A DNA stretch of 64,000 nucleotides. Source: an uncultured Lentisphaerota bacterium. GTDB lineage: Bacteria; Verrucomicrobiota; Kiritimatiellia; CAIQIC01. Shown here one piece after another: positions 1 to 64,000 of this stretch. Each line of letters starts with the position of its first letter. The stretch's first letter is position 1. Location of the stretch: contig CAITZM010000190.1 in NCBI GenBank assembly GCA_903896925.1, positions 14,920 to 78,919 on the forward strand, in the 5' to 3' direction. Below the pieces are notes generated by a model, which searched no databases, was not told the origin of the DNA, and saw nothing but the letters and a program-made list of their open reading frames with translations. A program made the position numbers and the translations under genes.

Positions 1-1
1 C

Positions 2-1612
2 AAGCGGACCCGGGTCGTCGTGAGCGATGGCGGCGTGACCCCGACCGCCCCGGCGTTTCACTTCCGCGGCTGGTTCCTGAACGACGAGGACTTGATCACC
101 GGCTGGCACTTGAGTCCCGAGCGGCGGCGGCTGGTACATTATTATTTTCACCGGCCGATCGCGCCAGAGGTCTACGAGAAGGTGTTCGAGACGGCGCTGC
201 GGTTGCACTGCAATGTGATCATCCCCGGCTCCTACATCGACCTCGAAGCCGGGTGCGACCGCCAGATCGTGGCCGCGGCGGGACGCCGCGGGTTGTTCGT
301 CTCGCAGCATCACACGCAGCCGCTCGGCGTCAGCGCGTTCTGCTTCCGCAACTACTGGCACGACCGCGGCCAGCAGCTTGAGTTCTCGTACACGAAAAAT
401 CCCCGGCAGATGGAAGAGGTGTGGGCGCACTACGCCGGCTTGTGGGCGAAATACCCGAACGTGATCTGGCAGCTCGGCCTGCGCGGCGCGGGCGACCGGG
501 CGTTCTGGGCCGCCGACCCCAACGCGCCCAAGACCGACAGCGAGCGAGGCGCCTTGGTTTCGCGCGCCATCGCCCGCCAGTGGGACATGGTGTGCAAGGC
601 CACCGGCGCGACGCCGCCCGCGACCGCCACGCTCTGGGCCGAAGGTTCCGGCCTGCACGCCAAGGGTCACCTCAAGTTCCCCGAGGGCGTCGCGGTGGTG
701 TTTGCCGATGAGGGCGCGACCCAGGAGATGCAGACCGATTTTCGCGACATCGCCCGCGAGCCGGGCCGGCGCTATGGCGTGTATTATCACGCGGCATTCT
801 GGGGCGCAGGCCCGCGCCTGGTACAGGGCGTGCCGCTCGACAGGATCGCGCGCAACTACGCCGCCATCGCCGGCAAGGGCGACACCTACTTCAGCATCCT
901 CAACGTCGGCAGCATCCGCGAGGTGATCCTGCAGGCCGAGGCGGTCGCCGAGCTCACGTGGAACAGCGGCGGTTTTGCGCCCGACGCGTTTCTGCGGCGC
1001 TGGTGTGCGCGTGAGTTTGGCGAGGCGGCGGCCGACGAAGCCGTCCGCGCCTATCAGTCCTTCTTCGCCGCCTATGTGCCGATGTCCAAGCCGGGGGCGT
1101 TGCTGCTGGATGGTATTCCGCGCTTCACCGGCAAAGCGCTGCTGGACACCGCGCTCGACCGCGACACCTATCCGGCTTATGGGGGCCGCACGGAGCTCTA
1201 CAAAACCCTCGACCGCTACCAGCCGCTGACCGGTGCGAGCGCACGCAATTTTCGAGCGGTAGCGGACCAGTCGCAAGCGGTGCTGGCCCGTATCGCGCCA
1301 GAGCGGCGCCCATTCTTTACCGACAACCTGCTGGTGCAGGCCGAAACGATGGCCGGCGTATGCCTCTGGCTGGAGGAGTTGTGCCAGGGCACGCGCGCCT
1401 TCACCACGCTGGAGGTCGGGGAAGCGGCCGCCCATGCCCGCAGCGCGGCGGCGGCCCTGGGCCATGTGCTGGAGTATCGCCGACGCGCCGAGTGGGGCCC
1501 GTGGGCGAACTGGTACCGGGGCGATTGGCGCATGAACCTGCCCGCGCTCCACGCGGACACCACCCGGCTGGCCGACCGCTGGGCCGAATGGGCGGACCTG
1601 GAGAAAAAGTAG
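2..1612 (+). CDS. glycoside hydrolase, GH115-like; 5' end cut by window edge
   Basis: The frame is open from position 2, with no stop before the listed GTG at 20. Motifs FRGWFLNDEDL and WQLGLRGAGDRAFW resemble GH115 catalytic-domain signatures as I recall them. Overlapping ORFs are Arg/Pro-rich shadows. Confidence 0.5.
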   Translation, partial: KRTRVVVSDGGVTPTAPAFHFRGWFLNDEDLITGWHLSPERRRLVHYYFHRPIAPEVYEKVFETALRLHCNVIIPGSYIDLEAGCDRQIVAAAGRRGLFVSQHHTQPLGVSAFCFRNYWHDRGQQLEFSYTKNPRQMEEVWAHYAGLWAKYPNVIWQLGLRGAGDRAFWAADPNAPKTDSERGALVSRAIARQWDMVCKATGATPPATATLWAEGSGLHAKGHLKFPEGVAVVFADEGATQEMQTDFRDIAREPGRRYGVYYHAAFWGAGPRLVQGVPLDRIARNYAAIAGKGDTYFSILNVGSIREVILQAEAVAELTWNSGGFAPDAFLRRWCAREFGEAAADEAVRAYQSFFAAYVPMSKPGALLLDGIPRFTGKALLDTALDRDTYPAYGGRTELYKTLDRYQPLTGASARNFRAVADQSQAVLARIAPERRPFFTDNLLVQAETMAGVCLWLEELCQGTRAFTTLEVGEAAAHARSAAAALGHVLEYRRRAEWGPWANWYRGDWRMNLPALHADTTRLADRWAEWADLEKK

Positions 1613-1644
1613 ACCTGCCCATACCTCGGCAGGTCGGCATTTTA
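1612..1644 (+). terminator. possible terminator after the GH115-like gene
   Basis: GACCTGCC-catacctc-GGCAGGTC followed by GGCATTTTA. The U-tract is short. Confidence 0.4.
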
Positions 1645-1645
1645 C

Positions 1646-1733
1646 GACAGAATCATTGACGGCAGAATCATTAGGATGCGGGAGTGTTTGCCCATCGTGA
1701 CAATGGTTCTTCCGCCAATGATTCTGTCGCTCT
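1646..1733. repeat. nested inverted repeat built from CAGAATCATT units
   Basis: Left arm GACAGAATCATTGACGGCAGAATCATT. The right arm ACAATGGTTCTTCCGCCAATGATTCTGTC is its imperfect reverse complement. Confidence 0.7.
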
Positions 1734-1904
1734 CTCATCAGGTGCTCCCTGCCGTGCAGGCGTTCGGCATCTCGGCAGGCATCGCGCCGGCCGTGACGAC
1801 GGGTCCTCAAACTACGGCGCGGAAAAGAAATGACGGCGCGGGACAAGAAAACCGCCGCCGGAGCGTTCTGCATAAGGTTTCCCAACCCAAAAGAGGAGCA
1901 GCAC

Positions 1905-2741
1905 GTGAAGATACGCAGCAGCAAGTTGTTGATGGTCGCATTGGCGTTGATGATCGGTTCGGCGGGAATGACGCAGGCGGCGGTGGCCAAGGCGGCACCG
2001 GCGAGCGATCCGAGCGTGGCGGCCGAGAAGAAGGATGCCACCGGCAAGTTTCAGAAAAAACATGAGGAATTTTTGCAGCGCGGCAAGGCCGGGCCGATCG
2101 GCGTGTTGTTCCTCGGTGACTCGATCACCGAAGGGTGGATCAAGGCGACGAATGTCTGGGCAACCTTCTATAAACAGTTTGATGCGGCCAACTTCGGCAT
2201 CGGCGGCGACCGCACGGAGCACGTGCTCTGGCGCATCGCCAACGGCGAGCTCGATGGCATCCATCCAAAGGTGGTCGTCCTGATGATCGGCACGAACAAC
2301 ACCGGCTCGAACGACGCCGACCAGATCGCCGCGGCCGACAAGAAGATCGTGAAGGAAATACAGGCCAAGCTGCCGGACACCAAGATCCTGCTGCTCGCGG
2401 TCTTCCCGCGCGGTCCGCGCCCGCCCTCGGCCCCCAAGCCCGTCGCGGCCGCCCCCGGCGCCAAGCCGGCGAAACCCGCCGCACCCAAGCCGGTCGTGTC
2501 GGCCCAGGCCATGGCGGAGGACGCCGCCAAGCGCATGGCGATCATCAACGCGGTGAACAAGGAACTGGCCAAGCTCGACGACGGCAAGAAGGTGCGCTAC
2601 CTCGACATCAATCCGAAATTCCTCGGCACCGACGGCAAGATCCCCAACGACGTGATGCCCGACCAGCTACATCCCAACGCGAAGGGCTATCAGATCTGGG
2701 CCGACGCGATGCAGCCGCTGCTGGCCGAAATGCTGAAGTAA
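1905..2741 (+). CDS. SGNH/GDSL hydrolase (PAF-acetylhydrolase-like esterase), secreted, with Pro/Ala/Lys-rich insert
   Basis: Blocks LFLGDSITEGW, GIGGDRTEHVLWR, LMIGTNN and DQLHPNAKGY are present. I prefer the GTG at 1905, which follows AAGAGGAG and gives signal peptide KIRSSKLLMVALALMIGSAGMTQA. The ORF as listed starts at 1830. Confidence 0.8.
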   Translation: MKIRSSKLLMVALALMIGSAGMTQAAVAKAAPASDPSVAAEKKDATGKFQKKHEEFLQRGKAGPIGVLFLGDSITEGWIKATNVWATFYKQFDAANFGIGGDRTEHVLWRIANGELDGIHPKVVVLMIGTNNTGSNDADQIAAADKKIVKEIQAKLPDTKILLLAVFPRGPRPPSAPKPVAAAPGAKPAKPAAPKPVVSAQAMAEDAAKRMAIINAVNKELAKLDDGKKVRYLDINPKFLGTDGKIPNDVMPDQLHPNAKGYQIWADAMQPLLAEMLK

Positions 2742-2753
2742 CGGCGCAGAGCT

Positions 2754-2786
2754 CCGGGTCAGCTGCGAAGTCCGCAGCTGACCCGG
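2754..2786 (+). terminator. 14-bp perfect hairpin after the SGNH hydrolase gene (no U-tract)
   Basis: CCGGGTCAGCTGCG-aagtc-CGCAGCTGACCCGG, 13 nt after the stop. Confidence 0.4.
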
Positions 2787-2835
2787 AACAACACATGCAC
2801 AAGCCCGGCCACCCACCACAGACTCAACACTGGCC

Positions 2836-2888
2836 TGTCACGCCGGGTCGGCTTGCCCGCCTCAGGCGGGTGACCCGGTCTACAACAG
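2836..2888. repeat. REP-like hairpin related to the 10022-10060 segment
   Basis: Shares GCTTGCCCGCCTCAGGCGGG with GCTTGTCCGCCTCAGGCGTG at 10032-10051, and ends in GGTCTACAAC. Confidence 0.55.
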
Positions 2889-2895
2889 AGGGTTT

Positions 2896-4311
2896 ATGCC
2901 TTATTGGTGTTTTTGCAGGCCGCGTGCCCTCGTGCGGCGGTTGCGCCAACTCGCGCTGGGCGCCGGGTGCTTTGTACTGTGCGACGCGACGGCCCTGGCG
3001 CGGGATTTTTTCGTGAACCCGGCGACCGGCACGGACTCCGCCAACGGGCTGGCGGCCGCGGCCGCCGGGCCGGACGGACCGGTGAAGACCATCGCGCGCG
3101 GCCTCAAGCTGGCCGGGCCGGGCGACACCGTGCACCTGGCACCGGTGGTCTTCAAGGAATCGGCGACGTTCCACAACCGCTCGGGCGAGCCGGGCCGTCC
3201 GCTCGTGCTCGACGGCCACGGGGCGACGCTGGACGGCAGCGAGCCGTTGCATCCGGCCGACTGGCAGGAGACCGCCCCCGGCCTCTATCGCAACGACCAC
3301 CTGCTGAAGGCCGACGACTTCGTCCTGCTCCGCTGGTTCTTCAGCTTCGACGGACGGATAAGCCACATGGGCCGCTGCTCCAAGGGCACGCGCGCGCCTT
3401 TCAAAAAGCCGGAGGACCTGCAGCCGGGCGAGTGGACCTTTTCCGCCGCCGGGCACGCCTTCTATGTGCGGATCGCCCCGGGGCAGAAGCTCGCCGACGC
3501 CCGCATCGCCGCGCCCCTCCGTGCCAACGGCGTGGGGTTCGGCGGCACCTGCCAGCATATCGTCGTGCGCCATCTGACGGCGACACATGTCCATAACGAC
3601 GGGTTCAACATCCACGGCACCACCCGCGATCTCTTGTTCGAAGACATCCGCGCCATCGAGTGCGGCGATGACGGGTTCAGCGCCCATGAGGACTGCGAAG
3701 TGCGCGTGGCTGGCTTCACCGCCACCGGCAACGCCACCGGCATCTGCAGCATCAACGACAGCGTGTCCGACAACGACCAGGTGTTCATCAAGGACTGCAT
3801 CGGCCACGATCTGTTCTTCCCGGAGTGCGGCCGGCATACGGTCCGCAACAGCCGCATCCTGTCCTCCGCCGAGCACGCCATCACCGTCGCGGGTCGGCCG
3901 AAGGAGCACACCGGCGCCACGCTCGTACTCGACAACGTCTGGGTGCAGCGGGCCTCCGGTTCGAACGCCGTCAGCGTGCTCGCGGGCGGGACACTCGCCG
4001 CCACGAACGTGACGCTGCTCGGGTTGGACCTGCAGGTGTCCGGCACGGCGACGCTGCAGAACGCCATCATCGCCGGCCAACCGCAGCCGAAAATCAACAT
4101 CTCCACCGGCGCGGTCTGGCACGCGGAAAACAATCTTTACGATGCGAGTACGCTCCAGTCCGGGAAAACGCTCTACACCCGGAAAACTTTCGCTGACTAC
4201 CAGCGCGCCTCCGCACAGGACGCTCATTCGCGCTGGGCAGGCGCGGGCGAACACAACGCCACCCCCTCAACGCGCGGCGCCGACGAGTCCAGACTGCCGG
4301 TCGCGCCCTGA
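2896..4311 (+). CDS. secreted right-handed parallel beta-helix (pectin-lyase-fold) protein
   Basis: N-terminal signal-like segment followed by DFFVNPATGTDSANG...GPVKTIARGLKLAGPGDTVHL, typical of DUF1565/beta-helix proteins. Repetitive G/N/T-rich turns follow. The antisense 476-aa ORF is Arg/Gly-rich shadow. Confidence 0.6.
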   Translation: MPYWCFCRPRALVRRLRQLALGAGCFVLCDATALARDFFVNPATGTDSANGLAAAAAGPDGPVKTIARGLKLAGPGDTVHLAPVVFKESATFHNRSGEPGRPLVLDGHGATLDGSEPLHPADWQETAPGLYRNDHLLKADDFVLLRWFFSFDGRISHMGRCSKGTRAPFKKPEDLQPGEWTFSAAGHAFYVRIAPGQKLADARIAAPLRANGVGFGGTCQHIVVRHLTATHVHNDGFNIHGTTRDLLFEDIRAIECGDDGFSAHEDCEVRVAGFTATGNATGICSINDSVSDNDQVFIKDCIGHDLFFPECGRHTVRNSRILSSAEHAITVAGRPKEHTGATLVLDNVWVQRASGSNAVSVLAGGTLAATNVTLLGLDLQVSGTATLQNAIIAGQPQPKINISTGAVWHAENNLYDASTLQSGKTLYTRKTFADYQRASAQDAHSRWAGAGEHNATPSTRGADESRLPVAP

Positions 4312-4355
4312 TGCGAACCGCAAGCGACGACGCAACCCGGCAGCCGCTTGCGCTC

Positions 4356-4423
4356 TGTAGCCGGGGTCGGTGACCCCAGTTCCGGTGGGGCCGGGTTGGC
4401 CGGGATCAACGATCCCGGCTACA
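4356..4423. repeat. mini-element with TGTAGCCGGG ... CCCGGCTACA terminal inverted repeats
   Basis: The 10-bp termini are exact reverse complements. Internal hairpins GGGGTCGGTGACCCC and GCCGGGATCAACGATCCCGGC. Homologous to 55970-56044. Confidence 0.75.
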
Positions 4424-4430
4424 ACGCGGG

Positions 4431-4500
4431 GTGATAGGGCGACACCTCCGGCGGAGCCGCAAGCTGTAGCGGCGGCACTCCGCCGATGCGAGCCAGCCCC
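4431..4500. repeat. REP-like segment homologous to 10022-10085
   Basis: TAGGGCGAC...CCTCCGGCGGAGCCGC..CTGTAGCGGCGGC is shared with 10023-10081. Confidence 0.6.
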
Positions 4501-4651
4501 GCGAGCCGGATCTACACATCCGGTTCAACGTGCTCTGGCAACCCGACGGGAGCGGCAATTCTAAAACTTGCCGCCACTGGGTGCCCCCGCTATCCTCCGG
4601 TCAATGAACTTTTGCCGGCTGATGGCCGGCAAAGAACAACCCGGGTGACCC

Positions 4652-5707
4652 ATGAAACAGATCGTAAGCGCAGCTCTCGCCGGTCTCGTCAGTGTGTGCA
4701 GCTACGGCGGCGCCCGGGCGCAAGCCAACCCCTATGCCGCCAAGCCCACGACACCGACGGTCACCTACCCGCGCGTCAATATGGCCACCACGTACGCGGT
4801 GGTGCCCGGCTGGCCGACGCGCCGGCCGGACGTGGGCTGGGGCCAAGTCTGCGCCGTGGCGCTGGACCGGCAGGAGAACGTCTGGATCCACACGCGCACA
4901 AACCAGGCGGTGCAGGTTTACGCGGCGGATGGTCGCTTCCTGAAAAGCTGGCCGGCCCCGGGCACAAACTCCATCGCGCACGGACTCCGGATTGATGCCG
5001 GCGGCAACGTCTGGCTGACGGATGTCGGGCGGCACACCGTGACGAAGCACTCGCCCGACGATGGCCGTGTGCTGCTGACGCTGGGCGTGGCGGGCGAGCC
5101 GGGCTGCGACGAAAAACATTTCTTCAAGCCGACCGATATCGCTTTCGCGCCCAACGGCGACCTCTTCGTGTCCGACGGCTACGGCAATGCGCGGATCGTG
5201 CATTTCGACAAAGACGGCCGCTTCATCCATGCGTGGGGCGAACTCGGCACGAAGCCGGGCTGCTTCAGCATCCCGCACAACATCGTGTGCGACTCGCACA
5301 GCCACGTCTATGTGGCCGATCGCAACAACGCGCGCGTCCAGGTTTTTGATGCCCAAGGCAACCTGCTGGATGTCTGGAGCGACCTGCTCGTGCCGTGGGG
5401 ACTGTGGCTTTCACCCCAGGACGATATCTGGGTCTGCGGTTCCGGGCCGATGGAGTGGAGCGTGGACCCGAAATATCCGACGGCGCCGCTGGGCTGCCCA
5501 CCCAAGGATCAGCTGGTGATGCGGTTCAACACGGCCGGCAAATTGCTCCAGCTCTGGACGCTGCCGAAGGCGGCCGACGGCGAGGAAAAACCCGGCACGT
5601 TGAATTGGCTGCACAGCATCGCGGTGGACTCGCAGGGCAACCTCTACTGCACCGACATCATCGGCAAGCGTGTGCAGAAATTCATCCGCAAGGCCATCAT
5701 ACGCTGA
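4652..5707 (+). CDS. secreted NHL-repeat beta-propeller protein (peptidylamidoglycolate-lyase-like)
   Basis: Signal peptide MKQIVSAALAGLVSVCSYGGARA. Repeated NHL-type blades are visible (GNVWLTDVGRHTV, GDLFVSDGYGNARIVHF, HVYVADRNNARVQVF, GNLYCTDIIGKRVQKF). Confidence 0.75.
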   Translation: MKQIVSAALAGLVSVCSYGGARAQANPYAAKPTTPTVTYPRVNMATTYAVVPGWPTRRPDVGWGQVCAVALDRQENVWIHTRTNQAVQVYAADGRFLKSWPAPGTNSIAHGLRIDAGGNVWLTDVGRHTVTKHSPDDGRVLLTLGVAGEPGCDEKHFFKPTDIAFAPNGDLFVSDGYGNARIVHFDKDGRFIHAWGELGTKPGCFSIPHNIVCDSHSHVYVADRNNARVQVFDAQGNLLDVWSDLLVPWGLWLSPQDDIWVCGSGPMEWSVDPKYPTAPLGCPPKDQLVMRFNTAGKLLQLWTLPKAADGEEKPGTLNWLHSIAVDSQGNLYCTDIIGKRVQKFIRKAIIR

Positions 5708-5767
5708 GGCGTGCCCGGTCCCATTCTGCTATTGCCGCGCCGCGGGCCCGCCGCTATGCTCCGGCCC

Positions 5768-6742
5768 ATGAAAATCTTTGTCACAGGCGGGGCGGGCTAC
5801 ATCGGCAGCATCACCACGGAAAAGCTGCTCGATGCGGGGCACAAGGTCGTGGTGTTCGACAACCTGGAGCGCGGCCATCGCGCGGCATTGGACAAGCGTG
5901 CCAAGTTCATCAAGGGCGACCTCCAGAAGCGCGCGCAGATCTTCAAGGCGCTGGCCGCGGTCAAGCCGGACGCGGTGATGCACTTCGCCGCCTACGCGCT
6001 GGTCGGCGAGTCCATGCAGTACCCCGAGCGTTACTTCAACAACAACGTGGTCGGCGGCCTCAACCTGGCCGACGCCATGATCGCGGCGGGCTGCAAGAAG
6101 TTCATCTTCTCCTCGACCTGCGCCACCTTCGGGCAGCCGGAAAAGATGCCGATGACCGAGGACATGCCGCAGCGGCCGCAGAACCCCTACGGCGAATCCA
6201 AGCTGATGCTCGAAAAGATCCTGCTCTGGTACCAGCAGCTCCACGGCATCCAGCCGGTGTTCCTGCGCTACTTCAACGCCTGCGGCGCGTCGGAAAAATA
6301 CGGCGAGGACCACGACCCGGAGAGCCACATCATCCCGAACGTGCTCAAGGTCGCGCTCGGCCAGAAGAAATTCGTGCAGATCTTCGGCGACGACTATCCG
6401 ACGCCTGACGGCACCTGCATCCGCGACTACATCCACATCGCCGACCTGGCGCAGGCACACATGCTCGCGCTCAAGCCCGGCATCTCCGGCGCGTTCAACC
6501 TAGGCAACGGCGAAGGCTTCAGCGTCAAACAGGTGATTGACGCCTGCCGCGCCGTCACCGGCCACAAGATCCCGGCGAAGATCACCCCGCGCCGCGCCGG
6601 CGATCCCGCGCGGCTGATCGGCGACTCGACCAAGGCCAGGAAGATTCTCGGCTGGAAGCCCCAGTTCCCCGACATCCAGACCATCGTCCAGCACGCTTGG
6701 AACTGGCACAACGCGCATCCGCACGGCTATGCGAAGAAATGA
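5768..6742 (+). CDS. galE: UDP-glucose 4-epimerase
   Basis: [14 protein letters not shown] Rossmann motif, YGESKLMLE (YxxxK), and full-length GalE-like sequence. ATG at 5768 chosen inside the longer listed ORF. Confidence 0.92.
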
Positions 6743-6749
6743 TGGCAGC

Positions 6750-6848
6750 ATGGCGAATGGTTGATGGAGCATGAAGAAGCAAGATCAGACGGATTCGCCA
6801 TCCACCCTTAACCATCCGCCATCGTCCATCCACCCTTCCCCATCCACC
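6750..6848. repeat. inverted repeat plus three direct CCATCCACC(C) copies directly upstream of cinA
   Basis: ATGGCGAATGGTTGATGGA (6750-6768) pairs with TCCACCCTTAACCATCCGCCAT (6801-6822). CCATCCACC occurs at 6798, 6826 and 6840. Confidence 0.65.
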
Positions 6849-8183
6849 ATGTCTTCCGTGGAGCTCGTCACCACCGGCAGCGAGTTGCTGAGCGGGCGCA
6901 CGGTCAACACGCACGCGCAGACGCTCGCGGAAAAGCTGCGCCCGTTCGGGCTGAAACTGGTGCGCGATACCACCGTGAGCGACGACCTGACCGCCATCGC
7001 CGAGGCCGTCCGCGGCGCGTTGTCGCGCGTGGACCTCGTCTTCGTCAGCGGCGGGCTTGGCGGGACCAGCGACGACATCACGCGCGAGGCGCTCGCGCAG
7101 ATTGTCGGGGGCCAGCTCGTGTTGTACCCCGAAGCGCTCGCCTCCCTGGAGCAGCGCTATGCCAAGATGGGGCGGCCCGTCACCGACGTGGCGCGGCGGC
7201 AGGTGCTGATCCTCGAGCGCAGCGAGGGGTTGCTCAATCCCGTCGGCATCGCGCCGGGAATGATGATTCAAGTGCCCTCTGCTCTTGTGGGCGGGACCTC
7301 CCGGTCCCGCGAGCGGGAGCAGGAGCTCCCGCCCACCAACCCAAAAACCCTTTTCGTGCTGCCCGGCCCGCCGCGCGAGTTCGTCGGTGTACTGGAGACC
7401 GGCGTGCTGCCGAGGCTTGGAAAACTGGGTCTGCCGGTCTGCCAAGCCCTGGAAAACCTTTGGGAATGCACCGGCCTGGGCGAGACGGAGATCGCCGAGC
7501 GGCTGGAAAAAATCGGCCTGCCGACGCCGGAGATCGAGGTCGGCTACTGCGCCGCCATGGGCCAGATCGAAGTCCGGCTGGCCGCCGCGCCGGAGCATGC
7601 TGCGCTGCTCGCAGAAAAAACCGCCGCTGTCCGCGCGGCGCTGGGCGCGGCGATTTACGCCGAGACGCGCATCGGTCTGGAAGAAGCCGTCGGCCGTTTG
7701 CTGGCCACGCAGAAGAAAACCGTGGCCGTCGCGGAGAGCTGCACCGGGGGCTTGATCGGTCACCGCCTCACGACGGTCGCCGGCAGCTCGGCGTATTTTC
7801 TCGGCGGCGTCATCTGCTATTCCAACGAATCGAAGGTGCGCGACCTGGCCGTCCCCCGCGAATTGATCGAGCGCCACGGCGCGGTGAGCGAGGAAGTCGC
7901 GCGCGCCATGGCCGAGGGCGTCCGCGCGCGGTTCGGGTCCGATTGCGGTGTCGCGGTCACCGGCATCGCCGGCCCGGACGGCGGCACGGCGGCGAAGCCC
8001 GTCGGCACCGTCTGGATTGCCGTGGCCGACGCCGCCGGCACGGCCGCCAGGCTGCGCTGCTTCCCCACCACGCGCGAACACGTCAAGCTCTGGAGCAGCC
8101 AGCAGGCGCTCGACCTGCTGCGCCGCCGGCTGCAGGGCGGTGCACCGGACACCCCGCGCGCCCCGGGATTGCCGGGCTGGTAG
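6849..8183 (+). CDS. cinA: CinA family protein (MoCF-type domain plus nicotinamide-nucleotide amidohydrolase PncC domain)
   Basis: VELVTTGSELLSGRTVNTHAQ, VFVSGGLGGTSDDITREAL, LPGPPREF, and C-terminal AESCTGGL...GGVICYSNESK. Start at MSSVEL (6849). Confidence 0.9.
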   Translation: MSSVELVTTGSELLSGRTVNTHAQTLAEKLRPFGLKLVRDTTVSDDLTAIAEAVRGALSRVDLVFVSGGLGGTSDDITREALAQIVGGQLVLYPEALASLEQRYAKMGRPVTDVARRQVLILERSEGLLNPVGIAPGMMIQVPSALVGGTSRSREREQELPPTNPKTLFVLPGPPREFVGVLETGVLPRLGKLGLPVCQALENLWECTGLGETEIAERLEKIGLPTPEIEVGYCAAMGQIEVRLAAAPEHAALLAEKTAAVRAALGAAIYAETRIGLEEAVGRLLATQKKTVAVAESCTGGLIGHRLTTVAGSSAYFLGGVICYSNESKVRDLAVPRELIERHGAVSEEVARAMAEGVRARFGSDCGVAVTGIAGPDGGTAAKPVGTVWIAVADAAGTAARLRCFPTTREHVKLWSSQQALDLLRRRLQGGAPDTPRAPGLPGW

Positions 8184-8216
8184 TTGACAAGGCCCGCCAC
8201 CTGATCGAAAGGTAGC

Positions 8217-8855
8217 GTGGAAAAGATGCAGGCCATGCAGATGCAAACCACAGCTCCGCTCGCTCCCGACCAGGTGTTGCGCGCATTCATCGCGGTGGAC
8301 ATCACCCCGGACATCCGCGCGGCGCTGGCGGCGGAGCAGGCGCGGCTGCAGCAGCTGGGCGCAAACGTCGGCTGGGCCACGCCGGAAACCATCCACATCA
8401 CCCTGCTGTTTCTCGGCGACATCTTTGGCGCCCAAGTGGCTCCCTTGGCGGCGGCGCTCGATGAAGTTGCCGCACACCACGCGCCCTTCGAGGTGGAGAT
8501 TGCGGGCCTGGGCTGGTTCGGCCCGCCGCGCTCGCCGCGCGTGATCTGGGCCGGCGTGAGCGACCCGGCCGGGCAGCTCTCTGCGCTGCAAAAACAGGTC
8601 GCCGAACAGGCGCGGCTGCTCGAACTGCGCACCGAGGCTCGGCCGTTCCATCCGCACCTGACGCTGGGCCGCGTCCGGCCCGGCGGCCATGCGACGCTGA
8701 CCGCGTTGACAGGGGCTTTGGAACAGGTTAATGATACCGCCTATGGACGGTGCGCGGCGGGCACAGTGCGCCTGATGCAGAGCCGGCTGGGACCGGCCGG
8801 CGCGCAGCACAGCCTCCTGCACGAATCAATATTGAAAGGAATCGATCATGGCTAA
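8217..8855 (+). CDS. thpR: RNA 2',3'-cyclic phosphodiesterase (2H phosphoesterase, LigT/ThpR)
   Basis: Two H-x-T/S-x motifs (HITLLFLG and HPHLTLGR). Overlaps the recA start by 8 nt. An alternative ATG start lies at 8226. Confidence 0.85.
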
Positions 8856-9945
8856 AACACCTGCAGTGGAAAAAACGGACAAGGACGACAAGAAGGTCCC
8901 GGCGGCCTTGAGCGCCGTGCTGGCGCAAATCCAGAAGGAATACGGCGAGGGCTCGATCATGCGGCTGGGCGAGGAACAGGGGCATGCGAAGATCCCGTTC
9001 ATCCCTACCGGCGCGCTGACGCTCGACATCGCCCTCGGCATCGGCGGCGTGCCGCGCGGCCGCATCGTCGAAATCTTCGGCCCGGAATCCTCCGGCAAGA
9101 CGACGCTGATGCTGCACATCATCGCCAATGCCCAAAAGGCCGGCGGTATCGCGGCGTTCATCGACACCGAGCACGCGCTCGACCCGAACTACGCCCGGAA
9201 GATCGGCGTCAACCTCAACGACCTGCTCGTCAGCCAGCCCGACTCCGGCGAGGAGGCGCTCAATATCGCCGACAGCCTGATCCGCAGCAACTCGCTGGAT
9301 GTCGTCGTCATCGATTCCGTCGCGGCGCTCGCGCCGAAGGCCGAGCTGGAAGGCCAGATCGGCGACTCGTTCGTCGGCCTCCAGGCGCGCCTGATGAGCC
9401 AGTCCATGCGCAAGCTGACCGGCGCGATCAGCAAGTCCAAGACCTGCTGCATCTTCACCAACCAGATCCGCGAAAAGATCGGCGTCATGTTCGGCAGCCC
9501 GGAGACCACGTCCGGCGGCCGCGCGCTCAAGTTCTACGCGTCGGTCCGTCTCGACATCCGCCGGCTCGCCAACCTCAAGGACAGCACCGGCCGCGCCTTC
9601 GGCAACCACGTCAAGGTCAAGGTGGTGAAGAACAAGGTGGCGCCGCCGTTCGCCGAGGCCGAATTCGACATCCTCTACGCCGAGGGCATCTCGTGGACCG
9701 GCTCCATCATCGACGCCGCCCTGCAGGTCGGCCTCCTGGATAAGCGCGGCACCTGGCTCTCGTTCGAGGGGCAGCAGCTCGGCCAGGGTCGCGACTCCGC
9801 GCGCGACAACATCAAGGACGATCCCGAACTGCAGGCGAAACTCGTCGCCGCCGTCAAGGCCAAGGCGCTGGAAATGTCCGCCTACGGCGGCACCCCGGCG
9901 CCGGCCGTGGCCCCGGTCGCAGCACCGGTTGCCAGCGACGAATAA
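8848..9945 (+). CDS. recA: recombinase RecA
   Basis: [10 protein letters not shown] Walker A, full-length RecA similarity ([50 protein letters not shown]). Confidence 0.98.
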
Positions 9946-9967
9946 GCCGCAGCGCCAGCTGCACGAC

Positions 9968-10007
9968 ACCAGGCCGGGAGCCAGCTCCCGTGCCTGGTTT
10001 TTGTTTT
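9968..10007 (+). terminator. intrinsic terminator after recA
   Basis: Stem ACCAGGCCGGGAG / CTCCCGTGCCTGGT with a 4-nt loop, followed by TTTTTGTTTT. Confidence 0.8.
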
Positions 10008-10021
10008 CCGGGGTGCGTATG

Positions 10022-10123
10022 GTAGGGCGACGCTTGTCCGCCTCAGGCGTGGCCTCCGGCGGAGCCGCGCACTGTGGCGGCGACCTAGGGTCGCCGGCGG
10101 CGGCCTCAGGCCGCCGCTACAGC
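10022..10123. repeat. REP-like composite ending in a CTGTGGCGGC ... GCCGCTACAGC mini-element
   Basis: 10072-10123 is colinear with 39347-39399. 10022-10070 is colinear with 4431-4475. Confidence 0.7.
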
Positions 10124-10149
10124 AGACAGCTTGAAGAAAATGCTTCGCC

Positions 10150-11343
10150 CTAACCGCGGACTTCGAGGCAGGTGTTGCCGGCGTCTTCCACATCGCAAAC
10201 CAGCGCGGCATCGCTCGTCACGCCGGCCGCGCGCAACGCGAGCTCGACGGAATCCGCCCGGGTCGCGCCGAGGGTGCGCGCCTCGGCAGGCGTGAGGCCG
10301 CGGCTGACCAGAAACAGGCGGACGTTGCGACACGCGGAGTCGGTCAGATGCCGGAGGCGGACGGCCTTGTGGTCGCCGAGGCGATAACCGCGCGCTTGCA
10401 CAAGCGCGAGCGTGGCCCGGTGGTCGGGCGCCTGCCCGAGCAACTGGAAAAAGGCGTCCTGCCCGACGCCCTGTGGGCACGCGGCTTCAAGAATGAGCAC
10501 ACCGCCGGCACGCACGGCCGCCTCGTTGTTCTTGATGCCCTTGTCGGCCTGATAAAAACTGCAGGCGAGCGGCCCGGCGACGCGCGCGATGACCGCATCC
10601 GCCGGCCTCTCGATGGCGTGCAGATAGGTCTGCCGGACTTGGGGAATGAGCGCATCCAAGGCCGCTTCCGGCGTGCCGCCCGCGGCGGCATGGATCTCGT
10701 CACCGACCTGGAAGAGGTTGACGGTGGCCAGGCGACGGCCGGCGGCCAGGGTGCGCAACAGCGCGAGCACGCCCTGATGGATCGGGGAGGTCTCCGGATG
10801 GCCGGGACGGCACGCCGGCTCCATGGCGCCCGCGTGGTTGCGCTCGATGTCGGCATAGGCCGCGCAGCCGATGGTCAGCGTTTTGTGGGCGCCGGTGTAG
10901 CCGGCAAAATAGTGCGGTTCCACGCTGCCGATGGCCAGCACGGTGTGCGCCGCCGCCAACCAGGGATGCGCGCGCCAGCCGCCGAGGTCGACCAGGTCCG
11001 CCGCGCGCGCATCGTGCCAGCCGATGGCCGTGAACCCGAGCCGCCGCAACGGCGCCTCGAAGGCCGCCTGCGCCGGCGCCGAAAAGCGGTGGCTGCCCGT
11101 GGCGATCAGCAGGCGCATGGCGGGGAAGTCCAGAAAAGCGCGGGCACACTCCAGCACGCGTACCGAATCCGTGCCGCGTTGGGGGTCGTTGATGACCACC
11201 AGGTCCGGAGATGAGCCAGCCAACGAGGCGCGGGCGACCTCCACCGCTTCCGCCAGCGCCGCGGGGTGGAGGCTGGTGAGCAACGGCCGGAACTCCCTGC
11301 GCACCGGCATCCGATCTGGTCCTGCTTGGTTCATAGTCAGCAC
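10150..11343 (-). CDS. LarA-like nickel-pincer-dependent racemase/epimerase family protein (DUF2088)
   Basis: Colinear with L. plantarum LarA motifs as I recall them: INDPQRGTDS (cf SDHTRP), IATGSHR (cf ATGFHR), EPHYFAGYTGAHK (cf ESHFFAGFSGGRK), ERNHAG (cf MANH). Confidence 0.75.
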   Translation of the reverse strand: MLTMNQAGPDRMPVRREFRPLLTSLHPAALAEAVEVARASLAGSSPDLVVINDPQRGTDSVRVLECARAFLDFPAMRLLIATGSHRFSAPAQAAFEAPLRRLGFTAIGWHDARAADLVDLGGWRAHPWLAAAHTVLAIGSVEPHYFAGYTGAHKTLTIGCAAYADIERNHAGAMEPACRPGHPETSPIHQGVLALLRTLAAGRRLATVNLFQVGDEIHAAAGGTPEAALDALIPQVRQTYLHAIERPADAVIARVAGPLACSFYQADKGIKNNEAAVRAGGVLILEAACPQGVGQDAFFQLLGQAPDHRATLALVQARGYRLGDHKAVRLRHLTDSACRNVRLFLVSRGLTPAEARTLGATRADSVELALRAAGVTSDAALVCDVEDAGNTCLEVRG

Positions 11344-11405
11344 TCGACATCGGCCAAAATGCAGATACTATGAATGACGTTCTCTGCATTGCAAACCGAA
11401 ATTCA

Positions 11406-12359
11406 ATGAATACTGAATTCAACAAGATTCTGGTGACGGGCGCGCAAGGTTTTCTGGCTTCGCACATCATGCCGCTGCTGGGGCAGGCGTTCCCCTCCGC
11501 CCAGGTGGTCGGCGTGGGCCGGAAGGACTACGACCTGCTGGATGCCTGGGCGCCGGAACAGATGTTCAAGGACCTGCAGCCGGACTGCGTCGTGCATCTC
11601 GCCGCGAAATCCGGCGGCATCCTCGACAACCGCCATCGTCCTGCGGACTATTTCTACCAGAACCTCGCCATGAACACGGCGGTGTTGCATGAAGCCTACC
11701 GCGCGGGCGTGAAGAAATTCCTGACACTGATGGGCGGCTGCTCCTACCCCGCCAAGGCCGTCTCGCCCATCGGCGAAGACCAGATGTGGAACGGCTTCCC
11801 GCAAATCGACAGCGCCGGCTATTCCACGGCCAAGAAAATGCTGCTGGTGCAATCGTGGGCCTACCGGCAGCAGCACGGCTTCAATTCGGTCGTGCTGGTG
11901 CCCGGCAACGTGTATGGCGAGGGTGACAACTTCAACCTGACGCAGGCGCACGTCATCCCCGCGCTGCTGCGGAAGTACCTCGAAGCCAAGGAGCGCGGCC
12001 AGCCGGAGATCGTGGCCTTCGGCACCGGGCGGCCGACGCGCGATTTCGTCTATGCCGGCGACGTGGCGGCGACCATCCCGTGGTTCCTGAAAAACTACGA
12101 CAGCAGCGAGCCCATCAACATCTCCAGCGGCACGCGCATCACGATCAAGGAACTGGCGGAGACCATCAAGGCGGTGACGGGGTACGAGGGCCAGATTGTC
12201 TGGGATACGAAGCAGCCCGACGGCCAGATGGATAAAATCTACGATGTGTCGCGGCTGCATGCGCTGGGGCTGAACTGCCCGACGTCGCTCCGCGCGGGTC
12301 TGCAGAAGACGCTGACCTGGTTCCTCCGGGCGCGGACCGAAGGCCGGGTGCGGCTGTGA
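11406..12359 (+). CDS. GDP-L-fucose synthase-like NDP-sugar 3,5-epimerase/4-reductase (Fcl/ColC family SDR)
   Basis: ILVTGAQGFLASH, YDLLD, PDCVVHLAAKSGGI, GVKKFLTLMGGCSYP, YSTAKKML, VPGNVYGEGDNF. Start at MNTEFNK. Confidence 0.75.
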   Translation: MNTEFNKILVTGAQGFLASHIMPLLGQAFPSAQVVGVGRKDYDLLDAWAPEQMFKDLQPDCVVHLAAKSGGILDNRHRPADYFYQNLAMNTAVLHEAYRAGVKKFLTLMGGCSYPAKAVSPIGEDQMWNGFPQIDSAGYSTAKKMLLVQSWAYRQQHGFNSVVLVPGNVYGEGDNFNLTQAHVIPALLRKYLEAKERGQPEIVAFGTGRPTRDFVYAGDVAATIPWFLKNYDSSEPINISSGTRITIKELAETIKAVTGYEGQIVWDTKQPDGQMDKIYDVSRLHALGLNCPTSLRAGLQKTLTWFLRARTEGRVRL

Positions 12360-13015
12360 GGTTGCGCCAGGATCTCTGCCTCGACCGTTTCCAGCTCATC
12401 GGCGATTTGGTCCGGGGCAAGCGGGTCTTGGACATCGGCTGCGTCGAGCACAATGCGATCAACGCCGAGCGGAACTACTGGCTGCACGAATTCGTCCGCC
12501 GGAACGCGGCCGAAACGCTCGGGCTGGATGCCAGCGCCGACCAGATCAAGATCCTGCAGGGGAAGGGTTACAACGTCATCTGCGCCGATGCCACCAATTT
12601 TCACCTCCAGCGGACCTTCGACATGATCGTGGCCGGCGAGACGCTGGAACACCTGGCGAATGCCGGCGGCTTCATGCAGTGTGCGCGCGAACATCTGGCC
12701 AAGGACGGGCGCCTGATCCTGACCACGCCCAACGCCAACTGCTGGAGCTATTCGCTGGAGAACCTGCTGTTGGGGCATGAACTCGACAACGAGGATCACA
12801 TCGCCCTCTATACTCCGCGCACGATCACCAGCCTGCTCCAGCGCTATGGGTTTCAGGTGGAGCGTTTTGTTTTCATCGCGCAAAACACCGCCTACACCCA
12901 TGACAACCTGCTGATCAGGGGCCTGGTGCATCTGAAGCAGGCGGGCCAGGTGCTGCTCGGTCTGGTGCGCCCGAGCCTGTGCCAGCATTTTATGACGATC
13001 GCGAAACCGGTATGA
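12356..13015 (+). CDS. class I SAM-dependent methyltransferase
   Basis: VLDIGCVEH motif I and IVAGETLEHL post-I/II motifs. The GTG start overlaps the upstream stop (GTGA). Confidence 0.75.
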   Translation: MRLRQDLCLDRFQLIGDLVRGKRVLDIGCVEHNAINAERNYWLHEFVRRNAAETLGLDASADQIKILQGKGYNVICADATNFHLQRTFDMIVAGETLEHLANAGGFMQCAREHLAKDGRLILTTPNANCWSYSLENLLLGHELDNEDHIALYTPRTITSLLQRYGFQVERFVFIAQNTAYTHDNLLIRGLVHLKQAGQVLLGLVRPSLCQHFMTIAKPV

Positions 13016-13851
13016 GCCAGGGTACAGAGAAAAGTTGTCTGGTGCTGGGCGGCAAAGGGTTTGTCGGGTCGGCCATCGTCGCCGAGGCCCGGCGGCGCGG
13101 CTATCGGACGACCGTGGTGGACCAGGACGAATATGCGGCCACCGTCGGCACCGCCTGCGACCTGCTGATCAACGCGAACGGCAACTCCAAGAAGTTCCTC
13201 GCCACCCAGGATCCCAAGCTGGATTTCGACCTGTCCATCCGTTCCGTGGCGCGTTCGCTGCAGGACTTCAAGGCCGGGCGTTATGTGTTTCTCTCCAGCA
13301 TGGACGTGTACTACCCGCACGTCCGCCTGCCCGAGGAAAACGCCGAGACCGTGCCGCTCGATGCGGCCCGGCAGTCGCCCTACGGTTTTCACAAGGCGCT
13401 GGCGGAGCAGCTGGTGCGGTTCTACGCCCGCGACTGGCTGATCTTCCGCATGGCCGGTTTCATCGGCCAGGGCTTGTGGAAAAACTCCATCCATGACCTG
13501 CTGACCGGACAGCCGTTGCGGGTGCATCCCGATTCCAGCTACCAGTACCTGAACACCACCGCGCTGGCGTCCGCCGTGTTGGATATGGCCGCGAAGGCCG
13601 AGGCCCACAACGAGCTTTTCAACATCGCCGGCGAAGGGCTCGTCAGCCTGCGCGAGGTGGCCGGCTGGATCCCCGGCTGCCAGCTGCCGCCGGCCTGGGA
13701 CGCCCTGCCGCTGGAGCGCTACGAACTGAACACGGCCAAGCTGAGCCGCTGGACGGCGCTGCCGCCGACCCGCGACGCGGTGCGCGCGTTCGTGCAGGAC
13801 TGGCTGGCCACGCACGGCGCCGGTGCCGCAAGTCCCCGAGGTGCCTCATGA
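13012..13851 (+). CDS. NAD-dependent epimerase/dehydratase family SDR
   Basis: CLVLGGKGFVGSAIV Rossmann motif and YGFHKALAE (YxxxK). ATGA overlap with the upstream gene. Confidence 0.75.
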   Translation: MSQGTEKSCLVLGGKGFVGSAIVAEARRRGYRTTVVDQDEYAATVGTACDLLINANGNSKKFLATQDPKLDFDLSIRSVARSLQDFKAGRYVFLSSMDVYYPHVRLPEENAETVPLDAARQSPYGFHKALAEQLVRFYARDWLIFRMAGFIGQGLWKNSIHDLLTGQPLRVHPDSSYQYLNTTALASAVLDMAAKAEAHNELFNIAGEGLVSLREVAGWIPGCQLPPAWDALPLERYELNTAKLSRWTALPPTRDAVRAFVQDWLATHGAGAASPRGAS

Positions 13852-14825
13852 TCATCGCCCGCACTCCCTTCCGGGTCAGCTTCTTCGGCGGCGGCACGGA
13901 TTTCCAGGACCACTACACCCAGCACGGCGGCGCCGTCCTGCTGACGACGATCAACCAGTACTGTTATCTGTCCATCCACCGGCTCAGCCCGTTCTTCAAA
14001 CACCGCTTTCGCGCCAGCTACGCCCAGACGGAATCCGTGCTCAAGCCGGAAGAATTCCAGCACCCGCTGGTCCGCGAGTGCCTGCTGCACCTGGGCGTGC
14101 AGGAGGGCGTGGAAATTTCGCACGTGGCCGATCTGCCGGGCCGGACCGGGCTGGGCACCTCGTCCTCGTTCACCGTGGGGCTGCTGAACGCCCTCCACGT
14201 CTGGCGCGGCGAGCGTGTCACTGCGGAAGACCTGGCGCGGGAGGCGATCCATGTGGAGCGCGTGCGCGTCGGCGATACCGGCGGACATCAGGACCAATAC
14301 GCCGCGGCCTATGGCGGCTTCCTGCGCTTGGATTTTTCCGCCGGGCCACGGACCACGGTGCGCCAGCTCGCGTTGCCGGCCGCGCGGCTGCTGGAGTTGG
14401 AACAATGCCTGATGCTCTTTTACACGGGGATCGAGCAGTCGGCGGAAAACATCCTGACCCACCAGCGGCAGCGCACGGCGGATAACCTGCCCTACCTGCG
14501 GCAGATGCGGGACATGGTGGACGAGGCCGAGCGCATCCTCACCGACGGACAGGATATGGCCCACTTCGGACGCCTGCTGCACCACACGTGGGAACTGAAG
14601 AAGAAGCTGGCCCAAGGCATCAGCAATACGATCGTGGACCAGGCGTATGAAGCCGCCCGGAAGCACGGCGCCTTGGGCGGCAAGCTGCTCGGCGCCGGCG
14701 GACGCGGCTTCCTGTTGCTCTTCGCCCCGACGGATCGGCACGCCGCCATCCGCCAAGCCCTGCCGACCTTGCAGAGCGTGCCCTTCCGCTTCAGCAGCTG
14801 CGGCAGCGAGATCATTTTTCGTTAG
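13848..14825 (+). CDS. GHMP sugar kinase, HddA/fucokinase-like
   Basis: RTPFRVSFFGGGTDFQDHY...GGAVLLTTINQY, PGRTGLGTSSSFTVGLL (GHMP motif II), GGKLLGAGGRGFLLLF. ATGA overlap with the upstream gene. Confidence 0.8.
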   Translation: MIIARTPFRVSFFGGGTDFQDHYTQHGGAVLLTTINQYCYLSIHRLSPFFKHRFRASYAQTESVLKPEEFQHPLVRECLLHLGVQEGVEISHVADLPGRTGLGTSSSFTVGLLNALHVWRGERVTAEDLAREAIHVERVRVGDTGGHQDQYAAAYGGFLRLDFSAGPRTTVRQLALPAARLLELEQCLMLFYTGIEQSAENILTHQRQRTADNLPYLRQMRDMVDEAERILTDGQDMAHFGRLLHHTWELKKKLAQGISNTIVDQAYEAARKHGALGGKLLGAGGRGFLLLFAPTDRHAAIRQALPTLQSVPFRFSSCGSEIIFR

Positions 14826-14834
14826 GCCGTCCGC

Positions 14835-16031
14835 ATGAGCGTTCGCAAGCCCAAAATCGCGCTCTGGTTCCGCTACGGCCCCGCCGAGCATTCCGAACTG
14901 TTCCACGCCATCCCGCAAATCGTCGAAGCTTTGTCCCGGCACGCCGAGGTCCACTATTACGGGTTGCGCTCCCGCAAACCGTTGCCGCCGGCGATCGCCC
15001 AGCATGCGGTGATCCATCAGCTGCCCTTTCACGTGCAGCGCTCGGATGCCCGCGACAAGCTCTGGAAGACGCTGCTCTGGATGGCCTGCCTGCCGTGGGT
15101 GGCCCTGCGCTGCCGGCTGACCGGCGTGCGGGCCGTATACATTGACGAGACGGTGCCCCTCACGGCGCCCATCGCCCGCCTGTTCTTCGGGTCGCGCGTG
15201 GCCTTCTCGGTCGTGGATTTCTTCCCGGAAATTTACTGGGGCGAAAAACCGGCGTTGCGCCCGCTGGTGCGCCTGATCCGCGCCCTGGATTTTGCGGCCT
15301 GGCGCCGGCTGCCCGTGCTGTTCACCCGCGCGCACGCCACGAAGGCCTATCTCAAGTCCAACGGCGTGGTGCCAGAACGGGTCTACCCGGTCTACGACCC
15401 CTGCGACTTTGAGGTCTATCACCCCGAAGACCGCGCGGCCGCCCGCCGGCGTTTTGGATACGGATCCGACGAGATCGTGCTGGTGCACCACGGCATCCTG
15501 CACCCCAACAAGGGCAATGACCGGATCCTGCGCGGTCTGGCCACGTTGAAGGCCGACTATCCCCAGCTGCGTTATCTGCTCGTGGGTGACGGCGCGGAAA
15601 TGGGCCGCCTCAAAGCGCTGGCCGCCGAACTGGGGCTGACCGACTGCGTCCAATTCACGGGCTGGCTGCCAAGCATGAAAGACGTCAACACGGCCTTGAA
15701 TGCGGGCGACATCGGGCTGGTCATGCGGGTGGGCATGAAGCATGACGATTTCCACGCCACCGGGGCCTTGGTGCACAGCATGGCCTGCGGCCTGCCCATT
15801 CTTTCCGCCCGTCTGGGCGGCACCTCGGAAATTGTGCGCGAGGGCCGCGAGGGGTTGCTCTTCGATCCGCAGGAAATGTCCGACTTCGCCGACAAACTGA
15901 AACAGTTGATCGCAGACCCGGGCTTGCGCGCAGCCTGCGGGGAACGCGCCTTGCAGCGGGCGCACGAACTCTTCGCCATGGAGCGGGTCACCCGCGACAC
16001 GGTCGAGCCCCTGCTGACCCTGCTGCGCTGA
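14835..16031 (+). CDS. glycosyltransferase family 4 (GT-B)
   Basis: C-terminal GT1/GT4 signature: LLVGDGAEMGRLKALAAELGL...VQFTGWLP, ACGLPILSARLGGTSEIVREGREGLLFDP. Confidence 0.85.
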   Translation: MSVRKPKIALWFRYGPAEHSELFHAIPQIVEALSRHAEVHYYGLRSRKPLPPAIAQHAVIHQLPFHVQRSDARDKLWKTLLWMACLPWVALRCRLTGVRAVYIDETVPLTAPIARLFFGSRVAFSVVDFFPEIYWGEKPALRPLVRLIRALDFAAWRRLPVLFTRAHATKAYLKSNGVVPERVYPVYDPCDFEVYHPEDRAAARRRFGYGSDEIVLVHHGILHPNKGNDRILRGLATLKADYPQLRYLLVGDGAEMGRLKALAAELGLTDCVQFTGWLPSMKDVNTALNAGDIGLVMRVGMKHDDFHATGALVHSMACGLPILSARLGGTSEIVREGREGLLFDPQEMSDFADKLKQLIADPGLRAACGERALQRAHELFAMERVTRDTVEPLLTLLR

Positions 16032-16046
16032 CCGGCCGCGCCGCCG

Positions 16047-17549
16047 TCAGAACATCAGCTTCTTGTCACCAAAGAACCGGTCCTTGTGCATCAGGATCCA
16101 TTTGATGGCGCGGTATTCCAGCGGCAGCACGAAACACCCTGTGGAGATGCGAAAGCGGCTGAGCTGATACATGGCGCGCTCGGCGAGCAGGGCCGGCCAC
16201 AGCAAATATTTGGGCGCCACGGCCTTGACCACGTTGCGTGCGTGGCCCGCCAGGAACATGAAGTAGATGGACGCCGCGTCCGTGAACTGCACGTATTTCA
16301 AGGGAATCCACGGGGCGGTGTGCGCGTGGAACTCGTATTGCGTCCAGCCTTCCAGGCTCGTCGGCGACCGGTAGCCCAGCTTTTCAGCCTCGGGCAGGAA
16401 ATGGGTGCCGGGCAGGGGCGTGTAGGCAAACAGATGGAACTGCGAAACCAGCCCGGTCTTGCGCAACTTGTTGATGAAGCCCAGCGTCGACTTGAAGTCC
16501 TCCTCGATGGGCGCCCCCGGGACGCCGATGATGAAGGAACACTGCACCCGGATGCCGTGCTTGTGCAGGCGCGGCAGCACCTCCAAGGTGTCGTTGACAC
16601 TGGCGCCTTTGCTCATGAGCGCCAACGTATCGTCGGAACCGGATTCCACACCCAGGAAAATATCCTGCAGCCCCGACTCGCGCATCAAGGCAAACGTCTC
16701 GTCCTTGTATTTCCGGAGCTGATCCGGCCGGCCCGAGGTGCCACCCCACGTCAGCTTCAGCGGTTTCAACCGCTCGCAAAACTCGATCACGCGCTTTTCG
16801 TTGACGTAGAAATTGGAGTCGGAAATGGTCACGCCGTCGAAGTGATATTTTTCCTTGAGCGTGACGATGTCGTTGATGATGCGGTCCACCGTCAGGCTGC
16901 GCCAGCGCCGGTGGTACAGCGCCTCTTCGCCGCAAAATTTGCAGTTGCCGGTGCAACCTTCCGAGGTGAGATAGTAGAGGGTTTTTTCCGCAAAACTGGT
17001 CTTTACCAGGTACTCTTCGAAATTGGGCAGCAGGTGATAGGGGATGGGCGGAAATACATTCAGGTCCTCCCGCGCCCGGGGGGTGGTGAAGACCATCTGT
17101 CCATCGCGCTTGAAGCCCAGCCCGGCGATGCCCGCCAGCTCGCGCTCCTCCGCGACCGCTGCGACCAGTTCGGAAAAGGTCCGCGGCCCTTGCCCGATGA
17201 CCACGACATCGACCAGGGGATGGGTCAGCGTCTGCTCCGGCAGCAGCGTGGGATGGCAGCCGCCGCAGACCAGCAAGACCTTCGGGTTCGCCTCTTTGGC
17301 GAGCTTGGCGGCCTCCAGCATCGTGCTGATTTGAAAGCCCGTCATGCAGGTGATGCCACAGATATCGGCCTCGCGGGCGGCTTCCTGGATATGCTGCGCG
17401 AACTGCTTGTCGTGCCAATCCAGCACGGTGATCTGGTGCAGGCTGCTATCCACCATGGCCAACGTCGACAACACGGACAACGGCGGCCCGTCATAGGGCA
17501 TCTTGGGCGAGGCCATCGGATTGATCATCAAGATCCGTAGTTTTTTCAT
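16047..17549 (-). CDS. B12-binding-domain radical SAM protein (class B), paralog 1
   Basis: N-terminal flavodoxin-like region (ICGITCMTGFQ, LLVCGGCHPTLLPE), then CTGNCKFC (CX3CX2C) and FLGVESGSDDTL. Confidence 0.85.
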   Translation of the reverse strand: MKKLRILMINPMASPKMPYDGPPLSVLSTLAMVDSSLHQITVLDWHDKQFAQHIQEAAREADICGITCMTGFQISTMLEAAKLAKEANPKVLLVCGGCHPTLLPEQTLTHPLVDVVVIGQGPRTFSELVAAVAEERELAGIAGLGFKRDGQMVFTTPRAREDLNVFPPIPYHLLPNFEEYLVKTSFAEKTLYYLTSEGCTGNCKFCGEEALYHRRWRSLTVDRIINDIVTLKEKYHFDGVTISDSNFYVNEKRVIEFCERLKPLKLTWGGTSGRPDQLRKYKDETFALMRESGLQDIFLGVESGSDDTLALMSKGASVNDTLEVLPRLHKHGIRVQCSFIIGVPGAPIEEDFKSTLGFINKLRKTGLVSQFHLFAYTPLPGTHFLPEAEKLGYRSPTSLEGWTQYEFHAHTAPWIPLKYVQFTDAASIYFMFLAGHARNVVKAVAPKYLLWPALLAERAMYQLSRFRISTGCFVLPLEYRAIKWILMHKDRFFGDKKLMF

Positions 17550-17618
17550 GACTGTCCCCTGGCGCGTCCCTGTCGAAATTCAAAACCAATGCACGTATGG
17601 ATCATATCGCCACCGCGG

Positions 17619-18953
17619 CTATACAGATGCAGGCGATCCTTTGACCTGCTGGGCATCGGGTTTCAAGGGGCGCTTCCCGGCTGCGCCATCGCTCTCCTTC
17701 GCTCCGCTCATCACCCAGTCCATGCCGAAGGCCGCGAGGATACCGAGCCCGACTTGAAAAACCTGCAGGAACTTGATCGGGGCCCGGATGTTGTTCACCA
17801 CAGGCAAATGATAGAAAAGTTGATACAAGGGGGAGAACTTTCCCATCGCCAGCAGCAGGGCGATGAGCGTGGCGCAGCCCCAGAAGATGACCTCCGCCCG
17901 CCGTTCCGCTCCGCCGGGCGCAGCCGCGGGAGCGCCGGCGGCGGCCTCCCGCCAGCGCCAGGCGGCGAAGCAGGCCAACAGCGCGAAAGCGACCGGGATG
18001 ATGCCCAGATACCAATCGTCCAGCTTGAAATTCATGAACCCCTGCCCGGTCTGTTCCCAACCGGCCGAGCGGCCCAGCCGGCCCCAGTAGGGCCCGGCGG
18101 GCTCGCTGCTGCGCCAGCCGAGATAACCCGGCGCCATCAGCGCCATCGCTTCATCGGGCGGGAAACTCCACTGGGTTACAAAGTCCCATTTGACGGCAGG
18201 ATCTTCGGCGGTGGTGGTCGCCACGTTCTGGATGTTATGCGTATAGCCTTGGAGCAGGGAAGGAATCGCGGGCCAGGCCGCCATGAGGCCCATCGGCACC
18301 AGGAAGGTCGCCACACGTTGCTGCCAGGACACCGTCGTCATGCGGAAGAGCATGAACACGGCATAAGCGCCGATGAACATGCCGAAGAACAAGCCCACAT
18401 CCTGCTGCTCCACCAGGGCGAAACCCACGGCGCCACCCGCCAGCAGCGCCCACGCCCGACCATGCGTGCCCGTCATGTTCTTGATGCAGAGCAAGGCCAG
18501 GGAGCCGAAGAGCAGCACGGAGAATTTCGGGATGTGACCGCCGTAGGTCAGCGCCAGATTGCTGGAGCACCAAAAAGCCACCAAGGCGCCCAGCATCGAG
18601 CTGGCCCGTGAGCAGCCCATCCTGCGCAGCAGACCGAACAGCAGCATGGCCGCCAGCGCCAGCGTTACGGCGTGCACCACATTGACGAACTGCGGCAGCG
18701 GCAAGGCCGTCAGCAGGGCGCTGGTCCAGTTCAGCGGCACCCGCCCGATCCCGTTGCCCAGCAGGCTGCTGTCATCCCACCAGCCCAGGAAGGTCGCCGG
18801 CAAACCGCGCGCGCACCCGCTCAGCAGGCCGATGTTGTCATCGGTGGAAAACAGGACCACACCGCCCTGCATCAAGGGATACCAGATGGCGAACATCAGC
18901 ATCGCCCCCAGCACCACAGCAATCACCAAGCTGCTTTTTTTGTGGTTGTTCAT
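17619..18953 (-). CDS. polytopic membrane protein, possible GT-C/YfhO-like glycan transferase or polymerase
   Basis: At least 10 hydrophobic segments and a large loop (TTTAEDPAVKWDFVTQWSFPPDE). Sits between a GT4 and a rSAM gene. Start at MNNHKKSS. The family assignment is tentative. Confidence 0.5.
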   Translation of the reverse strand: MNNHKKSSLVIAVVLGAMLMFAIWYPLMQGGVVLFSTDDNIGLLSGCARGLPATFLGWWDDSSLLGNGIGRVPLNWTSALLTALPLPQFVNVVHAVTLALAAMLLFGLLRRMGCSRASSMLGALVAFWCSSNLALTYGGHIPKFSVLLFGSLALLCIKNMTGTHGRAWALLAGGAVGFALVEQQDVGLFFGMFIGAYAVFMLFRMTTVSWQQRVATFLVPMGLMAAWPAIPSLLQGYTHNIQNVATTTAEDPAVKWDFVTQWSFPPDEAMALMAPGYLGWRSSEPAGPYWGRLGRSAGWEQTGQGFMNFKLDDWYLGIIPVAFALLACFAAWRWREAAAGAPAAAPGGAERRAEVIFWGCATLIALLLAMGKFSPLYQLFYHLPVVNNIRAPIKFLQVFQVGLGILAAFGMDWVMSGAKESDGAAGKRPLKPDAQQVKGSPASV

Positions 18954-19017
18954 GGGCTCACGTCCTGCGTCGGACCGCACGATACCATCATTCTGTTTCC
19001 TGTAAACTCCGAATGGC

Positions 19018-20253
19018 CTAGCCTGGGGTGGCCCGCCCGGCCTTGCTTCCCCCAACTTCAGACAACAAGCGCTCGAACAGCAGGCGGTAGTTACGTCCGC
19101 TGACCGCCCAGGACTGTTCGTCGGTCAGCTGGCGCTCATGTTCGGCCACCTGATCGAACCAGGCCTGAGGTTTCTTGCCAAACTCCACCAATTGCTGCCG
19201 CAGGGCCGCCACGTCCCCCGGCGGGGACAGCAGCCCCAGCTCCCGGGTCCGGACCATTTCGCCGATAAAGAACTGATCCGTGGCGATGACCGCCCGGCGA
19301 AACTCCAAGGCCAGACGGAAGTTCCCGCTGGTGGAAACGAACCCCCACCGATACGGCAGGATGACGGCATCCGTCGCCGTGAAAAAGTCGCTCATCTCCG
19401 CATCCGAGACATGGCGCGGCACAAAGTGGAGGTGATCCTTCCAGGGCCCTTCCAGCAAATCGCGCGCGCCGGTCCGGGGATCGCCGTAGATGCCACCGAC
19501 CAGGCCCACCATATACAGGTCGAAGGTCGGCTCCAGCCCGCGGAGCGCCTCCAGCAGCAAATCCTGGCCCTTGAGCCAGCTGGCCACCCCGAAGGAAAGG
19601 AGCATGCGGCTGGAGGGCGGTATGCCCAGGCGCTGCCGGCTTTGCGCGCGCGCCTCCGGCGGCGGCGCGACATCGTGATAGCCATCGAGGAGCACGGTGC
19701 ACTTTTCGCCCGCCCGCCGGCGGAAGAACTGCGGCACGTGCGCATTGTCGAAAATGACGTTGATGAGCGGACACAGGAACCACACCGCCAGATGATTCAA
19801 CCAGCCGCGGGCGCGGGTTTTGAACGAGTATTGACTGGTCTTCCCCAGGTGCCGGTAGACCGTGGTCGTGAACATGGACACGGCCGGCCGCTGGCGTTTG
19901 CGGTTGCGCAGCCAGACGATCGGCAGCAGGGTCCAGGGCTCCGGATGCGAAAAGAAAAGAATGTCGGCGCCTATTTTGCGGGCCAGGGCGAAGGCGCGCC
20001 ACTGAATGCGGGCCGGTCGGACGATGAACTCCCAAAGGTTGGGCAGGCCACGCTGGTTGCCGGAACTGTCCGCGGACAGCTCATCGACCACGATTTCACA
20101 GCCCATATCCTCGAAATAGCGGCGTTCCTCAGGGCGGGAAACCATCAGCACGACTTCCAAGCCGGCAGCCAGCATACCGCCGGCGCGCTGGCGTGTGGCC
20201 CAGGGGGCGTCCGAATTGATCGCCAGCCCCGGCGTGCAGTAGAGAACCTTCAT
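19018..20253 (-). CDS. glycosyltransferase (GT4-like, GT-B fold)
   Basis: MKVLYCTPGLAINSD... N-terminal domain and C-terminal ...AVILPYRWGFVSTSGNFRLALEFRRAVIATD. ATGA overlap with the upstream gene's stop. Confidence 0.7.
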   Translation of the reverse strand: MKVLYCTPGLAINSDAPWATRQRAGGMLAAGLEVVLMVSRPEERRYFEDMGCEIVVDELSADSSGNQRGLPNLWEFIVRPARIQWRAFALARKIGADILFFSHPEPWTLLPIVWLRNRKRQRPAVSMFTTTVYRHLGKTSQYSFKTRARGWLNHLAVWFLCPLINVIFDNAHVPQFFRRRAGEKCTVLLDGYHDVAPPPEARAQSRQRLGIPPSSRMLLSFGVASWLKGQDLLLEALRGLEPTFDLYMVGLVGGIYGDPRTGARDLLEGPWKDHLHFVPRHVSDAEMSDFFTATDAVILPYRWGFVSTSGNFRLALEFRRAVIATDQFFIGEMVRTRELGLLSPPGDVAALRQQLVEFGKKPQAWFDQVAEHERQLTDEQSWAVSGRNYRLLFERLLSEVGGSKAGRATPG

Positions 20254-21464
20254 CCACGGTTCCCGACCGTGCCCTGCTTGGCCGCGCGCACGACCGCGCA
20301 GATCTTCTCCACATCGGCGCCCAGAAGCGATTGGTTGTTGGGCAGGAAGAAACCGCAGTGATACAGCCGGTCGGCCATGGGCGCGGAGAACGTGCCGTAC
20401 CGGTCGCTCCAGAACGGATGCCGGCCGAGGTTGCCCGCCGTGAAGATCCGGGTGTCGATCTTGTGTTCATCCAGCGCGGTCACGATCCGGCGGCGCTCCT
20501 CGGACGACTGCGCCAGGGCGCAGAAGGAAATGCTGCTGATGATGTCGCCGGGCAGCCCGGGCGCGAAATCGACCACGCCTTGCAACTGCTGTTGATAGAT
20601 CTTGTGGTTGGCGATCCGCCGCTCGATGGTGGCGTCCAGTTTCCGCAGCTGGATCAGGCCCAGCTTGGCGTTGATGTCGGTCGGCCGCAGGTTGTAACCG
20701 GGCACGACGAAGGTAAACGGTGCGCGGAAGGGATCGACCTTGTACAGCTCCATATAGCGCGCAGCCTCCTGAGGCGGGAGGTCTTTGAGCCAGCCGTGGC
20801 TGCGGCCCATCAGCAGGTGGAAGTACAGCTGCTCGTCATCGGTGCAGACGACGCCGCCCTCCACCGTGGACATGTGGTGGCCGTAGTAGAACGAAAAAGA
20901 GGACAGGTCGCCGAACGTGCCGACGAGCCGGCCTTGATGGCGCGCGCCGTGGCTGGCGCAGCAATCCTCCATGATCTTGAAGCCGTATTTCTTCTGCAGC
21001 GCCAGCAGGGCCGTCATGTCGCACGGCACGCCGAGCACCTGCACGAGGATGATGGCGTCGGGCCGCTCGCGCTTCAGGATTTCTTCCAGACAGGTGAGAT
21101 CCATGCCGAAGGTGCGGGCATCCGATTCGCACATGATGGGCTGCCAGCCGAGTTGCAGGGCCGGCATCAGCGTCGTGGCCCAGCCGGTCGTCGGCACCAC
21201 GATTTTTTTGGCGGCCACCTTGCGCGAAGTTTCCAACGCCGCATACATCAACAGGTTGGCCGACGAGCCGGAATTGCACATCACGGCGTATTTCACACCC
21301 AACCAGCGGGCCCAGGCGGCCTCGAATTCACGCGTGACATCCGCCATGGTCAGGCGCGGATACGCTTTCATCCAATCCATCAGCTCCGTCAGATCCGCAT
21401 CGCTGATCGTATCCACGGCCAGGTCATACCGTTGACTATGAAATACTGTCGAACTCATGCACAC
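20250..21464 (-). CDS. DegT/DnrJ/EryC1 fold enzyme of the ColD/E1 type (NDP-4-keto-6-deoxyhexose 3-dehydratase-like)
   Basis: Fold-type I sugar aminotransferase architecture (MCNSGSSANLL, DCCASHG). The Schiff-base Lys position is His: FSFYYGHHMSTVEGG, compared with SFHxxK....GEGG in true aminotransferases. Confidence 0.75.
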   Translation of the reverse strand: MCMSSTVFHSQRYDLAVDTISDADLTELMDWMKAYPRLTMADVTREFEAAWARWLGVKYAVMCNSGSSANLLMYAALETSRKVAAKKIVVPTTGWATTLMPALQLGWQPIMCESDARTFGMDLTCLEEILKRERPDAIILVQVLGVPCDMTALLALQKKYGFKIMEDCCASHGARHQGRLVGTFGDLSSFSFYYGHHMSTVEGGVVCTDDEQLYFHLLMGRSHGWLKDLPPQEAARYMELYKVDPFRAPFTFVVPGYNLRPTDINAKLGLIQLRKLDATIERRIANHKIYQQQLQGVVDFAPGLPGDIISSISFCALAQSSEERRRIVTALDEHKIDTRIFTAGNLGRHPFWSDRYGTFSAPMADRLYHCGFFLPNNQSLLGADVEKICAVVRAAKQGTVGNRG

Positions 21465-21571
21465 CTCAATTTAATGGGCGGAAACCTAGTTTATTGTCCT
21501 TGGAATGTCAAAACGAACCGTACACGCACACCCCTGCGGTCCGCACCGGAAAAACACGCGCCGGTGTGGGC

Positions 21572-22549
21572 TCAAGGCGCCAGCAGGGCGACGGCTTGCC
21601 CGGCGATCTGTTCGGGCCCCAGCCCCACCGCGGCCAGCAGGCTGTCGCGGCCGCCAATATCGAAACGATAGTGATGCGGCAGGCCCAACCCCTTGAAGCG
21701 CGTCTGGCCTGCGACAGGCCAGAGTATTTCCCGCAGGGCGGCGTCCAAGCCGCCCTTGCCGACAAAACCTTCCTCCAAGGAAAGAACGGCCGGGCAGCCG
21801 GCCAAGGCGGCGCCCAACGCCTGGCCATCCAAAGGCGACAGGGCCATGATATCGATCACCGCCGCCTGCACGCCCTGCTGTTGCGCCAGAAGATCAGCCG
21901 CCTCCAAGGCTTTGTGCACCATGTAGCCGGTGGCGACCAGCGTCACACCCTGGCCGCGCCGCAGAAAACGGAACCCTTGGCGCAGTTCAGCCACCGTAGG
22001 CGCCTCGGCGACATCCGGCAATTCCTTGCCATCCATCCTCAGGTAGCGGATGCCGGTTTCCGGCAACAGCTGCTGAGCGAGGACGCGCGCCGTGGCGCTG
22101 TCCGCCGGCGAGTAGACGCCGAGGTTGGGCAGCACCCGCATGATGGACAAATCTTCCAGCGCCTGATGTGTGGGGCCGGACACATCATAGCTGTAGCCGG
22201 CGCCGACGCCGGCCAGCGTGACGTTCATCGGGCGCACCTGCGAGAGCAGGCACAGGTTCACGCGCACCTGCTCGTAACAACGCATGGTCAGAAACGGCGC
22301 GATGGCATAGGCCACCACCGCATGCCCCTCCAGGGCCAATCCGGCGGCGACGTTGATCAGGTTTTGCTCGGCAATGCCCACATTGATGAACCGCTCTGGG
22401 AAACGCTGCGCCAGGATATCCAGCTTGGGCGAACCGAAATCTGCGGACAGGAAGATGAGCGACGGGTCGGCGGCCATCCGCTCCGTGACCGCCACGATGA
22501 AGGCGTCCCGCATTCTGGTTTTAATGAGCGCCGGCATAGTCACCTGCAA
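21572..22549 (-). CDS. transketolase, C-terminal (pyrimidine-binding) subunit
   Basis: RDAFIVAVTERMAADPSLIFLSADFG, FINVGIAEQNLINVAAGLALEGH. Overlaps the end of the N-terminal subunit gene. Confidence 0.88.
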   Translation of the reverse strand: MQVTMPALIKTRMRDAFIVAVTERMAADPSLIFLSADFGSPKLDILAQRFPERFINVGIAEQNLINVAAGLALEGHAVVAYAIAPFLTMRCYEQVRVNLCLLSQVRPMNVTLAGVGAGYSYDVSGPTHQALEDLSIMRVLPNLGVYSPADSATARVLAQQLLPETGIRYLRMDGKELPDVAEAPTVAELRQGFRFLRRGQGVTLVATGYMVHKALEAADLLAQQQGVQAAVIDIMALSPLDGQALGAALAGCPAVLSLEEGFVGKGGLDAALREILWPVAGQTRFKGLGLPHHYRFDIGGRDSLLAAVGLGPEQIAGQAVALLAP

Positions 22550-23348
22550 GGAGTCGGTCGATTTCGCCAGCCGGCACGCTCAACACATGGCTGATCGGGC
22601 TGGCTTCCAGGGAAGGCACGCCATGCCCCTTGATCGTGTTCGCAATCAGGGCGACGGGTTGTCCCGCAGGCTCCCGGCCGATGGCAGACAGGCGCGGGTG
22701 CAGCGCCGCCAGGTCGTGGCCGTCGCACTCTTCGACGCGCCAGCCGAAGGCCTTCAATTTTTCCGCCAAGGGCGCGAGGGTCACGACGCAGGCGGTGTCG
22801 TTGAGCATGCAACGCGAATTGTTGTCCACGATCAAGGTCAGGTTGCCCAGCCGATGATGGCCGGCGAACATGATGGCCTCCCACACCGCCCCCTCGTGCA
22901 GTTCGCCGTCGCCCACCAGCACCCACACGCGGTTCGACGAGTGGCGCCGTTGCAGGGCCAGCGCCATGCCGCACCCCACGCCGAGACCATGCCCGAGCGA
23001 GCCGTTGACGGTCTCGTAGCCGGGAATCACCGGATCCGGAATGCCGCCGAGAAAGGAGCCGGGCCGGCAGACCTGCTCCAGTTCCGACAGCGGAAAAAAG
23101 CCCAGATCCGCCAGGATGGGATAGAGGGCGATCGAGCCATGCCCTTTGCTGACGATCAGCCGGTCACGGCCCTCCCAGAGCGGTTCCTTGGGGGAAAAAC
23201 GCAGGATGTCCCCGTAGTACAGACACACCAGCGCCTCCACCGGCGAGAGCGAGGAGGCCACGCGCGTTTCCGGGGCGCGCTTATGGATCAGCAACGTCTG
23301 TTGCCAAACCCAGCGCGCCTTTGCCTGCAATTCTGCCAAAGTCATCAT
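22521..23348 (-). CDS. transketolase, N-terminal (ThDP-binding) subunit
   Basis: SLSPVEALVCLYYG, DRLIVSKGHGSIALY, GSLGHGLGVGCGMALA, LVGDGELHEGAVWEA, VDNN. Start at MMTLAEL (23348). Confidence 0.88.
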   Translation of the reverse strand: MMTLAELQAKARWVWQQTLLIHKRAPETRVASSLSPVEALVCLYYGDILRFSPKEPLWEGRDRLIVSKGHGSIALYPILADLGFFPLSELEQVCRPGSFLGGIPDPVIPGYETVNGSLGHGLGVGCGMALALQRRHSSNRVWVLVGDGELHEGAVWEAIMFAGHHRLGNLTLIVDNNSRCMLNDTACVVTLAPLAEKLKAFGWRVEECDGHDLAALHPRLSAIGREPAGQPVALIANTIKGHGVPSLEASPISHVLSVPAGEIDRLLAGDYAGAH

Positions 23349-23597
23349 CGGAACATCGTTTCTAAAGCCCGGCACCCTTCCCTCCGGCCGGTGGACCCGA
23401 ATCCGCCGCCCGCCCTCGCTTCCGGCCTGCACCCGGGTGCCGGACGCTTGCGCCACTACACAGGGCACAGCAGTCCGCATAACACACTCCATTTGACCGT
23501 GCAAGACCTTATAGAACTTGACAATGCCCGCCTGCGCAGCAATGTATACCCCCTACCGCCTCAGAAGCCAGCGCGGGGCTGGCCCTGGCGCAGAGCC

Positions 23598-24953
23598 ATG
23601 ATGGATGCCGAACCAAGAGATTCGTCGAATATGATCACCGCCAACTTTATCGTGCCGTCGCTCTTTTACTGGAACCAGCCCTTCAAACAGCAGCCGCTGA
23701 CACAACTTTACCTCGCCAGCATCGTCGACGAGCATTTCCAAGGCCGGCAGATCCAGACCAAGGTCACCGACCTGCGCGGTCTGAACCCCGCGGAACTGCA
23801 TCTCCACATCGCCGAGCCCAGCGAGCTGTTTCTCTACAGCATCGCTTCGCCAGATTTCCGGGAGGTGTTCGCCCTCGTCGAAATCCTGCGCAAGAAATTT
23901 CCGGGCGCCAAACACATCGCCGGCGGCGCGCATGTCAACATCTTCCCGGAAGAAACCGCGCGGGTCTTCGACTGCGTCGTCAGCGGGAGCGGCGAGAAAT
24001 CGCTCATCCAGCTGCTGGAGGATTTCCTGCGCGGCGACCTGAAGCGCAGCTACGAGCTGGACCCCGACTACGCCCACACCCGCTATCCCTTCCCCCGCCG
24101 GCACTACCTGCCGCGCGAGAAGATCGTGCGCGACAACCTGATCAAATGCGCCCCGGGCGTGCTGTCCACCTCCACCCTCTTCTCGCACGGCTGCCCGTTC
24201 ATCTGCGGCTTCTGCGCCAACTACAACCGGCGCAAAAGCGTCCGGCGCTCCAACGCGGAGATGGCGGCGGAGATCGAATACCTGCAGGCCAACTATGGCG
24301 TCACGGGCCTGGCGATGCTCGACGAGATCTGCATCCCGCTGATCGAGGCCGAGTCACGGCCCTACCTGGAGACCCTGAAAAAGTACAAGGTCCTGTGGCG
24401 CGGCCAGTCCCGCGTGGGCATCCAGCCCGACGTCCTGAAGCTGGCCCGCGAGGCCGGCTGTCTCGAGCTCAACCTGGGCGTCGAGAGCGTGTCGGAAAAG
24501 GTCATGGAGATCGTCAAGAAGCGCATCAAGGTCGAAGACGTCAAGGCGATGATCAAGAACTGCAAGGCGAACGACATCAAGGTGTACATCAACCTGGTGA
24601 ACGGCCTGCCGGGCGAGCCGAAGAACATCGTGCAGATGACCAAGGACTTCATCGAGGAAACGCAGCCCGACCTCGTCAACCTCTTCTCCCTGTGCCTCTA
24701 TCCCGGCTCGCCGATCGCCGAGCACCCGGAAAGATACGGCATCGACCCAACCACCGTACAGAAGGACTACCACCGGATGAACCACCTCGTCCGGCGGTTC
24801 AAGGACAGCCAGGCCCAGGACGACGCCGAGGAAATGGTGCTGTTCTCCTACCAGGCGGAAGGCCCCTTCGGCCCGGCCTTCTCGCGCGAGGAAATCCTGG
24901 CCAATTACGAGAACTTGCAGGAATTCGTCATCAGCCGCGGACTGAACAAGTAG
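23598..24953 (+). CDS. B12-binding-domain radical SAM protein (class B), paralog 2
   Basis: Only the C-terminal 451 codons of the 866-aa listed ORF look coding. They contain HIAGGAHVNIFPEE, CPFICGFC (CX3CX2C) and NLGVESVSEKVM. An alternative ATG lies at 23631. Confidence 0.85.
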   Translation: MMDAEPRDSSNMITANFIVPSLFYWNQPFKQQPLTQLYLASIVDEHFQGRQIQTKVTDLRGLNPAELHLHIAEPSELFLYSIASPDFREVFALVEILRKKFPGAKHIAGGAHVNIFPEETARVFDCVVSGSGEKSLIQLLEDFLRGDLKRSYELDPDYAHTRYPFPRRHYLPREKIVRDNLIKCAPGVLSTSTLFSHGCPFICGFCANYNRRKSVRRSNAEMAAEIEYLQANYGVTGLAMLDEICIPLIEAESRPYLETLKKYKVLWRGQSRVGIQPDVLKLAREAGCLELNLGVESVSEKVMEIVKKRIKVEDVKAMIKNCKANDIKVYINLVNGLPGEPKNIVQMTKDFIEETQPDLVNLFSLCLYPGSPIAEHPERYGIDPTTVQKDYHRMNHLVRRFKDSQAQDDAEEMVLFSYQAEGPFGPAFSREEILANYENLQEFVISRGLNK

Positions 24954-24978
24954 ACTGCACTGCCGGCTGGGCGGACGG

Positions 24979-25028
24979 TTTCCATGGCCTGGAAAGACCC
25001 GAAATTCAGGCTCCAAGCCTCGGGAAAC
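24979..25028. repeat. TTCCA-N-TGGAA hairpin repeat array (family A), 2 units
   Basis: TTTCCATGGCCTGGAAA (centre 24987) and CTCCAAGCCTCGGGAA (centre 25018), 31 bp apart, just downstream of the rSAM-2 stop. Confidence 0.7.
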
Positions 25029-25264
25029 TATGGGACGCGGGCGCGTCCGCCTGTGCGTTGACGAGGGTAAGTCTTTCTATTAAGGTAAACGCGCAGTTCA
25101 ATCCGCCTGGCTGGCGCACGGGGTGTTGCGTAGCGGAAGCGCCGGTGCCGGTGCGGATTAATGCTTAGGGCCCGGCCGGGATGTCGAGCCGATGGCCAGA
25201 ACAGACGGCAAGCCGTTGCTTTGGATGCGCCGAAACCAGGCAGTGAAATGTATTTAGCGATGGG

Positions 25265-27112
25265 ATGCGGAGCAGCATGAGAATTCTTCTGATCGTAGCC
25301 ACCCACCGGTACAAATATTCGTACCCGGCCTTTCTCTCGATCACCGACTTCCCCGCCGGCATCGCCTACGTGGCCTCCGCCCTCCAGCAGGCCGGACACG
25401 AGGTCATGGGGCTCAACCCCAACAACGACAGCTCCTATCCCAGCGCCCGCGCCATGCTGGAGGACAAAATCCAGAAGGCGGTGCACGATTTCCAGCCGAC
25501 GCTGATCGCGCTCGGCGGCATCTGCATCGACTACGCCTTCTTCAAGGACGCCATCGCCCTCTGCCGGCAGTACGCGTCCGCGGTGCCCATCGTCTGCGGC
25601 GGCGGCATCATCACCAACGACGCCGCCTTTGTGTTCGAGACCTTGCACCCCGATTTTTGCATCGTCAGCGAGGGCGAGGAGGCCATGGTCCGGCTGGCGC
25701 ATGCGCTGGAAAAGGGCGGGGGCTTTGACCACATACCGAACATCGGCTATTGGCGGGGTCAGGAAGCCGTCTTCACCAAGACCGACTTCAATTACGGCGC
25801 CATCGACCAGCTCGCGTTCCCCAACTACGAGATCTTCGACATCCGCGACATGATGGACGGGTACGCCATGGCGGCGCGCAGCCTCTACCGCTATCCGCGG
25901 ACGCACCCGCGGCCCATGACGATCGTGACGGCGCGCAGCTGCCCGTTCCGCTGCACCTTCTGCGTGCACCATCGCGGCCCGCAGTACCGGGCGCGCTCGG
26001 TGGCGAACATCATGGCGGAGCTCCGGGAATCCTACGAAAAATACCGCTTCAACGTCCTGATCATCCTCGACGAGCTGTTTGCCGTGAACAAGGCCCGGAT
26101 GCAGGAGTTCTGCACCGCCCTCAGCGAGGGCCGGCGGGAGTACGGCTGGGATTTCGACTGGTCCTTCCAGACCCATGCCGTCGCCGCGCTGGACGTGCCG
26201 ACGCTGAAGATGGCCAAGGCGGCCGGCTGCTACCTCTTCGGCTACGGGGTGGAAAGCGCCAGCCCGCGGGTCCTCGCCAGCATGAACAAGCGCAGCAAGC
26301 CCGAGCAGATCGCGGCCGGGATCGCGGCCGCCGCGGAGGCGGAGGTGGGTTTCGGCGGCAACTTCATTTTCGGCGACGTGGCCGAGACGACCGACACCAT
26401 CCGGGAATCCATGGATTTCTTCTGGAAGCACTGCCGGGACATCAACCTCAACATGATCTCCATCCAGCCCTACCCCGGCAGCAAGCTGTTCGAAGACTGC
26501 CGGGAGCGGGGCATCATCGGCGACAAGCTGAAATTCTACGAGACCATCAGCGAGCACATCTGGAACATGACCACCATCCCGGACCGGCTGTGGTTCCCCT
26601 GGGTGCACATGCTGTACCTGTTCTCCAACACCGCACCCTGGCTCAAGTCCACGGACGCCGTTGAGTTCGAGGTCGAGACGGACGGTGAGCCGGATCCGGT
26701 GGCGCGGTTCTACGGCAAACGGATGTGCCGGATCAGCGCGGTGTGCCCGCATTGCGGGAAAAAATCCACCTATCGCGAACTGCTGGCCGATGCGCCGCCG
26801 GCCCCGCAGCAGGCGCAGCCCCGCCGCAACCCGCTGGCGGGCCTCAAGAGCCTGGCCGGCAGCCGCTACCAGCGCATGGTCCTCCAGGCGGCCCTCGTCA
26901 ACGCCTTCCACTATCTGCTGACGTTCCGGCATCCGCTGTTCCGTACCCTGCAGAACCTCTACGGCGAGACCAAGAGCAACCAGAATTTCACGACCGGCTG
27001 CAAACACTGTCACCGGCACATCAAGATCTACATCCCCAAGCAGGAATTCAAAGACAAGCTGGCGTTCCAGGCGAAAAAGCTGATCGCGAAAACGCTGAAC
27101 TGGGCCCGCTGA
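25265..27112 (+). CDS. B12-binding-domain radical SAM protein (class B), paralog 3, with Cys-pair C-terminal extension
   Basis: PIVCGGGIITND, CPFRCTFC (CX3CX2C), GYGVESASPRVL. The C-terminal roughly 150 aa carry CPHCGKK ... CKHCHRH. Confidence 0.85.
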   Translation: MRSSMRILLIVATHRYKYSYPAFLSITDFPAGIAYVASALQQAGHEVMGLNPNNDSSYPSARAMLEDKIQKAVHDFQPTLIALGGICIDYAFFKDAIALCRQYASAVPIVCGGGIITNDAAFVFETLHPDFCIVSEGEEAMVRLAHALEKGGGFDHIPNIGYWRGQEAVFTKTDFNYGAIDQLAFPNYEIFDIRDMMDGYAMAARSLYRYPRTHPRPMTIVTARSCPFRCTFCVHHRGPQYRARSVANIMAELRESYEKYRFNVLIILDELFAVNKARMQEFCTALSEGRREYGWDFDWSFQTHAVAALDVPTLKMAKAAGCYLFGYGVESASPRVLASMNKRSKPEQIAAGIAAAAEAEVGFGGNFIFGDVAETTDTIRESMDFFWKHCRDINLNMISIQPYPGSKLFEDCRERGIIGDKLKFYETISEHIWNMTTIPDRLWFPWVHMLYLFSNTAPWLKSTDAVEFEVETDGEPDPVARFYGKRMCRISAVCPHCGKKSTYRELLADAPPAPQQAQPRRNPLAGLKSLAGSRYQRMVLQAALVNAFHYLLTFRHPLFRTLQNLYGETKSNQNFTTGCKHCHRHIKIYIPKQEFKDKLAFQAKKLIAKTLNWAR

Positions 27113-27133
27113 GCGGCCGTCTCTCGCTGCCGG

Positions 27134-27952
27134 TCACTTCCCCGCAGCGCGCCGCTGGCGGACGGCTTCGAACAGCAACAGCGTCGTCGCGGCGGAAACG
27201 TTGAGGGAGTCGGCCTGGCCGAGCATGGGAATCTTCACCTGCAGTTCGGCGCTCTCCATCCAGCGCGCGCTCAAGCCCGCCTGCTCCTGACCGACGACGA
27301 TGGCGACGCCGCGCGTGAGGTCCACCGCGGTGTATTCGCGCTCCGCGTGCGGCGTGGCGGCGAGCGCGGCAATGTTTTTCCCGCGCAACCACGCGAGCAC
27401 GTCCGCGCTCGCGGCCTCGACCACCGGCACGCTGAAGAGCGTGCCGATGCTGGCGCGGACGACGTTCGGGTTGTGGATGTCGGTGCAGCCGTCGCAGACG
27501 ATGACGGCGTGGACGCCGGCGGCGTCGGCACTGCGCAGGATCGTGCCGAGATTGCCGGGTTTCTCGATGGCCTCGGCGACGATCAGCAGCGGATGCTCCG
27601 GCAGCTTGAGTTCGGCGAGCGTGAGGTGGCGCTGCGGCGCGATGGCGAGCAGCCCTTCGGTGCGGTCGCCGTAGGCCAGCTTGCGGAACACCGGCGCGCT
27701 GCACCCCACCTGCTCGACACCGGCGGCCGCGGCGCGCGCGAGGGTGTCGGCCTCCGCCATGCTGGTGAAAAGTTCGTTGCAGAAGAACAGCGTGTGCAGC
27801 TCCCAGCCGTTGTCGATGGCGCGCGCGACCTCGCGCCGGCCCTCGATGAGGAACAGCCCGGCCTCGTCGCGGTCGCGCCGGTCGCGCAGCCGGACGGCCT
27901 GCTTGATGCGCGGGTTCTGCAGGCTGGTGATGATCTGGATCTCGTCGCTCAT
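27134..27952 (-). CDS. TrmH/SpoU family RNA 2'-O-methyltransferase
   Basis: LLIVAEAIEKPGNLGTILRSADAAGV, VVGQEQAGLS, IPMLGQADSLNVSAA. Start at MSDEIQ. Confidence 0.85.
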   Translation of the reverse strand: MSDEIQIITSLQNPRIKQAVRLRDRRDRDEAGLFLIEGRREVARAIDNGWELHTLFFCNELFTSMAEADTLARAAAAGVEQVGCSAPVFRKLAYGDRTEGLLAIAPQRHLTLAELKLPEHPLLIVAEAIEKPGNLGTILRSADAAGVHAVIVCDGCTDIHNPNVVRASIGTLFSVPVVEAASADVLAWLRGKNIAALAATPHAEREYTAVDLTRGVAIVVGQEQAGLSARWMESAELQVKIPMLGQADSLNVSAATTLLLFEAVRQRRAAGK

Positions 27953-28072
27953 GCGGAGTTTATAGCAGAAAATCGGCGCCTCCACAAAACCGGCGACGCA
28001 GATCGGACCGATCCGACGGATCCGGCCGATCCTGCGGCGGCGTTGCCCCCTTCACCCGCCACCCGCACCGCG

Positions 28073-28909
28073 TCACTTTCCCCCGGCCGCGCAGCGCGGG
28101 GCGAGGAGTTTTTTGACCGCGGCGCTGGTGTCGCCCTTGCGATAGATCTGCTGTTCGACCCAGGCGATCGCTTTTTCGAAAGTCTCCTGCGGCGCCCACG
28201 CATGGCCTCCGTCGAAGGAATAGGAACTGAAGCGCGCGGGGCCGAGCGCCGTCTTCATGCGCGGCACCTCGGTCTTGTTGCTGTCCTTCTCGCCCATCGT
28301 CATCGCCACAAAGACGCCATGGCTGCCTTTGAGCCTGGCGACTTGATAGACGCCTTTGCCATCAAACGCGCCGCCCGCGCCCTGCAAAATCAGGCCGGCG
28401 AAACCGGACCGTGTCTGCACGAACGCGGAACTGGCGCGCGCGCCACCGGACAGGCCGGTGGCGATTTTCAACCCCTCCTGGATGCGCACGCGCTTGATCA
28501 CGTCGTCGTGCGCCGCGAGAAAGTTGCCGACGATCGGCCCCCACGGCCCGTTCTTCGACTCGACGAGCATGACGACCACGTAGCCGCTGGCCTTGAGCCA
28601 CGTGGCCATGTTGCCCATGCCCGCCTTGCCGCCGGGCGAGGCGATGAACAGGCACGGCCACGCTTTTTTCTCGTCGGCCTTGTAGCCTCCCGGCAGCCAG
28701 AGTTTGTAATGATACTCGCCCTTCGCGGCGTCGCATTCCTTGGCGGAATCGAAGACCGGCACCTCGGCGCGTTTCGGCGCCTGCGTCAACTCGCAGGCGA
28801 TAAGCGTCTCCTTCTGCTCCTCCAGCGGCTCGTTCAGCGGGGTCGTTTCCGCCTGCGCGCCCAGCCGGGCGCAGACCCCGACCAACCAGGCCCAGTAGAT
28901 TTTTTTCAT
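28073..28909 (-). CDS. secreted alpha/beta-hydrolase-fold esterase-like protein
   Basis: Signal peptide MKKIYWAWLVGVCARLGAQA and nucleophile-elbow-like GLSGGA. The family is not identified. Confidence 0.55.
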   Translation of the reverse strand: MKKIYWAWLVGVCARLGAQAETTPLNEPLEEQKETLIACELTQAPKRAEVPVFDSAKECDAAKGEYHYKLWLPGGYKADEKKAWPCLFIASPGGKAGMGNMATWLKASGYVVVMLVESKNGPWGPIVGNFLAAHDDVIKRVRIQEGLKIATGLSGGARASSAFVQTRSGFAGLILQGAGGAFDGKGVYQVARLKGSHGVFVAMTMGEKDSNKTEVPRMKTALGPARFSSYSFDGGHAWAPQETFEKAIAWVEQQIYRKGDTSAAVKKLLAPRCAAGGK

Positions 28910-29213
28910 GGCGAGGAGTTTAGCCAAAGCACCTGTGACAAGGCAATTGCGCAGTGATCGCGAAGTGCACAGGGCTGGCAATACGACGGTGAATTTATGG
29001 TTTTTATTCCCGCTTGCCTCTTCGCGGTAGTGGATAGCTGGAAGACTGTAGGGGCGCAGCTTGCTGCACCCAATATGCGTTGGTCACGCTCTGCGCACGA
29101 CGGCAGAGCGGACCGATCCGGAAAACTTGCCACCTGCAACTTGCAACCTGTTTCTCGTCGCACGCTCCGCGCTTGACGTGGCAGGGGAAATGGCCAAGGC
29201 TCGCGGCGCGGCC

Positions 29214-29744
29214 ATGAACGAATACAAGCCCATCCTCTGGAACTTGCTGCTGCGGCTGCTGCTGGCGTCGCCGTTCTTTTATGTGGGGCTGACCGGCGCG
29301 GCCTTCGTCGCGAGCCCGTTCTTCACGCTCGCCGGCGCCATCATCGTCGCCTTCCCGCTGGCGCGGCTGTGCGCCGAACCGCTCGGCAGCCTGTTCTTCC
29401 CGAACAAACACTTTGACCGGCCGCAGCCCATCTACAGCATCCCGCTCGCGCGCAAACAGGAGGGCCGCTACGAGGAGGCGCTCGCCGGCTTCCTGCAGAT
29501 CGCGCACGGCTGGCCCGGCCAGGTCCAGGCGTGGATCGAGATGGTGGATGTCGCCGTCAACTGCCTCCATGATGGCGCGCGCGCCGAGCTTATTTTCCAG
29601 CAGGGCATGGCCGCGCTGCCGGACGACGCCGCGCGCCAGCACCTCGCCGCCATGTATATGGCCCTCAAGAGCCAGCTCCCGCCCGCCCAACCGTCCGTGC
29701 GCGCGCCCTTGCCCCTGCCCACCGACCGACCGCCGCCGCCCTGA
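29214..29744 (+). CDS. hypothetical membrane protein with helical C-terminal domain
   Basis: Two hydrophobic helices (ILWNLLLRLLLASPFFYVGL, FFTLAGAIIVAFPLA), then a TPR-like helical region and a Pro-rich tail. Start uncertain (29190 or 29214). Confidence 0.45.
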   Translation: MNEYKPILWNLLLRLLLASPFFYVGLTGAAFVASPFFTLAGAIIVAFPLARLCAEPLGSLFFPNKHFDRPQPIYSIPLARKQEGRYEEALAGFLQIAHGWPGQVQAWIEMVDVAVNCLHDGARAELIFQQGMAALPDDAARQHLAAMYMALKSQLPPAQPSVRAPLPLPTDRPPPP

Positions 29745-29746
29745 GA

Positions 29747-29846
29747 AGTGGCGAGTGTCGACGGGCGAGGGAAGAAAGTCCTTGGGACGAACAGACCTGT
29801 CCGGCCCAATTCCCCCCCCCTCTACTCGCCACCCGGCCCTCGCCAC
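29747..29846. repeat. GTGGCGAG / CTCGCCAC inverted repeat pair flanking a C9 tract
   Basis: Two forward copies (GTGGCGAG, GGGCGAGG) lie at 29748-29771 and two reverse copies (CTCGCCAC) at 29825-29846. The C9 run is at 29812-29820. Confidence 0.6.
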
Positions 29847-29927
29847 CCGGCTCCTGTCCGCTGGCTTACAACGATGCGCCGGCTCCGACACGAGACCCGG
29901 AACGAGGGACGCGAGACGTATCTTGGG

Positions 29928-31871
29928 TCAGACCCGGTCGAGGCAGTCGCGCACGGCGTTGGCCAGGACCCGCATTTCGTAGGGCTTGGTCAGGCAAATG
30001 AGATCGAGCTCCTTACCCGCGCTGAGGCGGGCCACTTCCTGGCTGTAGCCGGTGGAGATGATCACTTTTAACCCGGGCTTGAGGATGCGGAGGCGTTGCG
30101 CCAGGTCCAGACCGTTGATGCCCTCGGGCATCACCATATCGGTCAGCAGCAGATCGATGTTCCCGCCGTAGTCGTTCCACTGCCGCAGGGCGGCCGCGCC
30201 GTGCGGCGCCTCCATGACATGATAGCCGAGGCGTTGCAGGGTGGTGACAGACAGCTTGCGCAGGGGTGCATCGTCTTCGACCACCAAGACGGTTTCGCGT
30301 CCGCGCGGCAATGGCGCCAGGGCCGTCACGGACTCGCCGTCCGGGGCGGCGAGCCGCGCGGGCAGGTAGACCCGGAACGTGGTGCCGACGTTCAGCGCGC
30401 TTTCCACTTCGATCCAGCCCTGGTGCTGCTTGACGATGCCATAGACGGTGGCCAGCCCCATGCCGGTGCCGCGCCCGACTTCCTTGGTGGTGAAGAAGGG
30501 TTCAAAGATGCGGGGCAGCGTCTGGGTCCCGATGCCGCAGCCGGTGTCGGTGACGGAGAGGCAGACAAAGCGGCCAGGGCGCGCCTCGGTGTTGGCCAGC
30601 ACGGTCTCGGCCTGGATGTCGAGGACGCGCGTGCCGAGGGTGAGCTGTCCGCCCTGCGGCATGGCGTCGCGCGCATTGACGCACAGGTTCATCACGACCT
30701 GCTGCATCATGCCGGCGTCGGCGTCCACCCAGAGCGGCCCGGGCTCGCCGTGGATCGTGATGTCAATGTGCTCGCCGAGCAGCCGGCGCAACATCTTCAG
30801 GAGGTCGGCCAGCACCTCGTTGAGGTCAACCGGTTTCATCTGCATGATCTGGCGCCGGCTGAAGAGCAGGAGCTGCCGCGTGAGCTCGGCGGCGCGATGG
30901 GCGCCCTTGTCCACCTCCTGAAGATCCTCCCGGACCCGCGGTGACAGGCCGGGCTCGTCCTGCAGCAGGTCCAGCTGCAGGATGATGGCGGCGAGGATGT
31001 TGTTGAAGTCGTGCGCTACGCCGCCGGCCAGCTGACCGACCGCTTCCATTTTCTGGGCCTGCAGGAGCTGGCTCTCCACCCGCTTGCGTTCCGCGACCTC
31101 CGCCTGCAGCTCCTGGGTGCGCTCGGCCACGCGCTGCTCCAGCCGGGCCTGGGCCTCGTGCAGTGCCGCATCGCGCGCCTGGATCTGGGCCAGCATCTCG
31201 TTGAAGTCGTCTATGAACTGGCCCAGTTCGTCCACGCTTTCCTTGGGCACGCGCACGGCGTAGTCCTTTTTCTGCGCCACCGCCCGCGTCGCCTGCACGA
31301 GGTGCAGGACGGGCTCCGTGATGAAGCGCTGGAACCACAGCGAGAGCAGGAAGGCCATCAGCATCGCGGCCAGCAACACGCCGATACCGATCTTCAGGTA
31401 CTGCTGCATCCGCTGGGCGAGCGCATCGAGGTTGGCCTGGATGAAAAGCGTGCCCAGCACCTCGCCGTTCTGTTCCACCGGGTGGAAGAGCAGCATCCGG
31501 TCGCGCTCGAACCGGTGGCCCGCGGGCTGGCAGGGCGGCGGCACGCTGTCCGCAGGGGACCCGCTCTGCGCATAGCGGGCGAAGACCGTGCCGTCCTTCG
31601 TGTAGATGCAGGCGGCCGTGACATCCGCGCGCGCCTTCAGCGCGGAGAGCACCTCGGTGGCCTCCTTCGGCACGTTGAAGTCCAGCGCGCCGGTGCTGTT
31701 GTTGCCGAGCACCTCCGCCAGCGTCAGCAGGTTCTGCCGCATCTCCTCCTGCGCAGTCAGCACATCGTAGAGCACAAAGCCGGTACAGGCCAGCAGCAGC
31801 GCGACGCCGCTGGTGAGCATGCTGATGAGCATCTGTTTGTTGCGGATCGACAGTTGACGGAAACGTCCCAT
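29928..31871 (-). CDS. hybrid sensor histidine kinase (CHASE8-like sensor, HAMP, HisKA, HATPase_c, REC)
   Basis: The N-terminal TM plus LAEVLGNNSTGALDFNVPKEATEVLSALKA pattern is typical of CHASE8. Also present: a HAMP-like segment, H-box VAHDFNNIL, N/G boxes, and a C-terminal receiver (VLVVEDD...LLLTDMVMP). Confidence 0.85.
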   Translation of the reverse strand: MGRFRQLSIRNKQMLISMLTSGVALLLACTGFVLYDVLTAQEEMRQNLLTLAEVLGNNSTGALDFNVPKEATEVLSALKARADVTAACIYTKDGTVFARYAQSGSPADSVPPPCQPAGHRFERDRMLLFHPVEQNGEVLGTLFIQANLDALAQRMQQYLKIGIGVLLAAMLMAFLLSLWFQRFITEPVLHLVQATRAVAQKKDYAVRVPKESVDELGQFIDDFNEMLAQIQARDAALHEAQARLEQRVAERTQELQAEVAERKRVESQLLQAQKMEAVGQLAGGVAHDFNNILAAIILQLDLLQDEPGLSPRVREDLQEVDKGAHRAAELTRQLLLFSRRQIMQMKPVDLNEVLADLLKMLRRLLGEHIDITIHGEPGPLWVDADAGMMQQVVMNLCVNARDAMPQGGQLTLGTRVLDIQAETVLANTEARPGRFVCLSVTDTGCGIGTQTLPRIFEPFFTTKEVGRGTGMGLATVYGIVKQHQGWIEVESALNVGTTFRVYLPARLAAPDGESVTALAPLPRGRETVLVVEDDAPLRKLSVTTLQRLGYHVMEAPHGAAALRQWNDYGGNIDLLLTDMVMPEGINGLDLAQRLRILKPGLKVIISTGYSQEVARLSAGKELDLICLTKPYEMRVLANAVRDCLDRV

Positions 31872-31872
31872 G

Positions 31873-32442
31873 TCATTTCCTCATCGGGTCGGCCCGGCCC
31901 TTGATGGTGCCCGCGATCGCGAGCAGCTTCGCGCTCATGACCAGCCGCGCGCGCTGGACGGCGTCGAGGCCGATCTCCAGGCGCAGCTTGTCCTCCCGCC
32001 GCACGAAATTGACCATGCCGCCGAGCGCGAGAAAATTCTCCGCGGAGCCCACGGTCAGCACGGCGGCGTTCCGCGACGGCCGCAGGAACTCTGCGATGCG
32101 CGCCTGGTCCGTCGCGCCGATGAAGAGCAGGTCGCAGGCGCCAACGTCCTGCGCGGACCGGACCGCCTGGATCACGATCGCCCGGCCCTGCACGCGCTTG
32201 TCCCGCGTGATCTCCACGAGGTCGTTCCTGACCTCCAGCGCCTCGCAGACGCCGATGACGAACGGAGCGGCGTTGCTGGCCGCGGCGGGCCATTCCACGT
32301 ATTTGGTGAAGTTGAACAGGTAGAGCGCCTTGATCTGGTGCTCCGCGAGCGCCGACAGCTCGGCGGCGGACGCGCACCCGAACAGCGCACCCGCCAGCGC
32401 GAGCGCACCACACCACCACCTTGCTTGGGAGCGGAGCCACAT
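31873..32442 (-). CDS. YfiR-like periplasmic protein (DUF4154)
   Basis: Signal peptide followed by the hallmark IKALYLFNFTKYVEWP motif. Confidence 0.8.
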   Translation of the reverse strand: MWLRSQARWWCGALALAGALFGCASAAELSALAEHQIKALYLFNFTKYVEWPAAASNAAPFVIGVCEALEVRNDLVEITRDKRVQGRAIVIQAVRSAQDVGACDLLFIGATDQARIAEFLRPSRNAAVLTVGSAENFLALGGMVNFVRREDKLRLEIGLDAVQRARLVMSAKLLAIAGTIKGRADPMRK

Positions 32443-32446
32443 GGGT

Positions 32447-34468
32447 TCAGAACCGGTAGGTCACCTTCACGCGCAGTGTCCGGCCGTCCTGGTAGATGAC
32501 GTCCTGCGTGTTGCCGGCACCGGCCGGAAACGCGTAACTCGAGTTGAGCAGATCATACAGACCGACGGACCATTCCAAGCCCGGGGTCAGCTTCTGCCCC
32601 AGCAGCGTCAGGTTCGCAATCCAGTAGGAGTCGGCGTGCGGCGTGGCGCGGTCGGGCAGCGTGTTGACCTGCCCGGTGTAGAGGATTTCCAGACCGGTGA
32701 ACACCCGCTCCGGGACCAGCGGCACCAGCAGGTGGAACTTCGCGAGCTGCTCCGGCGAATTGCTCAAGCGCTCGCCGGTGTCCGCATCCTCGGCGCGCTG
32801 CACGGCATACCCGAGGCGCGTGCGCACGCCGTTCGCGTGCCGCCACTCCGCCTCCGCCTCCACGCCCCGCGTGTTCACCCTGTTCAGGTTCTGGAACACC
32901 AGGGTGTCGGGATCGAGGGAGATGAGATCGTCGATGTGGTAGAAGTAGCCCGCGACGCTCACGCGCAGATTCTTGGTCAGGTGCTGCTCAAAGATCGCCT
33001 CGTAGGTCTGGATGCGCTCCGGTTTGAGGTCGTCATTCGGCGGATTATCGCCCAGCGGATAATACTGCTCGTAGACGTTGGGCGCGCGGAACGCCTGCCC
33101 GTAGAGCAGCTTGAGCGTGCCCTGGTCCCACGGGCCCCAGATCAAGCCGAAGCGCGGATTGACCGTGCTGCCGCAGCTTTCGTAGTAGTCGTAGCGCAAT
33201 CCCACGTTGAGCAGCAGGTTCGTCCGCAGCATGATTTCGTCCTGCGCATAGAGGCCGCCGTCATAGCTGTCGTGCACCGTCTGCGCATCCATGTGGTAGG
33301 GTTCCAGGTCGAAATTTTCCAGGTCCTGGTTCAGGTGCCGCCGCAGTTCGCCGCCGACCGTGAACGTGTGCTGGTTCCAGCGGCGGGTCACCTGCACCTC
33401 GCCGCCGACGATCCGGCCCACGCTGTCGTCGCGGTTCAAGCCCGCGACGCCGCTCTCCTCATCCACCAGCAGCGGGTAATCCGCGCCGTAGCGGATCTCG
33501 TCGTAATAGCCGCGCACCATCAGCTCGGTCTGCGCATCGAACTTGTGATCCACCTTGAGGTCCACGTAGCCATGCGAGTCCATCGTGTGATAGCGCGCGT
33601 CGTTGAACTGCGTGCCCCACGAGGCCGTGGGGATGTCCTTGTCGCGGGTGACGTAGGCCGCGGACGCGGTCAGGTCGCGGCAGCGCAGGCTGCCGAAGAG
33701 CTGGTCGGCGCGCTCGCCGTCGCGGAGCGCCGCGATGCCGTTGTTGTTTTCCGGCGTATCGAACTCGGGATAATAGAGCCGGCCCGCGCCGCGGCTGCGG
33801 TAACGCGTGCCGGAGAGCAGGGCCTCCGCGCCCGTATTCGTGCAAACGCCGCCGACGGTGACCCGGCCCTTGACCGTACCGAGGCTGCCCGCTTCCGCCG
33901 AGACCTCGACGTTTTTCACCGCCGCCGCGCGCTTGCTGATCACGTTGACCACCGCGAAGAACGCGCTGCTGCCGTAGAGCGACGAACTCGGCCCGCGCAC
34001 GATCTCCACGCGCTCGATGAGGTCCACGTCGAGGATGAACTCGCGGCCGATGTAGCCGCCCTCGAAAATGTTATCGTTGATGCGGTGCCCATCCACCATG
34101 ATCAGCACGCGCGAGTTGTAATCGGCCGGCCGGCTGAAACCGCGCACGCCGAGATAGCTGTAGCTGCGGTCGCCGGACACGTAGAGCCCGTTAACGCCCG
34201 CGAGAATATCCGCCAGCGTCCGGTAGCCGAACTGCTTGATCTCGTCGGAGGTGACGATCGTGACCGAGGCCGGCGCCTCGCTCGCCTTCTGCGTGAACCG
34301 CGACGCCGTGGACACCTGCTCGATGGGAATCTTGCCCAGATCTTCCAGCGGCAGCTGCTCGGCGAGGTTCGTCAGCGAGACGCCCGGCGCCTCCGCGCCC
34401 CACGCCGAGGCTGCACATAATCCAAGCGCGACCACCGCCGACCATACTCTGTGGCTGTTTGTCATCAT
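32447..34468 (-). CDS. TonB-dependent outer-membrane receptor
   Basis: Signal peptide, plug-domain motifs (VTIVTSDEIKQFGYRTLADIL, YVSGDRSYSYLGVRGF), beta-barrel repeats and a terminal ...VKVTYRF. Start at MMTNSH. Confidence 0.9.
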   Translation of the reverse strand: MMTNSHRVWSAVVALGLCAASAWGAEAPGVSLTNLAEQLPLEDLGKIPIEQVSTASRFTQKASEAPASVTIVTSDEIKQFGYRTLADILAGVNGLYVSGDRSYSYLGVRGFSRPADYNSRVLIMVDGHRINDNIFEGGYIGREFILDVDLIERVEIVRGPSSSLYGSSAFFAVVNVISKRAAAVKNVEVSAEAGSLGTVKGRVTVGGVCTNTGAEALLSGTRYRSRGAGRLYYPEFDTPENNNGIAALRDGERADQLFGSLRCRDLTASAAYVTRDKDIPTASWGTQFNDARYHTMDSHGYVDLKVDHKFDAQTELMVRGYYDEIRYGADYPLLVDEESGVAGLNRDDSVGRIVGGEVQVTRRWNQHTFTVGGELRRHLNQDLENFDLEPYHMDAQTVHDSYDGGLYAQDEIMLRTNLLLNVGLRYDYYESCGSTVNPRFGLIWGPWDQGTLKLLYGQAFRAPNVYEQYYPLGDNPPNDDLKPERIQTYEAIFEQHLTKNLRVSVAGYFYHIDDLISLDPDTLVFQNLNRVNTRGVEAEAEWRHANGVRTRLGYAVQRAEDADTGERLSNSPEQLAKFHLLVPLVPERVFTGLEILYTGQVNTLPDRATPHADSYWIANLTLLGQKLTPGLEWSVGLYDLLNSSYAFPAGAGNTQDVIYQDGRTLRVKVTYRF

Positions 34469-34721
34469 ATCGCCCTCAGCAGACTGGTGCTCATCTTCGC
34501 CCCACCACGGCCACAAGGATTCAATGCCTTCCCGCTTGTGTCGTCAAGCCCGAAGACCGGTTTCCCGGAACATTGAAGCCCACGGCGCTGCACCGCACGG
34601 GCAGCCGGCCGCGGTACCCCAGGAGCGTGAAAAACTCTGCGGCCGGGGCCGGCTCGTTCCGCCGGAGCCGCCCTGGCAGGGCCCCGCCCCTCGACACCCG
34701 CTCACCCCACCCGTCCCGGCT

Positions 34722-35735
34722 TCATAGCCCGCAGAGATTGATGTGCCTGGTCAGCGCGGGGCCGGTCGCGAAAAAGTTCGCGGCGCGTTCGCGGGCGGCG
34801 GCGATGGTCGGCGCGCTCTGCACCGACATGCGAAAATTGTGGCCGAACATGAAATTGCAGGAGAAATAGGCCGTAAACACCTTCACCCGGCCCAGCGCGC
34901 GCTCCGCGACGAAATCTTCCTCCACGTAGTCGCAGAAGCGCTGCCAGACCGCGGCGTGGTCCACGACGAGCGCGGGGTCGCGCCACTGCGCAAAGACCCA
35001 CGGGCGCGCGGCGGCGATGCGGCCCAGCATCAGGCCCGCGGCGGGCGCGAAGGCGGCGGCGCGGCTGTGGATGTAGTGCGGGTCGAGGATGTCGCCGTTG
35101 GCGATGAGCGGCAGCTGCGCCTCGGCGGCGAGTTCGGCGTAGAGTTCGTGGCGTGGCTCCCGCTTGAGTTTGTCGCCGGCGAAACGCGGGTGCAGCGTCA
35201 GGCCGTCCACGCCCTCGCCGCGCAACATGCGCAGGCGCTCGCCGAGCCGCGCGCGCCAGCCGTCCGTCTCGATGCCGAGGCGGATCTTGACCGTCAGCGG
35301 GCCCGCAAACTGCGCGCGCAGCACGCGCAAGATGCCGCACATCCGCTCCGGGCTCTCGAACAGGTCCGCGCCGCCGCCCATCGCGCGGATGGTCGGCGCA
35401 GGACACGAACTGTTGAGGTCGAGGCCGTCGGGCGCGAGCGGGGCGAGGTGCTCCAGAATTTCGGGCAGCTTCTTCGTATCCACGACGAGCAACTGGTAGA
35501 TGACGCGGCCTTCGCATGCGCGGCGCTTGGTCCACGGCGAGCGGTGCATCTCCTCGTTGAGCAGCATTTTCGCGGAGAGCATCTCGGTGAACAGCCCGCC
35601 CGCGCCGCCGAAATCAGCGACGAGCCGCCGGAAGGCGCTGTGCGAAATTTCCGCCATCGGCGCAAGAAACAGCGGCGGATCGAAGGTGACGCCGCGCAGC
35701 GTGAGCGGCGGCGAGAGGAACGGCGAGAGGCTCAT
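34722..35735 (-). CDS. dus: tRNA-dihydrouridine synthase
   Basis: LFLAPMAEISHSAFRRLVADFGGAGGLFTEMLSA and a TIM-barrel Dus pattern. ATGA overlap with the upstream gene. Confidence 0.8.
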   Translation of the reverse strand: MSLSPFLSPPLTLRGVTFDPPLFLAPMAEISHSAFRRLVADFGGAGGLFTEMLSAKMLLNEEMHRSPWTKRRACEGRVIYQLLVVDTKKLPEILEHLAPLAPDGLDLNSSCPAPTIRAMGGGADLFESPERMCGILRVLRAQFAGPLTVKIRLGIETDGWRARLGERLRMLRGEGVDGLTLHPRFAGDKLKREPRHELYAELAAEAQLPLIANGDILDPHYIHSRAAAFAPAAGLMLGRIAAARPWVFAQWRDPALVVDHAAVWQRFCDYVEEDFVAERALGRVKVFTAYFSCNFMFGHNFRMSVQSAPTIAAARERAANFFATGPALTRHINLCGL

Positions 35736-36682
35736 AGGCGCTCCGGTGCGCGGTGGAGATGATGCAACACGATTTCCGGCGGGCAGCTGTAGCGGCACTC
35801 CACCCCGCTGACGCCGCAACCGCGCGAGGTGTAGCCTTGCAGCTGCTGGAAGCGCCACGCGCCACGCGTCATGCGCCGCGGCACGCGCGCGTTGGCGAGG
35901 ATCGGCCAGCCACCGGGCAGGCAGAGCTGCCCGCCGTGCGTGTGTCCGCTCAACATCAGCTCGATGCCGCCGTAGGCCGCCTTACGGTAGAGCTCCGGAG
36001 AGTGCGCAAGCAGCACGACCGGCTCGCCCGCCGGAATACCATCCACGGCTTTCTCCAGGTTGTCGGTTTCGAAGATGTGCTGGTCGTCCACGCCGGCGAT
36101 CCAAAGGCGCGCGCCGCCGCGCTCAAACGCCGCGCGCTCGTTGAGCAACAGGCGCACGTCCATGTCTTCCAGCGCATCGGCCATTTCCAGCGGGTCGTGG
36201 TTGCCCAGGACCGCGTAGACCGGGCCGTGCAGCGCGTCGCGGACGCGGCGCAACTCGGCGGCCGCCGGCTCCCACGGGCCGTGCGTAAGCCCGCGATAGT
36301 CGCCGGTCCAGACGCAGGCGTCCCACTGCAACGGGCGCACCGCCTCGATCAGCGCAGACATCGCGGTGGCGGAAAAATCGGCGTGGAAATCCGTCAGCTG
36401 CAGCAGCGTCAGCCCCTCCAACGCGGCGGGCAGGCCGGGGAGTGCCACCGCGTTGTGCGTGACGACAAACCGGCCGGTATTGCGCCGGCCCAGGCCGTAG
36501 ACGCCGCACACCTGCAGCAGGCGCTTGATGAAGAAATGCAGCCACAGCATGTTCTCGATGTGGATATGCACGAGGCCCGGGCCGAAGATGTCGGCCGCGT
36601 GGTGCGCCTGCATGTTCAGGCGCTGCTCCACGTGGAAGCGCCCGAGCCGCCGCACATATTTTTCGATGTCGAATTCGCGCAT
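35732..36682 (-). CDS. metallophosphoesterase (calcineurin-like, YaeI-type)
   Basis: LQLTDFHAD, WTGDY, VLGNHD, LLAHSP, LSGHTHGGQ. Confidence 0.85.
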   Translation of the reverse strand: MREFDIEKYVRRLGRFHVEQRLNMQAHHAADIFGPGLVHIHIENMLWLHFFIKRLLQVCGVYGLGRRNTGRFVVTHNAVALPGLPAALEGLTLLQLTDFHADFSATAMSALIEAVRPLQWDACVWTGDYRGLTHGPWEPAAAELRRVRDALHGPVYAVLGNHDPLEMADALEDMDVRLLLNERAAFERGGARLWIAGVDDQHIFETDNLEKAVDGIPAGEPVVLLAHSPELYRKAAYGGIELMLSGHTHGGQLCLPGGWPILANARVPRRMTRGAWRFQQLQGYTSRGCGVSGVECRYSCPPEIVLHHLHRAPERL

Positions 36683-36746
36683 GTTTCCGCCTGCGCCCTA
36701 TCCTAGCGGCGCGCGCGCAAAAGGAAAGCGCCCAAAGCGGTCGGGC

Positions 36747-37985
36747 TCAACGGCCTGGCCCGGCCGTCTCCGCCGCGGGGCGCGGCGGGCGGGTGAAGAA
36801 CGCCAGGCCGGCGGCGAGCAGCAGCATGACGGCGGAGAGGAGGTAGGAGGCCGTGTAGGAGCCGGAGTGGTCGCGCAACATCCCGCCCAGGATCGGGCCC
36901 AAAACGCCGGCGACGCCGAAGGCGGTGAACACGAGGCCGTAGTTCACGCCGAGATGGCGGACGCCGTAGAAGTCGGCGGTGGCGGAAGGCATCAGGGTGA
37001 AGATGGTGCCGTAGCAGAGGCCGGTGCAGGCGGAGCCGAACACGAGCAGCGCCGGCGTCGTGTAGAAAGCAAAGAGGAACATGTTGAGCGACTGCAGCAG
37101 GAACGCGAGGAGCATCGTCTGCGTCCGGCCGATGCGGTCGGAGAGATAGCCGCTGACGATGCGGCCGGTGGTGTTGAAGATCGCGAGCAGGGCCACGGGC
37201 ACGAAGCCCCACTGCCAGGCCGCCTGCTCCTTGGCGATGATCGCGACGTGCGCGATGATCATCAGGCCGGCCGAGGCCGTCAGCACGAACATCGCCCAAA
37301 GCTGGTAGAAGCGCGGCGTGCGCAGCATCTCGTGCCAGTCGTAGTCGCGGCGCGGCGCGGCGGCCGGGCGGGCGGCGGGCCCGGCGGACGCGGCCGGCAC
37401 ATAGCCCGCGGGCGGATTGACGAGCAGCAGGGAGAGCAGCGCGATGATGAGGCTGGTGCCGATGCCGAGGATCAGGAACGTGCGGGAGATCGTGGTCTGG
37501 CCCAGCAGGAATTGCGTGAGCGGCGAGATGTAAACGGCGGCCACGCCGACGCCGCTGACGACGAGGCCGGTGATGAGCCCTTTTTTCGCCGGCGGAAACC
37601 ACTTGATCGCCGGCGGCGTGGTGGCGGAATAGCCCAACCCGATGCCGCAGCCGCCGACCACGCCGTAGGTGAGCAGCATCATCAGGGGCGTCGTGGCAAA
37701 ACTGGAGGCGATCAGGCCCAGGCCAAACAGCAGGCCGCCGCACAGCGCGATCCAGCGCGGGCCGAGTTTGTCCTGCGCGCGCCCCGCGAACACCATCATC
37801 AAGGCGAAGGCCACCGTGGACACCGTGAAGGGCATGGCGGCCTCGGTCCGCGACCAATGCCACTGCACGACCAGGGCCTTGGCCAGCACGCCCCACGCAT
37901 AGAGCGCGCCCAAAATCAGATTGATCCCCAGCGCGGCCAGCACCACCACCCAACCCCGGGACGAAGCAGCGTTTTCCGTTGTCAT
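36747..37985 (-). CDS. MFS transporter, oxalate/formate antiporter (OFA)-like
   Basis: 12 hydrophobic segments and an N-terminus WVVVLAALGINLILGALYAWGVL typical of the OFA family. Start at MTTENA. Confidence 0.8.
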   Translation of the reverse strand: MTTENAASSRGWVVVLAALGINLILGALYAWGVLAKALVVQWHWSRTEAAMPFTVSTVAFALMMVFAGRAQDKLGPRWIALCGGLLFGLGLIASSFATTPLMMLLTYGVVGGCGIGLGYSATTPPAIKWFPPAKKGLITGLVVSGVGVAAVYISPLTQFLLGQTTISRTFLILGIGTSLIIALLSLLLVNPPAGYVPAASAGPAARPAAAPRRDYDWHEMLRTPRFYQLWAMFVLTASAGLMIIAHVAIIAKEQAAWQWGFVPVALLAIFNTTGRIVSGYLSDRIGRTQTMLLAFLLQSLNMFLFAFYTTPALLVFGSACTGLCYGTIFTLMPSATADFYGVRHLGVNYGLVFTAFGVAGVLGPILGGMLRDHSGSYTASYLLSAVMLLLAAGLAFFTRPPRPAAETAGPGR

Positions 37986-38143
37986 GGCAACCCTTTCCCT
38001 AGAGATGAACCGCTCCCCTGATGAACAATGCCGCTCACGGTAGCGTGCCGTTTCCCGCGGGACAAGCAGATTGTGGCGGCGGCGCGGCACCGGCGCGGAG
38101 TTGGCTGGACACGGCCGCGCGGGCGGGCTATAAGCCGCGCACT

Positions 38144-39028
38144 ATGAACACCTCCTCGCAACCCATCGGGACGGCGTTTTCACGCCGTCGGTTCCTCCAA
38201 AGCACCCTGCTCGCCGCGGCCGCCGCGGGTCTCCAACCGTGGCGCGGTGCCACCGCCGCCGGCCGCGAGATTCCGATCTCGCTCCAGCTCTATTCCATCC
38301 GCAACGATTGCGCCAAGGGCTTCGACGCCGCGCTCGAGTGGACCGCGAAGCAGGGCTTTGCAGGCGTCGAGTTCGCCGGTTACCACAGCTACAGCGGCAA
38401 GGCCAAGGAACTGCGCAAGAAGCTCGATGATCTCGGCCTCAAGGCCGCCGGCACGCACATCGGCACCAGCAGTTTCAAGGGCGACGCGCTCCAGAAGACG
38501 ATCGAGTTCCACCAGACCATCGGCTGCAAGTTCCTGATCGTCCCCGGCGACAAGGACTTCACCAGCCCCGAAAAGAGCAAGGCGCTGGCCGAGCTGTTCA
38601 CCACAACCGCCGCGACGCTCAAGCCCCTCGGCCTCTGGTGCGGCTACCACAACCACACGCACGAGTTCGACAAGGATCCGAGCGGCAAGACCTACTTTGA
38701 CCTCTTCGCCGAGCGCACCTCCAAGGACGTCGTGCTGCAGCAGGACTGCGGCTGGACCGCGGCCGCCGGCTACGACCCGGTGGACGTGATGAAGCGCTAC
38801 CCCGGCCGCATGAAGATCACGCACTTCAAGCCGACCGTCGTCAAAAACGAAGCCGGCAAGAAGGGCATCTTCGGCGAGGACAGCGTCAATTGGCCGGCCG
38901 TGCTCGCCGCGTGCCGCGAGGTCGGCGGCACCGAGTGGATCACGCTGGAGCAGGAAGCCTATCCCGACAAAAAGACCCCGATGGAATGCACCGCGCTCTC
39001 CTTCGCGGCGCTGAAGAAGATCCTGTAA
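38144..39028 (+). CDS. Tat-signal sugar phosphate isomerase/epimerase (xylose isomerase-like TIM barrel)
   Basis: Twin-arginine signal SRRRFLQSTLLAAAAAG. AP-endonuclease-2/xylose-isomerase-fold pattern (QLYSIRND..., GFAGVEFAG, GYHNHTHEF). Confidence 0.8.
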   Translation: MNTSSQPIGTAFSRRRFLQSTLLAAAAAGLQPWRGATAAGREIPISLQLYSIRNDCAKGFDAALEWTAKQGFAGVEFAGYHSYSGKAKELRKKLDDLGLKAAGTHIGTSSFKGDALQKTIEFHQTIGCKFLIVPGDKDFTSPEKSKALAELFTTTAATLKPLGLWCGYHNHTHEFDKDPSGKTYFDLFAERTSKDVVLQQDCGWTAAAGYDPVDVMKRYPGRMKITHFKPTVVKNEAGKKGIFGEDSVNWPAVLAACREVGGTEWITLEQEAYPDKKTPMECTALSFAALKKIL

Positions 39029-39050
39029 TCCGTCCCTGACGGTGTCGACC

Positions 39051-39096
39051 GCGGCGGTTTTTCCAACCCTTGGAAAAACCGCCGCTTTGCTTTTCT
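39051..39096 (+). terminator. intrinsic terminator, also the first unit of a family A array
   Basis: Perfect 16-bp stem GCGGCGGTTTTTCCAA / TTGGAAAAACCGCCGC with loop CCC, followed by TTTGCTTTTCT, 23 nt after the stop. Confidence 0.7.
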
Positions 39097-39141
39097 AATG
39101 CTTGGAACTTTTCGCCCGGATTTTTCCAGTGCTTGGAAAAA
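39051..39141. repeat. TTCCA-N-TGGAA hairpin repeat array (family A), 3 units
   Basis: Unit centres near 39068, 39100 and 39131 (spacing 32 and 31 bp). Confidence 0.75.
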
Positions 39142-39197
39142 CCACACGTTCCCGCTTCCACTGCCCGGGAAACCGGTGGCAGAAAGAACCGGAAGGT

Positions 39198-39261
39198 TCG
39201 CGCAAAGAACGCCAAGCCCGCAAAGGTGATGCCCTTGGCGCTCTTCGCGCCCTTTGCGCGA
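39198..39261. repeat. imperfect inverted repeat (TCGCGCAAAG...CTTTGCGCGA type REP-like hairpin)
   Basis: Left arm TCGCGCAAAGAACGCCAAG, right arm CTTGGCGCTCTTCGCGCCCTTTGCGCGA. Confidence 0.6.
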
Positions 39262-39346
39262 GACTCTTCATGAAGATCAGCAGACAGAAGTAGATGGTCA
39301 TCTAGCACCGAGGCAGATGTATTCCATTTTTCTGGCGGCAGCAGCC

Positions 39347-39399
39347 GCTGTAGCGGCAACCTGTGGTCGCCGCCGGCGGTCGCAGACCGCCGCTACAGC
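39347..39399. repeat. mini-element with GCTGTAGCGGC ... GCCGCTACAGC terminal inverted repeats
   Basis: The 11-bp termini are exact reverse complements. Homologous to 10072-10123. Confidence 0.7.
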
Positions 39400-39579
39400 G
39401 ACCACATCGCTTCCGTGGGCGGGGCTTCCTCTACAAAAAACCATCTCGCAGGCAGTTCACAGGTTTTATCCTTGTCACGTCGGAGGTTATTACTAGACTG
39501 CCGACCATCCAAGGGGCGCTGCCCCAAGACAAACAAGTGATCACGAAGTCCGCCCAATAAATACCGTTGGCTCAGCAGA

Positions 39580-40089
39580 ATGAAAACAAAGATCATGATC
39601 AGTCTTGCGATAGGCAGCCTGATCGGCATTCTTGGACACAAGCTCTGGCAGACCCAGACGGCAACGACCGGTCACTGGCGCGCAGTTAAAGCGTACGTAG
39701 CGTTCATGCGCGACCCATCCACCGCGGAACCGGCCCCCCAATCAGGATTGGCCTACATGAGTCCGCCGATGGGCAATCCCGAGCCGCACCTTGCCGCCCT
39801 TGTTCAGGCACGACAGCTTCAGCATCTCGACATTGTGCTACCCACAGTATCGTCCACAAACCGTGCCGCTTTGCGATACTGGCAGGAGTTCTGCGAACGG
39901 CATCCGCAAGACATTCTCTACGCGGATGGCAATCCGAAGTGGGTCGCATTCCCCACCAAGGGTCAACAGCCGCTTCACCTCAATATCTGGTTCCCAGAAA
40001 CCTCACAGGCAGTTATCCAACGACTAATCGCCGAACTCCAAGAAATAGGAACGAAAGCGGAGCCAAGAACGCCCCCGACCGTACAGTGA
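39580..40089 (+). CDS. hypothetical protein, N-terminal TM anchor, in a visibly A/T-richer island
   Basis: Clean 169-codon ORF with a non-shadow amino-acid composition. I recognise no family. No clear SD sequence. Confidence 0.5.
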   Translation: MKTKIMISLAIGSLIGILGHKLWQTQTATTGHWRAVKAYVAFMRDPSTAEPAPQSGLAYMSPPMGNPEPHLAALVQARQLQHLDIVLPTVSSTNRAALRYWQEFCERHPQDILYADGNPKWVAFPTKGQQPLHLNIWFPETSQAVIQRLIAELQEIGTKAEPRTPPTVQ

Positions 40090-40236
40090 CCCGCTGCGCG
40101 GTACACTGCCGGTTACGGCGAACGTTCCGGTGATCGCCAGCTGTACTGTGCGCGAAAACTTTGTACGGGTGGCATGTCATCCACAGGCAATGCGGCGACT
40201 GGACAGCGCGCCGCGCGCGGCCTATAAATTCCCATC

Positions 40237-41679
40237 ATGAAAATGAAAACCAGCACCGTCCTGTGCCTGCTCTGGGCCGCCCTGCCCTGCGCCGCCGCGC
40301 AGTTTGAAGGACGAGCCCAACCAGAGGGCCGCGCGCCGTGGGTGCGCACGTTCATCCCGTCGGCGGCCGGCGGCGCGCGCGGTCTCGCCGTGGGCGTCTT
40401 GCCGCCGCTGGCGCCGCGCTACGCCGACGGGGCGCCGGTGGTCGTGTTCGTCCCCGGCGGCGCGGACAAGGGCGCGGCCGAGGGCCTGCCCAGCCATGCG
40501 GGCTTCGGCTTCGTCGAGGTGCGTTTCGCCTTCCCCGGCGGCGGCCGCGGCGAGTGGACCAGCGGCGGTACCTACGATCACCGCGGCCCCGACTGCATCC
40601 GCGCGCTGGCCGATGTGATCAAATTCGCCAGCGGGAAAAGCGCTGACAAGGATGGCCGCCGCATCGGCGATCTGATTCCGCGCACCAAGGTGCTGACCGC
40701 CATCACCGGCATCGAAGGCTCCAGCCACGGCGGCAATGCGTGCGGCCTCGCCATGGCTACGCACGGCGCGGAGTTTCGCGACCTCGCATTCTACGCCTCG
40801 ATGGAGTCGCCCTACAGCGAGGGCGCGGTAAACGTCGAACTCGGCGCGCGCGACGACCGCCTCAACCCCGCTTACAACCCGGAGACCGGCGCGCTCGACT
40901 TCGCGAAGCTCGCGTGGGATCCGAACCTGCAACCGGGACCGGCGAAGCGCTGGCGCGGCGCGGGTTCCGGCTTGAAGGGCGCGCTCTTCTTCGACCTGGA
41001 TGGCGATGGGAAATTCTCGGAGCAGGCCGATTTCCCCGTCAATGCGTTCTCCTTCGATGACGGCGCCCACGTGAAGATCTGGTACACACCGCGCCTCATC
41101 CGCGCCGCCGATGCGCGCAAGCTGTCCGGCGAACCGCGCCCCGCGCACCTGCCCACGCTCGCGGAGGCCCTTGAGTTCTGGCGCTGGCGCGATGCGCAGA
41201 ACAGCATCACCAACGCCGTGCGCAACTGCACCAACCTCGCCGTCATCGTCTATGCGAACGAGCGCGACCACGTCCAGATCGCGCCCGACCACCCGCACAT
41301 CCTCGCGCAGGTGGAGGGCTACCGCACCGCCGGCGCGAAGTTCGTGCGGCTGAACGCCGACCGCGCCTACGTAGCGCGCGTCGCCGCCAACTTCCCGCGC
41401 GAGCGCACCTCCGGCCTGAAATTCCCCGATAACGACGCCGGCGTGGAATGGACGCGCAAGAATATCCGCACCGCCCTCGAACCTGCCGAGCTGCCGCTGA
41501 ATCTCTACATGGCAGCGGTCGTCTGCGAACTCGCCGACCGCGTCCACGCGCAGGCCTGGTCAAAAAACCTGGGCGGACTGCTCTACCCCAACGCGCCGTG
41601 GATTTTACCGCTGCCGAACCGCGCCGGCGGCAACCAGCGTCCGCCGCATGCACCGGATCGACCCCAGCGCCCCGGGTGA
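40237..41679 (+). CDS. secreted hypothetical protein, possible alpha/beta-hydrolase fold
   Basis: Signal peptide MKMKTSTVLCLLWAALPCAAA and an elbow-like GIEGSSHGGN after a beta-strand. The fold assignment is tentative. Confidence 0.5.
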   Translation: MKMKTSTVLCLLWAALPCAAAQFEGRAQPEGRAPWVRTFIPSAAGGARGLAVGVLPPLAPRYADGAPVVVFVPGGADKGAAEGLPSHAGFGFVEVRFAFPGGGRGEWTSGGTYDHRGPDCIRALADVIKFASGKSADKDGRRIGDLIPRTKVLTAITGIEGSSHGGNACGLAMATHGAEFRDLAFYASMESPYSEGAVNVELGARDDRLNPAYNPETGALDFAKLAWDPNLQPGPAKRWRGAGSGLKGALFFDLDGDGKFSEQADFPVNAFSFDDGAHVKIWYTPRLIRAADARKLSGEPRPAHLPTLAEALEFWRWRDAQNSITNAVRNCTNLAVIVYANERDHVQIAPDHPHILAQVEGYRTAGAKFVRLNADRAYVARVAANFPRERTSGLKFPDNDAGVEWTRKNIRTALEPAELPLNLYMAAVVCELADRVHAQAWSKNLGGLLYPNAPWILPLPNRAGGNQRPPHAPDRPQRPG

Positions 41680-41778
41680 TGTCGGGCCAAACCGGCAGGC
41701 GGCGGCAAGAATCGGCTTTTCTCCGCACATTTTTTGATTACACTAACCACCGTTTGTTGAATCAACCGCGAGGATAAC

Positions 41779-43152
41779 ATGCCATTGAAGTTCATGACGC
41801 GCCGCGACCTGCTCCGTACGCTCTCCGCTGCCGGGCTCGGCTCGGCCTTCGCCACCCGCGCCATCGCCGATGCCGGCGACGGTCCCGTGACCGGCGGGAA
41901 AATCCCCGAGCTCAAGCTCATCTCCCCTAACGGGCGCGCGCTCTACCCGGCGCACATCGTGGATGGCAAGGTGATCCAGCCGGAGCGGCCACTGTCGATC
42001 TTCGCCGAGACCGACGTCCTCGTCGTCGGCGGCGGGCCGGCGGGTTTCGCGGCCGCGGTCTCCGCGGCGCGCGCGGGCGCCAAGACGATGCTGATGGAGC
42101 GCTACGGCTATTTCGGCGGGCTCTGGTCGGGCGGCATCGTGCTCGTCGTCATCAGCACGCACGCGAAGGAAAACGGCGAGAAGATCAAGGTCATGCGCGG
42201 CGTCGGCGATGAACTGTGCGAGCGGCTGACCAAGATCGACGGCGCGATCATCAACCAGGTGCCGGGCAAGCACAACCCGACGACCGATCCCGAGGCGACC
42301 AAGTTCATGATGGACGAGATGATCGCCGAGGCCGGCGTGAACGTGGTGCTGCACAGTTGGGCGACCGACGTGGTCATGGAAGGCAACACCGTCCGCGGCG
42401 TGGTCTTCGAGAGCAAGTCCGGGCGGCAGGCGGTGCTGGCGAAGGTGGTCATTGATGCGACCGGCGACGGCGATGTCTTCGCGGCGGCGGGCGCCGCGTT
42501 CGAGCAGCGGCTGCACGCCATCGGCATGGTCCACCGCCTCGGCAACGTCGATCGCGCCGACATGACGCAGCTCAAGGCGGCCGGCTTCAAGTCGCTCGGC
42601 TCGCTGGAGCCGCTCTCCAGCGTGCGGTGGATCAACCTGCGGGGCCCGAGCACCGACGGCCTCGACGTGAAGGAGCTTTCGCGCCTCGAAATCGAACACC
42701 GCCGGGCCATCTGGACGCGCGTGCAGAAGCTCCGTAACACGCCGGGCGGCGACAAGCTCTTCCTCCTGCAGACGGCGCCGCAGCTGGGTGTGCGCACGAC
42801 GCGCCTGCTCGCGGGCGTCGCGCAGCTGACCGCCGCCGATGCGCGCGCCGGCAAGAAATGCGCCGACGTCGTCGGCGTCGGTGGCGCGCAGAGCGCGAAC
42901 CACGGCGGCTGGCCGATCCCGTACGGCGCGCTCGTCCCTCAGAAGCTCGACGGCCTCCTCGCCGCCGGCCGCTGCATCAGCTGCGACGGCAAGTGGATTG
43001 AAGACATGCGCCTGATTGCCGCCTGCCTGATCACCGGCCACGCCGCCGGCGCCGCCGCCGCGGTCGCCATCGAGTCGAAATGCCGGCCCCGCGACGTCGA
43101 GGTCGCCAAGGTGCAGGCACTGCTGCGCAAGCAGGGCGCCTACCTCGGCTGA
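41779..43152 (+). CDS. Tat-exported FAD-dependent oxidoreductase (FAD_oxidored/GIDA-like)
   Basis: Twin-arginine signal MTRRDLLRTLSAAGLGSAFA and dinucleotide motif DVLVVGGGPAGFAAAVSAARAG. Confidence 0.8.
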   Translation: MPLKFMTRRDLLRTLSAAGLGSAFATRAIADAGDGPVTGGKIPELKLISPNGRALYPAHIVDGKVIQPERPLSIFAETDVLVVGGGPAGFAAAVSAARAGAKTMLMERYGYFGGLWSGGIVLVVISTHAKENGEKIKVMRGVGDELCERLTKIDGAIINQVPGKHNPTTDPEATKFMMDEMIAEAGVNVVLHSWATDVVMEGNTVRGVVFESKSGRQAVLAKVVIDATGDGDVFAAAGAAFEQRLHAIGMVHRLGNVDRADMTQLKAAGFKSLGSLEPLSSVRWINLRGPSTDGLDVKELSRLEIEHRRAIWTRVQKLRNTPGGDKLFLLQTAPQLGVRTTRLLAGVAQLTAADARAGKKCADVVGVGGAQSANHGGWPIPYGALVPQKLDGLLAAGRCISCDGKWIEDMRLIAACLITGHAAGAAAAVAIESKCRPRDVEVAKVQALLRKQGAYLG

Positions 43153-43234
43153 GGCGGAGACAGAGACCATCGAACACCGAACCCGGCTTCGCCCAAGCGC
43201 TACGCCGGGGCAAGCATCCAACATCGTATATCGA

Positions 43235-44422
43235 ATGCCCGAAAGGTCTGACACGGCTGGTAACCGCGCACCGCAAAACAAGGGAGAAGTGCAGCGTCGA
43301 TGGGCGCTCCTTGGCCGCGGGTGCGTGTTGGCCGCCGTGCTGCTGCTGGTTGGCCCCTGGATTCACGACCGGGGTTTCTTTGCTCACCTCCCTGCCTGCA
43401 GCCCCTTCGTCACGGCCTGCGGAGCGCTGGCGGCACGCTCGCTCGGCGCAGCGACCCTGCTGGCCTTGCCGGTGCTCCTCCTCATGGTGTTCGTGCGGCG
43501 CGGGTTTTGTCGCTACGTGTGTCCCACCGGCCTGCTCTTGGAACTGGTCGCGCGCCTGCGCGGCAAAAAAAGACCCCCGGTGCCGGAGAACTTTCCGCGG
43601 CTGAATGTTTGGATCGCCATGGCCACCCTCGGTGGCGCGGCGCTCGGCTATCCGCTGCTGCTCTGGCTCGATCCGCTCGCGCTGCTCAACGGCTTTCTCG
43701 GCGCCTGGCGCTGGCCGGTCGAGGCGGCGCTGCTGGTCGCCGGCTTCGGCCTCCCTCTGCTTCTGGTGCTGGAAGGGCTGCGGCCCGGCCTCTGGTGCGC
43801 GCGGCTGTGCCCGCTCGGCGCAGCGCAGGACTTGCTGGCGCAGCGGGAAACTGCGCACAGCCATGAACGGCGCGTCTTCCTCGCCACCGGCTGCGGCCTG
43901 ACCGGCGCGTTGGCGGTCAACCTGGTGCGCGGGACGAAAAACGCGCCGCTGCGCCCGCCGGGTGCGCTCGACGAGGAGAGGTTTCCCGGCGTCTGCATCC
44001 GGTGCGGCAACTGCACGCGGGTCTGTCCCGCGCGCATCATCCGGCCCGACCTGGGCGCGACGGGCCTCGCCAACCTGCTGACGCCGTCCCTGCACTTCGA
44101 CAGCGACTACTGCCGCGAAAACTGCGAGCGCTGCACGCAGGTCTGCCCGAGCGGCGCGTTGATGCGGCTGACGCACGAGGAAAAAATCAAACACCTCATC
44201 GGCGGCGCGCGGATCGACCTGGACAGCTGCCTGTTGGCCGCCGGCCAGGAATGCACCGAGTGTATCAAGTGCTGCCCGTTCGGCGCGCTCGCCATCGAAA
44301 GCAAAGACGGCGGGTTTTCCACGCAGCCCGTGCTGGATCGGCAGAAATGCAATGGCTGTGGCGCGTGCGAGGCCAACTGCCCCGTCCGTCCGCGCCGCGC
44401 GATCCGCGTCGTGCGCGCATGA
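43235..44422 (+). CDS. membrane-bound polyferredoxin, NapH/MauN-like (4 TM plus four 4Fe-4S motifs)
   Basis: Two CX3CP motifs (FCRYVCPTG, WCARLCPLG) between hydrophobic helices. Four Cys clusters: CIRCGNCTRVCP, CRENCERCTQVCP, CTECIKCCP and CNGCGACEANCP. Confidence 0.75.
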   Translation: MPERSDTAGNRAPQNKGEVQRRWALLGRGCVLAAVLLLVGPWIHDRGFFAHLPACSPFVTACGALAARSLGAATLLALPVLLLMVFVRRGFCRYVCPTGLLLELVARLRGKKRPPVPENFPRLNVWIAMATLGGAALGYPLLLWLDPLALLNGFLGAWRWPVEAALLVAGFGLPLLLVLEGLRPGLWCARLCPLGAAQDLLAQRETAHSHERRVFLATGCGLTGALAVNLVRGTKNAPLRPPGALDEERFPGVCIRCGNCTRVCPARIIRPDLGATGLANLLTPSLHFDSDYCRENCERCTQVCPSGALMRLTHEEKIKHLIGGARIDLDSCLLAAGQECTECIKCCPFGALAIESKDGGFSTQPVLDRQKCNGCGACEANCPVRPRRAIRVVRA

Positions 44423-44494
44423 CTGGGTGACGAGGTGTGAGGCGCCGGTATTTCTTTCCTCCCTGCGGGACTCTCGTATTCATTCGTCATACAC

Positions 44495-44613
44495 CCGGCG
44501 CTGAAGCGCCGGCTACTGTCGTGGCGTCCCGACGGGACGCCTGCAAAGCAACCACCAGCGCACGATGCGCTGCGTACAACATGATGAGAAATACGCACGA
44601 GGACGCGCTCGTG
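44495..44613. repeat. train of four short GC-rich hairpins (REP/BIME-like)
   Basis: CCGGCGC-tgaa-GCGCCGG; GGCGTCCC-gac-GGGACGCC; AGCGCA-cga-TGCGCT; GCACGAG-gacgcg-CTCGTG. Confidence 0.6.
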
Positions 44614-44622
44614 TGCGCAGCG

Positions 44623-44741
44623 TTTTCCAAGCGTTGGAAACGGAACCACTGTTTTTCCAGTGATTGGAAAAGTAAGCGCGAAAGTTTCAAAGGACTGGAA
44701 ATACAACAGCGGCGGCTTCCAAGGTTTGGAAACCGCCGCTG
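44623..44741. repeat. TTCCA-N-TGGAA hairpin repeat array (family A), 4 units
   Basis: Unit centres near 44632, 44662, 44692 and 44724 (spacing about 30-32 bp). The last unit is embedded in the longer stem AGCGGCGG...CCGCCGCT. Confidence 0.8.
44697..44740 (-). terminator. probable terminator of the peroxiredoxin gene
   Basis: On the minus strand: AGCGGCGGTTTCCAA-acc-TTGGAAGCCGCCGCT followed by GTTGTATTTCC, about 22 nt after the stop. The U-tract is weak. Confidence 0.45.
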
Positions 44742-44762
44742 AGGGACTGCTGCCGAAGGGCT

Positions 44763-45374
44763 TTAGCCGTTCAGCGCTTCGTAGACCTTGCCGACCATGG
44801 CGGCGCCGGGCTTGAGGGTCTTCTTGCCGGGCGTCCACTTGGCCGGGCAGGCCTCATCGCCATGCGTGGCGAGATAGACGTTGGCTTCGAGCTTGCGGAG
44901 CAGCTCGTCGCAGTTGCGGCCGACGTTGAGGAAGTTGACCTCGGACGAGACGAGCTTGCCTTCCGGGCTGATGATGAAAGTGCCGCGGAAGTCGAGGCCG
45001 GAGGCGGGATCATAAACGCCGAAGAGGCGCGAGACGGTGCCGGTCGGATCGGCGCCCATCGGATACTGCACGCCGGCGAGCAGCTTTTCGTCGCGCTGCC
45101 AGGCCATGTGGACAAACTTGGTGTCGGTGCTGACGCTGATGGCTTCGGCGCCGAGCTTCTTGATCGCGGCGTATTTTTCGCCGAGGTCGGCCAGTTCGGT
45201 GGGGCAGACGAAAGTGTAGTCGGCGGGGTAGAAGAACAGGATGGTCCATTTCTTCGCCTTCTGCTGGCCCGCCAGGCTGATCTCGCTGAAGTCTTTCACC
45301 GTCGGGTCATAGACCGCCAGCTTGAAATCGGGCACCGTCTGACCGACCTGCAACGCACATACTTGTTCGCTCAT
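44763..45374 (-). CDS. ahpC: 2-Cys peroxiredoxin (AhpC/Prx1 subfamily)
   Basis: FFYPADYTFVCPTEL peroxidatic Cys motif and C-terminal resolving Cys (EACPAKW). Confidence 0.9.
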   Translation of the reverse strand: MSEQVCALQVGQTVPDFKLAVYDPTVKDFSEISLAGQQKAKKWTILFFYPADYTFVCPTELADLGEKYAAIKKLGAEAISVSTDTKFVHMAWQRDEKLLAGVQYPMGADPTGTVSRLFGVYDPASGLDFRGTFIISPEGKLVSSEVNFLNVGRNCDELLRKLEANVYLATHGDEACPAKWTPGKKTLKPGAAMVGKVYEALNG

Positions 45375-45415
45375 AATTCTTGCTCCCTTGGGTTATTGCC
45401 TTATTTAGGCCGCAG

Positions 45416-45443
45416 AAACTACGACAGGCCGAACTGATGTCAA
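45416..45443 (-). promoter_or_regulatory. candidate sigma-70-type promoter for ahpC
   Basis: On the minus strand: TTGACA, 16 nt, TAGTTT, about 40 nt upstream of the ATG. GGGAG lies 9 nt before the start. Promoter rules for this phylum are not well established. Confidence 0.3.
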
Positions 45444-45475
45444 GTCGGACGCCGTTTTTTCCGGAACGCGGGCAC

Positions 45476-46594
45476 TCAGCCCAGATGGCCGCCGACCAGA
45501 TGACCGAGCAGGTAGGTGACCCCCGCCGCGGCGAGACCGATGAGGACCTGGCGCAACCCTGACCAGAGGGCGGAGCGGCCGGTCATCAGCGTGATGGCCG
45601 CGCCAATGGTGAACAGGCCGGCGGCGCTGGCCACCGCGCTCCAGATGACACCCGCGCGGCCGCTGGTGAAGAAAAACGGCAAGAGGGGGAGGACCGCGCC
45701 GAAAGCGAAGAGCAGGAACGAGGTGCCGGCCGCCTCCCACGCGGACCCGCCGAGTTCATCGGGGTCAATGCCCAGCTCTTCGCGGGCCAAGGTGTCCAGG
45801 GCGTGGTCCTTGTCGGAGAGCAGCCGCTCGGCGAGTTTCCGCGCCTCGTCGGGAGGCAGGCCTTTGGCCTGGTAGATGAGGGCCAGTTCTTCCTGCTCCT
45901 CCTCCGGCGCCTCGGCGAGTTCGTCCGCCTCGATCTTGATCTGGTGCGTGTACAGTTCTCGGGCGCTCTGCACGCTCAGCCATTCGCCCAGCGCCATCGA
46001 GCACGCACCGGCGACCAACCCGGCCAAGCCCGTGACGATCAACGTGCCGCCGGACGCCTGGGCCCCGGCTACGCCCATGATGAGGCTGAAATTGGAGAGC
46101 AACCCGTCGTTCGCCCCGAGCACGGCCGCGCGCAGCGCATTGCCGCCAGCCTTGTGCCGTCCCTCGAGCTTCGCGACATCGCCACCGCTCAGCTGCGCAC
46201 CCGCGGCGAGCGCGCGGAACATGCGGGCATGCCCCCGCTCGTCGCGCGCCATCTCCTGCGCGGCGCGATCGGGGTCGCCGGCGTATTCGCTGCCGGCATC
46301 GCGCTCGACGGCGGCAAGCGTGGGCAACACGAGGGCGGGACCCCAGCGGCGTGCGAGCCAGGCCAGCACCCACGTGCGCCAGTTCAGGCGGACGGACGGC
46401 ACCGCTGCGCCGGCCTCACGGAGACGCTGCTCCCAATGCGCGGCATGGCGCCGCTCGGTATCGGCAAGTTTGGTGTAGAGCTTGGCGGCGGGTGCCTGCG
46501 GATCGGCCTCGGCCATCTCCTGATAGAGCGCGGCGGCGTTGCGTTCGGCCGTCAGGCTCTGGCGCCAGCGTTTATGATCAGCGTGTACAGTCAT
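45476..46594 (-). CDS. VIT1/CCC1 family iron transporter with N-terminal ferritin-like (erythrin) domain, MbfA-like
   Basis: ExxH pairs (TERRHAAHWE, DERGHARMF), then LRAAVLGANDGLLSNFSLIMGVAG and 5 TM helices. Confidence 0.8.
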   Translation of the reverse strand: MTVHADHKRWRQSLTAERNAAALYQEMAEADPQAPAAKLYTKLADTERRHAAHWEQRLREAGAAVPSVRLNWRTWVLAWLARRWGPALVLPTLAAVERDAGSEYAGDPDRAAQEMARDERGHARMFRALAAGAQLSGGDVAKLEGRHKAGGNALRAAVLGANDGLLSNFSLIMGVAGAQASGGTLIVTGLAGLVAGACSMALGEWLSVQSARELYTHQIKIEADELAEAPEEEQEELALIYQAKGLPPDEARKLAERLLSDKDHALDTLAREELGIDPDELGGSAWEAAGTSFLLFAFGAVLPLLPFFFTSGRAGVIWSAVASAAGLFTIGAAITLMTGRSALWSGLRQVLIGLAAAGVTYLLGHLVGGHLG

Positions 46595-46646
46595 TTTGCT
46601 ATCGCAAGTGCACCACTCAAGGGGAAGTTTGCGGAGCGCTCCGTTA

Positions 46647-47813
46647 TCAGCGCCGGTTCTTGAGCATGGCCTGAACCTGCTGCAACCGCTGTAATTCGAA
46701 ACCCGGATCCATCAGCAGATCAGTTCCGCTGGACTTGCGGGACTTGGAGGACATCCGGGGAACGGTCACCTGACGCTCCAGCAGGGCAAACAACTTTTGG
46801 CTGCGCACCGAGGCAAACCCGGGATCTTGGAACCAAGGGGCCACCTTGGGAGCGCCGACGTTGTAGATGGCTTGGATCATGGTGGACACCGCCTGCTCCA
46901 CCAGGGTCTGCTGGGCAAAGCAGACGGCCAGTTGGCGGTAGGCGTCGGCCTCATCGGGTTTTTTCTTGAGGATGGCCTCATAGAGGGCGCAAGCCTTGCC
47001 ATAGTCCTTGAGTTCGAGCAACACGTCCGCGTATTGCTTTTGCGCGCTGATGTTGGCCGGCTCCGCCGTCGCCCATTTGCGAAAATGCACGAGCGCCAAA
47101 TCCAGACGTTTCGACTTGAGGGCGGCGATGCCCGCGATCCTGTGCGCCTCGATGCAGTCCGGGTCGGACTCCATGATCCAATTGGCCAAGGCCAGCGCCT
47201 GCTCCTGCTGGTCCGTGCGGGAAAAGACGGTGGCCAGCATTTGGATGGCAGGTTTGCGTTGCGAATCCACCGTCAACAGCCGTTGCAGCAGCTCTCTGGC
47301 ACGCTCATCGGAGCCCTGCTGGAAGGCCAGTTGCGCGGCCTCAAACAAGGCTTCGGCGTGATAGGGGTTCGCAGCAAGAATCTGCTGGAACAGGTCGCGG
47401 GCCATGTCCTGGCGCCCCTTTTGCACCCAAAGGTGGGCCTCATGCAGTTTTTCGCCGGCATCCTTCCATTGCTGGATGGCCAGCCGCACGGTTTTCGGAT
47501 CGTACCCTTTCGTCCCCGGCGCCACGGCGTGCTGATTCGTGACCGCATTGGCTGGGACCTCCAGCCGTCCGCTCCGCTCCGCGGAGTTGCGCATCAGAAT
47601 CATCGCAATGAAGACAGCGAGACCCGCACCGTATACCAGCGCCATCACCACCATGATGCGCCGCACCCAGGTCCGCCGCTTGCGCATGCCCTTGAGTTGC
47701 TTGAGCAACTCGCCGCCAAAGATGGAAGTCTCCACCTTCTCGTGCTCGATCTCGTCAGCCAGCGAAGGCCGGGCCTCGCGGTGAGTATACAAATTCCCCG
47801 AAACGTCTTTCAT
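46647..47813 (-). CDS. membrane-anchored TPR-repeat protein
   Basis: Single TM (IMVVMALVYGAGLAVFIAMILM), then repeated A/L/Y-rich 34-aa TPR-like units. Confidence 0.7.
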   Translation of the reverse strand: MKDVSGNLYTHREARPSLADEIEHEKVETSIFGGELLKQLKGMRKRRTWVRRIMVVMALVYGAGLAVFIAMILMRNSAERSGRLEVPANAVTNQHAVAPGTKGYDPKTVRLAIQQWKDAGEKLHEAHLWVQKGRQDMARDLFQQILAANPYHAEALFEAAQLAFQQGSDERARELLQRLLTVDSQRKPAIQMLATVFSRTDQQEQALALANWIMESDPDCIEAHRIAGIAALKSKRLDLALVHFRKWATAEPANISAQKQYADVLLELKDYGKACALYEAILKKKPDEADAYRQLAVCFAQQTLVEQAVSTMIQAIYNVGAPKVAPWFQDPGFASVRSQKLFALLERQVTVPRMSSKSRKSSGTDLLMDPGFELQRLQQVQAMLKNRR

Positions 47814-47863
47814 GGTCGCTCAAATCACAGGAAGAGCACACGGTTCCAACCCACGCCGCCCCA

Positions 47864-48145
47864 TCAGCGGCGGAGGGTCTGATCCTTAACTTCGACCACA
47901 CCCGGAGTGCTCTGCACGATGCTCTTGGCACGCGCCCGAAGCCCTTCATCCGTGATCGCACCACGCAACGTGGCCACGCCATTCTTAATGGTGACGCCCA
48001 GCACCTGCCGGCTGACCAGCTTATCCTGATACAACCGCTCAATCACGGATTGCGTCAGGCTCTGATCCTCCGTGGCCGGCTGCAGGGTATCGCACCCCGC
48101 CAACAGTGCCACGCCCATCGCACAACCCAATATAATCTTTTTCAT
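47864..48145 (-). CDS. BON-domain lipoprotein
   Basis: MKKIILGCAMGVALLAGC lipobox, then a BON pattern (VTIKNGVATLRGAITDEGLRARAKSIVQSTPGVVEV). GGAGGGAG SD before the ATG at 48145. Confidence 0.75.
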   Translation of the reverse strand: MKKIILGCAMGVALLAGCDTLQPATEDQSLTQSVIERLYQDKLVSRQVLGVTIKNGVATLRGAITDEGLRARAKSIVQSTPGVVEVKDQTLRR

Positions 48146-48200
48146 AGCTTTTCTCCCTCCTATTATAACATATCCGCCGCCCGTTCCAACTCGAATCGCC

Positions 48201-50042
48201 TTACTCCACCGTGACGCTCTTGGCCAGGTTGCGAGGTTTGTCGATATCCGTGCCGCGCGCCTGGGCCGCATAATAGGCAAGCAATTGCAGTGCCACCACG
48301 TTGACCAGCGGCGAAAACTCGTCGCGGCCCGGCGGGACCCAGATGATATCCTCGGTCAGCTGCGGCATCCCGACATCGCCATCGGTCGCCAGCGCGATGA
48401 TGCGGCCGTGGCGCGCTTCGACCTCTTTCATGTTGGAAACCATCTTGGCGTAGACCTCGTCACGCGTCTGGGTACAAATGCAGATGACGGGCAGATATTC
48501 ATTGATGAGCGCGATCGGCCCGTGCTTCATCTCGCCGGCCGCGTAGCCCTCGGCATGCTGGTAGGAGATTTCCTTGTTCTTCAGCGCCCCCTCCAGGGCC
48601 GTCGGATAATTGAAACGCCGGCCGAGATAGAGCGAACTGGGGCCGTCATGGTGCTTGTCGGCCAGCTTGCGGATGTCGGCGCTGCGGTCGAGCATATAAT
48701 GGATGGCGTCGGGCACGGTCCGCAGGGCGACCAGCAGTTCCTGCGCCTGGGCCTCGCCCACCTCGTTGCGCGCCCGGCCGATGAACACGGACAGCAGCGC
48801 GAACGCCATGAGCTGCGCGGTGAACGACTTGGTCGCCGCCACGCCAATCTCCGGCCCCGCCTCGGTGAAGAACACCGCGTCGCTCTCCCGCGCCACGGTG
48901 CTGCCCGGGACGTTGCAGATCGACAACACCTTGCAGCCCCAGGTTTTGGCCATGCGGATCGAGGCCAGCGTATCGGCCGTCTCGCCCGACTGCGACACCG
49001 CCACCACCAGTGTACCGGGGTCGATCTTGGGGTCGCGGTACCGGAATTCGCTGGCGAGGTCCGTCTCCACAGCCAGGCTCGTCAAATGCTCCATGAGCAG
49101 TTTGCCGTACATGCCGGCGTGGTAGGCCGAGCCGCACGCCACCACCATCACGCGGTTGAGCTTGCGGAAATAGGGTGCCCCCAGCGCCAGGTCCGGCATC
49201 GCCACCGTCCCGTTCTGCCATTCATGCCGCGCCAGCAGGTGCCGGAGGATGCGCGGCTGCTCGTGGATTTCCTTGAGCATGAACGTTTCGAAACCCGCCC
49301 GCTCCACCGCCTCGGCCGCAATCGTCACCGCCTGGATCATGGCCTCCACGGGCGTGCCGTCGAGCCGGCTGATGGCGACGCTGTCCGCGCGCAGGACCAC
49401 CACCTCGCCGTCGTTCAAGTAGATGACCCGGCGGACCTGATCCACGATCGCCGGCACATCGCTGGCGATGAAATGTTCACCCGGCCCCACCCCGACGATC
49501 AGCGGGCTGCCGCAGCGCGCCGCATACATCGTGCCCGGCTGATCGTGGAACAAGATACCCAGCGCATAGGCGCCCTTCGCCCGGCGCAGCGCACGACGGA
49601 TGGCCTCCTCCGGCGACGGCGCACCCGCCGCCAGTTCCGCTTCGATCAGGTGCGGGATCACTTCCGTATCGGTCTGCGACCGGAAGGTGTGGCCTTGCTG
49701 CTGCAGCTCGGCGCGCAATTCCTGGTAGTTCTCGATGATGCCGTTGTGCACCACGGCAATGCGGCCGTGGCAGTCGGTGTGCGGGTGCGAATTGACCTCG
49801 TTCGGCTCGCCGTGCGTCGCCCAGCGCGTATGGCCGATACCCAGCGTGCCGGCGATCGGCTGCGCCAGGAGCGACTGCTCCAGCACGCTCAGCCGCCCTA
49901 CGCACTTGCGGATGACCAGCGCCTCCGGCTGCCACACCGCCACGCCGGCCGAGTCATAGCCGCGGTATTCCAACCGCTTCAGCCCGTTGATCAATAGCGG
50001 CGTTGCAACCCGGCCACCCACATAGCCCACGATTCCACACAT
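48201..50042 (-). CDS. glmS: glutamine--fructose-6-phosphate aminotransferase
   Basis: MCGIVGYVG N-terminal nucleophile, two SIS domains, C-terminal ...LAKSVTVE. Confidence 0.97.
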   Translation of the reverse strand: MCGIVGYVGGRVATPLLINGLKRLEYRGYDSAGVAVWQPEALVIRKCVGRLSVLEQSLLAQPIAGTLGIGHTRWATHGEPNEVNSHPHTDCHGRIAVVHNGIIENYQELRAELQQQGHTFRSQTDTEVIPHLIEAELAAGAPSPEEAIRRALRRAKGAYALGILFHDQPGTMYAARCGSPLIVGVGPGEHFIASDVPAIVDQVRRVIYLNDGEVVVLRADSVAISRLDGTPVEAMIQAVTIAAEAVERAGFETFMLKEIHEQPRILRHLLARHEWQNGTVAMPDLALGAPYFRKLNRVMVVACGSAYHAGMYGKLLMEHLTSLAVETDLASEFRYRDPKIDPGTLVVAVSQSGETADTLASIRMAKTWGCKVLSICNVPGSTVARESDAVFFTEAGPEIGVAATKSFTAQLMAFALLSVFIGRARNEVGEAQAQELLVALRTVPDAIHYMLDRSADIRKLADKHHDGPSSLYLGRRFNYPTALEGALKNKEISYQHAEGYAAGEMKHGPIALINEYLPVICICTQTRDEVYAKMVSNMKEVEARHGRIIALATDGDVGMPQLTEDIIWVPPGRDEFSPLVNVVALQLLAYYAAQARGTDIDKPRNLAKSVTVE

Positions 50043-50146
50043 AACCCCGTCTCCGTTTCTCCGCCCGTTAACTTACCTGCCATCAACGACAAAGCGCCCT
50101 TCCAGCTTTACACCAGAAGAGCGCCTGCCGCTGACACAGAAGCTGC

Positions 50147-50827
50147 TTACTTGGCCAGTAAAACCTTGTTGGTCGCCTGCGATGTGCCGATCGCCGTACA
50201 GAAATTGCTGTCGAGCTGGTCGGGCTTGTACTTGATCGCCGCCCCGCCCTTGTACACGGTGATCACGCCCTTGTCGGCATACGGAGCGGGGTTCCCCTGC
50301 GCATCCTTGGCCGCCAGTTTCGAGGAGGGTTTGCCGGCGGGCAGACCATCATTGATTGTGATCATTTTGAGGTTCTTGGTCCACAAGAACGGGATCTGGT
50401 CCGGATCCGAGTCGGTGAGATCAGCCAAAGCGTTCCAGCCATTGGCCACGCCTTTGGTAGCCATGAAACCGGCGGCATTGGTGCCCTTGAAGATATAATT
50501 GGCTATGCCGAAAAACGAATAGTCCACCTTCAGCGTGCCGCTGCCCACCAGATTGGTGAAAAACCCGCTGCAGCCCGATGCCGTATACGTGTTGTAATCC
50601 GGCCAGCCGGCGGAGGTGCTGGCCACGACGGCGCTGTCCAGATTCTTGGAAAAGGCTGCCGTGAAAATCTGTTTGCCGTTGGACAGCGTACCCGTCATCT
50701 TGCCGTTCATGAGTGCATCGCTGACCGCCGGAACCAGCACAGCTGCCAAGATCGCGATGATCGAAATAACCACCAGCAGCTCGATCAGGGTAAATCCACT
50801 CTTCAACCGCAAGAATAACTTCTTCAT
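50147..50827 (-). CDS. prepilin-type N-terminal cleavage/methylation domain protein (type II secretion/pseudopilin-like)
   Basis: KSGFTLIELLVVISIIAILAAVLVP motif. Start at MKKLFL. An alternative ATG lies 18 nt upstream. Confidence 0.8.
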   Translation of the reverse strand: MKKLFLRLKSGFTLIELLVVISIIAILAAVLVPAVSDALMNGKMTGTLSNGKQIFTAAFSKNLDSAVVASTSAGWPDYNTYTASGCSGFFTNLVGSGTLKVDYSFFGIANYIFKGTNAAGFMATKGVANGWNALADLTDSDPDQIPFLWTKNLKMITINDGLPAGKPSSKLAAKDAQGNPAPYADKGVITVYKGGAAIKYKPDQLDSNFCTAIGTSQATNKVLLAK

Positions 50828-50925
50828 ATTTTCATCCTTCATCATGGTTTTCGACCGGACGACGCAGCGAACCATACTCCCCACCATTTACGCCGTCAAC
50901 ATTTTGTATTAGTGTCTCCCCACCC

Positions 50926-52056
50926 ATGCTGACCAACGAATTCAACTATGAGCTGCCACCGGAACTGATCGCGCAGGAACCCGCGGCGCAGCGCGATTCG
51001 GCGCGTCTGCTCGTCGTCCGTCGCGCCACCGGCGCCCTCGAGCATCGCCGCTTCGCCGACCTGCCGGACCTGCTGGCGCCCGGCGACCTGCTCGTGCTGA
51101 ACGACACGCGCGTCCTGTCCGCGCGGCTGTTGGGCCACAAACCATCCGGAGGCAAGATCGAACTGCTTCTGTTGGAAGAGTGTGACGACGGCACCTGGGA
51201 GGCGCTGCTCCGCACGGGCTCCAAGCGCCCCCCGCTCGGGACCACGCTCGACCTGGCCGGCGGCGCACGCGCCACCCTGCTCACCGCCGGCGAAAAGGGC
51301 CGGGTCACCGTCCGCTTTGCCAGCCCGCTGCCGGTCCTGGACCTGCTCGAACAATACGGCCTGCCGCCCCTGCCGCCATATATCAAAAGGGACAAGGGCG
51401 GGGGGCAGCAGCGTGCCGAACACACATCGCCCGACACGCGACCCCCGTCCCTCGCGCCTTCCACCCCGCTCCCTCTTCCCTCCACCATGCCCGCCGACTC
51501 CGCCGACCGCGAGCGCTACCAGACGGTCTACGCCCGCACGGCCGGGGCCATCGCGGCGCCAACCGCCGGGCTGCATTTCACGCCCGAACTGTTCCAGACC
51601 CTGGCGGGGCGCGGCATCGGCCGCGCCTTCGTCACCCTGCATGTCGGCCTTGGCACATTCCGGCCGGTGACGGCCGAGCGCGCCGAGGACCACCGGATGG
51701 AGGCCGAGCGCTACACCCTGCCCCCGGAAACCGCCACCCAGCTGGCGGCCACACGCCGGGCCGGCGGCCGCATCATCGCCGTCGGCAGCACCAGCACCCG
51801 CACCCTGGAGACCATCGCCGCCGCGCACGACGGCGCCCTCTGTGCCTCCAGCGGCCGCACCGCCCTGTATATCCTGCCGCCCTACCGCTTCCGCGCCGTC
51901 GATGCGCTCATCACCAATTTTCACCTGCCGATGTCCACCCTGCTGATGCTGGTCTCCGCCTTCGCCGGCACCGAGTTGATCCGCCGCGCCTACGCCGAGG
52001 CCATCCGCGAGCGCTACCGCTTCTTCAGCTACGGCGACGCGATGTTGATTCTCTAA
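50926..52056 (+). CDS. queA: S-adenosylmethionine:tRNA ribosyltransferase-isomerase, with low-complexity insertion
   Basis: FNYELPPELIAQEP, LPPYIKR, DRERYQTVYA, AAPTAGLHFT, SYGDAMLI. Confidence 0.93.
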   Translation: MLTNEFNYELPPELIAQEPAAQRDSARLLVVRRATGALEHRRFADLPDLLAPGDLLVLNDTRVLSARLLGHKPSGGKIELLLLEECDDGTWEALLRTGSKRPPLGTTLDLAGGARATLLTAGEKGRVTVRFASPLPVLDLLEQYGLPPLPPYIKRDKGGGQQRAEHTSPDTRPPSLAPSTPLPLPSTMPADSADRERYQTVYARTAGAIAAPTAGLHFTPELFQTLAGRGIGRAFVTLHVGLGTFRPVTAERAEDHRMEAERYTLPPETATQLAATRRAGGRIIAVGSTSTRTLETIAAAHDGALCASSGRTALYILPPYRFRAVDALITNFHLPMSTLLMLVSAFAGTELIRRAYAEAIRERYRFFSYGDAMLIL

Positions 52057-52126
52057 CGTCCCCCCGGGTCCATTGACTGCAGCCGCCGGGCAAACCCATC
52101 CAGTCCACCGCTGACGAAGCACCTCG

Positions 52127-52150
52127 TCGCACAGTTGTACAACTGTGCGA
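52127..52150. promoter_or_regulatory. 24-bp perfect palindrome TCGCACAGTTGT|ACAACTGTGCGA (candidate operator/UAS)
   Basis: Exact reverse-complement symmetry. The 18-bp core CACAGTTGTACAACTGTG recurs at 63278-63295. Confidence 0.5.
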
Positions 52151-52189
52151 TCAGGCTGCAAATGTCCAGAGAGAGCGACGCCTTTCCAT

Positions 52190-52205
52190 CGGCACGCAGT
52201 CTGCA
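52190..52205 (+). promoter_or_regulatory. sigma-54-like -24/-12 match (cGGCACG-N4-cTGCA)
   Basis: GG-N10-GC spacing with flanks GGCACG and TGCA. No annotated gene lies downstream. Confidence 0.25.
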
Positions 52206-52419
52206 TGCATGGTTATGCCTGTTTGTTTATTTAATCATTCCCTGGCAGCATCTTGTGCATCGGAACCTCCGAGGCATGCCTTTTGACCGGGAGGACTGCG
52301 GAACTGGATCTGCAGGGATGACTTGAAGCGGCTCAGAGGCGCTCGAAACAGTGCATCTCGGCCACGCAACCCCGATCCTTCAAGCTGAGCGGTCGCACGG
52401 CGATCGCCGCGCAGGAAAC

Positions 52420-52937
52420 TCAGTAGACGATCGGGGCAAAGACCGGCCAGCGGGTGAGCTTGGCGCGGCCATTGAGGAAGGCCAGTTCGATGAGGAACTC
52501 GATCTCGACAATGGTGCCACCCAGCTTTTCGATCAGCCCCGCGGTTGCCGCTGCCGTGCCGCCGGTGGCCAGCAGATCATCCACCAGCAACACCCGCTCG
52601 CCGGGCAGGATCGCGTCGGTGTGGGTGTGCAGCGTGGCGCTGCCATACTCGAGATCGTAGCTGGCGGAAATGGTGCGTCCCGGCAGCTTGCCGGGTTTGC
52701 GGATCAGGGCGAGGCCAGCGCCCAGCTTGAGCGCCACGCCCGTGCCGAAGGTAAAGCCGCGCGCCTCGATCACCGCCACCTTGTCAATCCGCGCCTGCGC
52801 ATGCCGGTCGGCCAGCAGATCGACCGCGGTGCGGAACAGCTTGGGATCGGCGAGCAACGGCGTGATGTCCTTGAACAGAATGCCGGGCTTCGGGAAGTCG
52901 GGCACATCGCGGATGGCTTGCTTGAGGGTCTCAGCGT

Positions 52938-52941
<4 letters not shown>
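52420..52941 (-). CDS. apt: adenine phosphoribosyltransferase
   Basis: DFPKPGILFKDITPLL and the PRPP loop VLLVDDLLATGGTA. Confidence 0.93.
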
Positions 52942-53855
<914 letters not shown>

Positions 53856-54138
53856 GTCGTAATCCTATCTGTGCCCCTTGGTTGCGGGCGAACACGTTGC
53901 CGGGTATTCTGCAAACACTCAGCCGAAAAGCAAGCCGTGGTTTTCCCCGCCGCGCCGGCGGCCGGCGCCCCACCCTGTGAAAAGTCGGCGGAGGACCCTG
54001 TTCCCGGCCATGATGCCAGCCGGTGTTTCGACTGCCCAAGAACCGATCCGCGCGCTCGATGCTCACGGTTTTCAAGTATCTTCTCCAGAAGAAACTACAC
54101 TTCGCCCGCAAAAGAATGGCGAGTTGTTTTGCGTCCTC

Positions 54139-54395
54139 ATTCGTGAGCATGCGGCCGACCCACCGCGCTGCGTTCTCACAAATGCGGCTACGATTGGAAG
54201 CGACTTTCTTCCTGTGGGCGGGAGTTCCGCTCCCGCGCGCGTGCGTTGCGGTTGCTCTCGCGGGGCTGGGAAGCCCCGCCCACGAAGCGAAGGGCGGATG
54301 TTATGTGATGGCAGTGCGCTGTCGCTGCTGCAGCCGGGGTCGTTGACCCTGGCCGGCATCACCGATGCCGGCTACAATTGCAGTCTGCCGGAGCC
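54139..54395. repeat. composite REP-like element, copy L (downstream of the pectate lyase gene)
   Basis: Roughly 80 percent identical by eye to 55772-56044. It contains TTCGTGAG...CTCACAAA, GCGGGGCTGGGAAGCCCCGC, GCCGGGGTCGTTGACCCTGGC and GCCGGCATCACCGATGCCGGC hairpins. Confidence 0.75.
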
Positions 54396-54422
54396 GTCAT
54401 CCTGCCGCACTGGCCTCGCGGG

Positions 54423-55679
54423 TCAGGGGTGCCCGGCAAGACGTTCCATCGTTTCAAGGTTCCACTCGGCAGGCTTGAAGAGTGCCTGGGCCGGTGCCGC
54501 CGAGGGATAGCCGCCCACATCCTGCTCGCTGTCAATGAGCTTGCCCTTGCGCTCGACGGCGGCCTGCACGATCCGCTTGTCCACGTCGTCGCGATCCCAC
54601 GGTCGCGCGCCGGCGTTCTTGAGGACGTGCTCCTTCACCTGCGCCGCAGGCAGCGCCGTCAGGCCTGCGGGCCAGAAGGGACGCGCGTCGAGCGTGGTGA
54701 ACTCGCCGCTGGTGAGCGGCGCGGGCTGCCCATCGCGGCCGGCAGCGAGATTGTCGGCCATGAAGAGGTCCAGCGGGCTGCGGCGCAGATTGGTGAAGAG
54801 CGCCAGCTTCGGAGCGGTGTCGGGCCCGGCCTCCATCACGTTGCCGACCACCGCCAGCCGGCTGGGGATGAAGGGATGGGGCGTCCATTCCTTGAGCACC
54901 GCACCATGGTGGATGGCCGCCCGGCCGGGGTTGGAGATCCAGTTGTTCACGATGACCGCCTGAACGCCGCCCTTCGCCAGCGGGTTGCGCTCGCGGTTCG
55001 AGGCGTAGAGGTTGCCGACGATCAGAATCCCTGTCGCGTTGTCGTGGATCAGCGACCCCTTGGAATGCTCGCCCTTGCCGTGGGTCGACTGGCCCAAGCC
55101 TTCTGCGAGGATGCAGTTGGAGAAGGTGACGCGGTGCGAGGTGTTCGACCTCCACTCGTCCAGCGTATGGCCTTCGAAGCGCGGGCCGGACGCGGACAGA
55201 TTTTCATCCGTAGCCCAGCTCAACGAGCAGTGATCAATGATGATGTTCCAAGCGCCGTTGTGATCGATGCCGTGGACCTCGTAACCGCTCTTCTTCGCGT
55301 GCCCGGCCTCGCCGGCGCGGACGCGGATGTGTTGGATGATGACGTCATGAACTTTCTTGCCGCAGAGCTGGCCGCGAATCAGCGTGATACCCGGCACCGG
55401 CGCGGTCTGCCCCGCGAGGGTCAGGAACGGTTCGGTGATGTTGAGCGACTTGCCGGCCAGGTCGATGATGCCACCGACCTCGAACACGACGATGCGCGGC
55501 CCCTTGATCTGCAGCGCCTCCGCGAGCGAGCCCGGCCCCGCCGCTGCCAGTGTCGTCACCTTGATAACCTGCCCGCCGCGCCCGCCCACCGTATCGGCAG
55601 CCCAGCCGGGCGTGCCGCTGTCGCCCGCCAACGACACCACCGCACCGAGCAAAACTGCCGCCATGATCCTCTGCTTCAT
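54423..55679 (-). CDS. pectate lyase (PL1-like beta-helix), secreted
   Basis: Start at MKQRIMAAVLLGAVVSLAG. Motifs GGRGGQVIKVTTL, IIIDHCSLSWATDENLS and NRERNPLAKGGVQAVIVNNW are present. The listed ORF's upstream 117 codons translate repeat DNA. Confidence 0.8.
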   Translation of the reverse strand: MKQRIMAAVLLGAVVSLAGDSGTPGWAADTVGGRGGQVIKVTTLAAAGPGSLAEALQIKGPRIVVFEVGGIIDLAGKSLNITEPFLTLAGQTAPVPGITLIRGQLCGKKVHDVIIQHIRVRAGEAGHAKKSGYEVHGIDHNGAWNIIIDHCSLSWATDENLSASGPRFEGHTLDEWRSNTSHRVTFSNCILAEGLGQSTHGKGEHSKGSLIHDNATGILIVGNLYASNRERNPLAKGGVQAVIVNNWISNPGRAAIHHGAVLKEWTPHPFIPSRLAVVGNVMEAGPDTAPKLALFTNLRRSPLDLFMADNLAAGRDGQPAPLTSGEFTTLDARPFWPAGLTALPAAQVKEHVLKNAGARPWDRDDVDKRIVQAAVERKGKLIDSEQDVGGYPSAAPAQALFKPAEWNLETMERLAGHP

Positions 55680-55771
55680 AGGTGCCTCGTCTGCACGCAG
55701 CATTTGCAAAACCCCGCGGAACGTCCAGATAATTCGCCACGAAGAATCGCCGTGCAATTCTTCCGCAGCCG

Positions 55772-56390
55772 TATTCGTGAGCATGCGGCCGGCCCGGCGC
55801 ACCGCGTTCTCACGAAGGCGGTTGCTCTTGGAAGCGGCTCTCCTCTTGTGGGCGGGAGCTCCGTTCCCGCGCGCGTGTGTGGCATTGCGGCGGTGCGGCT
55901 CGCGGGGCTGGAAGCCCCGCCCACAAAGCGAGGTGCGTGTGTTGTGTGTTGGCGTTGAGCTCTTGCTGCTGTAGCCGGGGTCGTTGACCCCGGCCGCTCG
56001 CGCAGGCGCGCGACGGTCGGCCGGCATCACCGATGCCGGCTACAGGTGGATGCGCCTTTTCTGGCGGGCGGAAGTTCCGGCGGCGTGCCACAACTTCGCC
56101 AAGGCAAATGTTGCGGCGGCGGTGCGGCTCGCGGGGCTGGAAACCCCGCCCACAAAGCGAGGTGCGTGTGTTGTGTGTTGGCGTTGAGCTCTTGCTGTTG
56201 TAGCCGGGGTCGTTGACCCCGGCCGCTCGCGCAGGCGCGCGGCGGTCGGCCGGCATCACCGATGCCGGCTACAACTGGATGCGCCTTTTCTGGCAGCCGG
56301 GAATTCCTGCGGCGTGCCACGACTTCGCCGGGTAAATGTTGAGTTGATGGCGCGGTTCGCGGGGCTGGAAGCCCCGCCCACGAAGAGAGT
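55772..56390. repeat. composite REP-like element, copy R, including a 229-bp tandem duplication (about 2.2 units from 55886)
   Basis: GCGGGGCTGG recurs at 55902, 56131 and 56359. TGTAGCCGGGG...CCGGCTACA mini-elements lie at 55970-56044 and 56199-56273. Confidence 0.85.
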
Positions 56391-56670
56391 TTGGTTCTGT
56401 GGCAGGGCGGTCGCGCCGCGACCGCCGTTGTGATTTTGGTTGGTTGGTCTGGCGGCGGGCACGGCGTGCCCGCCCTACCGATGCCGCTCCGGCGGTCAAA
56501 CCTCGAAGACGACAGAGGGGAAAACTCTAGCAGCGTCCGGCCTTGGAACCACATTGGCCTTGAAAAGCAGCCGCCCGTCCCCTAATCAACGGGCGCGAGA
56601 CCGGAGTTCATAAGTGATGCGGAAGTTTGCCTGACAACGTTGCTCGCGAAGCGAAGGGAAGGAAGGACAG

Positions 56671-56877
56671 ATGAATGAATTGACGCCAAAGAAAATAAGA
56701 AAACTTTTCCTCACCATTGAGATCAACCTGGTGCTTTGGCTTGTATTGTGCGGGATGATTTGGACCTCGCCGTCAGTTGCTCCTCAGATCAAGCACTACG
56801 CAACCATTGGGATGATCATTGCCGCTTTGCTGCAACATTGGGCCTATTACGACCTGTACAAGACGGCCAAGGAATAA
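56671..56877 (+). CDS. small hypothetical membrane protein (two predicted TM helices) in an A/T-richer patch
   Basis: GGAAGGAAGGA lies about 5 nt before the ATG. Hydrophobic helices NLVLWLVLCGMIW and ATIGMIIAALLQHW. No family recognised. Confidence 0.4.
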   Translation: MNELTPKKIRKLFLTIEINLVLWLVLCGMIWTSPSVAPQIKHYATIGMIIAALLQHWAYYDLYKTAKE

Positions 56878-56999
56878 AAGCTTGGCGGGGTGTCGCGCAA
56901 AGCAGTCGTGGGAAGATTCGACCCACAGCGAGTCTCACGGCGCATTACCCCGGCCGGGAAATTTCCGCGCTCCTTGCCGCGCGTTGCCCCCCCCCCCAT

Positions 57000-57046
57000 T
57001 TCCACGGATTGGAAACCGGAACTGCTGTGTTTTCCAAGCATTGGAA
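57000..57046. repeat. TTCCA-N-TGGAA hairpin repeat array (family A), 2 units, preceded by a C11 tract
   Basis: TTCCACGGATTGGAA (centre 57007) and TTCCAAGCATTGGAA (centre 57039), 32 bp apart. The C11 tract is at 56987-56997. Confidence 0.75.
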
Positions 57047-57063
57047 AAGTGTGCGCCGCCGTG

Positions 57064-59205
57064 TCACCGCTGCACGGTCAGGACGTACCACGGTGTGGCG
57101 GGCTGGCCGAGGTCGAGCGTCCAGGTGTCGTTGGCGCGGGCGAGCTTGATCGGCGCGCCGAGCGGGGCGCCGTCGCCGTCGAGGGGTTGCGCAGTGACGG
57201 CACTGGCTTTGTCCAAGCCTTGGAAAATCAGCTTGCCGGCGAGCGGTTCGAGGCGTGCGGGGGCGTTGCCCCAGTTTTCCAGTGAGGTCTTGTTGGCATT
57301 CCATGTCATGCCGCTGTTCGCCATGCGCGCGCCGACCGTCAGCAGCAGGCGCTGCGCCATCGCGATGGGCTGCTGGTCGAGCGCGCCGAGCGTGATGGCG
57401 GTGAAGGGCGTCTGCATTTCGGCGCGCAGATTCTTCGTCGCGCCCCGTTGCGTGGCGAGGTGGCCGATCAGCGCCTGCGAGCGTGGCGTATCCACAACGA
57501 CGAGGCCGGTGCCCTTGCCGCTCGCGCGCCACACGAGTTCGCCGGTGTCGGAGGCGATGTCATTGGTCGCCGCCGGCGCGAAAGCGCCGGTCGACGGTCC
57601 GTCGAACGAACTGACGCGGACGCCGTGGATCAGCGGCAGCGTCAGCGGAAAGCCGGGCGTGAAGTAGGGTTGGTCCTTCCAGCCCATGCGCAGGCTCGCC
57701 AGCACCTGCTCGTGGCTGTAGCTGCGCGCGAGCGTCTGTTTCGCGGCCTGCACATCGCCGCGCAGGAAGAGCAGCGCACCGGCGGCGATCTGGTTGAGCT
57801 TCACCGCATCCTTGGCTAAGTCGAAGTGGGCGAGCGCATTCTTCTCCATCGTGGTCACATCCTGGTGCGCTAGCGAGTACCAGAAGATGCCATCCCAGTC
57901 CTGCAGCGCGGCGTAGGCCGCGAGGACCGGCACCCCCTCGCAGGCATACTCGGCGGGGAACGGATGGTTCGCCTCGGAGACCGTGAACGGCTTGCCGACG
58001 ATGGCCGTGCGAGAGAGTTGGACGACACTGGAATTCCGCGGGTCGTCCACCATCGGCGTGTTCGGGATGCTGAAGCCGGAGCGCCGCTTGCTGCGCGGGT
58101 CGTTCAGGTAGCGCGGGTGCTGCCAGTAGATGTGGCCATCCACGGCGTCGAGCTGGGCGAGCGCGGCGACGTGCGGATAGCCGGACATGCCGTGGTTGTG
58201 GTCGCTGTCGCCGATGAGCAGGCTCTTCACACCAAGGTCTTCGCGCAGGAACTTCGCCATGGTGCGGAAGAAACGGCCCTCGACCTCCATGTAGAAACAG
58301 GCCTCGGCGTCGAAGCGGTCCTGGTCGGCCTTGAGCGCCTGCTGCTTGTTCATCCGCGGCACCTGGCCGGAGGCATCGCGCCAAGCCGCGAGCTTCGCGG
58401 CGGGCACATGCTGCGGCAGCCACGCATTGAACTGCTTCGTCAGGTCCGCGGCATAGCTCGGCGGGATGTCATGCCACGTGTCGTTTGGCTTGGTGGTCTG
58501 GTTGCCGTTCAGCCGGTTGGCCAGCCACGCCTCGACGAGCGAGTTCTCGTTGACGAACTCGACCACCGCCACCGCGGGTTCCTCACGATAGGCGCGGCCG
58601 GTGTAGGCGTTGGTGTGCGTCAGCAGGTTGCGCGCGTACTCGCGCTGCAGTTCGAGCAGCCGCTCGTCGAAGTAGGTCGCGCCCTTGCCGATGCCGAGCC
58701 ACTCGCTCTCGCGCACGCCGTCGCCGGGCTTGTAGCTGCGGTAGACGTTCAGGTTCAGATCGGCGTAGATGCCGCGCTGCTTCAGCTCGAAGACGAAGCG
58801 GTCGAGCCGGTCGAGCGCCGCCGGATTGAGGGAGCGCGTGTTATCGCCCTTGGCGTCCGTCAAAGCCCACGCCGAATCGAGAAAATGAAAGCGGATGCAG
58901 TTGATGCCGCGGCGCGCGAGCGCGGCGGCGATCACCGGCGCGTTGTTGGTCGCGGGCAGCCCGGCCGCGCCCGTCGCGTTGAGGCCCCAGATGCGCAGGC
59001 GCGAGCCGTCGGGTTTGACGAAGTGGCCATCCTTCACCTTGATGAAGCCGTCCTTGCCCGCCGGGGCCTGTAGCAGGAACGAGACATCCGCCGGCGACTC
59101 CACGCCCGCGCGCCAGTCCACCTTGAAGGCCGGCCAGTCGTCCGCGCCGCGCGCGCCCAACGCCGCTGCGCACATCGCCAACACCACGCTCATTATTTTT
59201 TTCAT
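57064..59205 (-). CDS. secreted glycoside hydrolase, GH5-like (beta/alpha)8 barrel with C-terminal beta-domains
   Basis: Signal peptide MKKIMSVVLAMCAAALGARGA. Motifs GINCIRFHFLD, GIYADLNLN and VVEFVNENS (an NE acid/base-like motif). The family assignment is tentative. Confidence 0.55.
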   Translation of the reverse strand: MKKIMSVVLAMCAAALGARGADDWPAFKVDWRAGVESPADVSFLLQAPAGKDGFIKVKDGHFVKPDGSRLRIWGLNATGAAGLPATNNAPVIAAALARRGINCIRFHFLDSAWALTDAKGDNTRSLNPAALDRLDRFVFELKQRGIYADLNLNVYRSYKPGDGVRESEWLGIGKGATYFDERLLELQREYARNLLTHTNAYTGRAYREEPAVAVVEFVNENSLVEAWLANRLNGNQTTKPNDTWHDIPPSYAADLTKQFNAWLPQHVPAAKLAAWRDASGQVPRMNKQQALKADQDRFDAEACFYMEVEGRFFRTMAKFLREDLGVKSLLIGDSDHNHGMSGYPHVAALAQLDAVDGHIYWQHPRYLNDPRSKRRSGFSIPNTPMVDDPRNSSVVQLSRTAIVGKPFTVSEANHPFPAEYACEGVPVLAAYAALQDWDGIFWYSLAHQDVTTMEKNALAHFDLAKDAVKLNQIAAGALLFLRGDVQAAKQTLARSYSHEQVLASLRMGWKDQPYFTPGFPLTLPLIHGVRVSSFDGPSTGAFAPAATNDIASDTGELVWRASGKGTGLVVVDTPRSQALIGHLATQRGATKNLRAEMQTPFTAITLGALDQQPIAMAQRLLLTVGARMANSGMTWNANKTSLENWGNAPARLEPLAGKLIFQGLDKASAVTAQPLDGDGAPLGAPIKLARANDTWTLDLGQPATPWYVLTVQR

Positions 59206-59514
59206 GCTTCACCTTTCGAAAAGTTGCCGCAGTTCCAGTCCCCGTGCAGATGCGGCCTCCGGCCGCATCCGGACAAGCGACTGGAGGTCGCTCCTACAAA
59301 GCGTGCCGCCAGCATCCTGTTCAGTGGGTCGATAGGCCGCCGAACAGGAGCCTCTCGCGGAGCGAGAGGACTACTATGGCGGCGCTGCAAAGTAGACCTC
59401 ACGCTCCGCGTGAGGTTCTGTCGTCGCTTTCCCCATCTGTGTAATCTGTGAAATCTGTGGATGCACTTCTTCGGTTGCTGCGTAGCCGCGCTGCATCCCT
59501 TTGTGATTCTGACG

Positions 59515-63006
<3,492 letters not shown>

Positions 63007-63173
63007 GAAAACGCCTCTCCGGTTTGTCTTGCACCACTAACGCACGGACCGCCCCAAAATTTCAGCGCCGCGCCGACGCCGCGCGCGACACCCCGAAACA
63101 CGCACAGGAACATCGTTCCGCAGGGCCGCTGGCGCTTTTTTTCGCATTCGCGAGCGCCGCATCATGTCAGGTT

Positions 63174-63252
63174 TTCCAAGGATTGGAAACCGGGAACCGC
63201 GATTTCTCCAAGTCTTGGGAGAAGCGTGCGAGCCGGCTTCCGAGGCTTGGAA
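63174..63252. repeat. TTCCA-N-TGGAA hairpin repeat array (family A), 3 units
   Basis: Unit centres near 63181, 63212 and 63245 (spacing about 31-33 bp). Confidence 0.75.
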
Positions 63253-63272
63253 CACGCCCCGGCGCGAGCTGC

Positions 63273-63300
63273 GCTTTCACAGTTGTACAACTGTGAAAGC
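63273..63300. promoter_or_regulatory. 28-bp perfect palindrome GCTTTCACAGTTGT|ACAACTGTGAAAGC flanked by direct GGCGCGAGC repeats
   Basis: Exact symmetry. GGCGCGAGC occurs at 63261-63269 and again at 63302-63310. Confidence 0.5.
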
Positions 63301-63312
63301 GGGCGCGAGCGT

Positions 63313-64000
63313 TCAGTTGGCGGGGCGGCTGACGGCGTCAAGGGTGGCGCGGACGTCCTCAAGCGTACCGACGAGGACGAGCATGCGGTTGCTGTAGTCG
63401 CCCGCGGCGAGGCCCTCGCGTTTCGTGACGCGGTAGACGCAGTTCCACTTGGTGACCTTGGCCCGCAGAAACTCAAAGCGGCCGTAGGTGGTTTTCGGGG
63501 CGCCGGCGACCGGCGGAGCGTAGATACCCATCGCGTACCGGCCGTCCTGCGTGGCGAGGATCACCGGCGAAGGAATTTCGCCAGGGCCCTTGTCCACCGG
63601 CTCCAGCTTGCGTGTTTTGAGATCAAAGCGCCAGAAACTGTTGAACTCGGCCGGCATATAACCGGTCAGCGCCTCGAAGACCCCGTGGGTGTGCCGCTCG
63701 CCCGCGGGCAGCGTGAAGGTGACCTGATAATCAATGACGTTGGGGAAACCGGGGATGCCGATGCGCACGCGCTTGGCCAACAAGTGATCGGAGAGCGGCT
63801 TGGTATTACGCGCCGGGACGCCGCCGGATTTTTGGCCGGGCACCAGCCAGAAGGCCATCTGGTTCGTCGTCACCAGTTCGTTGCCGTCCGCGTGCAGGTA
63901 GAGCAGGCGGCTGGTCGTCTTCGGCCCCGCACCGTCGCGGCAGGAGCCGGCCTCGGTTGGATTGAACGTCTCGTTCTTGATGTCGCCATCCACATCGAAG
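63313..64000 (-). CDS. hypothetical protein, C-terminal part (ORF open to the window edge)
   Basis: No in-frame stop between the listed GTG (63993) and position 64000. The amino-acid composition looks coding. No family recognised. Confidence 0.5.
   Translation of the reverse strand, partial: FDVDGDIKNETFNPTEAGSCRDGAGPKTTSRLLYLHADGNELVTTNQMAFWLVPGQKSGGVPARNTKPLSDHLLAKRVRIGIPGFPNVIDYQVTFTLPAGERHTHGVFEALTGYMPAEFNSFWRFDLKTRKLEPVDKGPGEIPSPVILATQDGRYAMGIYAPPVAGAPKTTYGRFEFLRAKVTKWNCVYRVTKREGLAAGDYSNRMLVLVGTLEDVRATLDAVSRPAN

Follow-up and report, generated by a model that had tools for sequence, protein, structure and literature searches.

Acyl-branched sugars of lipopolysaccharide have been reported to arise by the action of a ThDP enzyme on a 3,6-dideoxy-4-keto sugar (PMC9306805, PMC12247030), and a PLP-dependent C3-dehydratase acting on GDP-heptose yields GDP-3,6-dideoxyheptose (PMC10440746). 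A split transketolase has likewise been proposed for miharamycin, and the branching of a keto sugar by a transketolase-type enzyme has never been shown in vitro (PMC12247030). In the present study, we analysed a 64-kb stretch of DNA (the window) that carries 14 contiguous genes at 10150-27112, between recA and a SpoU methylase gene. The host belongs to Kiritimatiellota (PVC superphylum) rather than to Verrucomicrobia proper. All 14 proteins scored far below the NCBIfam equivalog cut-offs and literature searches returned no description of the locus, in keeping with the first-pass annotation, which had called it atypical and without a close counterpart; this enzyme combination is previously uncharacterised. 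Taken as a whole, the locus is probably a chromosomal, vertically maintained glycan-biosynthesis cluster whose products, one or two unusual GDP-activated sugars, are attached to an acceptor in the cell envelope.

Organization of the locus

GC3-based gene calling returned exactly the 14 genes claimed earlier (Table 1), and profile annotation of all 14 proteins (Pfam, NCBIfam) upheld every family assignment. The layout, previously described as two divergent arms, was found to consist of four transcription units (- / +++++ / ------ / ++). According to the coordinates, neighbouring genes overlapped by 4 nt at the Fcl-like/methyltransferase, methyltransferase/SDR2, SDR2/GHMP kinase and ColD-like/GT4b junctions, the start of the second gene overlapping the stop of the first, and the genes at these four junctions are tightly coupled. 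The LarA-like ORF reaches GTG 11343, and ATG 11334 is the probable start, giving 394 aa as in the orthologues. The Fcl-like and SDR2 ORFs begin at 11370 and 12979, and their 317-aa and 279-aa forms agree with the orthologues. An 866-aa ORF at 22353-24953 was rejected as an artefact; it lies antisense to the transketolase genes before continuing into rSAM2.

Table 1. Genes of the locus and its two flanks, with window coordinates.
Feature	Coordinates	Strand	Basis or remark
recA	8848-9945		flank of the 14-gene locus
LarA-like, NPN-dependent 2-hydroxyacid racemase/epimerase family	10150-11334	-	Pfam Lar_N + LarA_C
GDP-L-fucose-synthase-like SDR (Fcl/ColC-like)	11406-12359	+	Pfam Epimerase/GDP_Man_Dehyd
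Class I SAM methyltransferase	12356-13015	+	Pfam Methyltransf_23, 81.6 bits
Second extended SDR (SDR2, RmlD-like)	13012-13851	+	Pfam Epimerase, 54.6 bits; RmlD_sub_bind, 26.4 bits
HddA-type GHMP sugar kinase	13848-14825	+	Pfam GHMP_kinases_N and _C
GT4 glycosyltransferase a (GT4a)	14835-16031	+	Pfam Glycos_transf_1, 87.8 bits
rSAM1, B12-binding radical SAM	16047-17549	-	Pfam B12-binding, 65 bits; Radical_SAM, 75 bits
Membrane protein, 444 aa, modelled as compact GT-C-type glycosyltransferase	17619-18953	-	AF2 model + Foldseek
GT4 glycosyltransferase b (GT4b)	19018-20253	-	Pfam Glycos_transf_1, 35 bits
ColD-type PLP/PMP-dependent sugar 3-dehydratase	20250-21458	-	Pfam DegT, 238 bits
Transketolase-like ThDP enzyme, Pyr/C-terminal subunit (TKC)	21572-22513	-	Pfam Transket_pyr + Transketolase_C
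Transketolase-like ThDP enzyme, PP (N-terminal) subunit (TKN)	22521-23348	-	Pfam Transketolase_N, 105 bits
rSAM2, radical SAM with sub-threshold B12-binding-type domain	23631-24953	+	Radical_SAM, 65 bits
rSAM3, B12-binding radical SAM, Cys-rich C-terminal extension	25265-27112	+	B12-binding, 47.9 bits; Radical_SAM, 45 bits
SpoU methylase	27134-27985		other flank of the 14-gene locus

Conservation and inheritance

The first-pass annotation had named scattered orthologues as the mark of an ordinary locus; the neighbourhood comparison found them co-localised in related genomes. The gene set was collinear in at least six other metagenome lineages of the PVC superphylum. Loci with the same module set were designated type A (the window, L005, L051, L055, L049, L054 and L047), and a variant was designated type B (L001, L003, L008 and L048). 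The left three transcription units were collinear in seven independent type-A loci, including L049 and L054 in a different chromosomal context, and the ThDP, radical SAM, LarA-like and GT-C genes stayed collinear across lineages whose proteins were only 53-70% identical. Sister loci carried additional envelope enzymes (GT2, PMT_2 and YfhO-like). Beyond these loci, the HddA-type GHMP kinase anchored 588 or more metagenome loci, and its subfamily is the anchor of a far wider operon theme that crosses phyla: GHMP kinase, guanylyltransferase, His-type 3-dehydratase, split ThDP enzyme and B12 radical SAM enzyme. Geomonas limicola is one cultured bacterium with this theme. Gene content was tallied in 36 GHMP-anchored metagenome loci, each 8 kb or longer: the split ThDP enzyme was present in 19, a DegT homologue in 18 and a T-type B12 radical SAM gene in 13, with the ThDP enzyme alongside it in 11 of the 13. 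The dehydratase-type His was present in 30 of 42 DegT homologues.

The mean gene GC was 64.1% in the locus and 66.7% in the other genes (Mann-Whitney p=0.003), and the codon-usage distance of the locus gave a permutation p=0.0005. The lower GC noted earlier is real but small, rSAM1 (60.1%) being the only locus gene below the range of the other genes. In a relative at about 84-86% nucleotide identity, the locus occupied the same cinA-thpR-recA ... SpoU position, and no tRNAs or flanking repeats were found at the locus. The shared recA-to-SpoU slot, together with the small compositional shift, argues against recent horizontal acquisition; the first-pass annotation had suggested horizontal acquisition.

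The kinase/Fcl-like module and the LarA-like gene

The GHMP kinase matched NCBIfam HddA best (136 bits against a cut-off of 600), followed by fucokinase (95 bits), and its best PDB chains were the heptose kinases 3K85, 4USK and 4N3O (about 140 bits). It was 62-89% identical to its counterparts in PVC loci and 47% identical to the Geomonas limicola kinase. The Fcl-like protein, with 63-90% identity across sister loci, matched Fcl best (266 bits against a cut-off of 500) and scored about 199 bits against the human and E. coli GDP-fucose synthases. The equivalents of Tyr, Lys and Cys116 were present; however, in contrast to canonical GDP-fucose synthase, defining residues were missing, with the catalytic Ser114 equivalent replaced by Gly in 8/8 PVC orthologues and the His186 equivalent not conserved. 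The catalytic residue numbers of Fcl and transketolase, which we take to be those of the literature, were transferred through alignments. SDR2 had a YxxxK motif at residue 124 and 45-82% identity in sister loci; GT4a (31-87%) adjoined the kinase module in all of them, and methyltransferase orthologues were confined to L005 and L051, the closest relatives.

The LarA-like protein matched malate racemase best (136 bits against a cut-off of 462). The equivalents of His108, His174, Lys184 and His200 of LarA, the roles of which have been described (PMC11770544), were present as H85, H144, K154 and H170. Each of the six other type-A loci with sequence at this slot had an orthologue (70-80% identity).

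The ColD-like dehydratase and the split ThDP enzyme

The ColD-like protein scored higher against ColD (2GMS, 182 bits) than against E1 (3BCX, 148 bits), and no E1-type Cys cluster was visible in its sequence. The protein read 'FYYGHHMSTVEGG' compared with 'FYSHHIATMEGG' in ColD, and its first His fell at the ColD site occupied by Asn in chain 3B8X. The alignment confirmed the His-for-Lys exchange claimed earlier, with the active-site His of the protein in place of the Schiff-base Lys. Identity in sister loci was 64-90%. In every locus having the ColD-like gene, it adjoined a split ThDP enzyme of TK or PDH-E1 type, which strengthened the proposal of a deoxygenated, possibly branched sugar. In every type-A locus, the ColD-like gene was followed directly downstream by GT4b (34-92% identity).

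TKC scored 153 bits against 6YAJ (split transketolase, C chain), and TKN 161 bits against 6YAK. Compared with canonical transketolase, the ThDP motifs were retained but five substrate-binding residues were missing. In TKC, the GIAEQN Glu was present and the equivalents of E. coli TktA His461, Asp469 and Arg520 were Gly, Ser and Gly; TKN retained the equivalents of His66 and His261 as well as the ThDP motif GDG...NN, with Arg at His26 and Ile at His100. The same active-site signature was observed in L094, an unrelated 44%-GC locus.

Radical SAM enzymes and the membrane protein

The CxxxCxxC motif of rSAM1 (C198/C202/C205) was invariant. An exhaustive HMMER search returned one 50%-identity cluster at 58% identity, the next matches being at 37-38% identity (332 bits), and orthologues came only from MAGs of Kiritimatiellia, Lentisphaerae and Verrucomicrobiota; judged by its sequence, rSAM1 is a rare PVC-restricted subfamily. 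All three radical SAM enzymes had the expected N-terminal B12-binding-type domain, but that of rSAM2 (25.7 bits) fell below the Pfam gathering score of 32.1. The rSAM2 family is broad (180+ clusters), and rSAM2 itself was 41% identical to a member of the Geomonas limicola operon. Even among close relatives, rSAM2 and rSAM3 varied: rSAM2 was missing from L051 and followed TKN and a LamG gene in L055 (94% orthologue), and of the fetched loci only L051 had an rSAM3 orthologue (83%), at the corresponding position. The best PDB chain for both was AprD4 (6FD2 for rSAM2), a diol dehydratase, leaving the C-methylation proposed in the first-pass annotation as one option only.

The membrane protein had no Pfam or NCBIfam match. 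In sister loci, its counterpart was the N-terminal half of YfhO-like proteins of 820-850 aa; identity to the first half of the long proteins from L001 and L003 was 38-42%, and one of these two proteins gave a weak PF09586 YfhO match. Its AF2 model had a pLDDT of 77.5 and a pTM of 0.82. The top 24 Foldseek PDB matches were all membrane enzymes of lipid-linked glycan pathways, and 23 were GT-C (Pmt, STT3/PglB, AftA, EmbA/B, AftD and ALG3), rank 17 being a GPI-transamidase subunit. The protein models as a compact GT-C glycosyltransferase, with weak E-values (4e-3 to 0.4), probabilities of 0.72-1.00 (mostly near 1) and TM-scores of 0.28-0.50. D38 within the 'TDDN' motif was invariant, and the gene was paired with a B12-type radical SAM gene in every case, rSAM1 in most loci. 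GT-C enzymes usually draw on a lipid-linked donor and glycosylate an extracytoplasmic polymer or protein.

Proposed pathway

We infer each chemical step from the enzyme families. The Fcl-like and ColD-like proteins match GDP-sugar enzymes best, which, together with the guanylyltransferase matches of the sister loci given below, is the basis for GDP chemistry. The GHMP kinase would form the 1-phosphate of a heptose or 6-deoxyhexose, which a guanylyltransferase would convert to the GDP-sugar. Following 4-oxidation and 6-deoxygenation, the ColD-type enzyme would remove the 3-OH to give a GDP-3,6-dideoxy-4-keto sugar. The split ThDP enzyme, its active site apparently remodelled away from ketose-phosphate binding, may then add an acyl-anion unit (C2 or longer) to the 4-keto carbon, yielding a C-branched tertiary alcohol, a step comparable to that of YerE in yersiniose synthesis. 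The SDRs would perform reductions, and the methyltransferase and radical SAM enzymes could tailor the sugar by C-methylation or AprD4-like deoxygenation. The sugar made by the kinase/Fcl-like module would be transferred by GT4a and that made by the ColD/ThDP module by GT4b, with the GT-C enzyme putatively carrying out a membrane-embedded, periplasm-facing transfer. The LarA-like enzyme may epimerise a 2-hydroxy-acid centre in a donor acid or carboxylated sugar. The kinase/Fcl-like module occurred without the ColD/ThDP module in L001, L009 and L046, suggesting that the two modules may serve separate sugars.

As claimed earlier, entry and export genes were absent throughout the 64 kb. Gmd, ManC, Wzx, Wzy, Wzz, a priming transferase, a 4,6-dehydratase, GmhA/GmhB and a flippase were not found in the window, and neither the nucleotidyltransferases nor the GT2s of sister loci had a tblastn match there. 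The sole other extended SDR (5711-6742) was GalE (407 bits against a cut-off of 262), and the other polytopic proteins were an MFS transporter and a VIT-family protein only. The proposed pathway therefore needs genes from elsewhere; a guanylyltransferase is encoded in sister loci, where the nucleotidyltransferases match ManC/HddC guanylyltransferases best. The gap in export is partly answered by the modelled GT-C enzyme. SDR315, which accompanies the pathway in sister loci, lacked the acid/base pair typical of 4,6-dehydratases; this, the missing canonical Ser of the Fcl-like protein and the absent entry genes were counted against the proposed flow. So were the occurrence of the kinase/Fcl-like module by itself, the missing in vitro precedent for a transketolase-type branching enzyme, the weak E-values of the GT-C model and the transfer of catalytic residue numbers by alignment.

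Alternative explanations

A membrane-lipid target is unlikely. On that view, rSAM1 and the glycosyltransferases paired with it would act on the head group of a glycolipid, much as HpnI/HpnJ/HpnK do on hopanoids, instead of building a polysaccharide or glycoprotein. The best NCBIfam matches of rSAM1 included HpnJ (119 bits) and a B12 radical SAM family of lipid biosynthesis, but far below the cut-offs. In type-B loci, rSAM1 was translationally coupled to a GT2 with Glyco_transf_21 and Glyco_tranf_2_3 among its Pfam matches, and such GT2s often act on lipids or small molecules; the best NCBIfam match of this GT2 was MftF, at 96 bits where the cut-off is 280. Neither hopanoid genes nor those of any other lipid pathway were found nearby in the window, and the usual GT-C acceptor is an extracytoplasmic polymer or protein.

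It is distinctly improbable that the product is a secreted specialised metabolite, such as an aminoglycoside-like compound or a nucleoside antibiotic (e.g. miharamycin), rather than an envelope glycan. Clusters for such products typically contain split transketolases and DegT-family, B12 radical SAM and AprD4-like enzymes, but no transporter, regulator, resistance gene or scaffold-forming enzyme was found beside the locus in the window. The constant partners were instead the GT-C membrane transferase and two GT4s, the locus was syntenic between housekeeping genes in related genomes, and sister loci added envelope enzymes. We give equally little credence to a set of two or three independent, adjacent operons, namely a sugar-nucleotide operon and a ColD/TK/GT operon, with the radical SAM genes as strays. 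The four transcription units, the kinase module found without ColD/ThDP and the variable rSAM2 and rSAM3 are consistent with such a division, but the collinearity of the left three units in type-A loci of differing context argues against it, as do other phyla, in which kinase, dehydratase, ThDP and radical SAM genes form a single operon-like run on one strand.

An ordinary O-antigen or capsule cluster, in which ColD and a ColC/Fcl-like reductase make GDP-colitose or GDP-fucose beside unrelated genes, is very improbable, for although the dehydratase finds its best solved match in ColD and the SDR its best match in GDP-fucose synthase, and two GT4 genes are present, the usual entry and export genes are missing from the window, the Fcl-like protein scores far below its cut-off and has no catalytic Ser, and collinearity across such divergent lineages indicates that the ThDP, radical SAM, LarA-like and GT-C genes are not chance neighbours.

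Gene content and chromosomal setting of the locus

Because the window is about 65% GC, genes were called from third-position GC. Positions 10150-27112 were filled by exactly 14 genes, with cinA-thpR-recA on one side and a SpoU-type methylase on the other, and four junctions (Fcl-like/methyltransferase, methyltransferase/SDR2, SDR2/GHMP kinase and ColD-like/GT4b) were 4-nt overlaps. All the families named in the first-pass annotation were confirmed by Pfam, and none of the 14 locus proteins had an equivalog-level NCBIfam match. An 866-aa open reading frame overlapping the right arm was rejected as a gene: its first 1.2 kb is antisense to the transketolase (TK) genes with the wrong codon-position GC pattern, and only its last 440 codons (from 23631) form rSAM2.

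Coordinates of the locus genes, their surroundings and the features of other loci discussed in the text (locus genes in order along the window)
Feature	Sequence	Coordinates	Strand
cinA-thpR-recA	window	6771-9945	
LarA-like	window	10150-11334	-
Fcl-like	window		+
Methyltransferase	window		+
SDR2	window		+
GHMP kinase	window		+
GT4a	window	14835-16031	+
rSAM1	window	16047-17549	-
Membrane protein	window	17619-18953	-
GT4b	window	19018-20253	-
ColD-like (DegT)	window	20250-21458	-
TK C-subunit	window	21572-22513	-
TK N-subunit	window	22521-23348	-
rSAM2	window	23631-24953	+
rSAM3	window	25265-27112	+
rSAM3 C-terminal extension	window	26700-27112	+
SpoU-type methylase	window	27134-27985	
Rejected 866-aa ORF	window	22353-24953	+
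GalE	window	5711-6742	
Low-GC intergenic stretch 1	window	39030-40236	
169-aa ORF in stretch 1	window	39580-40089	
Low-GC intergenic stretch 2	window	50043-50925	
Polysaccharide-degrading enzymes	window	20-1612, 54423-56030, 59515-63006, 57064-59205	
TK signature genes	window	21572-23348	-
TK signature genes	L094	14073-15871	
Accessory genes	L051	430-2091, 4350-5405	
Accessory gene	L049	12783-14456	
Accessory gene	L054	12779-14455	
Accessory gene	L001	18978-20093	
Accessory gene	L012	about 14900-15850	
Accessory gene	L055	4186-5241	
B12 radical SAM in rSAM1 slot	L049	11278-12744	
B12 radical SAM in rSAM1 slot	L054	11317-12738	
Geomonas limicola operon	L056 (GCA_014193675.1, BLXZ01000004.1)	1277-21329	one strand

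The mean GC content of the locus genes was 64.1%, compared with 66.7% in the other 32 genes of the window (p=0.003), and a shift in codon usage was detectable against the rest of the window. rSAM1 (60.1% GC) was the sole locus gene outside the GC range of the other window genes. The low GC content had been taken earlier as a possible sign of horizontal acquisition. Recent acquisition was not supported by our analysis, because a relative carries the locus in collinear form (L051) and because no tRNA, flanking repeat or RNA element was found. One relative (L051/L052) matched the gene order of the window, with 84-86% nucleotide identity, over the stretch from cinA to the TK N-subunit and then again across rSAM3 and SpoU; therefore, the locus is older than the split of these lineages. 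The window contained no tRNAs, and neither convincing direct or inverted repeats nor a mobile-element scar flanked the locus. The Rfam search of the whole window gave nothing at the gathering threshold, and its two low-GC intergenic stretches gave nothing at E<=0.1, so no cobalamin riboswitch is present. Promoter and terminator consensus scans found sites no more numerous than in shuffled sequence. The locus may possibly have moved over long time scales; its more distant versions (L049 and L054) lie in another chromosomal context. The window RecA shared one 90%-identity cluster with a Kiritimatiellota MAG protein, and the source contig of the window belongs to a MAG and is 79.7 kb long.

The differences between the window and its close relatives L051 and L055 were limited to the right arm. 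L051 carries a Laminin_G_3 gene in place of the window's rSAM2 and an additional 553-aa gene before SpoU, and L055 has both the LamG gene and an rSAM2 orthologue (94%). This pattern suggests differential loss.

The first-pass annotation had also stated that the usual entry, assembly and export genes were missing, and their absence was borne out. No flippase, polymerase, chain-length regulator or priming (initiating phosphoglycosyl) transferase, the set that marks Wzx/Wzy-dependent O-antigen and capsule loci, was present in the 64-kb window. A nucleotidyltransferase and a 4,6-dehydratase were likewise absent from these 64 kb, including the GDP-mannose 4,6-dehydratase and mannose-1-phosphate guanylyltransferase of de novo colitose and GDP-fucose synthesis. 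The gap is partly filled by the membrane protein, if its reading as a compact transferase holds. The only other extended SDR of the window, 3.4 kb upstream of the locus and past cinA-thpR-recA, was rejected as the missing 4,6-dehydratase: it is GalE (UDP-glucose 4-epimerase, 407 bits vs a cut-off of 262) and not obviously part of the locus. SDR315, the SDR type that accompanies the pathway in sister loci, is a doubtful candidate for the same role, its 'TTNSGYG' motif lacking the Asp/Glu acid-base pair of 4,6-dehydratases.

Two conserved architectures among sister loci

The 14 window proteins were compared by tblastn with all loci fetched from other genomes and metagenomes, and two architectures were resolved. 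Type A comprised the window, L005, L051, L055, L049, L054 and L047. It consists of the LarA-like gene, a module of Fcl-like, SDR2, GHMP kinase and GT4a genes, a B12 radical SAM gene, a short membrane protein (~430-444 aa), GT4b, the ColD-like dehydratase and a TK-type split ThDP enzyme, usually with one more B12 radical SAM gene ('T-type') adjoining the TK genes. Type B (L001, L003, L008 and L048) shares the kinase/SDR/GT4a module and rSAM1, and its membrane protein is a YfhO-like protein of 820-850 aa. Type-B loci also encode a GT2 translationally coupled to rSAM1 and a guanylyltransferase-like NTP_transferase. L003 and L048 also carry a ColD orthologue, 64-68% identical, beside a split ThDP enzyme of the PDH-E1 type. 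An assignment of the type-B GT2 as GtrB/CsbB-like was not supported by NCBIfam, the best match being MftF at 96 bits.

The LarA-like gene was present in 6/6 type-A loci that span its slot (window, L005, L051, L049, L054 and L047), the 7-kb contig of L055 stopping short of it. NTP_transferase was found in none of these six, and the reverse pattern held in the four type-B loci and in L012. This mutual exclusion may reflect functional replacement, lineage coupling or chance.

Two accessory genes absent from the window recurred in sister loci. The first encodes a protein of ~555 aa that has a hydrophobic segment near its N-terminus and no Pfam match (63-77% identical among L051, L049 and L054), and the second a secreted protein with a Laminin_G_3 domain. 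The GT-C enzyme could have either of them as its acceptor or partner.

A ColD-type dehydratase coupled to a transketolase-fold ThDP enzyme

The DegT protein of the window has a His at the position of the Schiff-base Lys of aminotransferases, as ColD/E1-type 3-dehydratases do. This residue aligned with the catalytic His of ColD ('GHHMSTVEGG' against 'SHHIATMEGG'), its first His standing at the position of an Asn in chain 3B8X, and was kept in every orthologue of the window protein. Among the DegT homologues of all fetched loci, window included, 30 of 42 had the dehydratase-type His. The E1 subtype is marked by a [2Fe-2S] Cys motif and an E3 reductase partner, and no CxC-type Cys cluster was visible in the window sequence. 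Because this cluster is lacking and ColD outscores E1 (182 bits vs 148 bits), the protein was assigned to the ColD type.

The two adjoining TK genes had the split transketolase of Carboxydothermus hydrogenoformans as their best match. The ThDP motif ('GDGELHEG...VDNN') was found in the N-subunit and the activating Glu ('GIAEQN') in the C-subunit. Canonical TK residues were mapped via 6YAK/6YAJ and human transketolase and named in E. coli TktA numbering; by this mapping, which relies on numbering from the literature, His26 is replaced by Arg, His100 by Ile, His461 by Gly, Asp469 by Ser and Arg520 by Gly, and His66, His261, Arg358, Ser385 and His473 are kept. In canonical transketolase, the lost residues bind the C1-hydroxyl of the donor, the C2-hydroxyl of the acceptor and the phosphate of the substrate. 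This pattern recurred in L005, L051, L049, L054 and an unrelated 44%-GC metagenome locus (L094), with the sequence signature ETRVASSLS / GGIPD / GVGAGxSYDVSGPxH. Because this signature recurs in PVC loci and in L094, the enzyme is, as judged from its residues, a distinct TK-fold subfamily. It is unlikely to act on ketose phosphates, and the loss of the donor C1-OH ligands would fit a pyruvate-like donor rather than a ketose donor. Signature-bearing TK-fold genes always had a His-type DegT and a B12 radical SAM gene alongside.

A close parallel in surface-glycan synthesis is the route to the acyl-branched LPS sugars yersiniose, erwiniose and caryophyllose, in which an E1-type 3-dehydratase is followed by a YerE-like ThDP carboligase and a YerF reductase (PMC9306805, PMC12247030). 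The gene logic of the locus, likewise of the surface-glycan kind, is similar: a 3-dehydratase that would give a 3,6-dideoxy-4-keto nucleotide sugar adjoins a ThDP enzyme and an SDR. However, its ThDP enzyme belongs to the transketolase superfamily, or to the PDH-E1 superfamily in L003 and L048, rather than to the decarboxylase superfamily of YerE; its nucleotide is probably GDP, not CDP; and its dehydratase is of the ColD type without the E1 iron-sulfur motif. The window enzyme may work like YerE without being a member of that family. A second parallel is provided by miharamycin and amipurimycin biosynthesis, for which keto-sugar branching by transketolases encoded in two genes has been proposed (PMC12247030, section 2.3). 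TK-type branching of keto sugars has been proposed and never demonstrated: the 13 candidates in a 2025 review are reported to come, without exception, from Streptomyces antibiotic clusters, and none is characterised (PMC12247030). The locus shares with them a two-gene TK-fold enzyme inside a sugar-tailoring cluster, but it occurs in envelope-type loci of Gram-negative PVC (and other) bacteria and has its own active-site signature.

Sugar-nucleotide enzymes and the LarA-like protein

Against the GDP-fucose synthases of human and E. coli, the Fcl-like protein scored ~199 bits, and its NCBIfam score was 266 bits vs a cut-off of 500. The catalytic set of GDP-fucose synthase (Ser114, Tyr143, Lys147, Cys116 and His186 of the human enzyme) was mapped onto it. 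By this mapping, which also relies on numbering from the literature, Tyr, Lys and Cys were kept, Ser114 was replaced by Gly in all 8 PVC orthologues, and the equivalent of His186 was Gly in the window and variable elsewhere. The protein thus lacks the complete Ser-Tyr-Lys triad and Cys/His pair of a GDP-L-fucose synthase. The kinase is a GHMP family member that scored 136 bits, below the HddA equivalog cut-off of 600. The locus encodes no SIS isomerase, HAD phosphatase or guanylyltransferase, HddC/ManC-like genes being found in sister loci only.

Two GDP-sugar pathways were compared with the locus. The capsule pathway of Campylobacter jejuni to GDP-3,6-dideoxy-heptose comprises HddA/HddC entry, a 4,6-dehydratase, a PLP C3-dehydratase, an epimerase and a C4-reductase (PMC10440746). 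The locus has an HddA-type GHMP kinase, a ColD-homologous His-type C3-dehydratase and an Fcl-like reductase, and the guanylyltransferases of sister loci indicate GDP chemistry. In contrast, the window lacks HddC, the 4,6-dehydratase, GmhA and GmhB, and the ThDP enzyme, three radical SAM enzymes, LarA-like protein and GT-C enzyme are present only in the locus. The colitose pathway of enterobacterial O-antigens (Gmd, ColD, ColC) supplies the dehydratase's best solved relative, with the catalytic His aligned, and a ColC/Fcl-like SDR is encoded nearby in the locus. However, the locus has no Gmd, ManC or Wzx/Wzy context, its SDR has no catalytic Ser, and its dehydratase is coupled to a ThDP enzyme, not directly to a reductase.

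The LarA superfamily consists of nickel-pincer (NPN) 2-hydroxyacid racemases and epimerases, in which His108 and His174 are catalytic, Lys184 binds NPN and His200 is a Ni ligand (PMC11770544). In the LarA-like protein, H85, H144, K154 and H170 aligned with these four residues (chain 2YJG numbering). The local alignment begins past Arg75, which binds the NPN phosphate, and a 'DPQR' motif lies at a plausible distance. Despite these conserved residues, the protein scored 136 bits, whereas no characterised subfamily has a cut-off below 460, and its glycan context is unmentioned in the LarA survey paper searched. The window contained no larB, larC or larE.

B12 radical SAM enzymes

All three radical SAM proteins have a CxxxCxxC motif behind an N-terminal B12-binding-type domain. 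In rSAM1 (65 bits) and rSAM3 (47.9 bits), this domain exceeded the Pfam gathering score, as expected of class B enzymes; in rSAM2, it scored 25.7 bits, below the gathering score of 32.1. Cobalamin-dependent radical SAM C-methyltransferases include GenK/GenD1, MoeK5, Fom3 and TokK. The only solved relatives of the three window proteins were TokK, CysS, OxsB and AprD4, with E-values of 1e-16 to 1e-5. The window proteins thus resemble sugar-tailoring enzymes such as TokK and AprD4, a non-methylating diol dehydratase, in motif and domain, but at low identity, and rSAM1 forms its own PVC-restricted family. An attempt to tie rSAM2 and rSAM3 to methylation failed, their nearest solved relative being the dehydratase AprD4. 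The enzymes may methylate, dehydrate or do something else.

The rSAM1 family was discrete and rare: an exhaustive HMMER search of 1.84 billion representatives gave one cluster at 58% identity, with the next at <=38%. Orthologues of at least 43% identity came only from Kiritimatiellia, Lentisphaerae and Verrucomicrobiota; all these genome matches were MAGs, and none was from a cultured organism. These loci contained six or more B12 radical SAM subfamilies that are distant from one another. In L049 and L054, a B12 radical SAM protein sharing just 27% identity with rSAM1 takes the rSAM1 slot beside the GT-C gene, which is a non-orthologous replacement at a fixed position. The C-terminal extension of rSAM3 (~170 aa) contains two CxxC pairs (CPHCGKK ... 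CKHCHRH) and looks like a zinc ribbon.

The membrane protein as a probable compact GT-C transferase

The membrane protein of the window (444 aa) had no Pfam or NCBIfam match. It corresponds to the N-terminal half of the long YfhO-like proteins, and its homologues form ~93 clusters, all 'hypothetical' and from PVC MAGs. An AlphaFold2 model built from 45 sequences had a pLDDT of 77.5 and a pTM of 0.82. The top 24 Foldseek matches in the PDB were all membrane enzymes of lipid-linked glycan pathways, and 23 were GT-C glycosyltransferases (Pmt1/2, STT3, PglB, AftA, EmbA/B, AftD and ALG3); rank 17 was a GPI-transamidase subunit, and ALG12 ranked lower. The probabilities were mostly near 1 (0.72-1.00), with modest E-values (4e-3 to 0.4) and TM-scores (0.28-0.50). 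The catalytic acid of GT-C enzymes lies in the first extracytoplasmic loop. In the 45-sequence alignment, D38 in 'TDDN', near the N-terminus and past the first predicted helix, was invariant. The predicted model thus combines the GT-C fold with a conserved acidic residue in that loop, and we read the protein as a putative compact GT-C transferase.

Extracytoplasmic glycosylation of teichoic acids by the YfhO/GT-C type of system is exemplified by CsbB/GtcA/YfhO, in which PF09586 and a partner polyprenyl-phosphate sugar synthase are the marks of YfhO. The likeness lies in the GT-C fold and in the long homologues, some of which match PF09586 weakly and are paired with a GT2 in type-B loci. However, the window protein has half the length and no Pfam match, the window has neither a GT2 nor a flippase, the host is diderm without teichoic acids, and the sister-locus GT2 is unlike GtrB/CsbB-type models.

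Proposed pathway and its significance

From the families, conserved adjacencies, active-site states and GT-C-like fold, we infer the following steps. The kinase and a guanylyltransferase encoded in trans would produce a GDP-sugar. After 4-oxidation and 6-deoxygenation, the ColD-type enzyme would give a GDP-3,6-dideoxy-4-keto sugar, paralleling colitose and C. jejuni 3,6-dideoxyheptose synthesis (PMC10440746). The TK-fold enzyme would add an acyl-anion unit to C4, the kind of addition carried out by YerE, ErwE and related enzymes for yersiniose, erwiniose and caryophyllose (PMC9306805, PMC12247030). Reduction by the SDRs, tailoring by the methyltransferase and radical SAM enzymes, and membrane-level transfer by the GT-C enzyme would follow. 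GT4a and GT4b would each serve their own linked module; these modules may act independently of each other on two sugars. The strongest single reason to think that the ThDP enzyme takes the product of the dehydratase as substrate is that TK-type and E1-type enzymes replace each other next to ColD orthologues that are nearly identical. The half-size GT-C gene was always partnered by a B12-type radical SAM gene (rSAM1 in most loci).

Literature searches returned no description of this gene combination. The locus is a glycan-biosynthesis locus, a known kind, with an uncharacterised and recurrent enzyme set. A bolder reading, which we put forward tentatively and consider rather improbable, is that it represents an unrecognised, widespread route to C-branched deoxysugars, in which a distinct TK-fold subfamily that has lost its ketose-phosphate-binding residues serves as the carboligase on a GDP-3,6-dideoxy-4-keto sugar and dedicated B12 radical SAM enzymes elaborate the branch, joined in PVC bacteria by a nickel-pincer (LarA-type) epimerase active in glycan synthesis and a half-size GT-C enzyme. 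On this reading, the constant pairing of the GT-C and B12-type radical SAM genes could mean that radical reactions take place at the membrane on a lipid-linked sugar. The locus family supplies many new candidates for TK branching from Gram-negative envelope-type clusters, and because they share an active-site signature and a fixed ColD-type dehydratase partner, the question can be put to a direct test. In addition, the locus offers leads on the substrates of several orphan B12 radical SAM subfamilies, links a LarA homologue to glycans, provides an example of a compact GT-C transferase, and opens a first way into the envelope glycans of Kiritimatiellota, most of whose members are known through metagenomes.

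Related loci in other phyla and the Geomonas limicola operon

A metagenome scan with the kinase alignment found >588 relatives, and gene contents were tallied in 36 loci of at least 8 kb, where the genes usually lay on one strand. NTP_transferase was present in 24/36, the split ThDP enzyme in 19, the ColD/E1-type DegT in 18, SDR315 in 14 and the T-type B12 radical SAM in 13, of which 11 also had the ThDP enzyme. LarA, rSAM1 and a convincing membrane-protein homologue were found in none of the 36, apart from one weak 24% match to the long YfhO-type form. These three genes have been added, specifically in PVC bacteria, to a core that is shared across phyla.

rSAM2 belongs to a broad family, one member of which (41% identity) lies in a single-strand operon of Geomonas limicola, a cultured species of the Geobacterales, as one of three radical SAM proteins. 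The operon further encodes a GT61, an SDR, a guanylyltransferase-like NTP_transferase, a GHMP kinase 47% identical to that of the window, a sugar-acid dehydratase family protein (GD_AH), a split E1-type ThDP enzyme, further reductases, a His-type, Cys-rich (E1-like) DegT and a GT2. It is a possible experimental model, genetics being feasible in a cultured host.

Other features of the window

Two intergenic stretches were markedly low in GC (~56-57%); the first holds a 169-aa ORF, and the second separates the divergent glmS and queA. The polysaccharide-degrading enzymes around the region were a GH115, a PelZ-like pectate lyase, a 1163-aa alpha-L-rhamnosidase-like protein and an unannotated secreted 713-aa protein, which fits a glycan-degrading Kiritimatiellota lifestyle.

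Follow-up and report, generated by a model that had tools for sequence, protein, structure and literature searches.

Three class-B-type radical SAM enzymes in a surface-glycan locus encoding parts of a putative branched-deoxysugar pathway

What three radical SAM enzymes might do among the sugar genes of a single locus is the question raised by the window analyzed here, a 64-kb stretch of DNA from an uncultured PVC bacterium, probably of the Kiritimatiellia. A sequence-only reading of this DNA had described three paralogous, B12-binding, class-B enzymes in a glycan locus. The three ORFs (Table 1) are present and their translations contain all of the motifs quoted in that reading: LLVCGGCHPTLLPE, CTGNCKFC and GVESGS in rSAM1, HIAGGAHVNIFPEE, CPFICGFC and GVESVS in rSAM2, and PIVCGGGIITND, CPFRCTFC and GVESAS in rSAM3. 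The Pfam Radical_SAM model matches rSAM1, rSAM2 and rSAM3 with scores of 75.3, 65.3 and 45.1 bits, respectively (cutoff 29.5). The Pfam B12-binding model (cutoff 32.1) matches rSAM1 with 65.1 bits and rSAM3 with 47.9 bits, whereas rSAM2, at 25.8 bits, falls under the cutoff. The B12-binding-type Rossmann domain of rSAM2 is nonetheless supported by a confident AlphaFold model (pLDDT 88), in which an N-terminal alpha/beta domain precedes the radical SAM barrel. Thus, the class-B-type architecture holds, and the three ORFs encode genuine two-domain enzymes in which a Rossmann domain of the B12-binding type leads into a [4Fe-4S]/SAM barrel with the CX3CX2C motif. Judging by the gene calls on a near-identical contig (L001), rSAM2 probably starts at ~23631, yielding 440 amino acids, and rSAM3 probably starts at 25277, yielding 611 amino acids rather than the 615 of the ORF. 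An 866-residue ORF spanning 22353–24953 was rejected as high-GC read-through. The rSAM3 family is large at ~50% identity, and its C494, C497, C579 and C582 are invariant.

Table 1 Genes of the surface-glycan locus, in window coordinates.
Gene product	Coordinates	Strand	Features
LarA-like protein	10150..11343	-	Pfam Lar_N and LarA_C; NCBIfam malate racemase 136 bits (cutoff 462)
GDP-L-fucose-synthase-like (GFS-type) epimerase/reductase	11370..12359	+	NCBIfam GDP-L-fucose synthase 266 bits (cutoff 500)
Class I SAM methyltransferase	12356..13015	+	Pfam Methyltransf_23 81.6 bits
Divergent RmlD-like short-chain dehydrogenase/reductase	12979..13851	+	Pfam Epimerase 54.6 bits; RmlD_sub_bind
GHMP sugar kinase, HddA/WcbL/fucokinase-like	13848..14825	+	Pfam GHMP_kinases_N and _C
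GT1/GT4-family glycosyltransferase	14835..16031	+	Pfam Glycos_transf_1 87.8 bits; convergent with rSAM1
rSAM1	16047..17549	-	500 aa; B12-binding domain and radical SAM; final gene of minus-strand operon
Polytopic membrane protein, possibly GT-C-like	17619..19055	-	No Pfam family; 444 aa as called on L001
GT1/GT4-family glycosyltransferase	19018..20253	-	Pfam Glycos_transf_1 35.4 bits, Glyco_trans_1_4 35.5 bits
ColD/E1-type PMP-dependent NDP-4-keto-6-deoxyhexose 3-dehydratase	20250..21464	-	DegT fold; PDB matches; His for Lys
Split transketolase, pyrimidine-binding and C-terminal subunit	21572..22549	-	Pfam Transket_pyr 84.4 bits, Transketolase_C 56.2 bits
Split transketolase, N-terminal (ThDP-binding) subunit	22521..23504	-	Pfam Transketolase_N 104.8 bits
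rSAM2	23598..24953	+	N-terminal Rossmann-like domain and radical SAM enzyme
rSAM3	25265..27112	+	B12-binding domain and radical SAM; C-terminal extension with four invariant Cys

The term paralogous applies to the three enzymes at the superfamily level but not in the sense of close paralogs; their pairwise identities are 23–27% and they belong to three separate subfamilies. All three score under the cutoffs of every named NCBIfam family, methylase families included. The best NCBIfam matches of rSAM1 are BchE (133 bits, cutoff 481) and HpnJ (119 bits, cutoff 578), and its best PDB sequence matches are MgmA (9CCB, 2e-16) and TokK. Relatives of rSAM1 with at least 44% identity form ~31 clusters, all metagenomic, and those that are named are Kiritimatiellia. 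The top PDB sequence match of both rSAM2 (3.5e-7) and rSAM3 (4.5e-12) is AprD4, the radical SAM 1,2-diol dehydratase of apramycin biosynthesis (PDB accession number 6FD2). Foldseek comparison of the rSAM2 model also ranks AprD4 at the top, with a TM score of 0.68 in both directions, followed by MgmA, TsrM, CysS and TokK, all as whole-length matches. The rSAM3 model (pLDDT 85) matches TsrM, AprD4, MgmA, OxsB, CysS and TokK.

The sugar-gene setting is confirmed by the flanking genes, which delimit a surface-glycan locus of ~17 kb at about 10.1–27.1 kb of the window. The most informative neighbors, the ColD-type 3-dehydratase and the split transketolase, were both overlooked in the sequence-only reading. 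An aminotransferase assignment of the former was ruled out, as its catalytic lysine is replaced by histidine ('FYYGHHMS', aligned to 'FYSHHIA' of ColD) and the top seven PDB matches are all 3-dehydratases, led by ColD/WbdK 2GMS (1.7e-52), E1 3BCX and 9WVY. The same histidine occurs in the homologs adjoining rSAM2 and rSAM3 orthologs. In the PDB, the N-terminal transketolase subunit is most similar to its counterpart in a split-chain transketolase (6YAK, 4e-46), and the NCBIfam transketolase match of its partner spans model positions 320–624. The gene of the N-terminal subunit is divergent from rSAM2, which forms an operon of its own with rSAM3.

The GFS-type reductase, whose predicted substrate is an NDP-4-keto-6-deoxy sugar, matches GDP-L-fucose synthases of the PDB (5.5e-58) and is 64–72% identical to homologs in the related loci L004 and L006; the RmlD-like reductase has a 45% identical homolog in L004. 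The GHMP kinase scores 136 bits with the NCBIfam HddA model (cutoff 600), resembles the heptose-phosphate kinases 3K85 (6.6e-40), 4USK and 4N3O, and has 47–63% identical homologs in L004, L006 and L008, the last a locus of the culturable Geomonas limicola. Homologs of the plus-strand glycosyltransferase adjoin rSAM1 orthologs in L004 (55% identity) and L006 (33%), and L173 likewise has a GT1-family gene next to its rSAM1 ortholog. The polytopic membrane protein contains at least seven hydrophobic segments and a loop motif, 'FSTDDN'. Its identity to the N-terminal half of 822-residue proteins that adjoin rSAM1 orthologs, and whose C-termini match YfhO weakly, is 42–45%, a range that also covers a 463-residue protein of L170 whose gene lies immediately upstream of that for the rSAM3 ortholog. 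The LarA-like protein, of a family of nickel-pincer-dependent 2-hydroxyacid racemases/epimerases, lies at the cluster edge and its membership in the pathway is uncertain; the gene is shared only with L001 and is absent from more distant loci.

Orthologs of all three enzymes occur in sugar or glycan neighborhoods in other phyla, and a consistently non-glycan context was not encountered. In counts that are small, not phylogenetically independent and inclusive of the window itself, a split ThDP enzyme of transketolase type or E1 alpha/beta-like type adjoins the rSAM2 ortholog in all 10 loci, compared with 7 of 105 loci of other class-B relatives (Fisher p = 2.6e-10), and rSAM3 orthologs are accompanied by a ThDP pair in four of five. 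The small ThDP pairs of the sister loci are truncated and E1 alpha/beta-like; a phosphonopyruvate-decarboxylase-like assignment was rejected. The rSAM3 loci also contain His-type DegT and GDP-fucose-synthase-like genes, together with surface-glycan machinery that includes Wzm/Wzt, Wzx and an arn-like locus. Orthologs of rSAM1 are found with a GHMP kinase and with a GDP-fucose-synthase-like reductase, each in four of five loci, and with GT1, GT2 and PMT/STT3/YfhO-like (GT-C-like) membrane proteins. The presence of three copies, considered unusual by the sequence-only reading, is so relative to characterized systems but not in metagenomes, where 16 such loci contain 35 class-B radical SAM enzymes.

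This gene content suggests that the locus encodes parts of a route to a 3,6-dideoxy nucleotide sugar carrying a two-carbon C-branch, following the logic of the yersiniose and paulomycose pathways. In yersiniose, erwiniose and caryophyllose, and in paulomycose and eurekanate, a ThDP-dependent enzyme forms the C-branch on an NDP-4-keto (3,6-di)deoxyhexose, and a ThDP-installed two-carbon branch at C4 of a 4-keto deoxysugar has precedent (PMC9306805, PMC4802897). Those pathways likewise employ a PMP-dependent 3-dehydratase that generates a 4-keto-3,6-dideoxy sugar, ThDP-dependent branching at C4 and an NAD(P)H reductase, and what they make becomes part of LPS or of some other glycan (PMC9306805, PMC4802897). 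They differ from the present locus in that YerE and ErwE are AHAS-like rather than split transketolases and the 3-dehydratase is E1/E3 rather than ColD-like, and as described they proceed without class-B radical SAM enzymes. The colitose pathway (ColD 3-dehydratase and ColC reductase) provides a second comparison. Among solved structures, the products of two locus genes are closest to ColD, whose catalytic histidine is conserved here, and to GDP-L-fucose synthases; ColC, which is related to GDP-fucose synthase, is itself absent among the matches. In contrast to that pathway, the window lacks a GDP-mannose 4,6-dehydratase and a guanylyltransferase, and the locus adds the HddA-like kinase, the transketolase and the three radical SAM enzymes.

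In the proposed sequence of steps, a sugar would be activated by the GHMP kinase and a nucleotidyltransferase encoded outside the window, and the 3-dehydratase would convert it to an NDP-4-keto-3,6-dideoxy sugar. The split transketolase may then place a two-carbon unit on the C4 carbonyl, in the manner of YerE or the E1 alpha/beta-like pairs of yersiniose, paulomycose and eurekanate synthesis. This carboligation onto a keto-sugar is an extrapolation, because the documented C-branching enzymes are of the YerE or E1 alpha/beta type and the present one is of the transketolase type. The GDP-fucose-synthase-like and RmlD-like reductases would fix the stereochemistry, and the two GT1 enzymes and the polytopic membrane protein would place the sugar in the surface glycan. 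No nucleotidyltransferase and no clear 4,6-dehydratase were found in the window, so the pathway as encoded here is incomplete.

The favored reading, to which we assign a probability of about 55%, is that the radical SAM trio performs radical tailoring of this branched deoxysugar for a surface glycan, C-methylation being the most likely chemistry. rSAM2 and rSAM3 would abstract hydrogen from unactivated positions in the sugar or in its side chain, with cobalamin-mediated C-methylation as the most likely outcome, as in GenK and Fom3. rSAM1 may act at or after glycosyl transfer, possibly on a lipid-linked sugar, because it ends a glycosyltransferase operon and its orthologs elsewhere are translationally coupled to GT2 genes with GT-C-type transferases alongside. 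A search for a cobalamin riboswitch, transporter or biosynthesis gene within the 64 kb found none. GenK and GenD1 (gentamicin) and Fom3 (fosfomycin), compared by description and not by alignment, share the B12-type Rossmann domain and the CX3CX2C barrel, and the trio, like them, likely targets unactivated sp3 carbons, either in a sugar or in a side chain of the hydroxyethyl type. More than one such enzyme can serve a single pathway. However, those enzymes belong to antibiotic clusters, the trio scores far under the cutoffs of all named NCBIfam models, and it is accompanied by a 3-dehydratase and a split ThDP enzyme.

The sequence-only reading had suggested iterative C-methylation or other radical tailoring; the best structural neighbor of rSAM2 is a diol dehydratase acting on a sugar. 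It is thus possible, if not the reading we prefer, that the pathway operates as proposed and that at least one of the three enzymes catalyzes 1,2-diol dehydration or deoxygenation like AprD4 (perhaps without cobalamin, which AprD4 is reported not to bind), epimerization, or a ring contraction or rearrangement of the HpnJ, OxsB or BchE kind. The lead of AprD4 in sequence comparisons and, for rSAM2, in fold comparison, and the sub-threshold B12-binding score of rSAM2 are consistent with such chemistry; a glycolyl or dihydroxyethyl branch from the transketolase would offer a 1,2-diol, and neither BchE nor HpnJ, the best family matches of rSAM1, is a methylase. AprD4, at ~450 residues, is similar in size to rSAM2 (rSAM3 is longer) and has an N-terminal Rossmann-like domain. 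However, identity to AprD4 is only 17–19%, its family model scores 42–51 bits against a cutoff of 500, and it works on a pseudodisaccharide with the reductase AprD3 rather than with ThDP and NDP-sugar enzymes. Moreover, the cobalamin-dependent methylases TsrM, MgmA, CysS and TokK match the models nearly as well, and better in the case of rSAM3. The rank of AprD4 may partly reflect the scarcity of class-B structures and its similar length, and the class-B enzymes characterized so far are mostly methylases.

A lipid target, such as a polyprenyl carrier, glycolipid anchor or membrane lipid, with the sugar genes as mere neighbors in envelope biogenesis, appears improbable. The lipid-carrier-dependent transferases around the GT2-coupled rSAM1 orthologs, and sub-threshold matches of all three enzymes to HpnJ, HpnR and a ladderane-type lipid radical SAM family, point in that direction, but rSAM2 and rSAM3 are most tightly and specifically associated with soluble enzymes acting on nucleotide sugars (the ThDP pair, SDRs and the 3-dehydratase), no transmembrane segment is predicted in any of the three, and the locus contains no lipid-synthesis genes. 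Ribosomal peptide maturation or protein modification, which would make the placement in a glycan locus coincidental, is very improbable despite sub-threshold NCBIfam matches to ApyD, rSAM_ocin_1 and an MCR glutamine methyltransferase and the rank of MgmA for rSAM1. As the sequence-only reading had noted, no plausible precursor ORF occurs in or around the operon; the 65% GC gap between rSAM2 and rSAM3 contains only chance ORFs of 21–39 residues. Protease, transporter and RiPP recognition genes are absent, and every ortholog locus examined is of the glycan type.

No description of the combination of such radical SAM enzymes with branched-deoxysugar enzymes was found in the searchable literature. 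The combination nonetheless recurs in many uncultured microbes.

The gene map of the window was obtained by combining a codon-position GC filter with Pfam and NCBIfam searches, which gave a consistent result; because the GC content is ~ 65%, most of the long ORFs are spurious. The glycan locus spans ~ 10.1–27.1 kb, is bordered by recA and by a gene for a SpoU-type RNA methyltransferase, and shows a mild dip in GC content (61–64% vs 65–68% in the flanks). A plus-strand operon encodes a GDP-L-fucose-synthase-like reductase, a class I methyltransferase, a divergent RmlD-like SDR, a HddA/WcbL/fucokinase-like GHMP kinase and a GT1 glycosyltransferase. The minus-strand operon comprises the N and C subunits of a split transketolase, a DegT-fold protein, a second GT1, a 478-residue polytopic membrane protein and rSAM1, one of three radical SAM enzymes. 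The third unit, divergent from the transketolase genes, consists of rSAM2 and rSAM3, whose probable starts are those called on a near-identical metagenomic contig. The 478-residue membrane protein has no Pfam match, and assignment to YfhO was rejected: its longer homologs match YfhO weakly, through a C-terminal region missing from the window protein, which is therefore described only as possibly GT-C-like.

Coordinates of the features in and around the glycan locus (window positions)
Feature	Position	Strand	Remark
recA	8836-9945		left border of the locus
LarA-like protein	10150-11343	-	divergent from the sugar operon
rSAM1	16047-17549	-	class-B-type radical SAM enzyme
DegT-fold protein	20250-21464	-	ColD/E1-type 3-dehydratase by sequence
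Split transketolase, Transket_pyr + Transketolase_C	21572-22549	-	separate polypeptide
Split transketolase, Transketolase_N	22521-23504	-	separate polypeptide
rSAM2	23598-24953	+	probable start 23631
rSAM2-rSAM3 gap	24954-25264		311 bp, non-coding
rSAM3	25265-27112	+	probable start 25277
rSAM3 C-terminal Cys region	26744-27010	+	residues 494-582
SpoU-type RNA methyltransferase	27134-27985		right border of the locus
Histidine kinase to TonB-dependent receptor	29928-34516	-	beyond the locus

Two observations concern the surroundings of the sugar genes. The LarA-like protein (Pfam Lar_N and LarA_C) belongs to the nickel-pincer-dependent 2-hydroxyacid racemase/epimerase family and scores 136 bits against the NCBIfam malate racemase model (cutoff 462). 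Its gene is also present on the near-identical contig and absent from the more distant ortholog loci, and no LarB, LarC or LarE gene was seen within the window. Beyond the locus lie genes for a CHASE8/HAMP hybrid histidine kinase, a YfiR/HmsC-like protein and a TonB-dependent receptor; the receptor is not marked as BtuB because no cobalamin riboswitch precedes it.

All three radical SAM ORFs contain the CX3CX2C motif inside an above-cutoff Radical_SAM domain (PF04055; 75.3, 65.3 and 45.1 bits for rSAM1, rSAM2 and rSAM3, respectively, vs the Pfam cutoff of 29.5), and every motif quoted in the sequence-only reading, which had described them as class-B enzymes with a B12-binding-type N-terminal domain, was found in the translations. 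The B12-binding domain (PF02310, cutoff 32.1 bits) was detected in rSAM1 (65.1 bits) and rSAM3 (47.9 bits), whereas rSAM2, at 25.8 bits, falls below the cutoff, so that this part of the expected domain pattern held for two of the three proteins. Confident AlphaFold models computed from family alignments (pLDDT of 88 for rSAM2 and 85 for rSAM3) each place an N-terminal α/β domain ahead of the radical SAM barrel. Foldseek returned full-length matches of both models to AprD4, the radical SAM 1,2-diol dehydratase of apramycin biosynthesis (PDB accession number 6FD2), and to MgmA, TsrM, CysS, TokK and OxsB; the predicted rSAM2 fold aligns end to end with class-B structures and with AprD4. The Pfam domains, the models and the Foldseek matches together therefore confirm the two-domain architecture first noticed by eye, with the N-terminal domain of rSAM2 a putative B12-binding one. 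AprD4, which is reported not to bind cobalamin, illustrates that this fold can exist without it. No cobalamin riboswitch was found in the window, and no cobalamin genes among the window ORFs scanned.

The sequence-only reading had also regarded the three enzymes as paralogs. Their pairwise identities of 23–27%, and their placement in separate subfamilies, of at least 12, when 35 such enzymes from 16 related loci were clustered at ≥ 33% identity, rule against recent paralogy. The related loci contain up to 4–5 class-B radical SAM enzymes each. None of the three reaches the curated NCBIfam cutoff of a named class-B family (BchE, HpnJ, HpnR, PhpK, KedN5, MCR Gln methyltransferase, TsrM-type, BzaD and RiPP methylases were covered). 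The best scores, 83–133 bits against cutoffs of 251–600, are BchE for rSAM1 (133 vs 481), TIGR04013 for rSAM2 (83 vs 251) and PhpK for rSAM3 (106 vs 600). The AprD4 family model (NF033070, cutoff 500) gives 41.9 bits for rSAM2 and 51.3 bits for rSAM3 and is absent for rSAM1 among the best 25 families listed. With scores this far under the curated cutoffs, membership of BchE, HpnJ, PhpK, AprD4 or another named family was rejected. Despite the sub-cutoff family score, AprD4 is the nearest solved structure; it is the best PDB sequence match of both rSAM2 and rSAM3, and the best ones of rSAM1 are the MCR glutamine C-methyltransferase MgmA (9CCB) and TokK. The rSAM3 family further carries four invariant C-terminal cysteines, a CPxC followed ~ 80 residues on by a CxxC, which are placed on β-hairpins in the AlphaFold model, resemble a metal site of the zinc-ribbon or rubredoxin type and are missing from rSAM1 and rSAM2.

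The DegT-fold protein was excluded as an aminotransferase, because its catalytic Schiff-base lysine is replaced by histidine and its nearest structures are ColD and the sugar 3-dehydratase E1. The top seven PDB matches are all PMP-dependent 3-dehydratases (ColD/WbdK at 1.7e-52, then E1), and the first His of the GHH motif aligns with ColD His188. At 196.7 bits vs the RfbH NCBIfam cutoff of 423, it is not an RfbH equivalog. At seven ortholog loci, one beside rSAM1 (L006) and six beside rSAM2 or rSAM3 (L008, L009, L010, L093, L094 and L095), the DegT-fold gene closest to that of the window likewise carries His at the Lys position; L006 has, in addition, a second, Lys-type copy. The two transketolase domain sets exceed their Pfam cutoffs, and the best PDB sequence match of the predicted enzyme is the N-terminal component of a split-chain transketolase (6YAK, 4e-46). 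For the proposed NDP-sugar pathway, tblastn with two references found no nucleotidyltransferase in the window, and no clear 4,6-dehydratase was seen there. Unlike the window, the clusters of the relatives L004, L006 and L008 include an NTP_transferase.

Scans of genome and metagenome contigs retrieved mostly distant class-B relatives (24–34% identity) rather than orthologs, and these served as the background set. The rSAM1 family is small, with ~ 31 clusters at ≥ 44% identity, all metagenomic, of which the named ones are from Kiritimatiellia; the assignment of the window to Kiritimatiellia is based on these nearest named homologs. Among five distinct rSAM1 loci, the same reductase recurs in four and the same GHMP kinase in four; a GT1 is present in the window, L004, L006 and L173. 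The rSAM1 orthologs also travel with a GT2, often translationally coupled, and with PMT/STT3/YfhO-like membrane proteins. A HpnI/HpnJ-like pairing was not supported for the coupled GT2, whose closest similarity is to MftF and EPS glycosyltransferases; no HpnI match was listed, the only related hit being a weak one to HpnB (35 bits vs the cutoff of 379, for the GT2 of L174).

For rSAM2, a split thiamine-diphosphate (ThDP) enzyme adjoins the orthologs in 10 of 10 loci with adequate flanks. The other class-B relatives that these scans retrieved have one in 7 of 105 loci (Fisher p = 2.6e-10; the counts are not phylogenetically independent, and the ten loci include the window and cultured Geomonas limicola). 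The order ThDP-α, ThDP-β, SDR, rSAM2 recurs, and the ThDP enzyme is of transketolase type, a full-length E1 α/β-like pair or a truncated E1 α/β-like pair. The rSAM3 family is large at ~ 50% identity, with several hundred matches at E ≤ 1e-3; its orthologs have the ThDP pair in four of five loci and Wzm/Wzt, Wzx and NeuB/CMP-transferase genes as neighbors. The glycan setting proposed from the sequence is supported by the sugar-gene neighborhood.

Several individual loci deserve mention. In L170 (2709-17592), an arn-like (lipid A aminoarabinose-type) locus surrounds an rSAM3 ortholog together with an SDR and an E1-like ThDP pair; it encodes a GT2 with a weak ArnC-type match (45 bits vs the cutoff of 529), PMT_2, an ArnA-like formyltransferase/epimerase, an ArnD-like polysaccharide deacetylase and a DMT_6 flippase-like protein. 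Orthologs of rSAM2 (37–46% identity) that keep the ThDP pair and the SDR as neighbors occur on three low-GC contigs (28–42%; L175, L236 and L239), classified by IMG/VR as viral, and on L172, a compact contig that has PDDEXK and HNH genes and is rich in small, overlapping ORFs. These contigs may be phages, prophage-adjacent islands or CPR/DPANN genomes. In the G. limicola locus (L008, BLXZ01000004.1), a 1117-residue fusion of B12-binding, Radical_SAM and HemN_C domains (12809-16162) comes immediately downstream of the genes for the rSAM2 ortholog and a further class-B enzyme; its operon also encodes a galactarate-dehydratase-like protein, DJ-1, a cupin and an aldo-keto reductase, and L093, L094 and L171 contain related fusion proteins.

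GenK, GenD1 and Fom3 are characterized class-B enzymes that act on sugars or hydroxyethyl groups. Precedents for the remaining chemistry come from branched deoxysugars. In yersiniose biosynthesis, a PMP-dependent 3-dehydratase yields an NDP-4-keto-3,6-dideoxyhexose, which then receives a carbon branch at C4 from a ThDP enzyme, and the same route has been proposed for erwiniose and caryophyllose (PMC9306805). In the paulomycin, avilamycin and kosinostatin pathways, E1 α/β-like pairs attach a pyruvate-derived two-carbon chain to C4 of a deoxysugar (PMC4802897). In the window, the same logic is encoded by a ColD-type dehydratase together with a split transketolase; reductases are present too, as are glycosyltransferases and a membrane protein that would display the product. 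However, the yersiniose-type pathway employs YerE, an AHAS-like, flavin-containing carboligase, and the reductase YerF, whereas the ThDP enzyme of the window is of transketolase type and no AHAS-like enzyme occurs among the locus genes scanned; the likeness lies in the logic of the pathway and not in family membership. From the published ThDP-branch chemistry and the gene set of the window, the product of the locus would be a C-branched 3,6-dideoxy sugar destined for a surface glycan, and the three radical SAM enzymes would tailor either this sugar itself or the side chain on it. For rSAM1, coupling to genes of the GT2 and GT-C types points to action at the glycosyl-transfer or lipid-linked stage.

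By analogy with GenK, GenD1 and Fom3, C-methylation would be the most likely chemistry of the three enzymes; the iterative form suggested by the sequence-only reading would be a further conjecture. The closeness of rSAM2 and rSAM3 to AprD4 makes diol dehydration, or another non-methylating reaction, a serious rival for these two. Peptide maturation was rejected: in agreement with the earlier impression that no RiPP precursor lies nearby, no adjacent precursor-peptide gene was found, the rSAM2-rSAM3 gap, which may serve as an internal promoter or regulatory element, holds only chance-sized ORFs of 21–39 residues and has no Rfam match, and Pfam detects no RiPP-associated domain in the neighboring genes, all of which supports the non-peptide substrate favored at the outset. 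The PhpK/Sden_1168 matches and the small split ThDP pairs brought a phosphonate pathway into consideration (PepM and Ppd with a Fom3/PhpK-type radical SAM enzyme). This was also rejected, as the small pairs match pyruvate dehydrogenase E1 α/β models and not the phosphonopyruvate/sulfopyruvate decarboxylases Ppd and ComDE, and Pfam detected no PEP_mutase domain in the scanned genes of the window or in any Pfam-annotated ortholog locus.

Taken jointly, the branched-sugar and tailoring steps may belong to a widespread pathway, a reading that we hold tentatively, at roughly three chances in ten. A split ThDP enzyme, of transketolase or E1 α/β type and with rSAM2 as its obligate partner, would attach a two-carbon branch to an NDP-4-keto-3,6-dideoxy sugar, which a variable class-B radical SAM toolkit would then methylate or rearrange, possibly iteratively, placing heavily C-alkylated sugars on the surfaces of uncultured anaerobes. 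Its carriers would be Kiritimatiellia, Omnitrophota and Geomonas, and probably DPANN archaea, which are represented by named homologs only; the module also occurs on putative viral contigs.

The known roles of class-B radical SAM enzymes are mostly in antibiotics, cofactors, lipids and the modification of proteins. The literature searched (full text) contained no report of them in O-antigen, LPS, capsule, polysaccharide or branched-sugar settings and no characterized class-B enzyme acting on a sugar of a cell-surface polysaccharide, although a negative search is no proof of absence; a 2026 review of B12-dependent radical SAM enzymes uses none of the terms polysaccharide, glycan, sugar and aminoglycoside. 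A recurrent surface-glycan module across phyla, in which several class-B radical SAM subfamilies accompany SDRs, a 3-dehydratase and a split ThDP enzyme, was likewise not found in the literature searched, and is a more specific finding than that of the sequence-only reading. The G. limicola locus provides a cultured carrier in which the idea can be tested. If the module makes C-branched, C-methylated deoxysugars, a substrate class open to experiment could be assigned to radical SAM subfamilies of unknown function, which include at least one large one (rSAM3), sugar alkylation would acquire new biocatalysts, and radical carbon–carbon chemistry would reach the envelope glycans of poorly known phyla.
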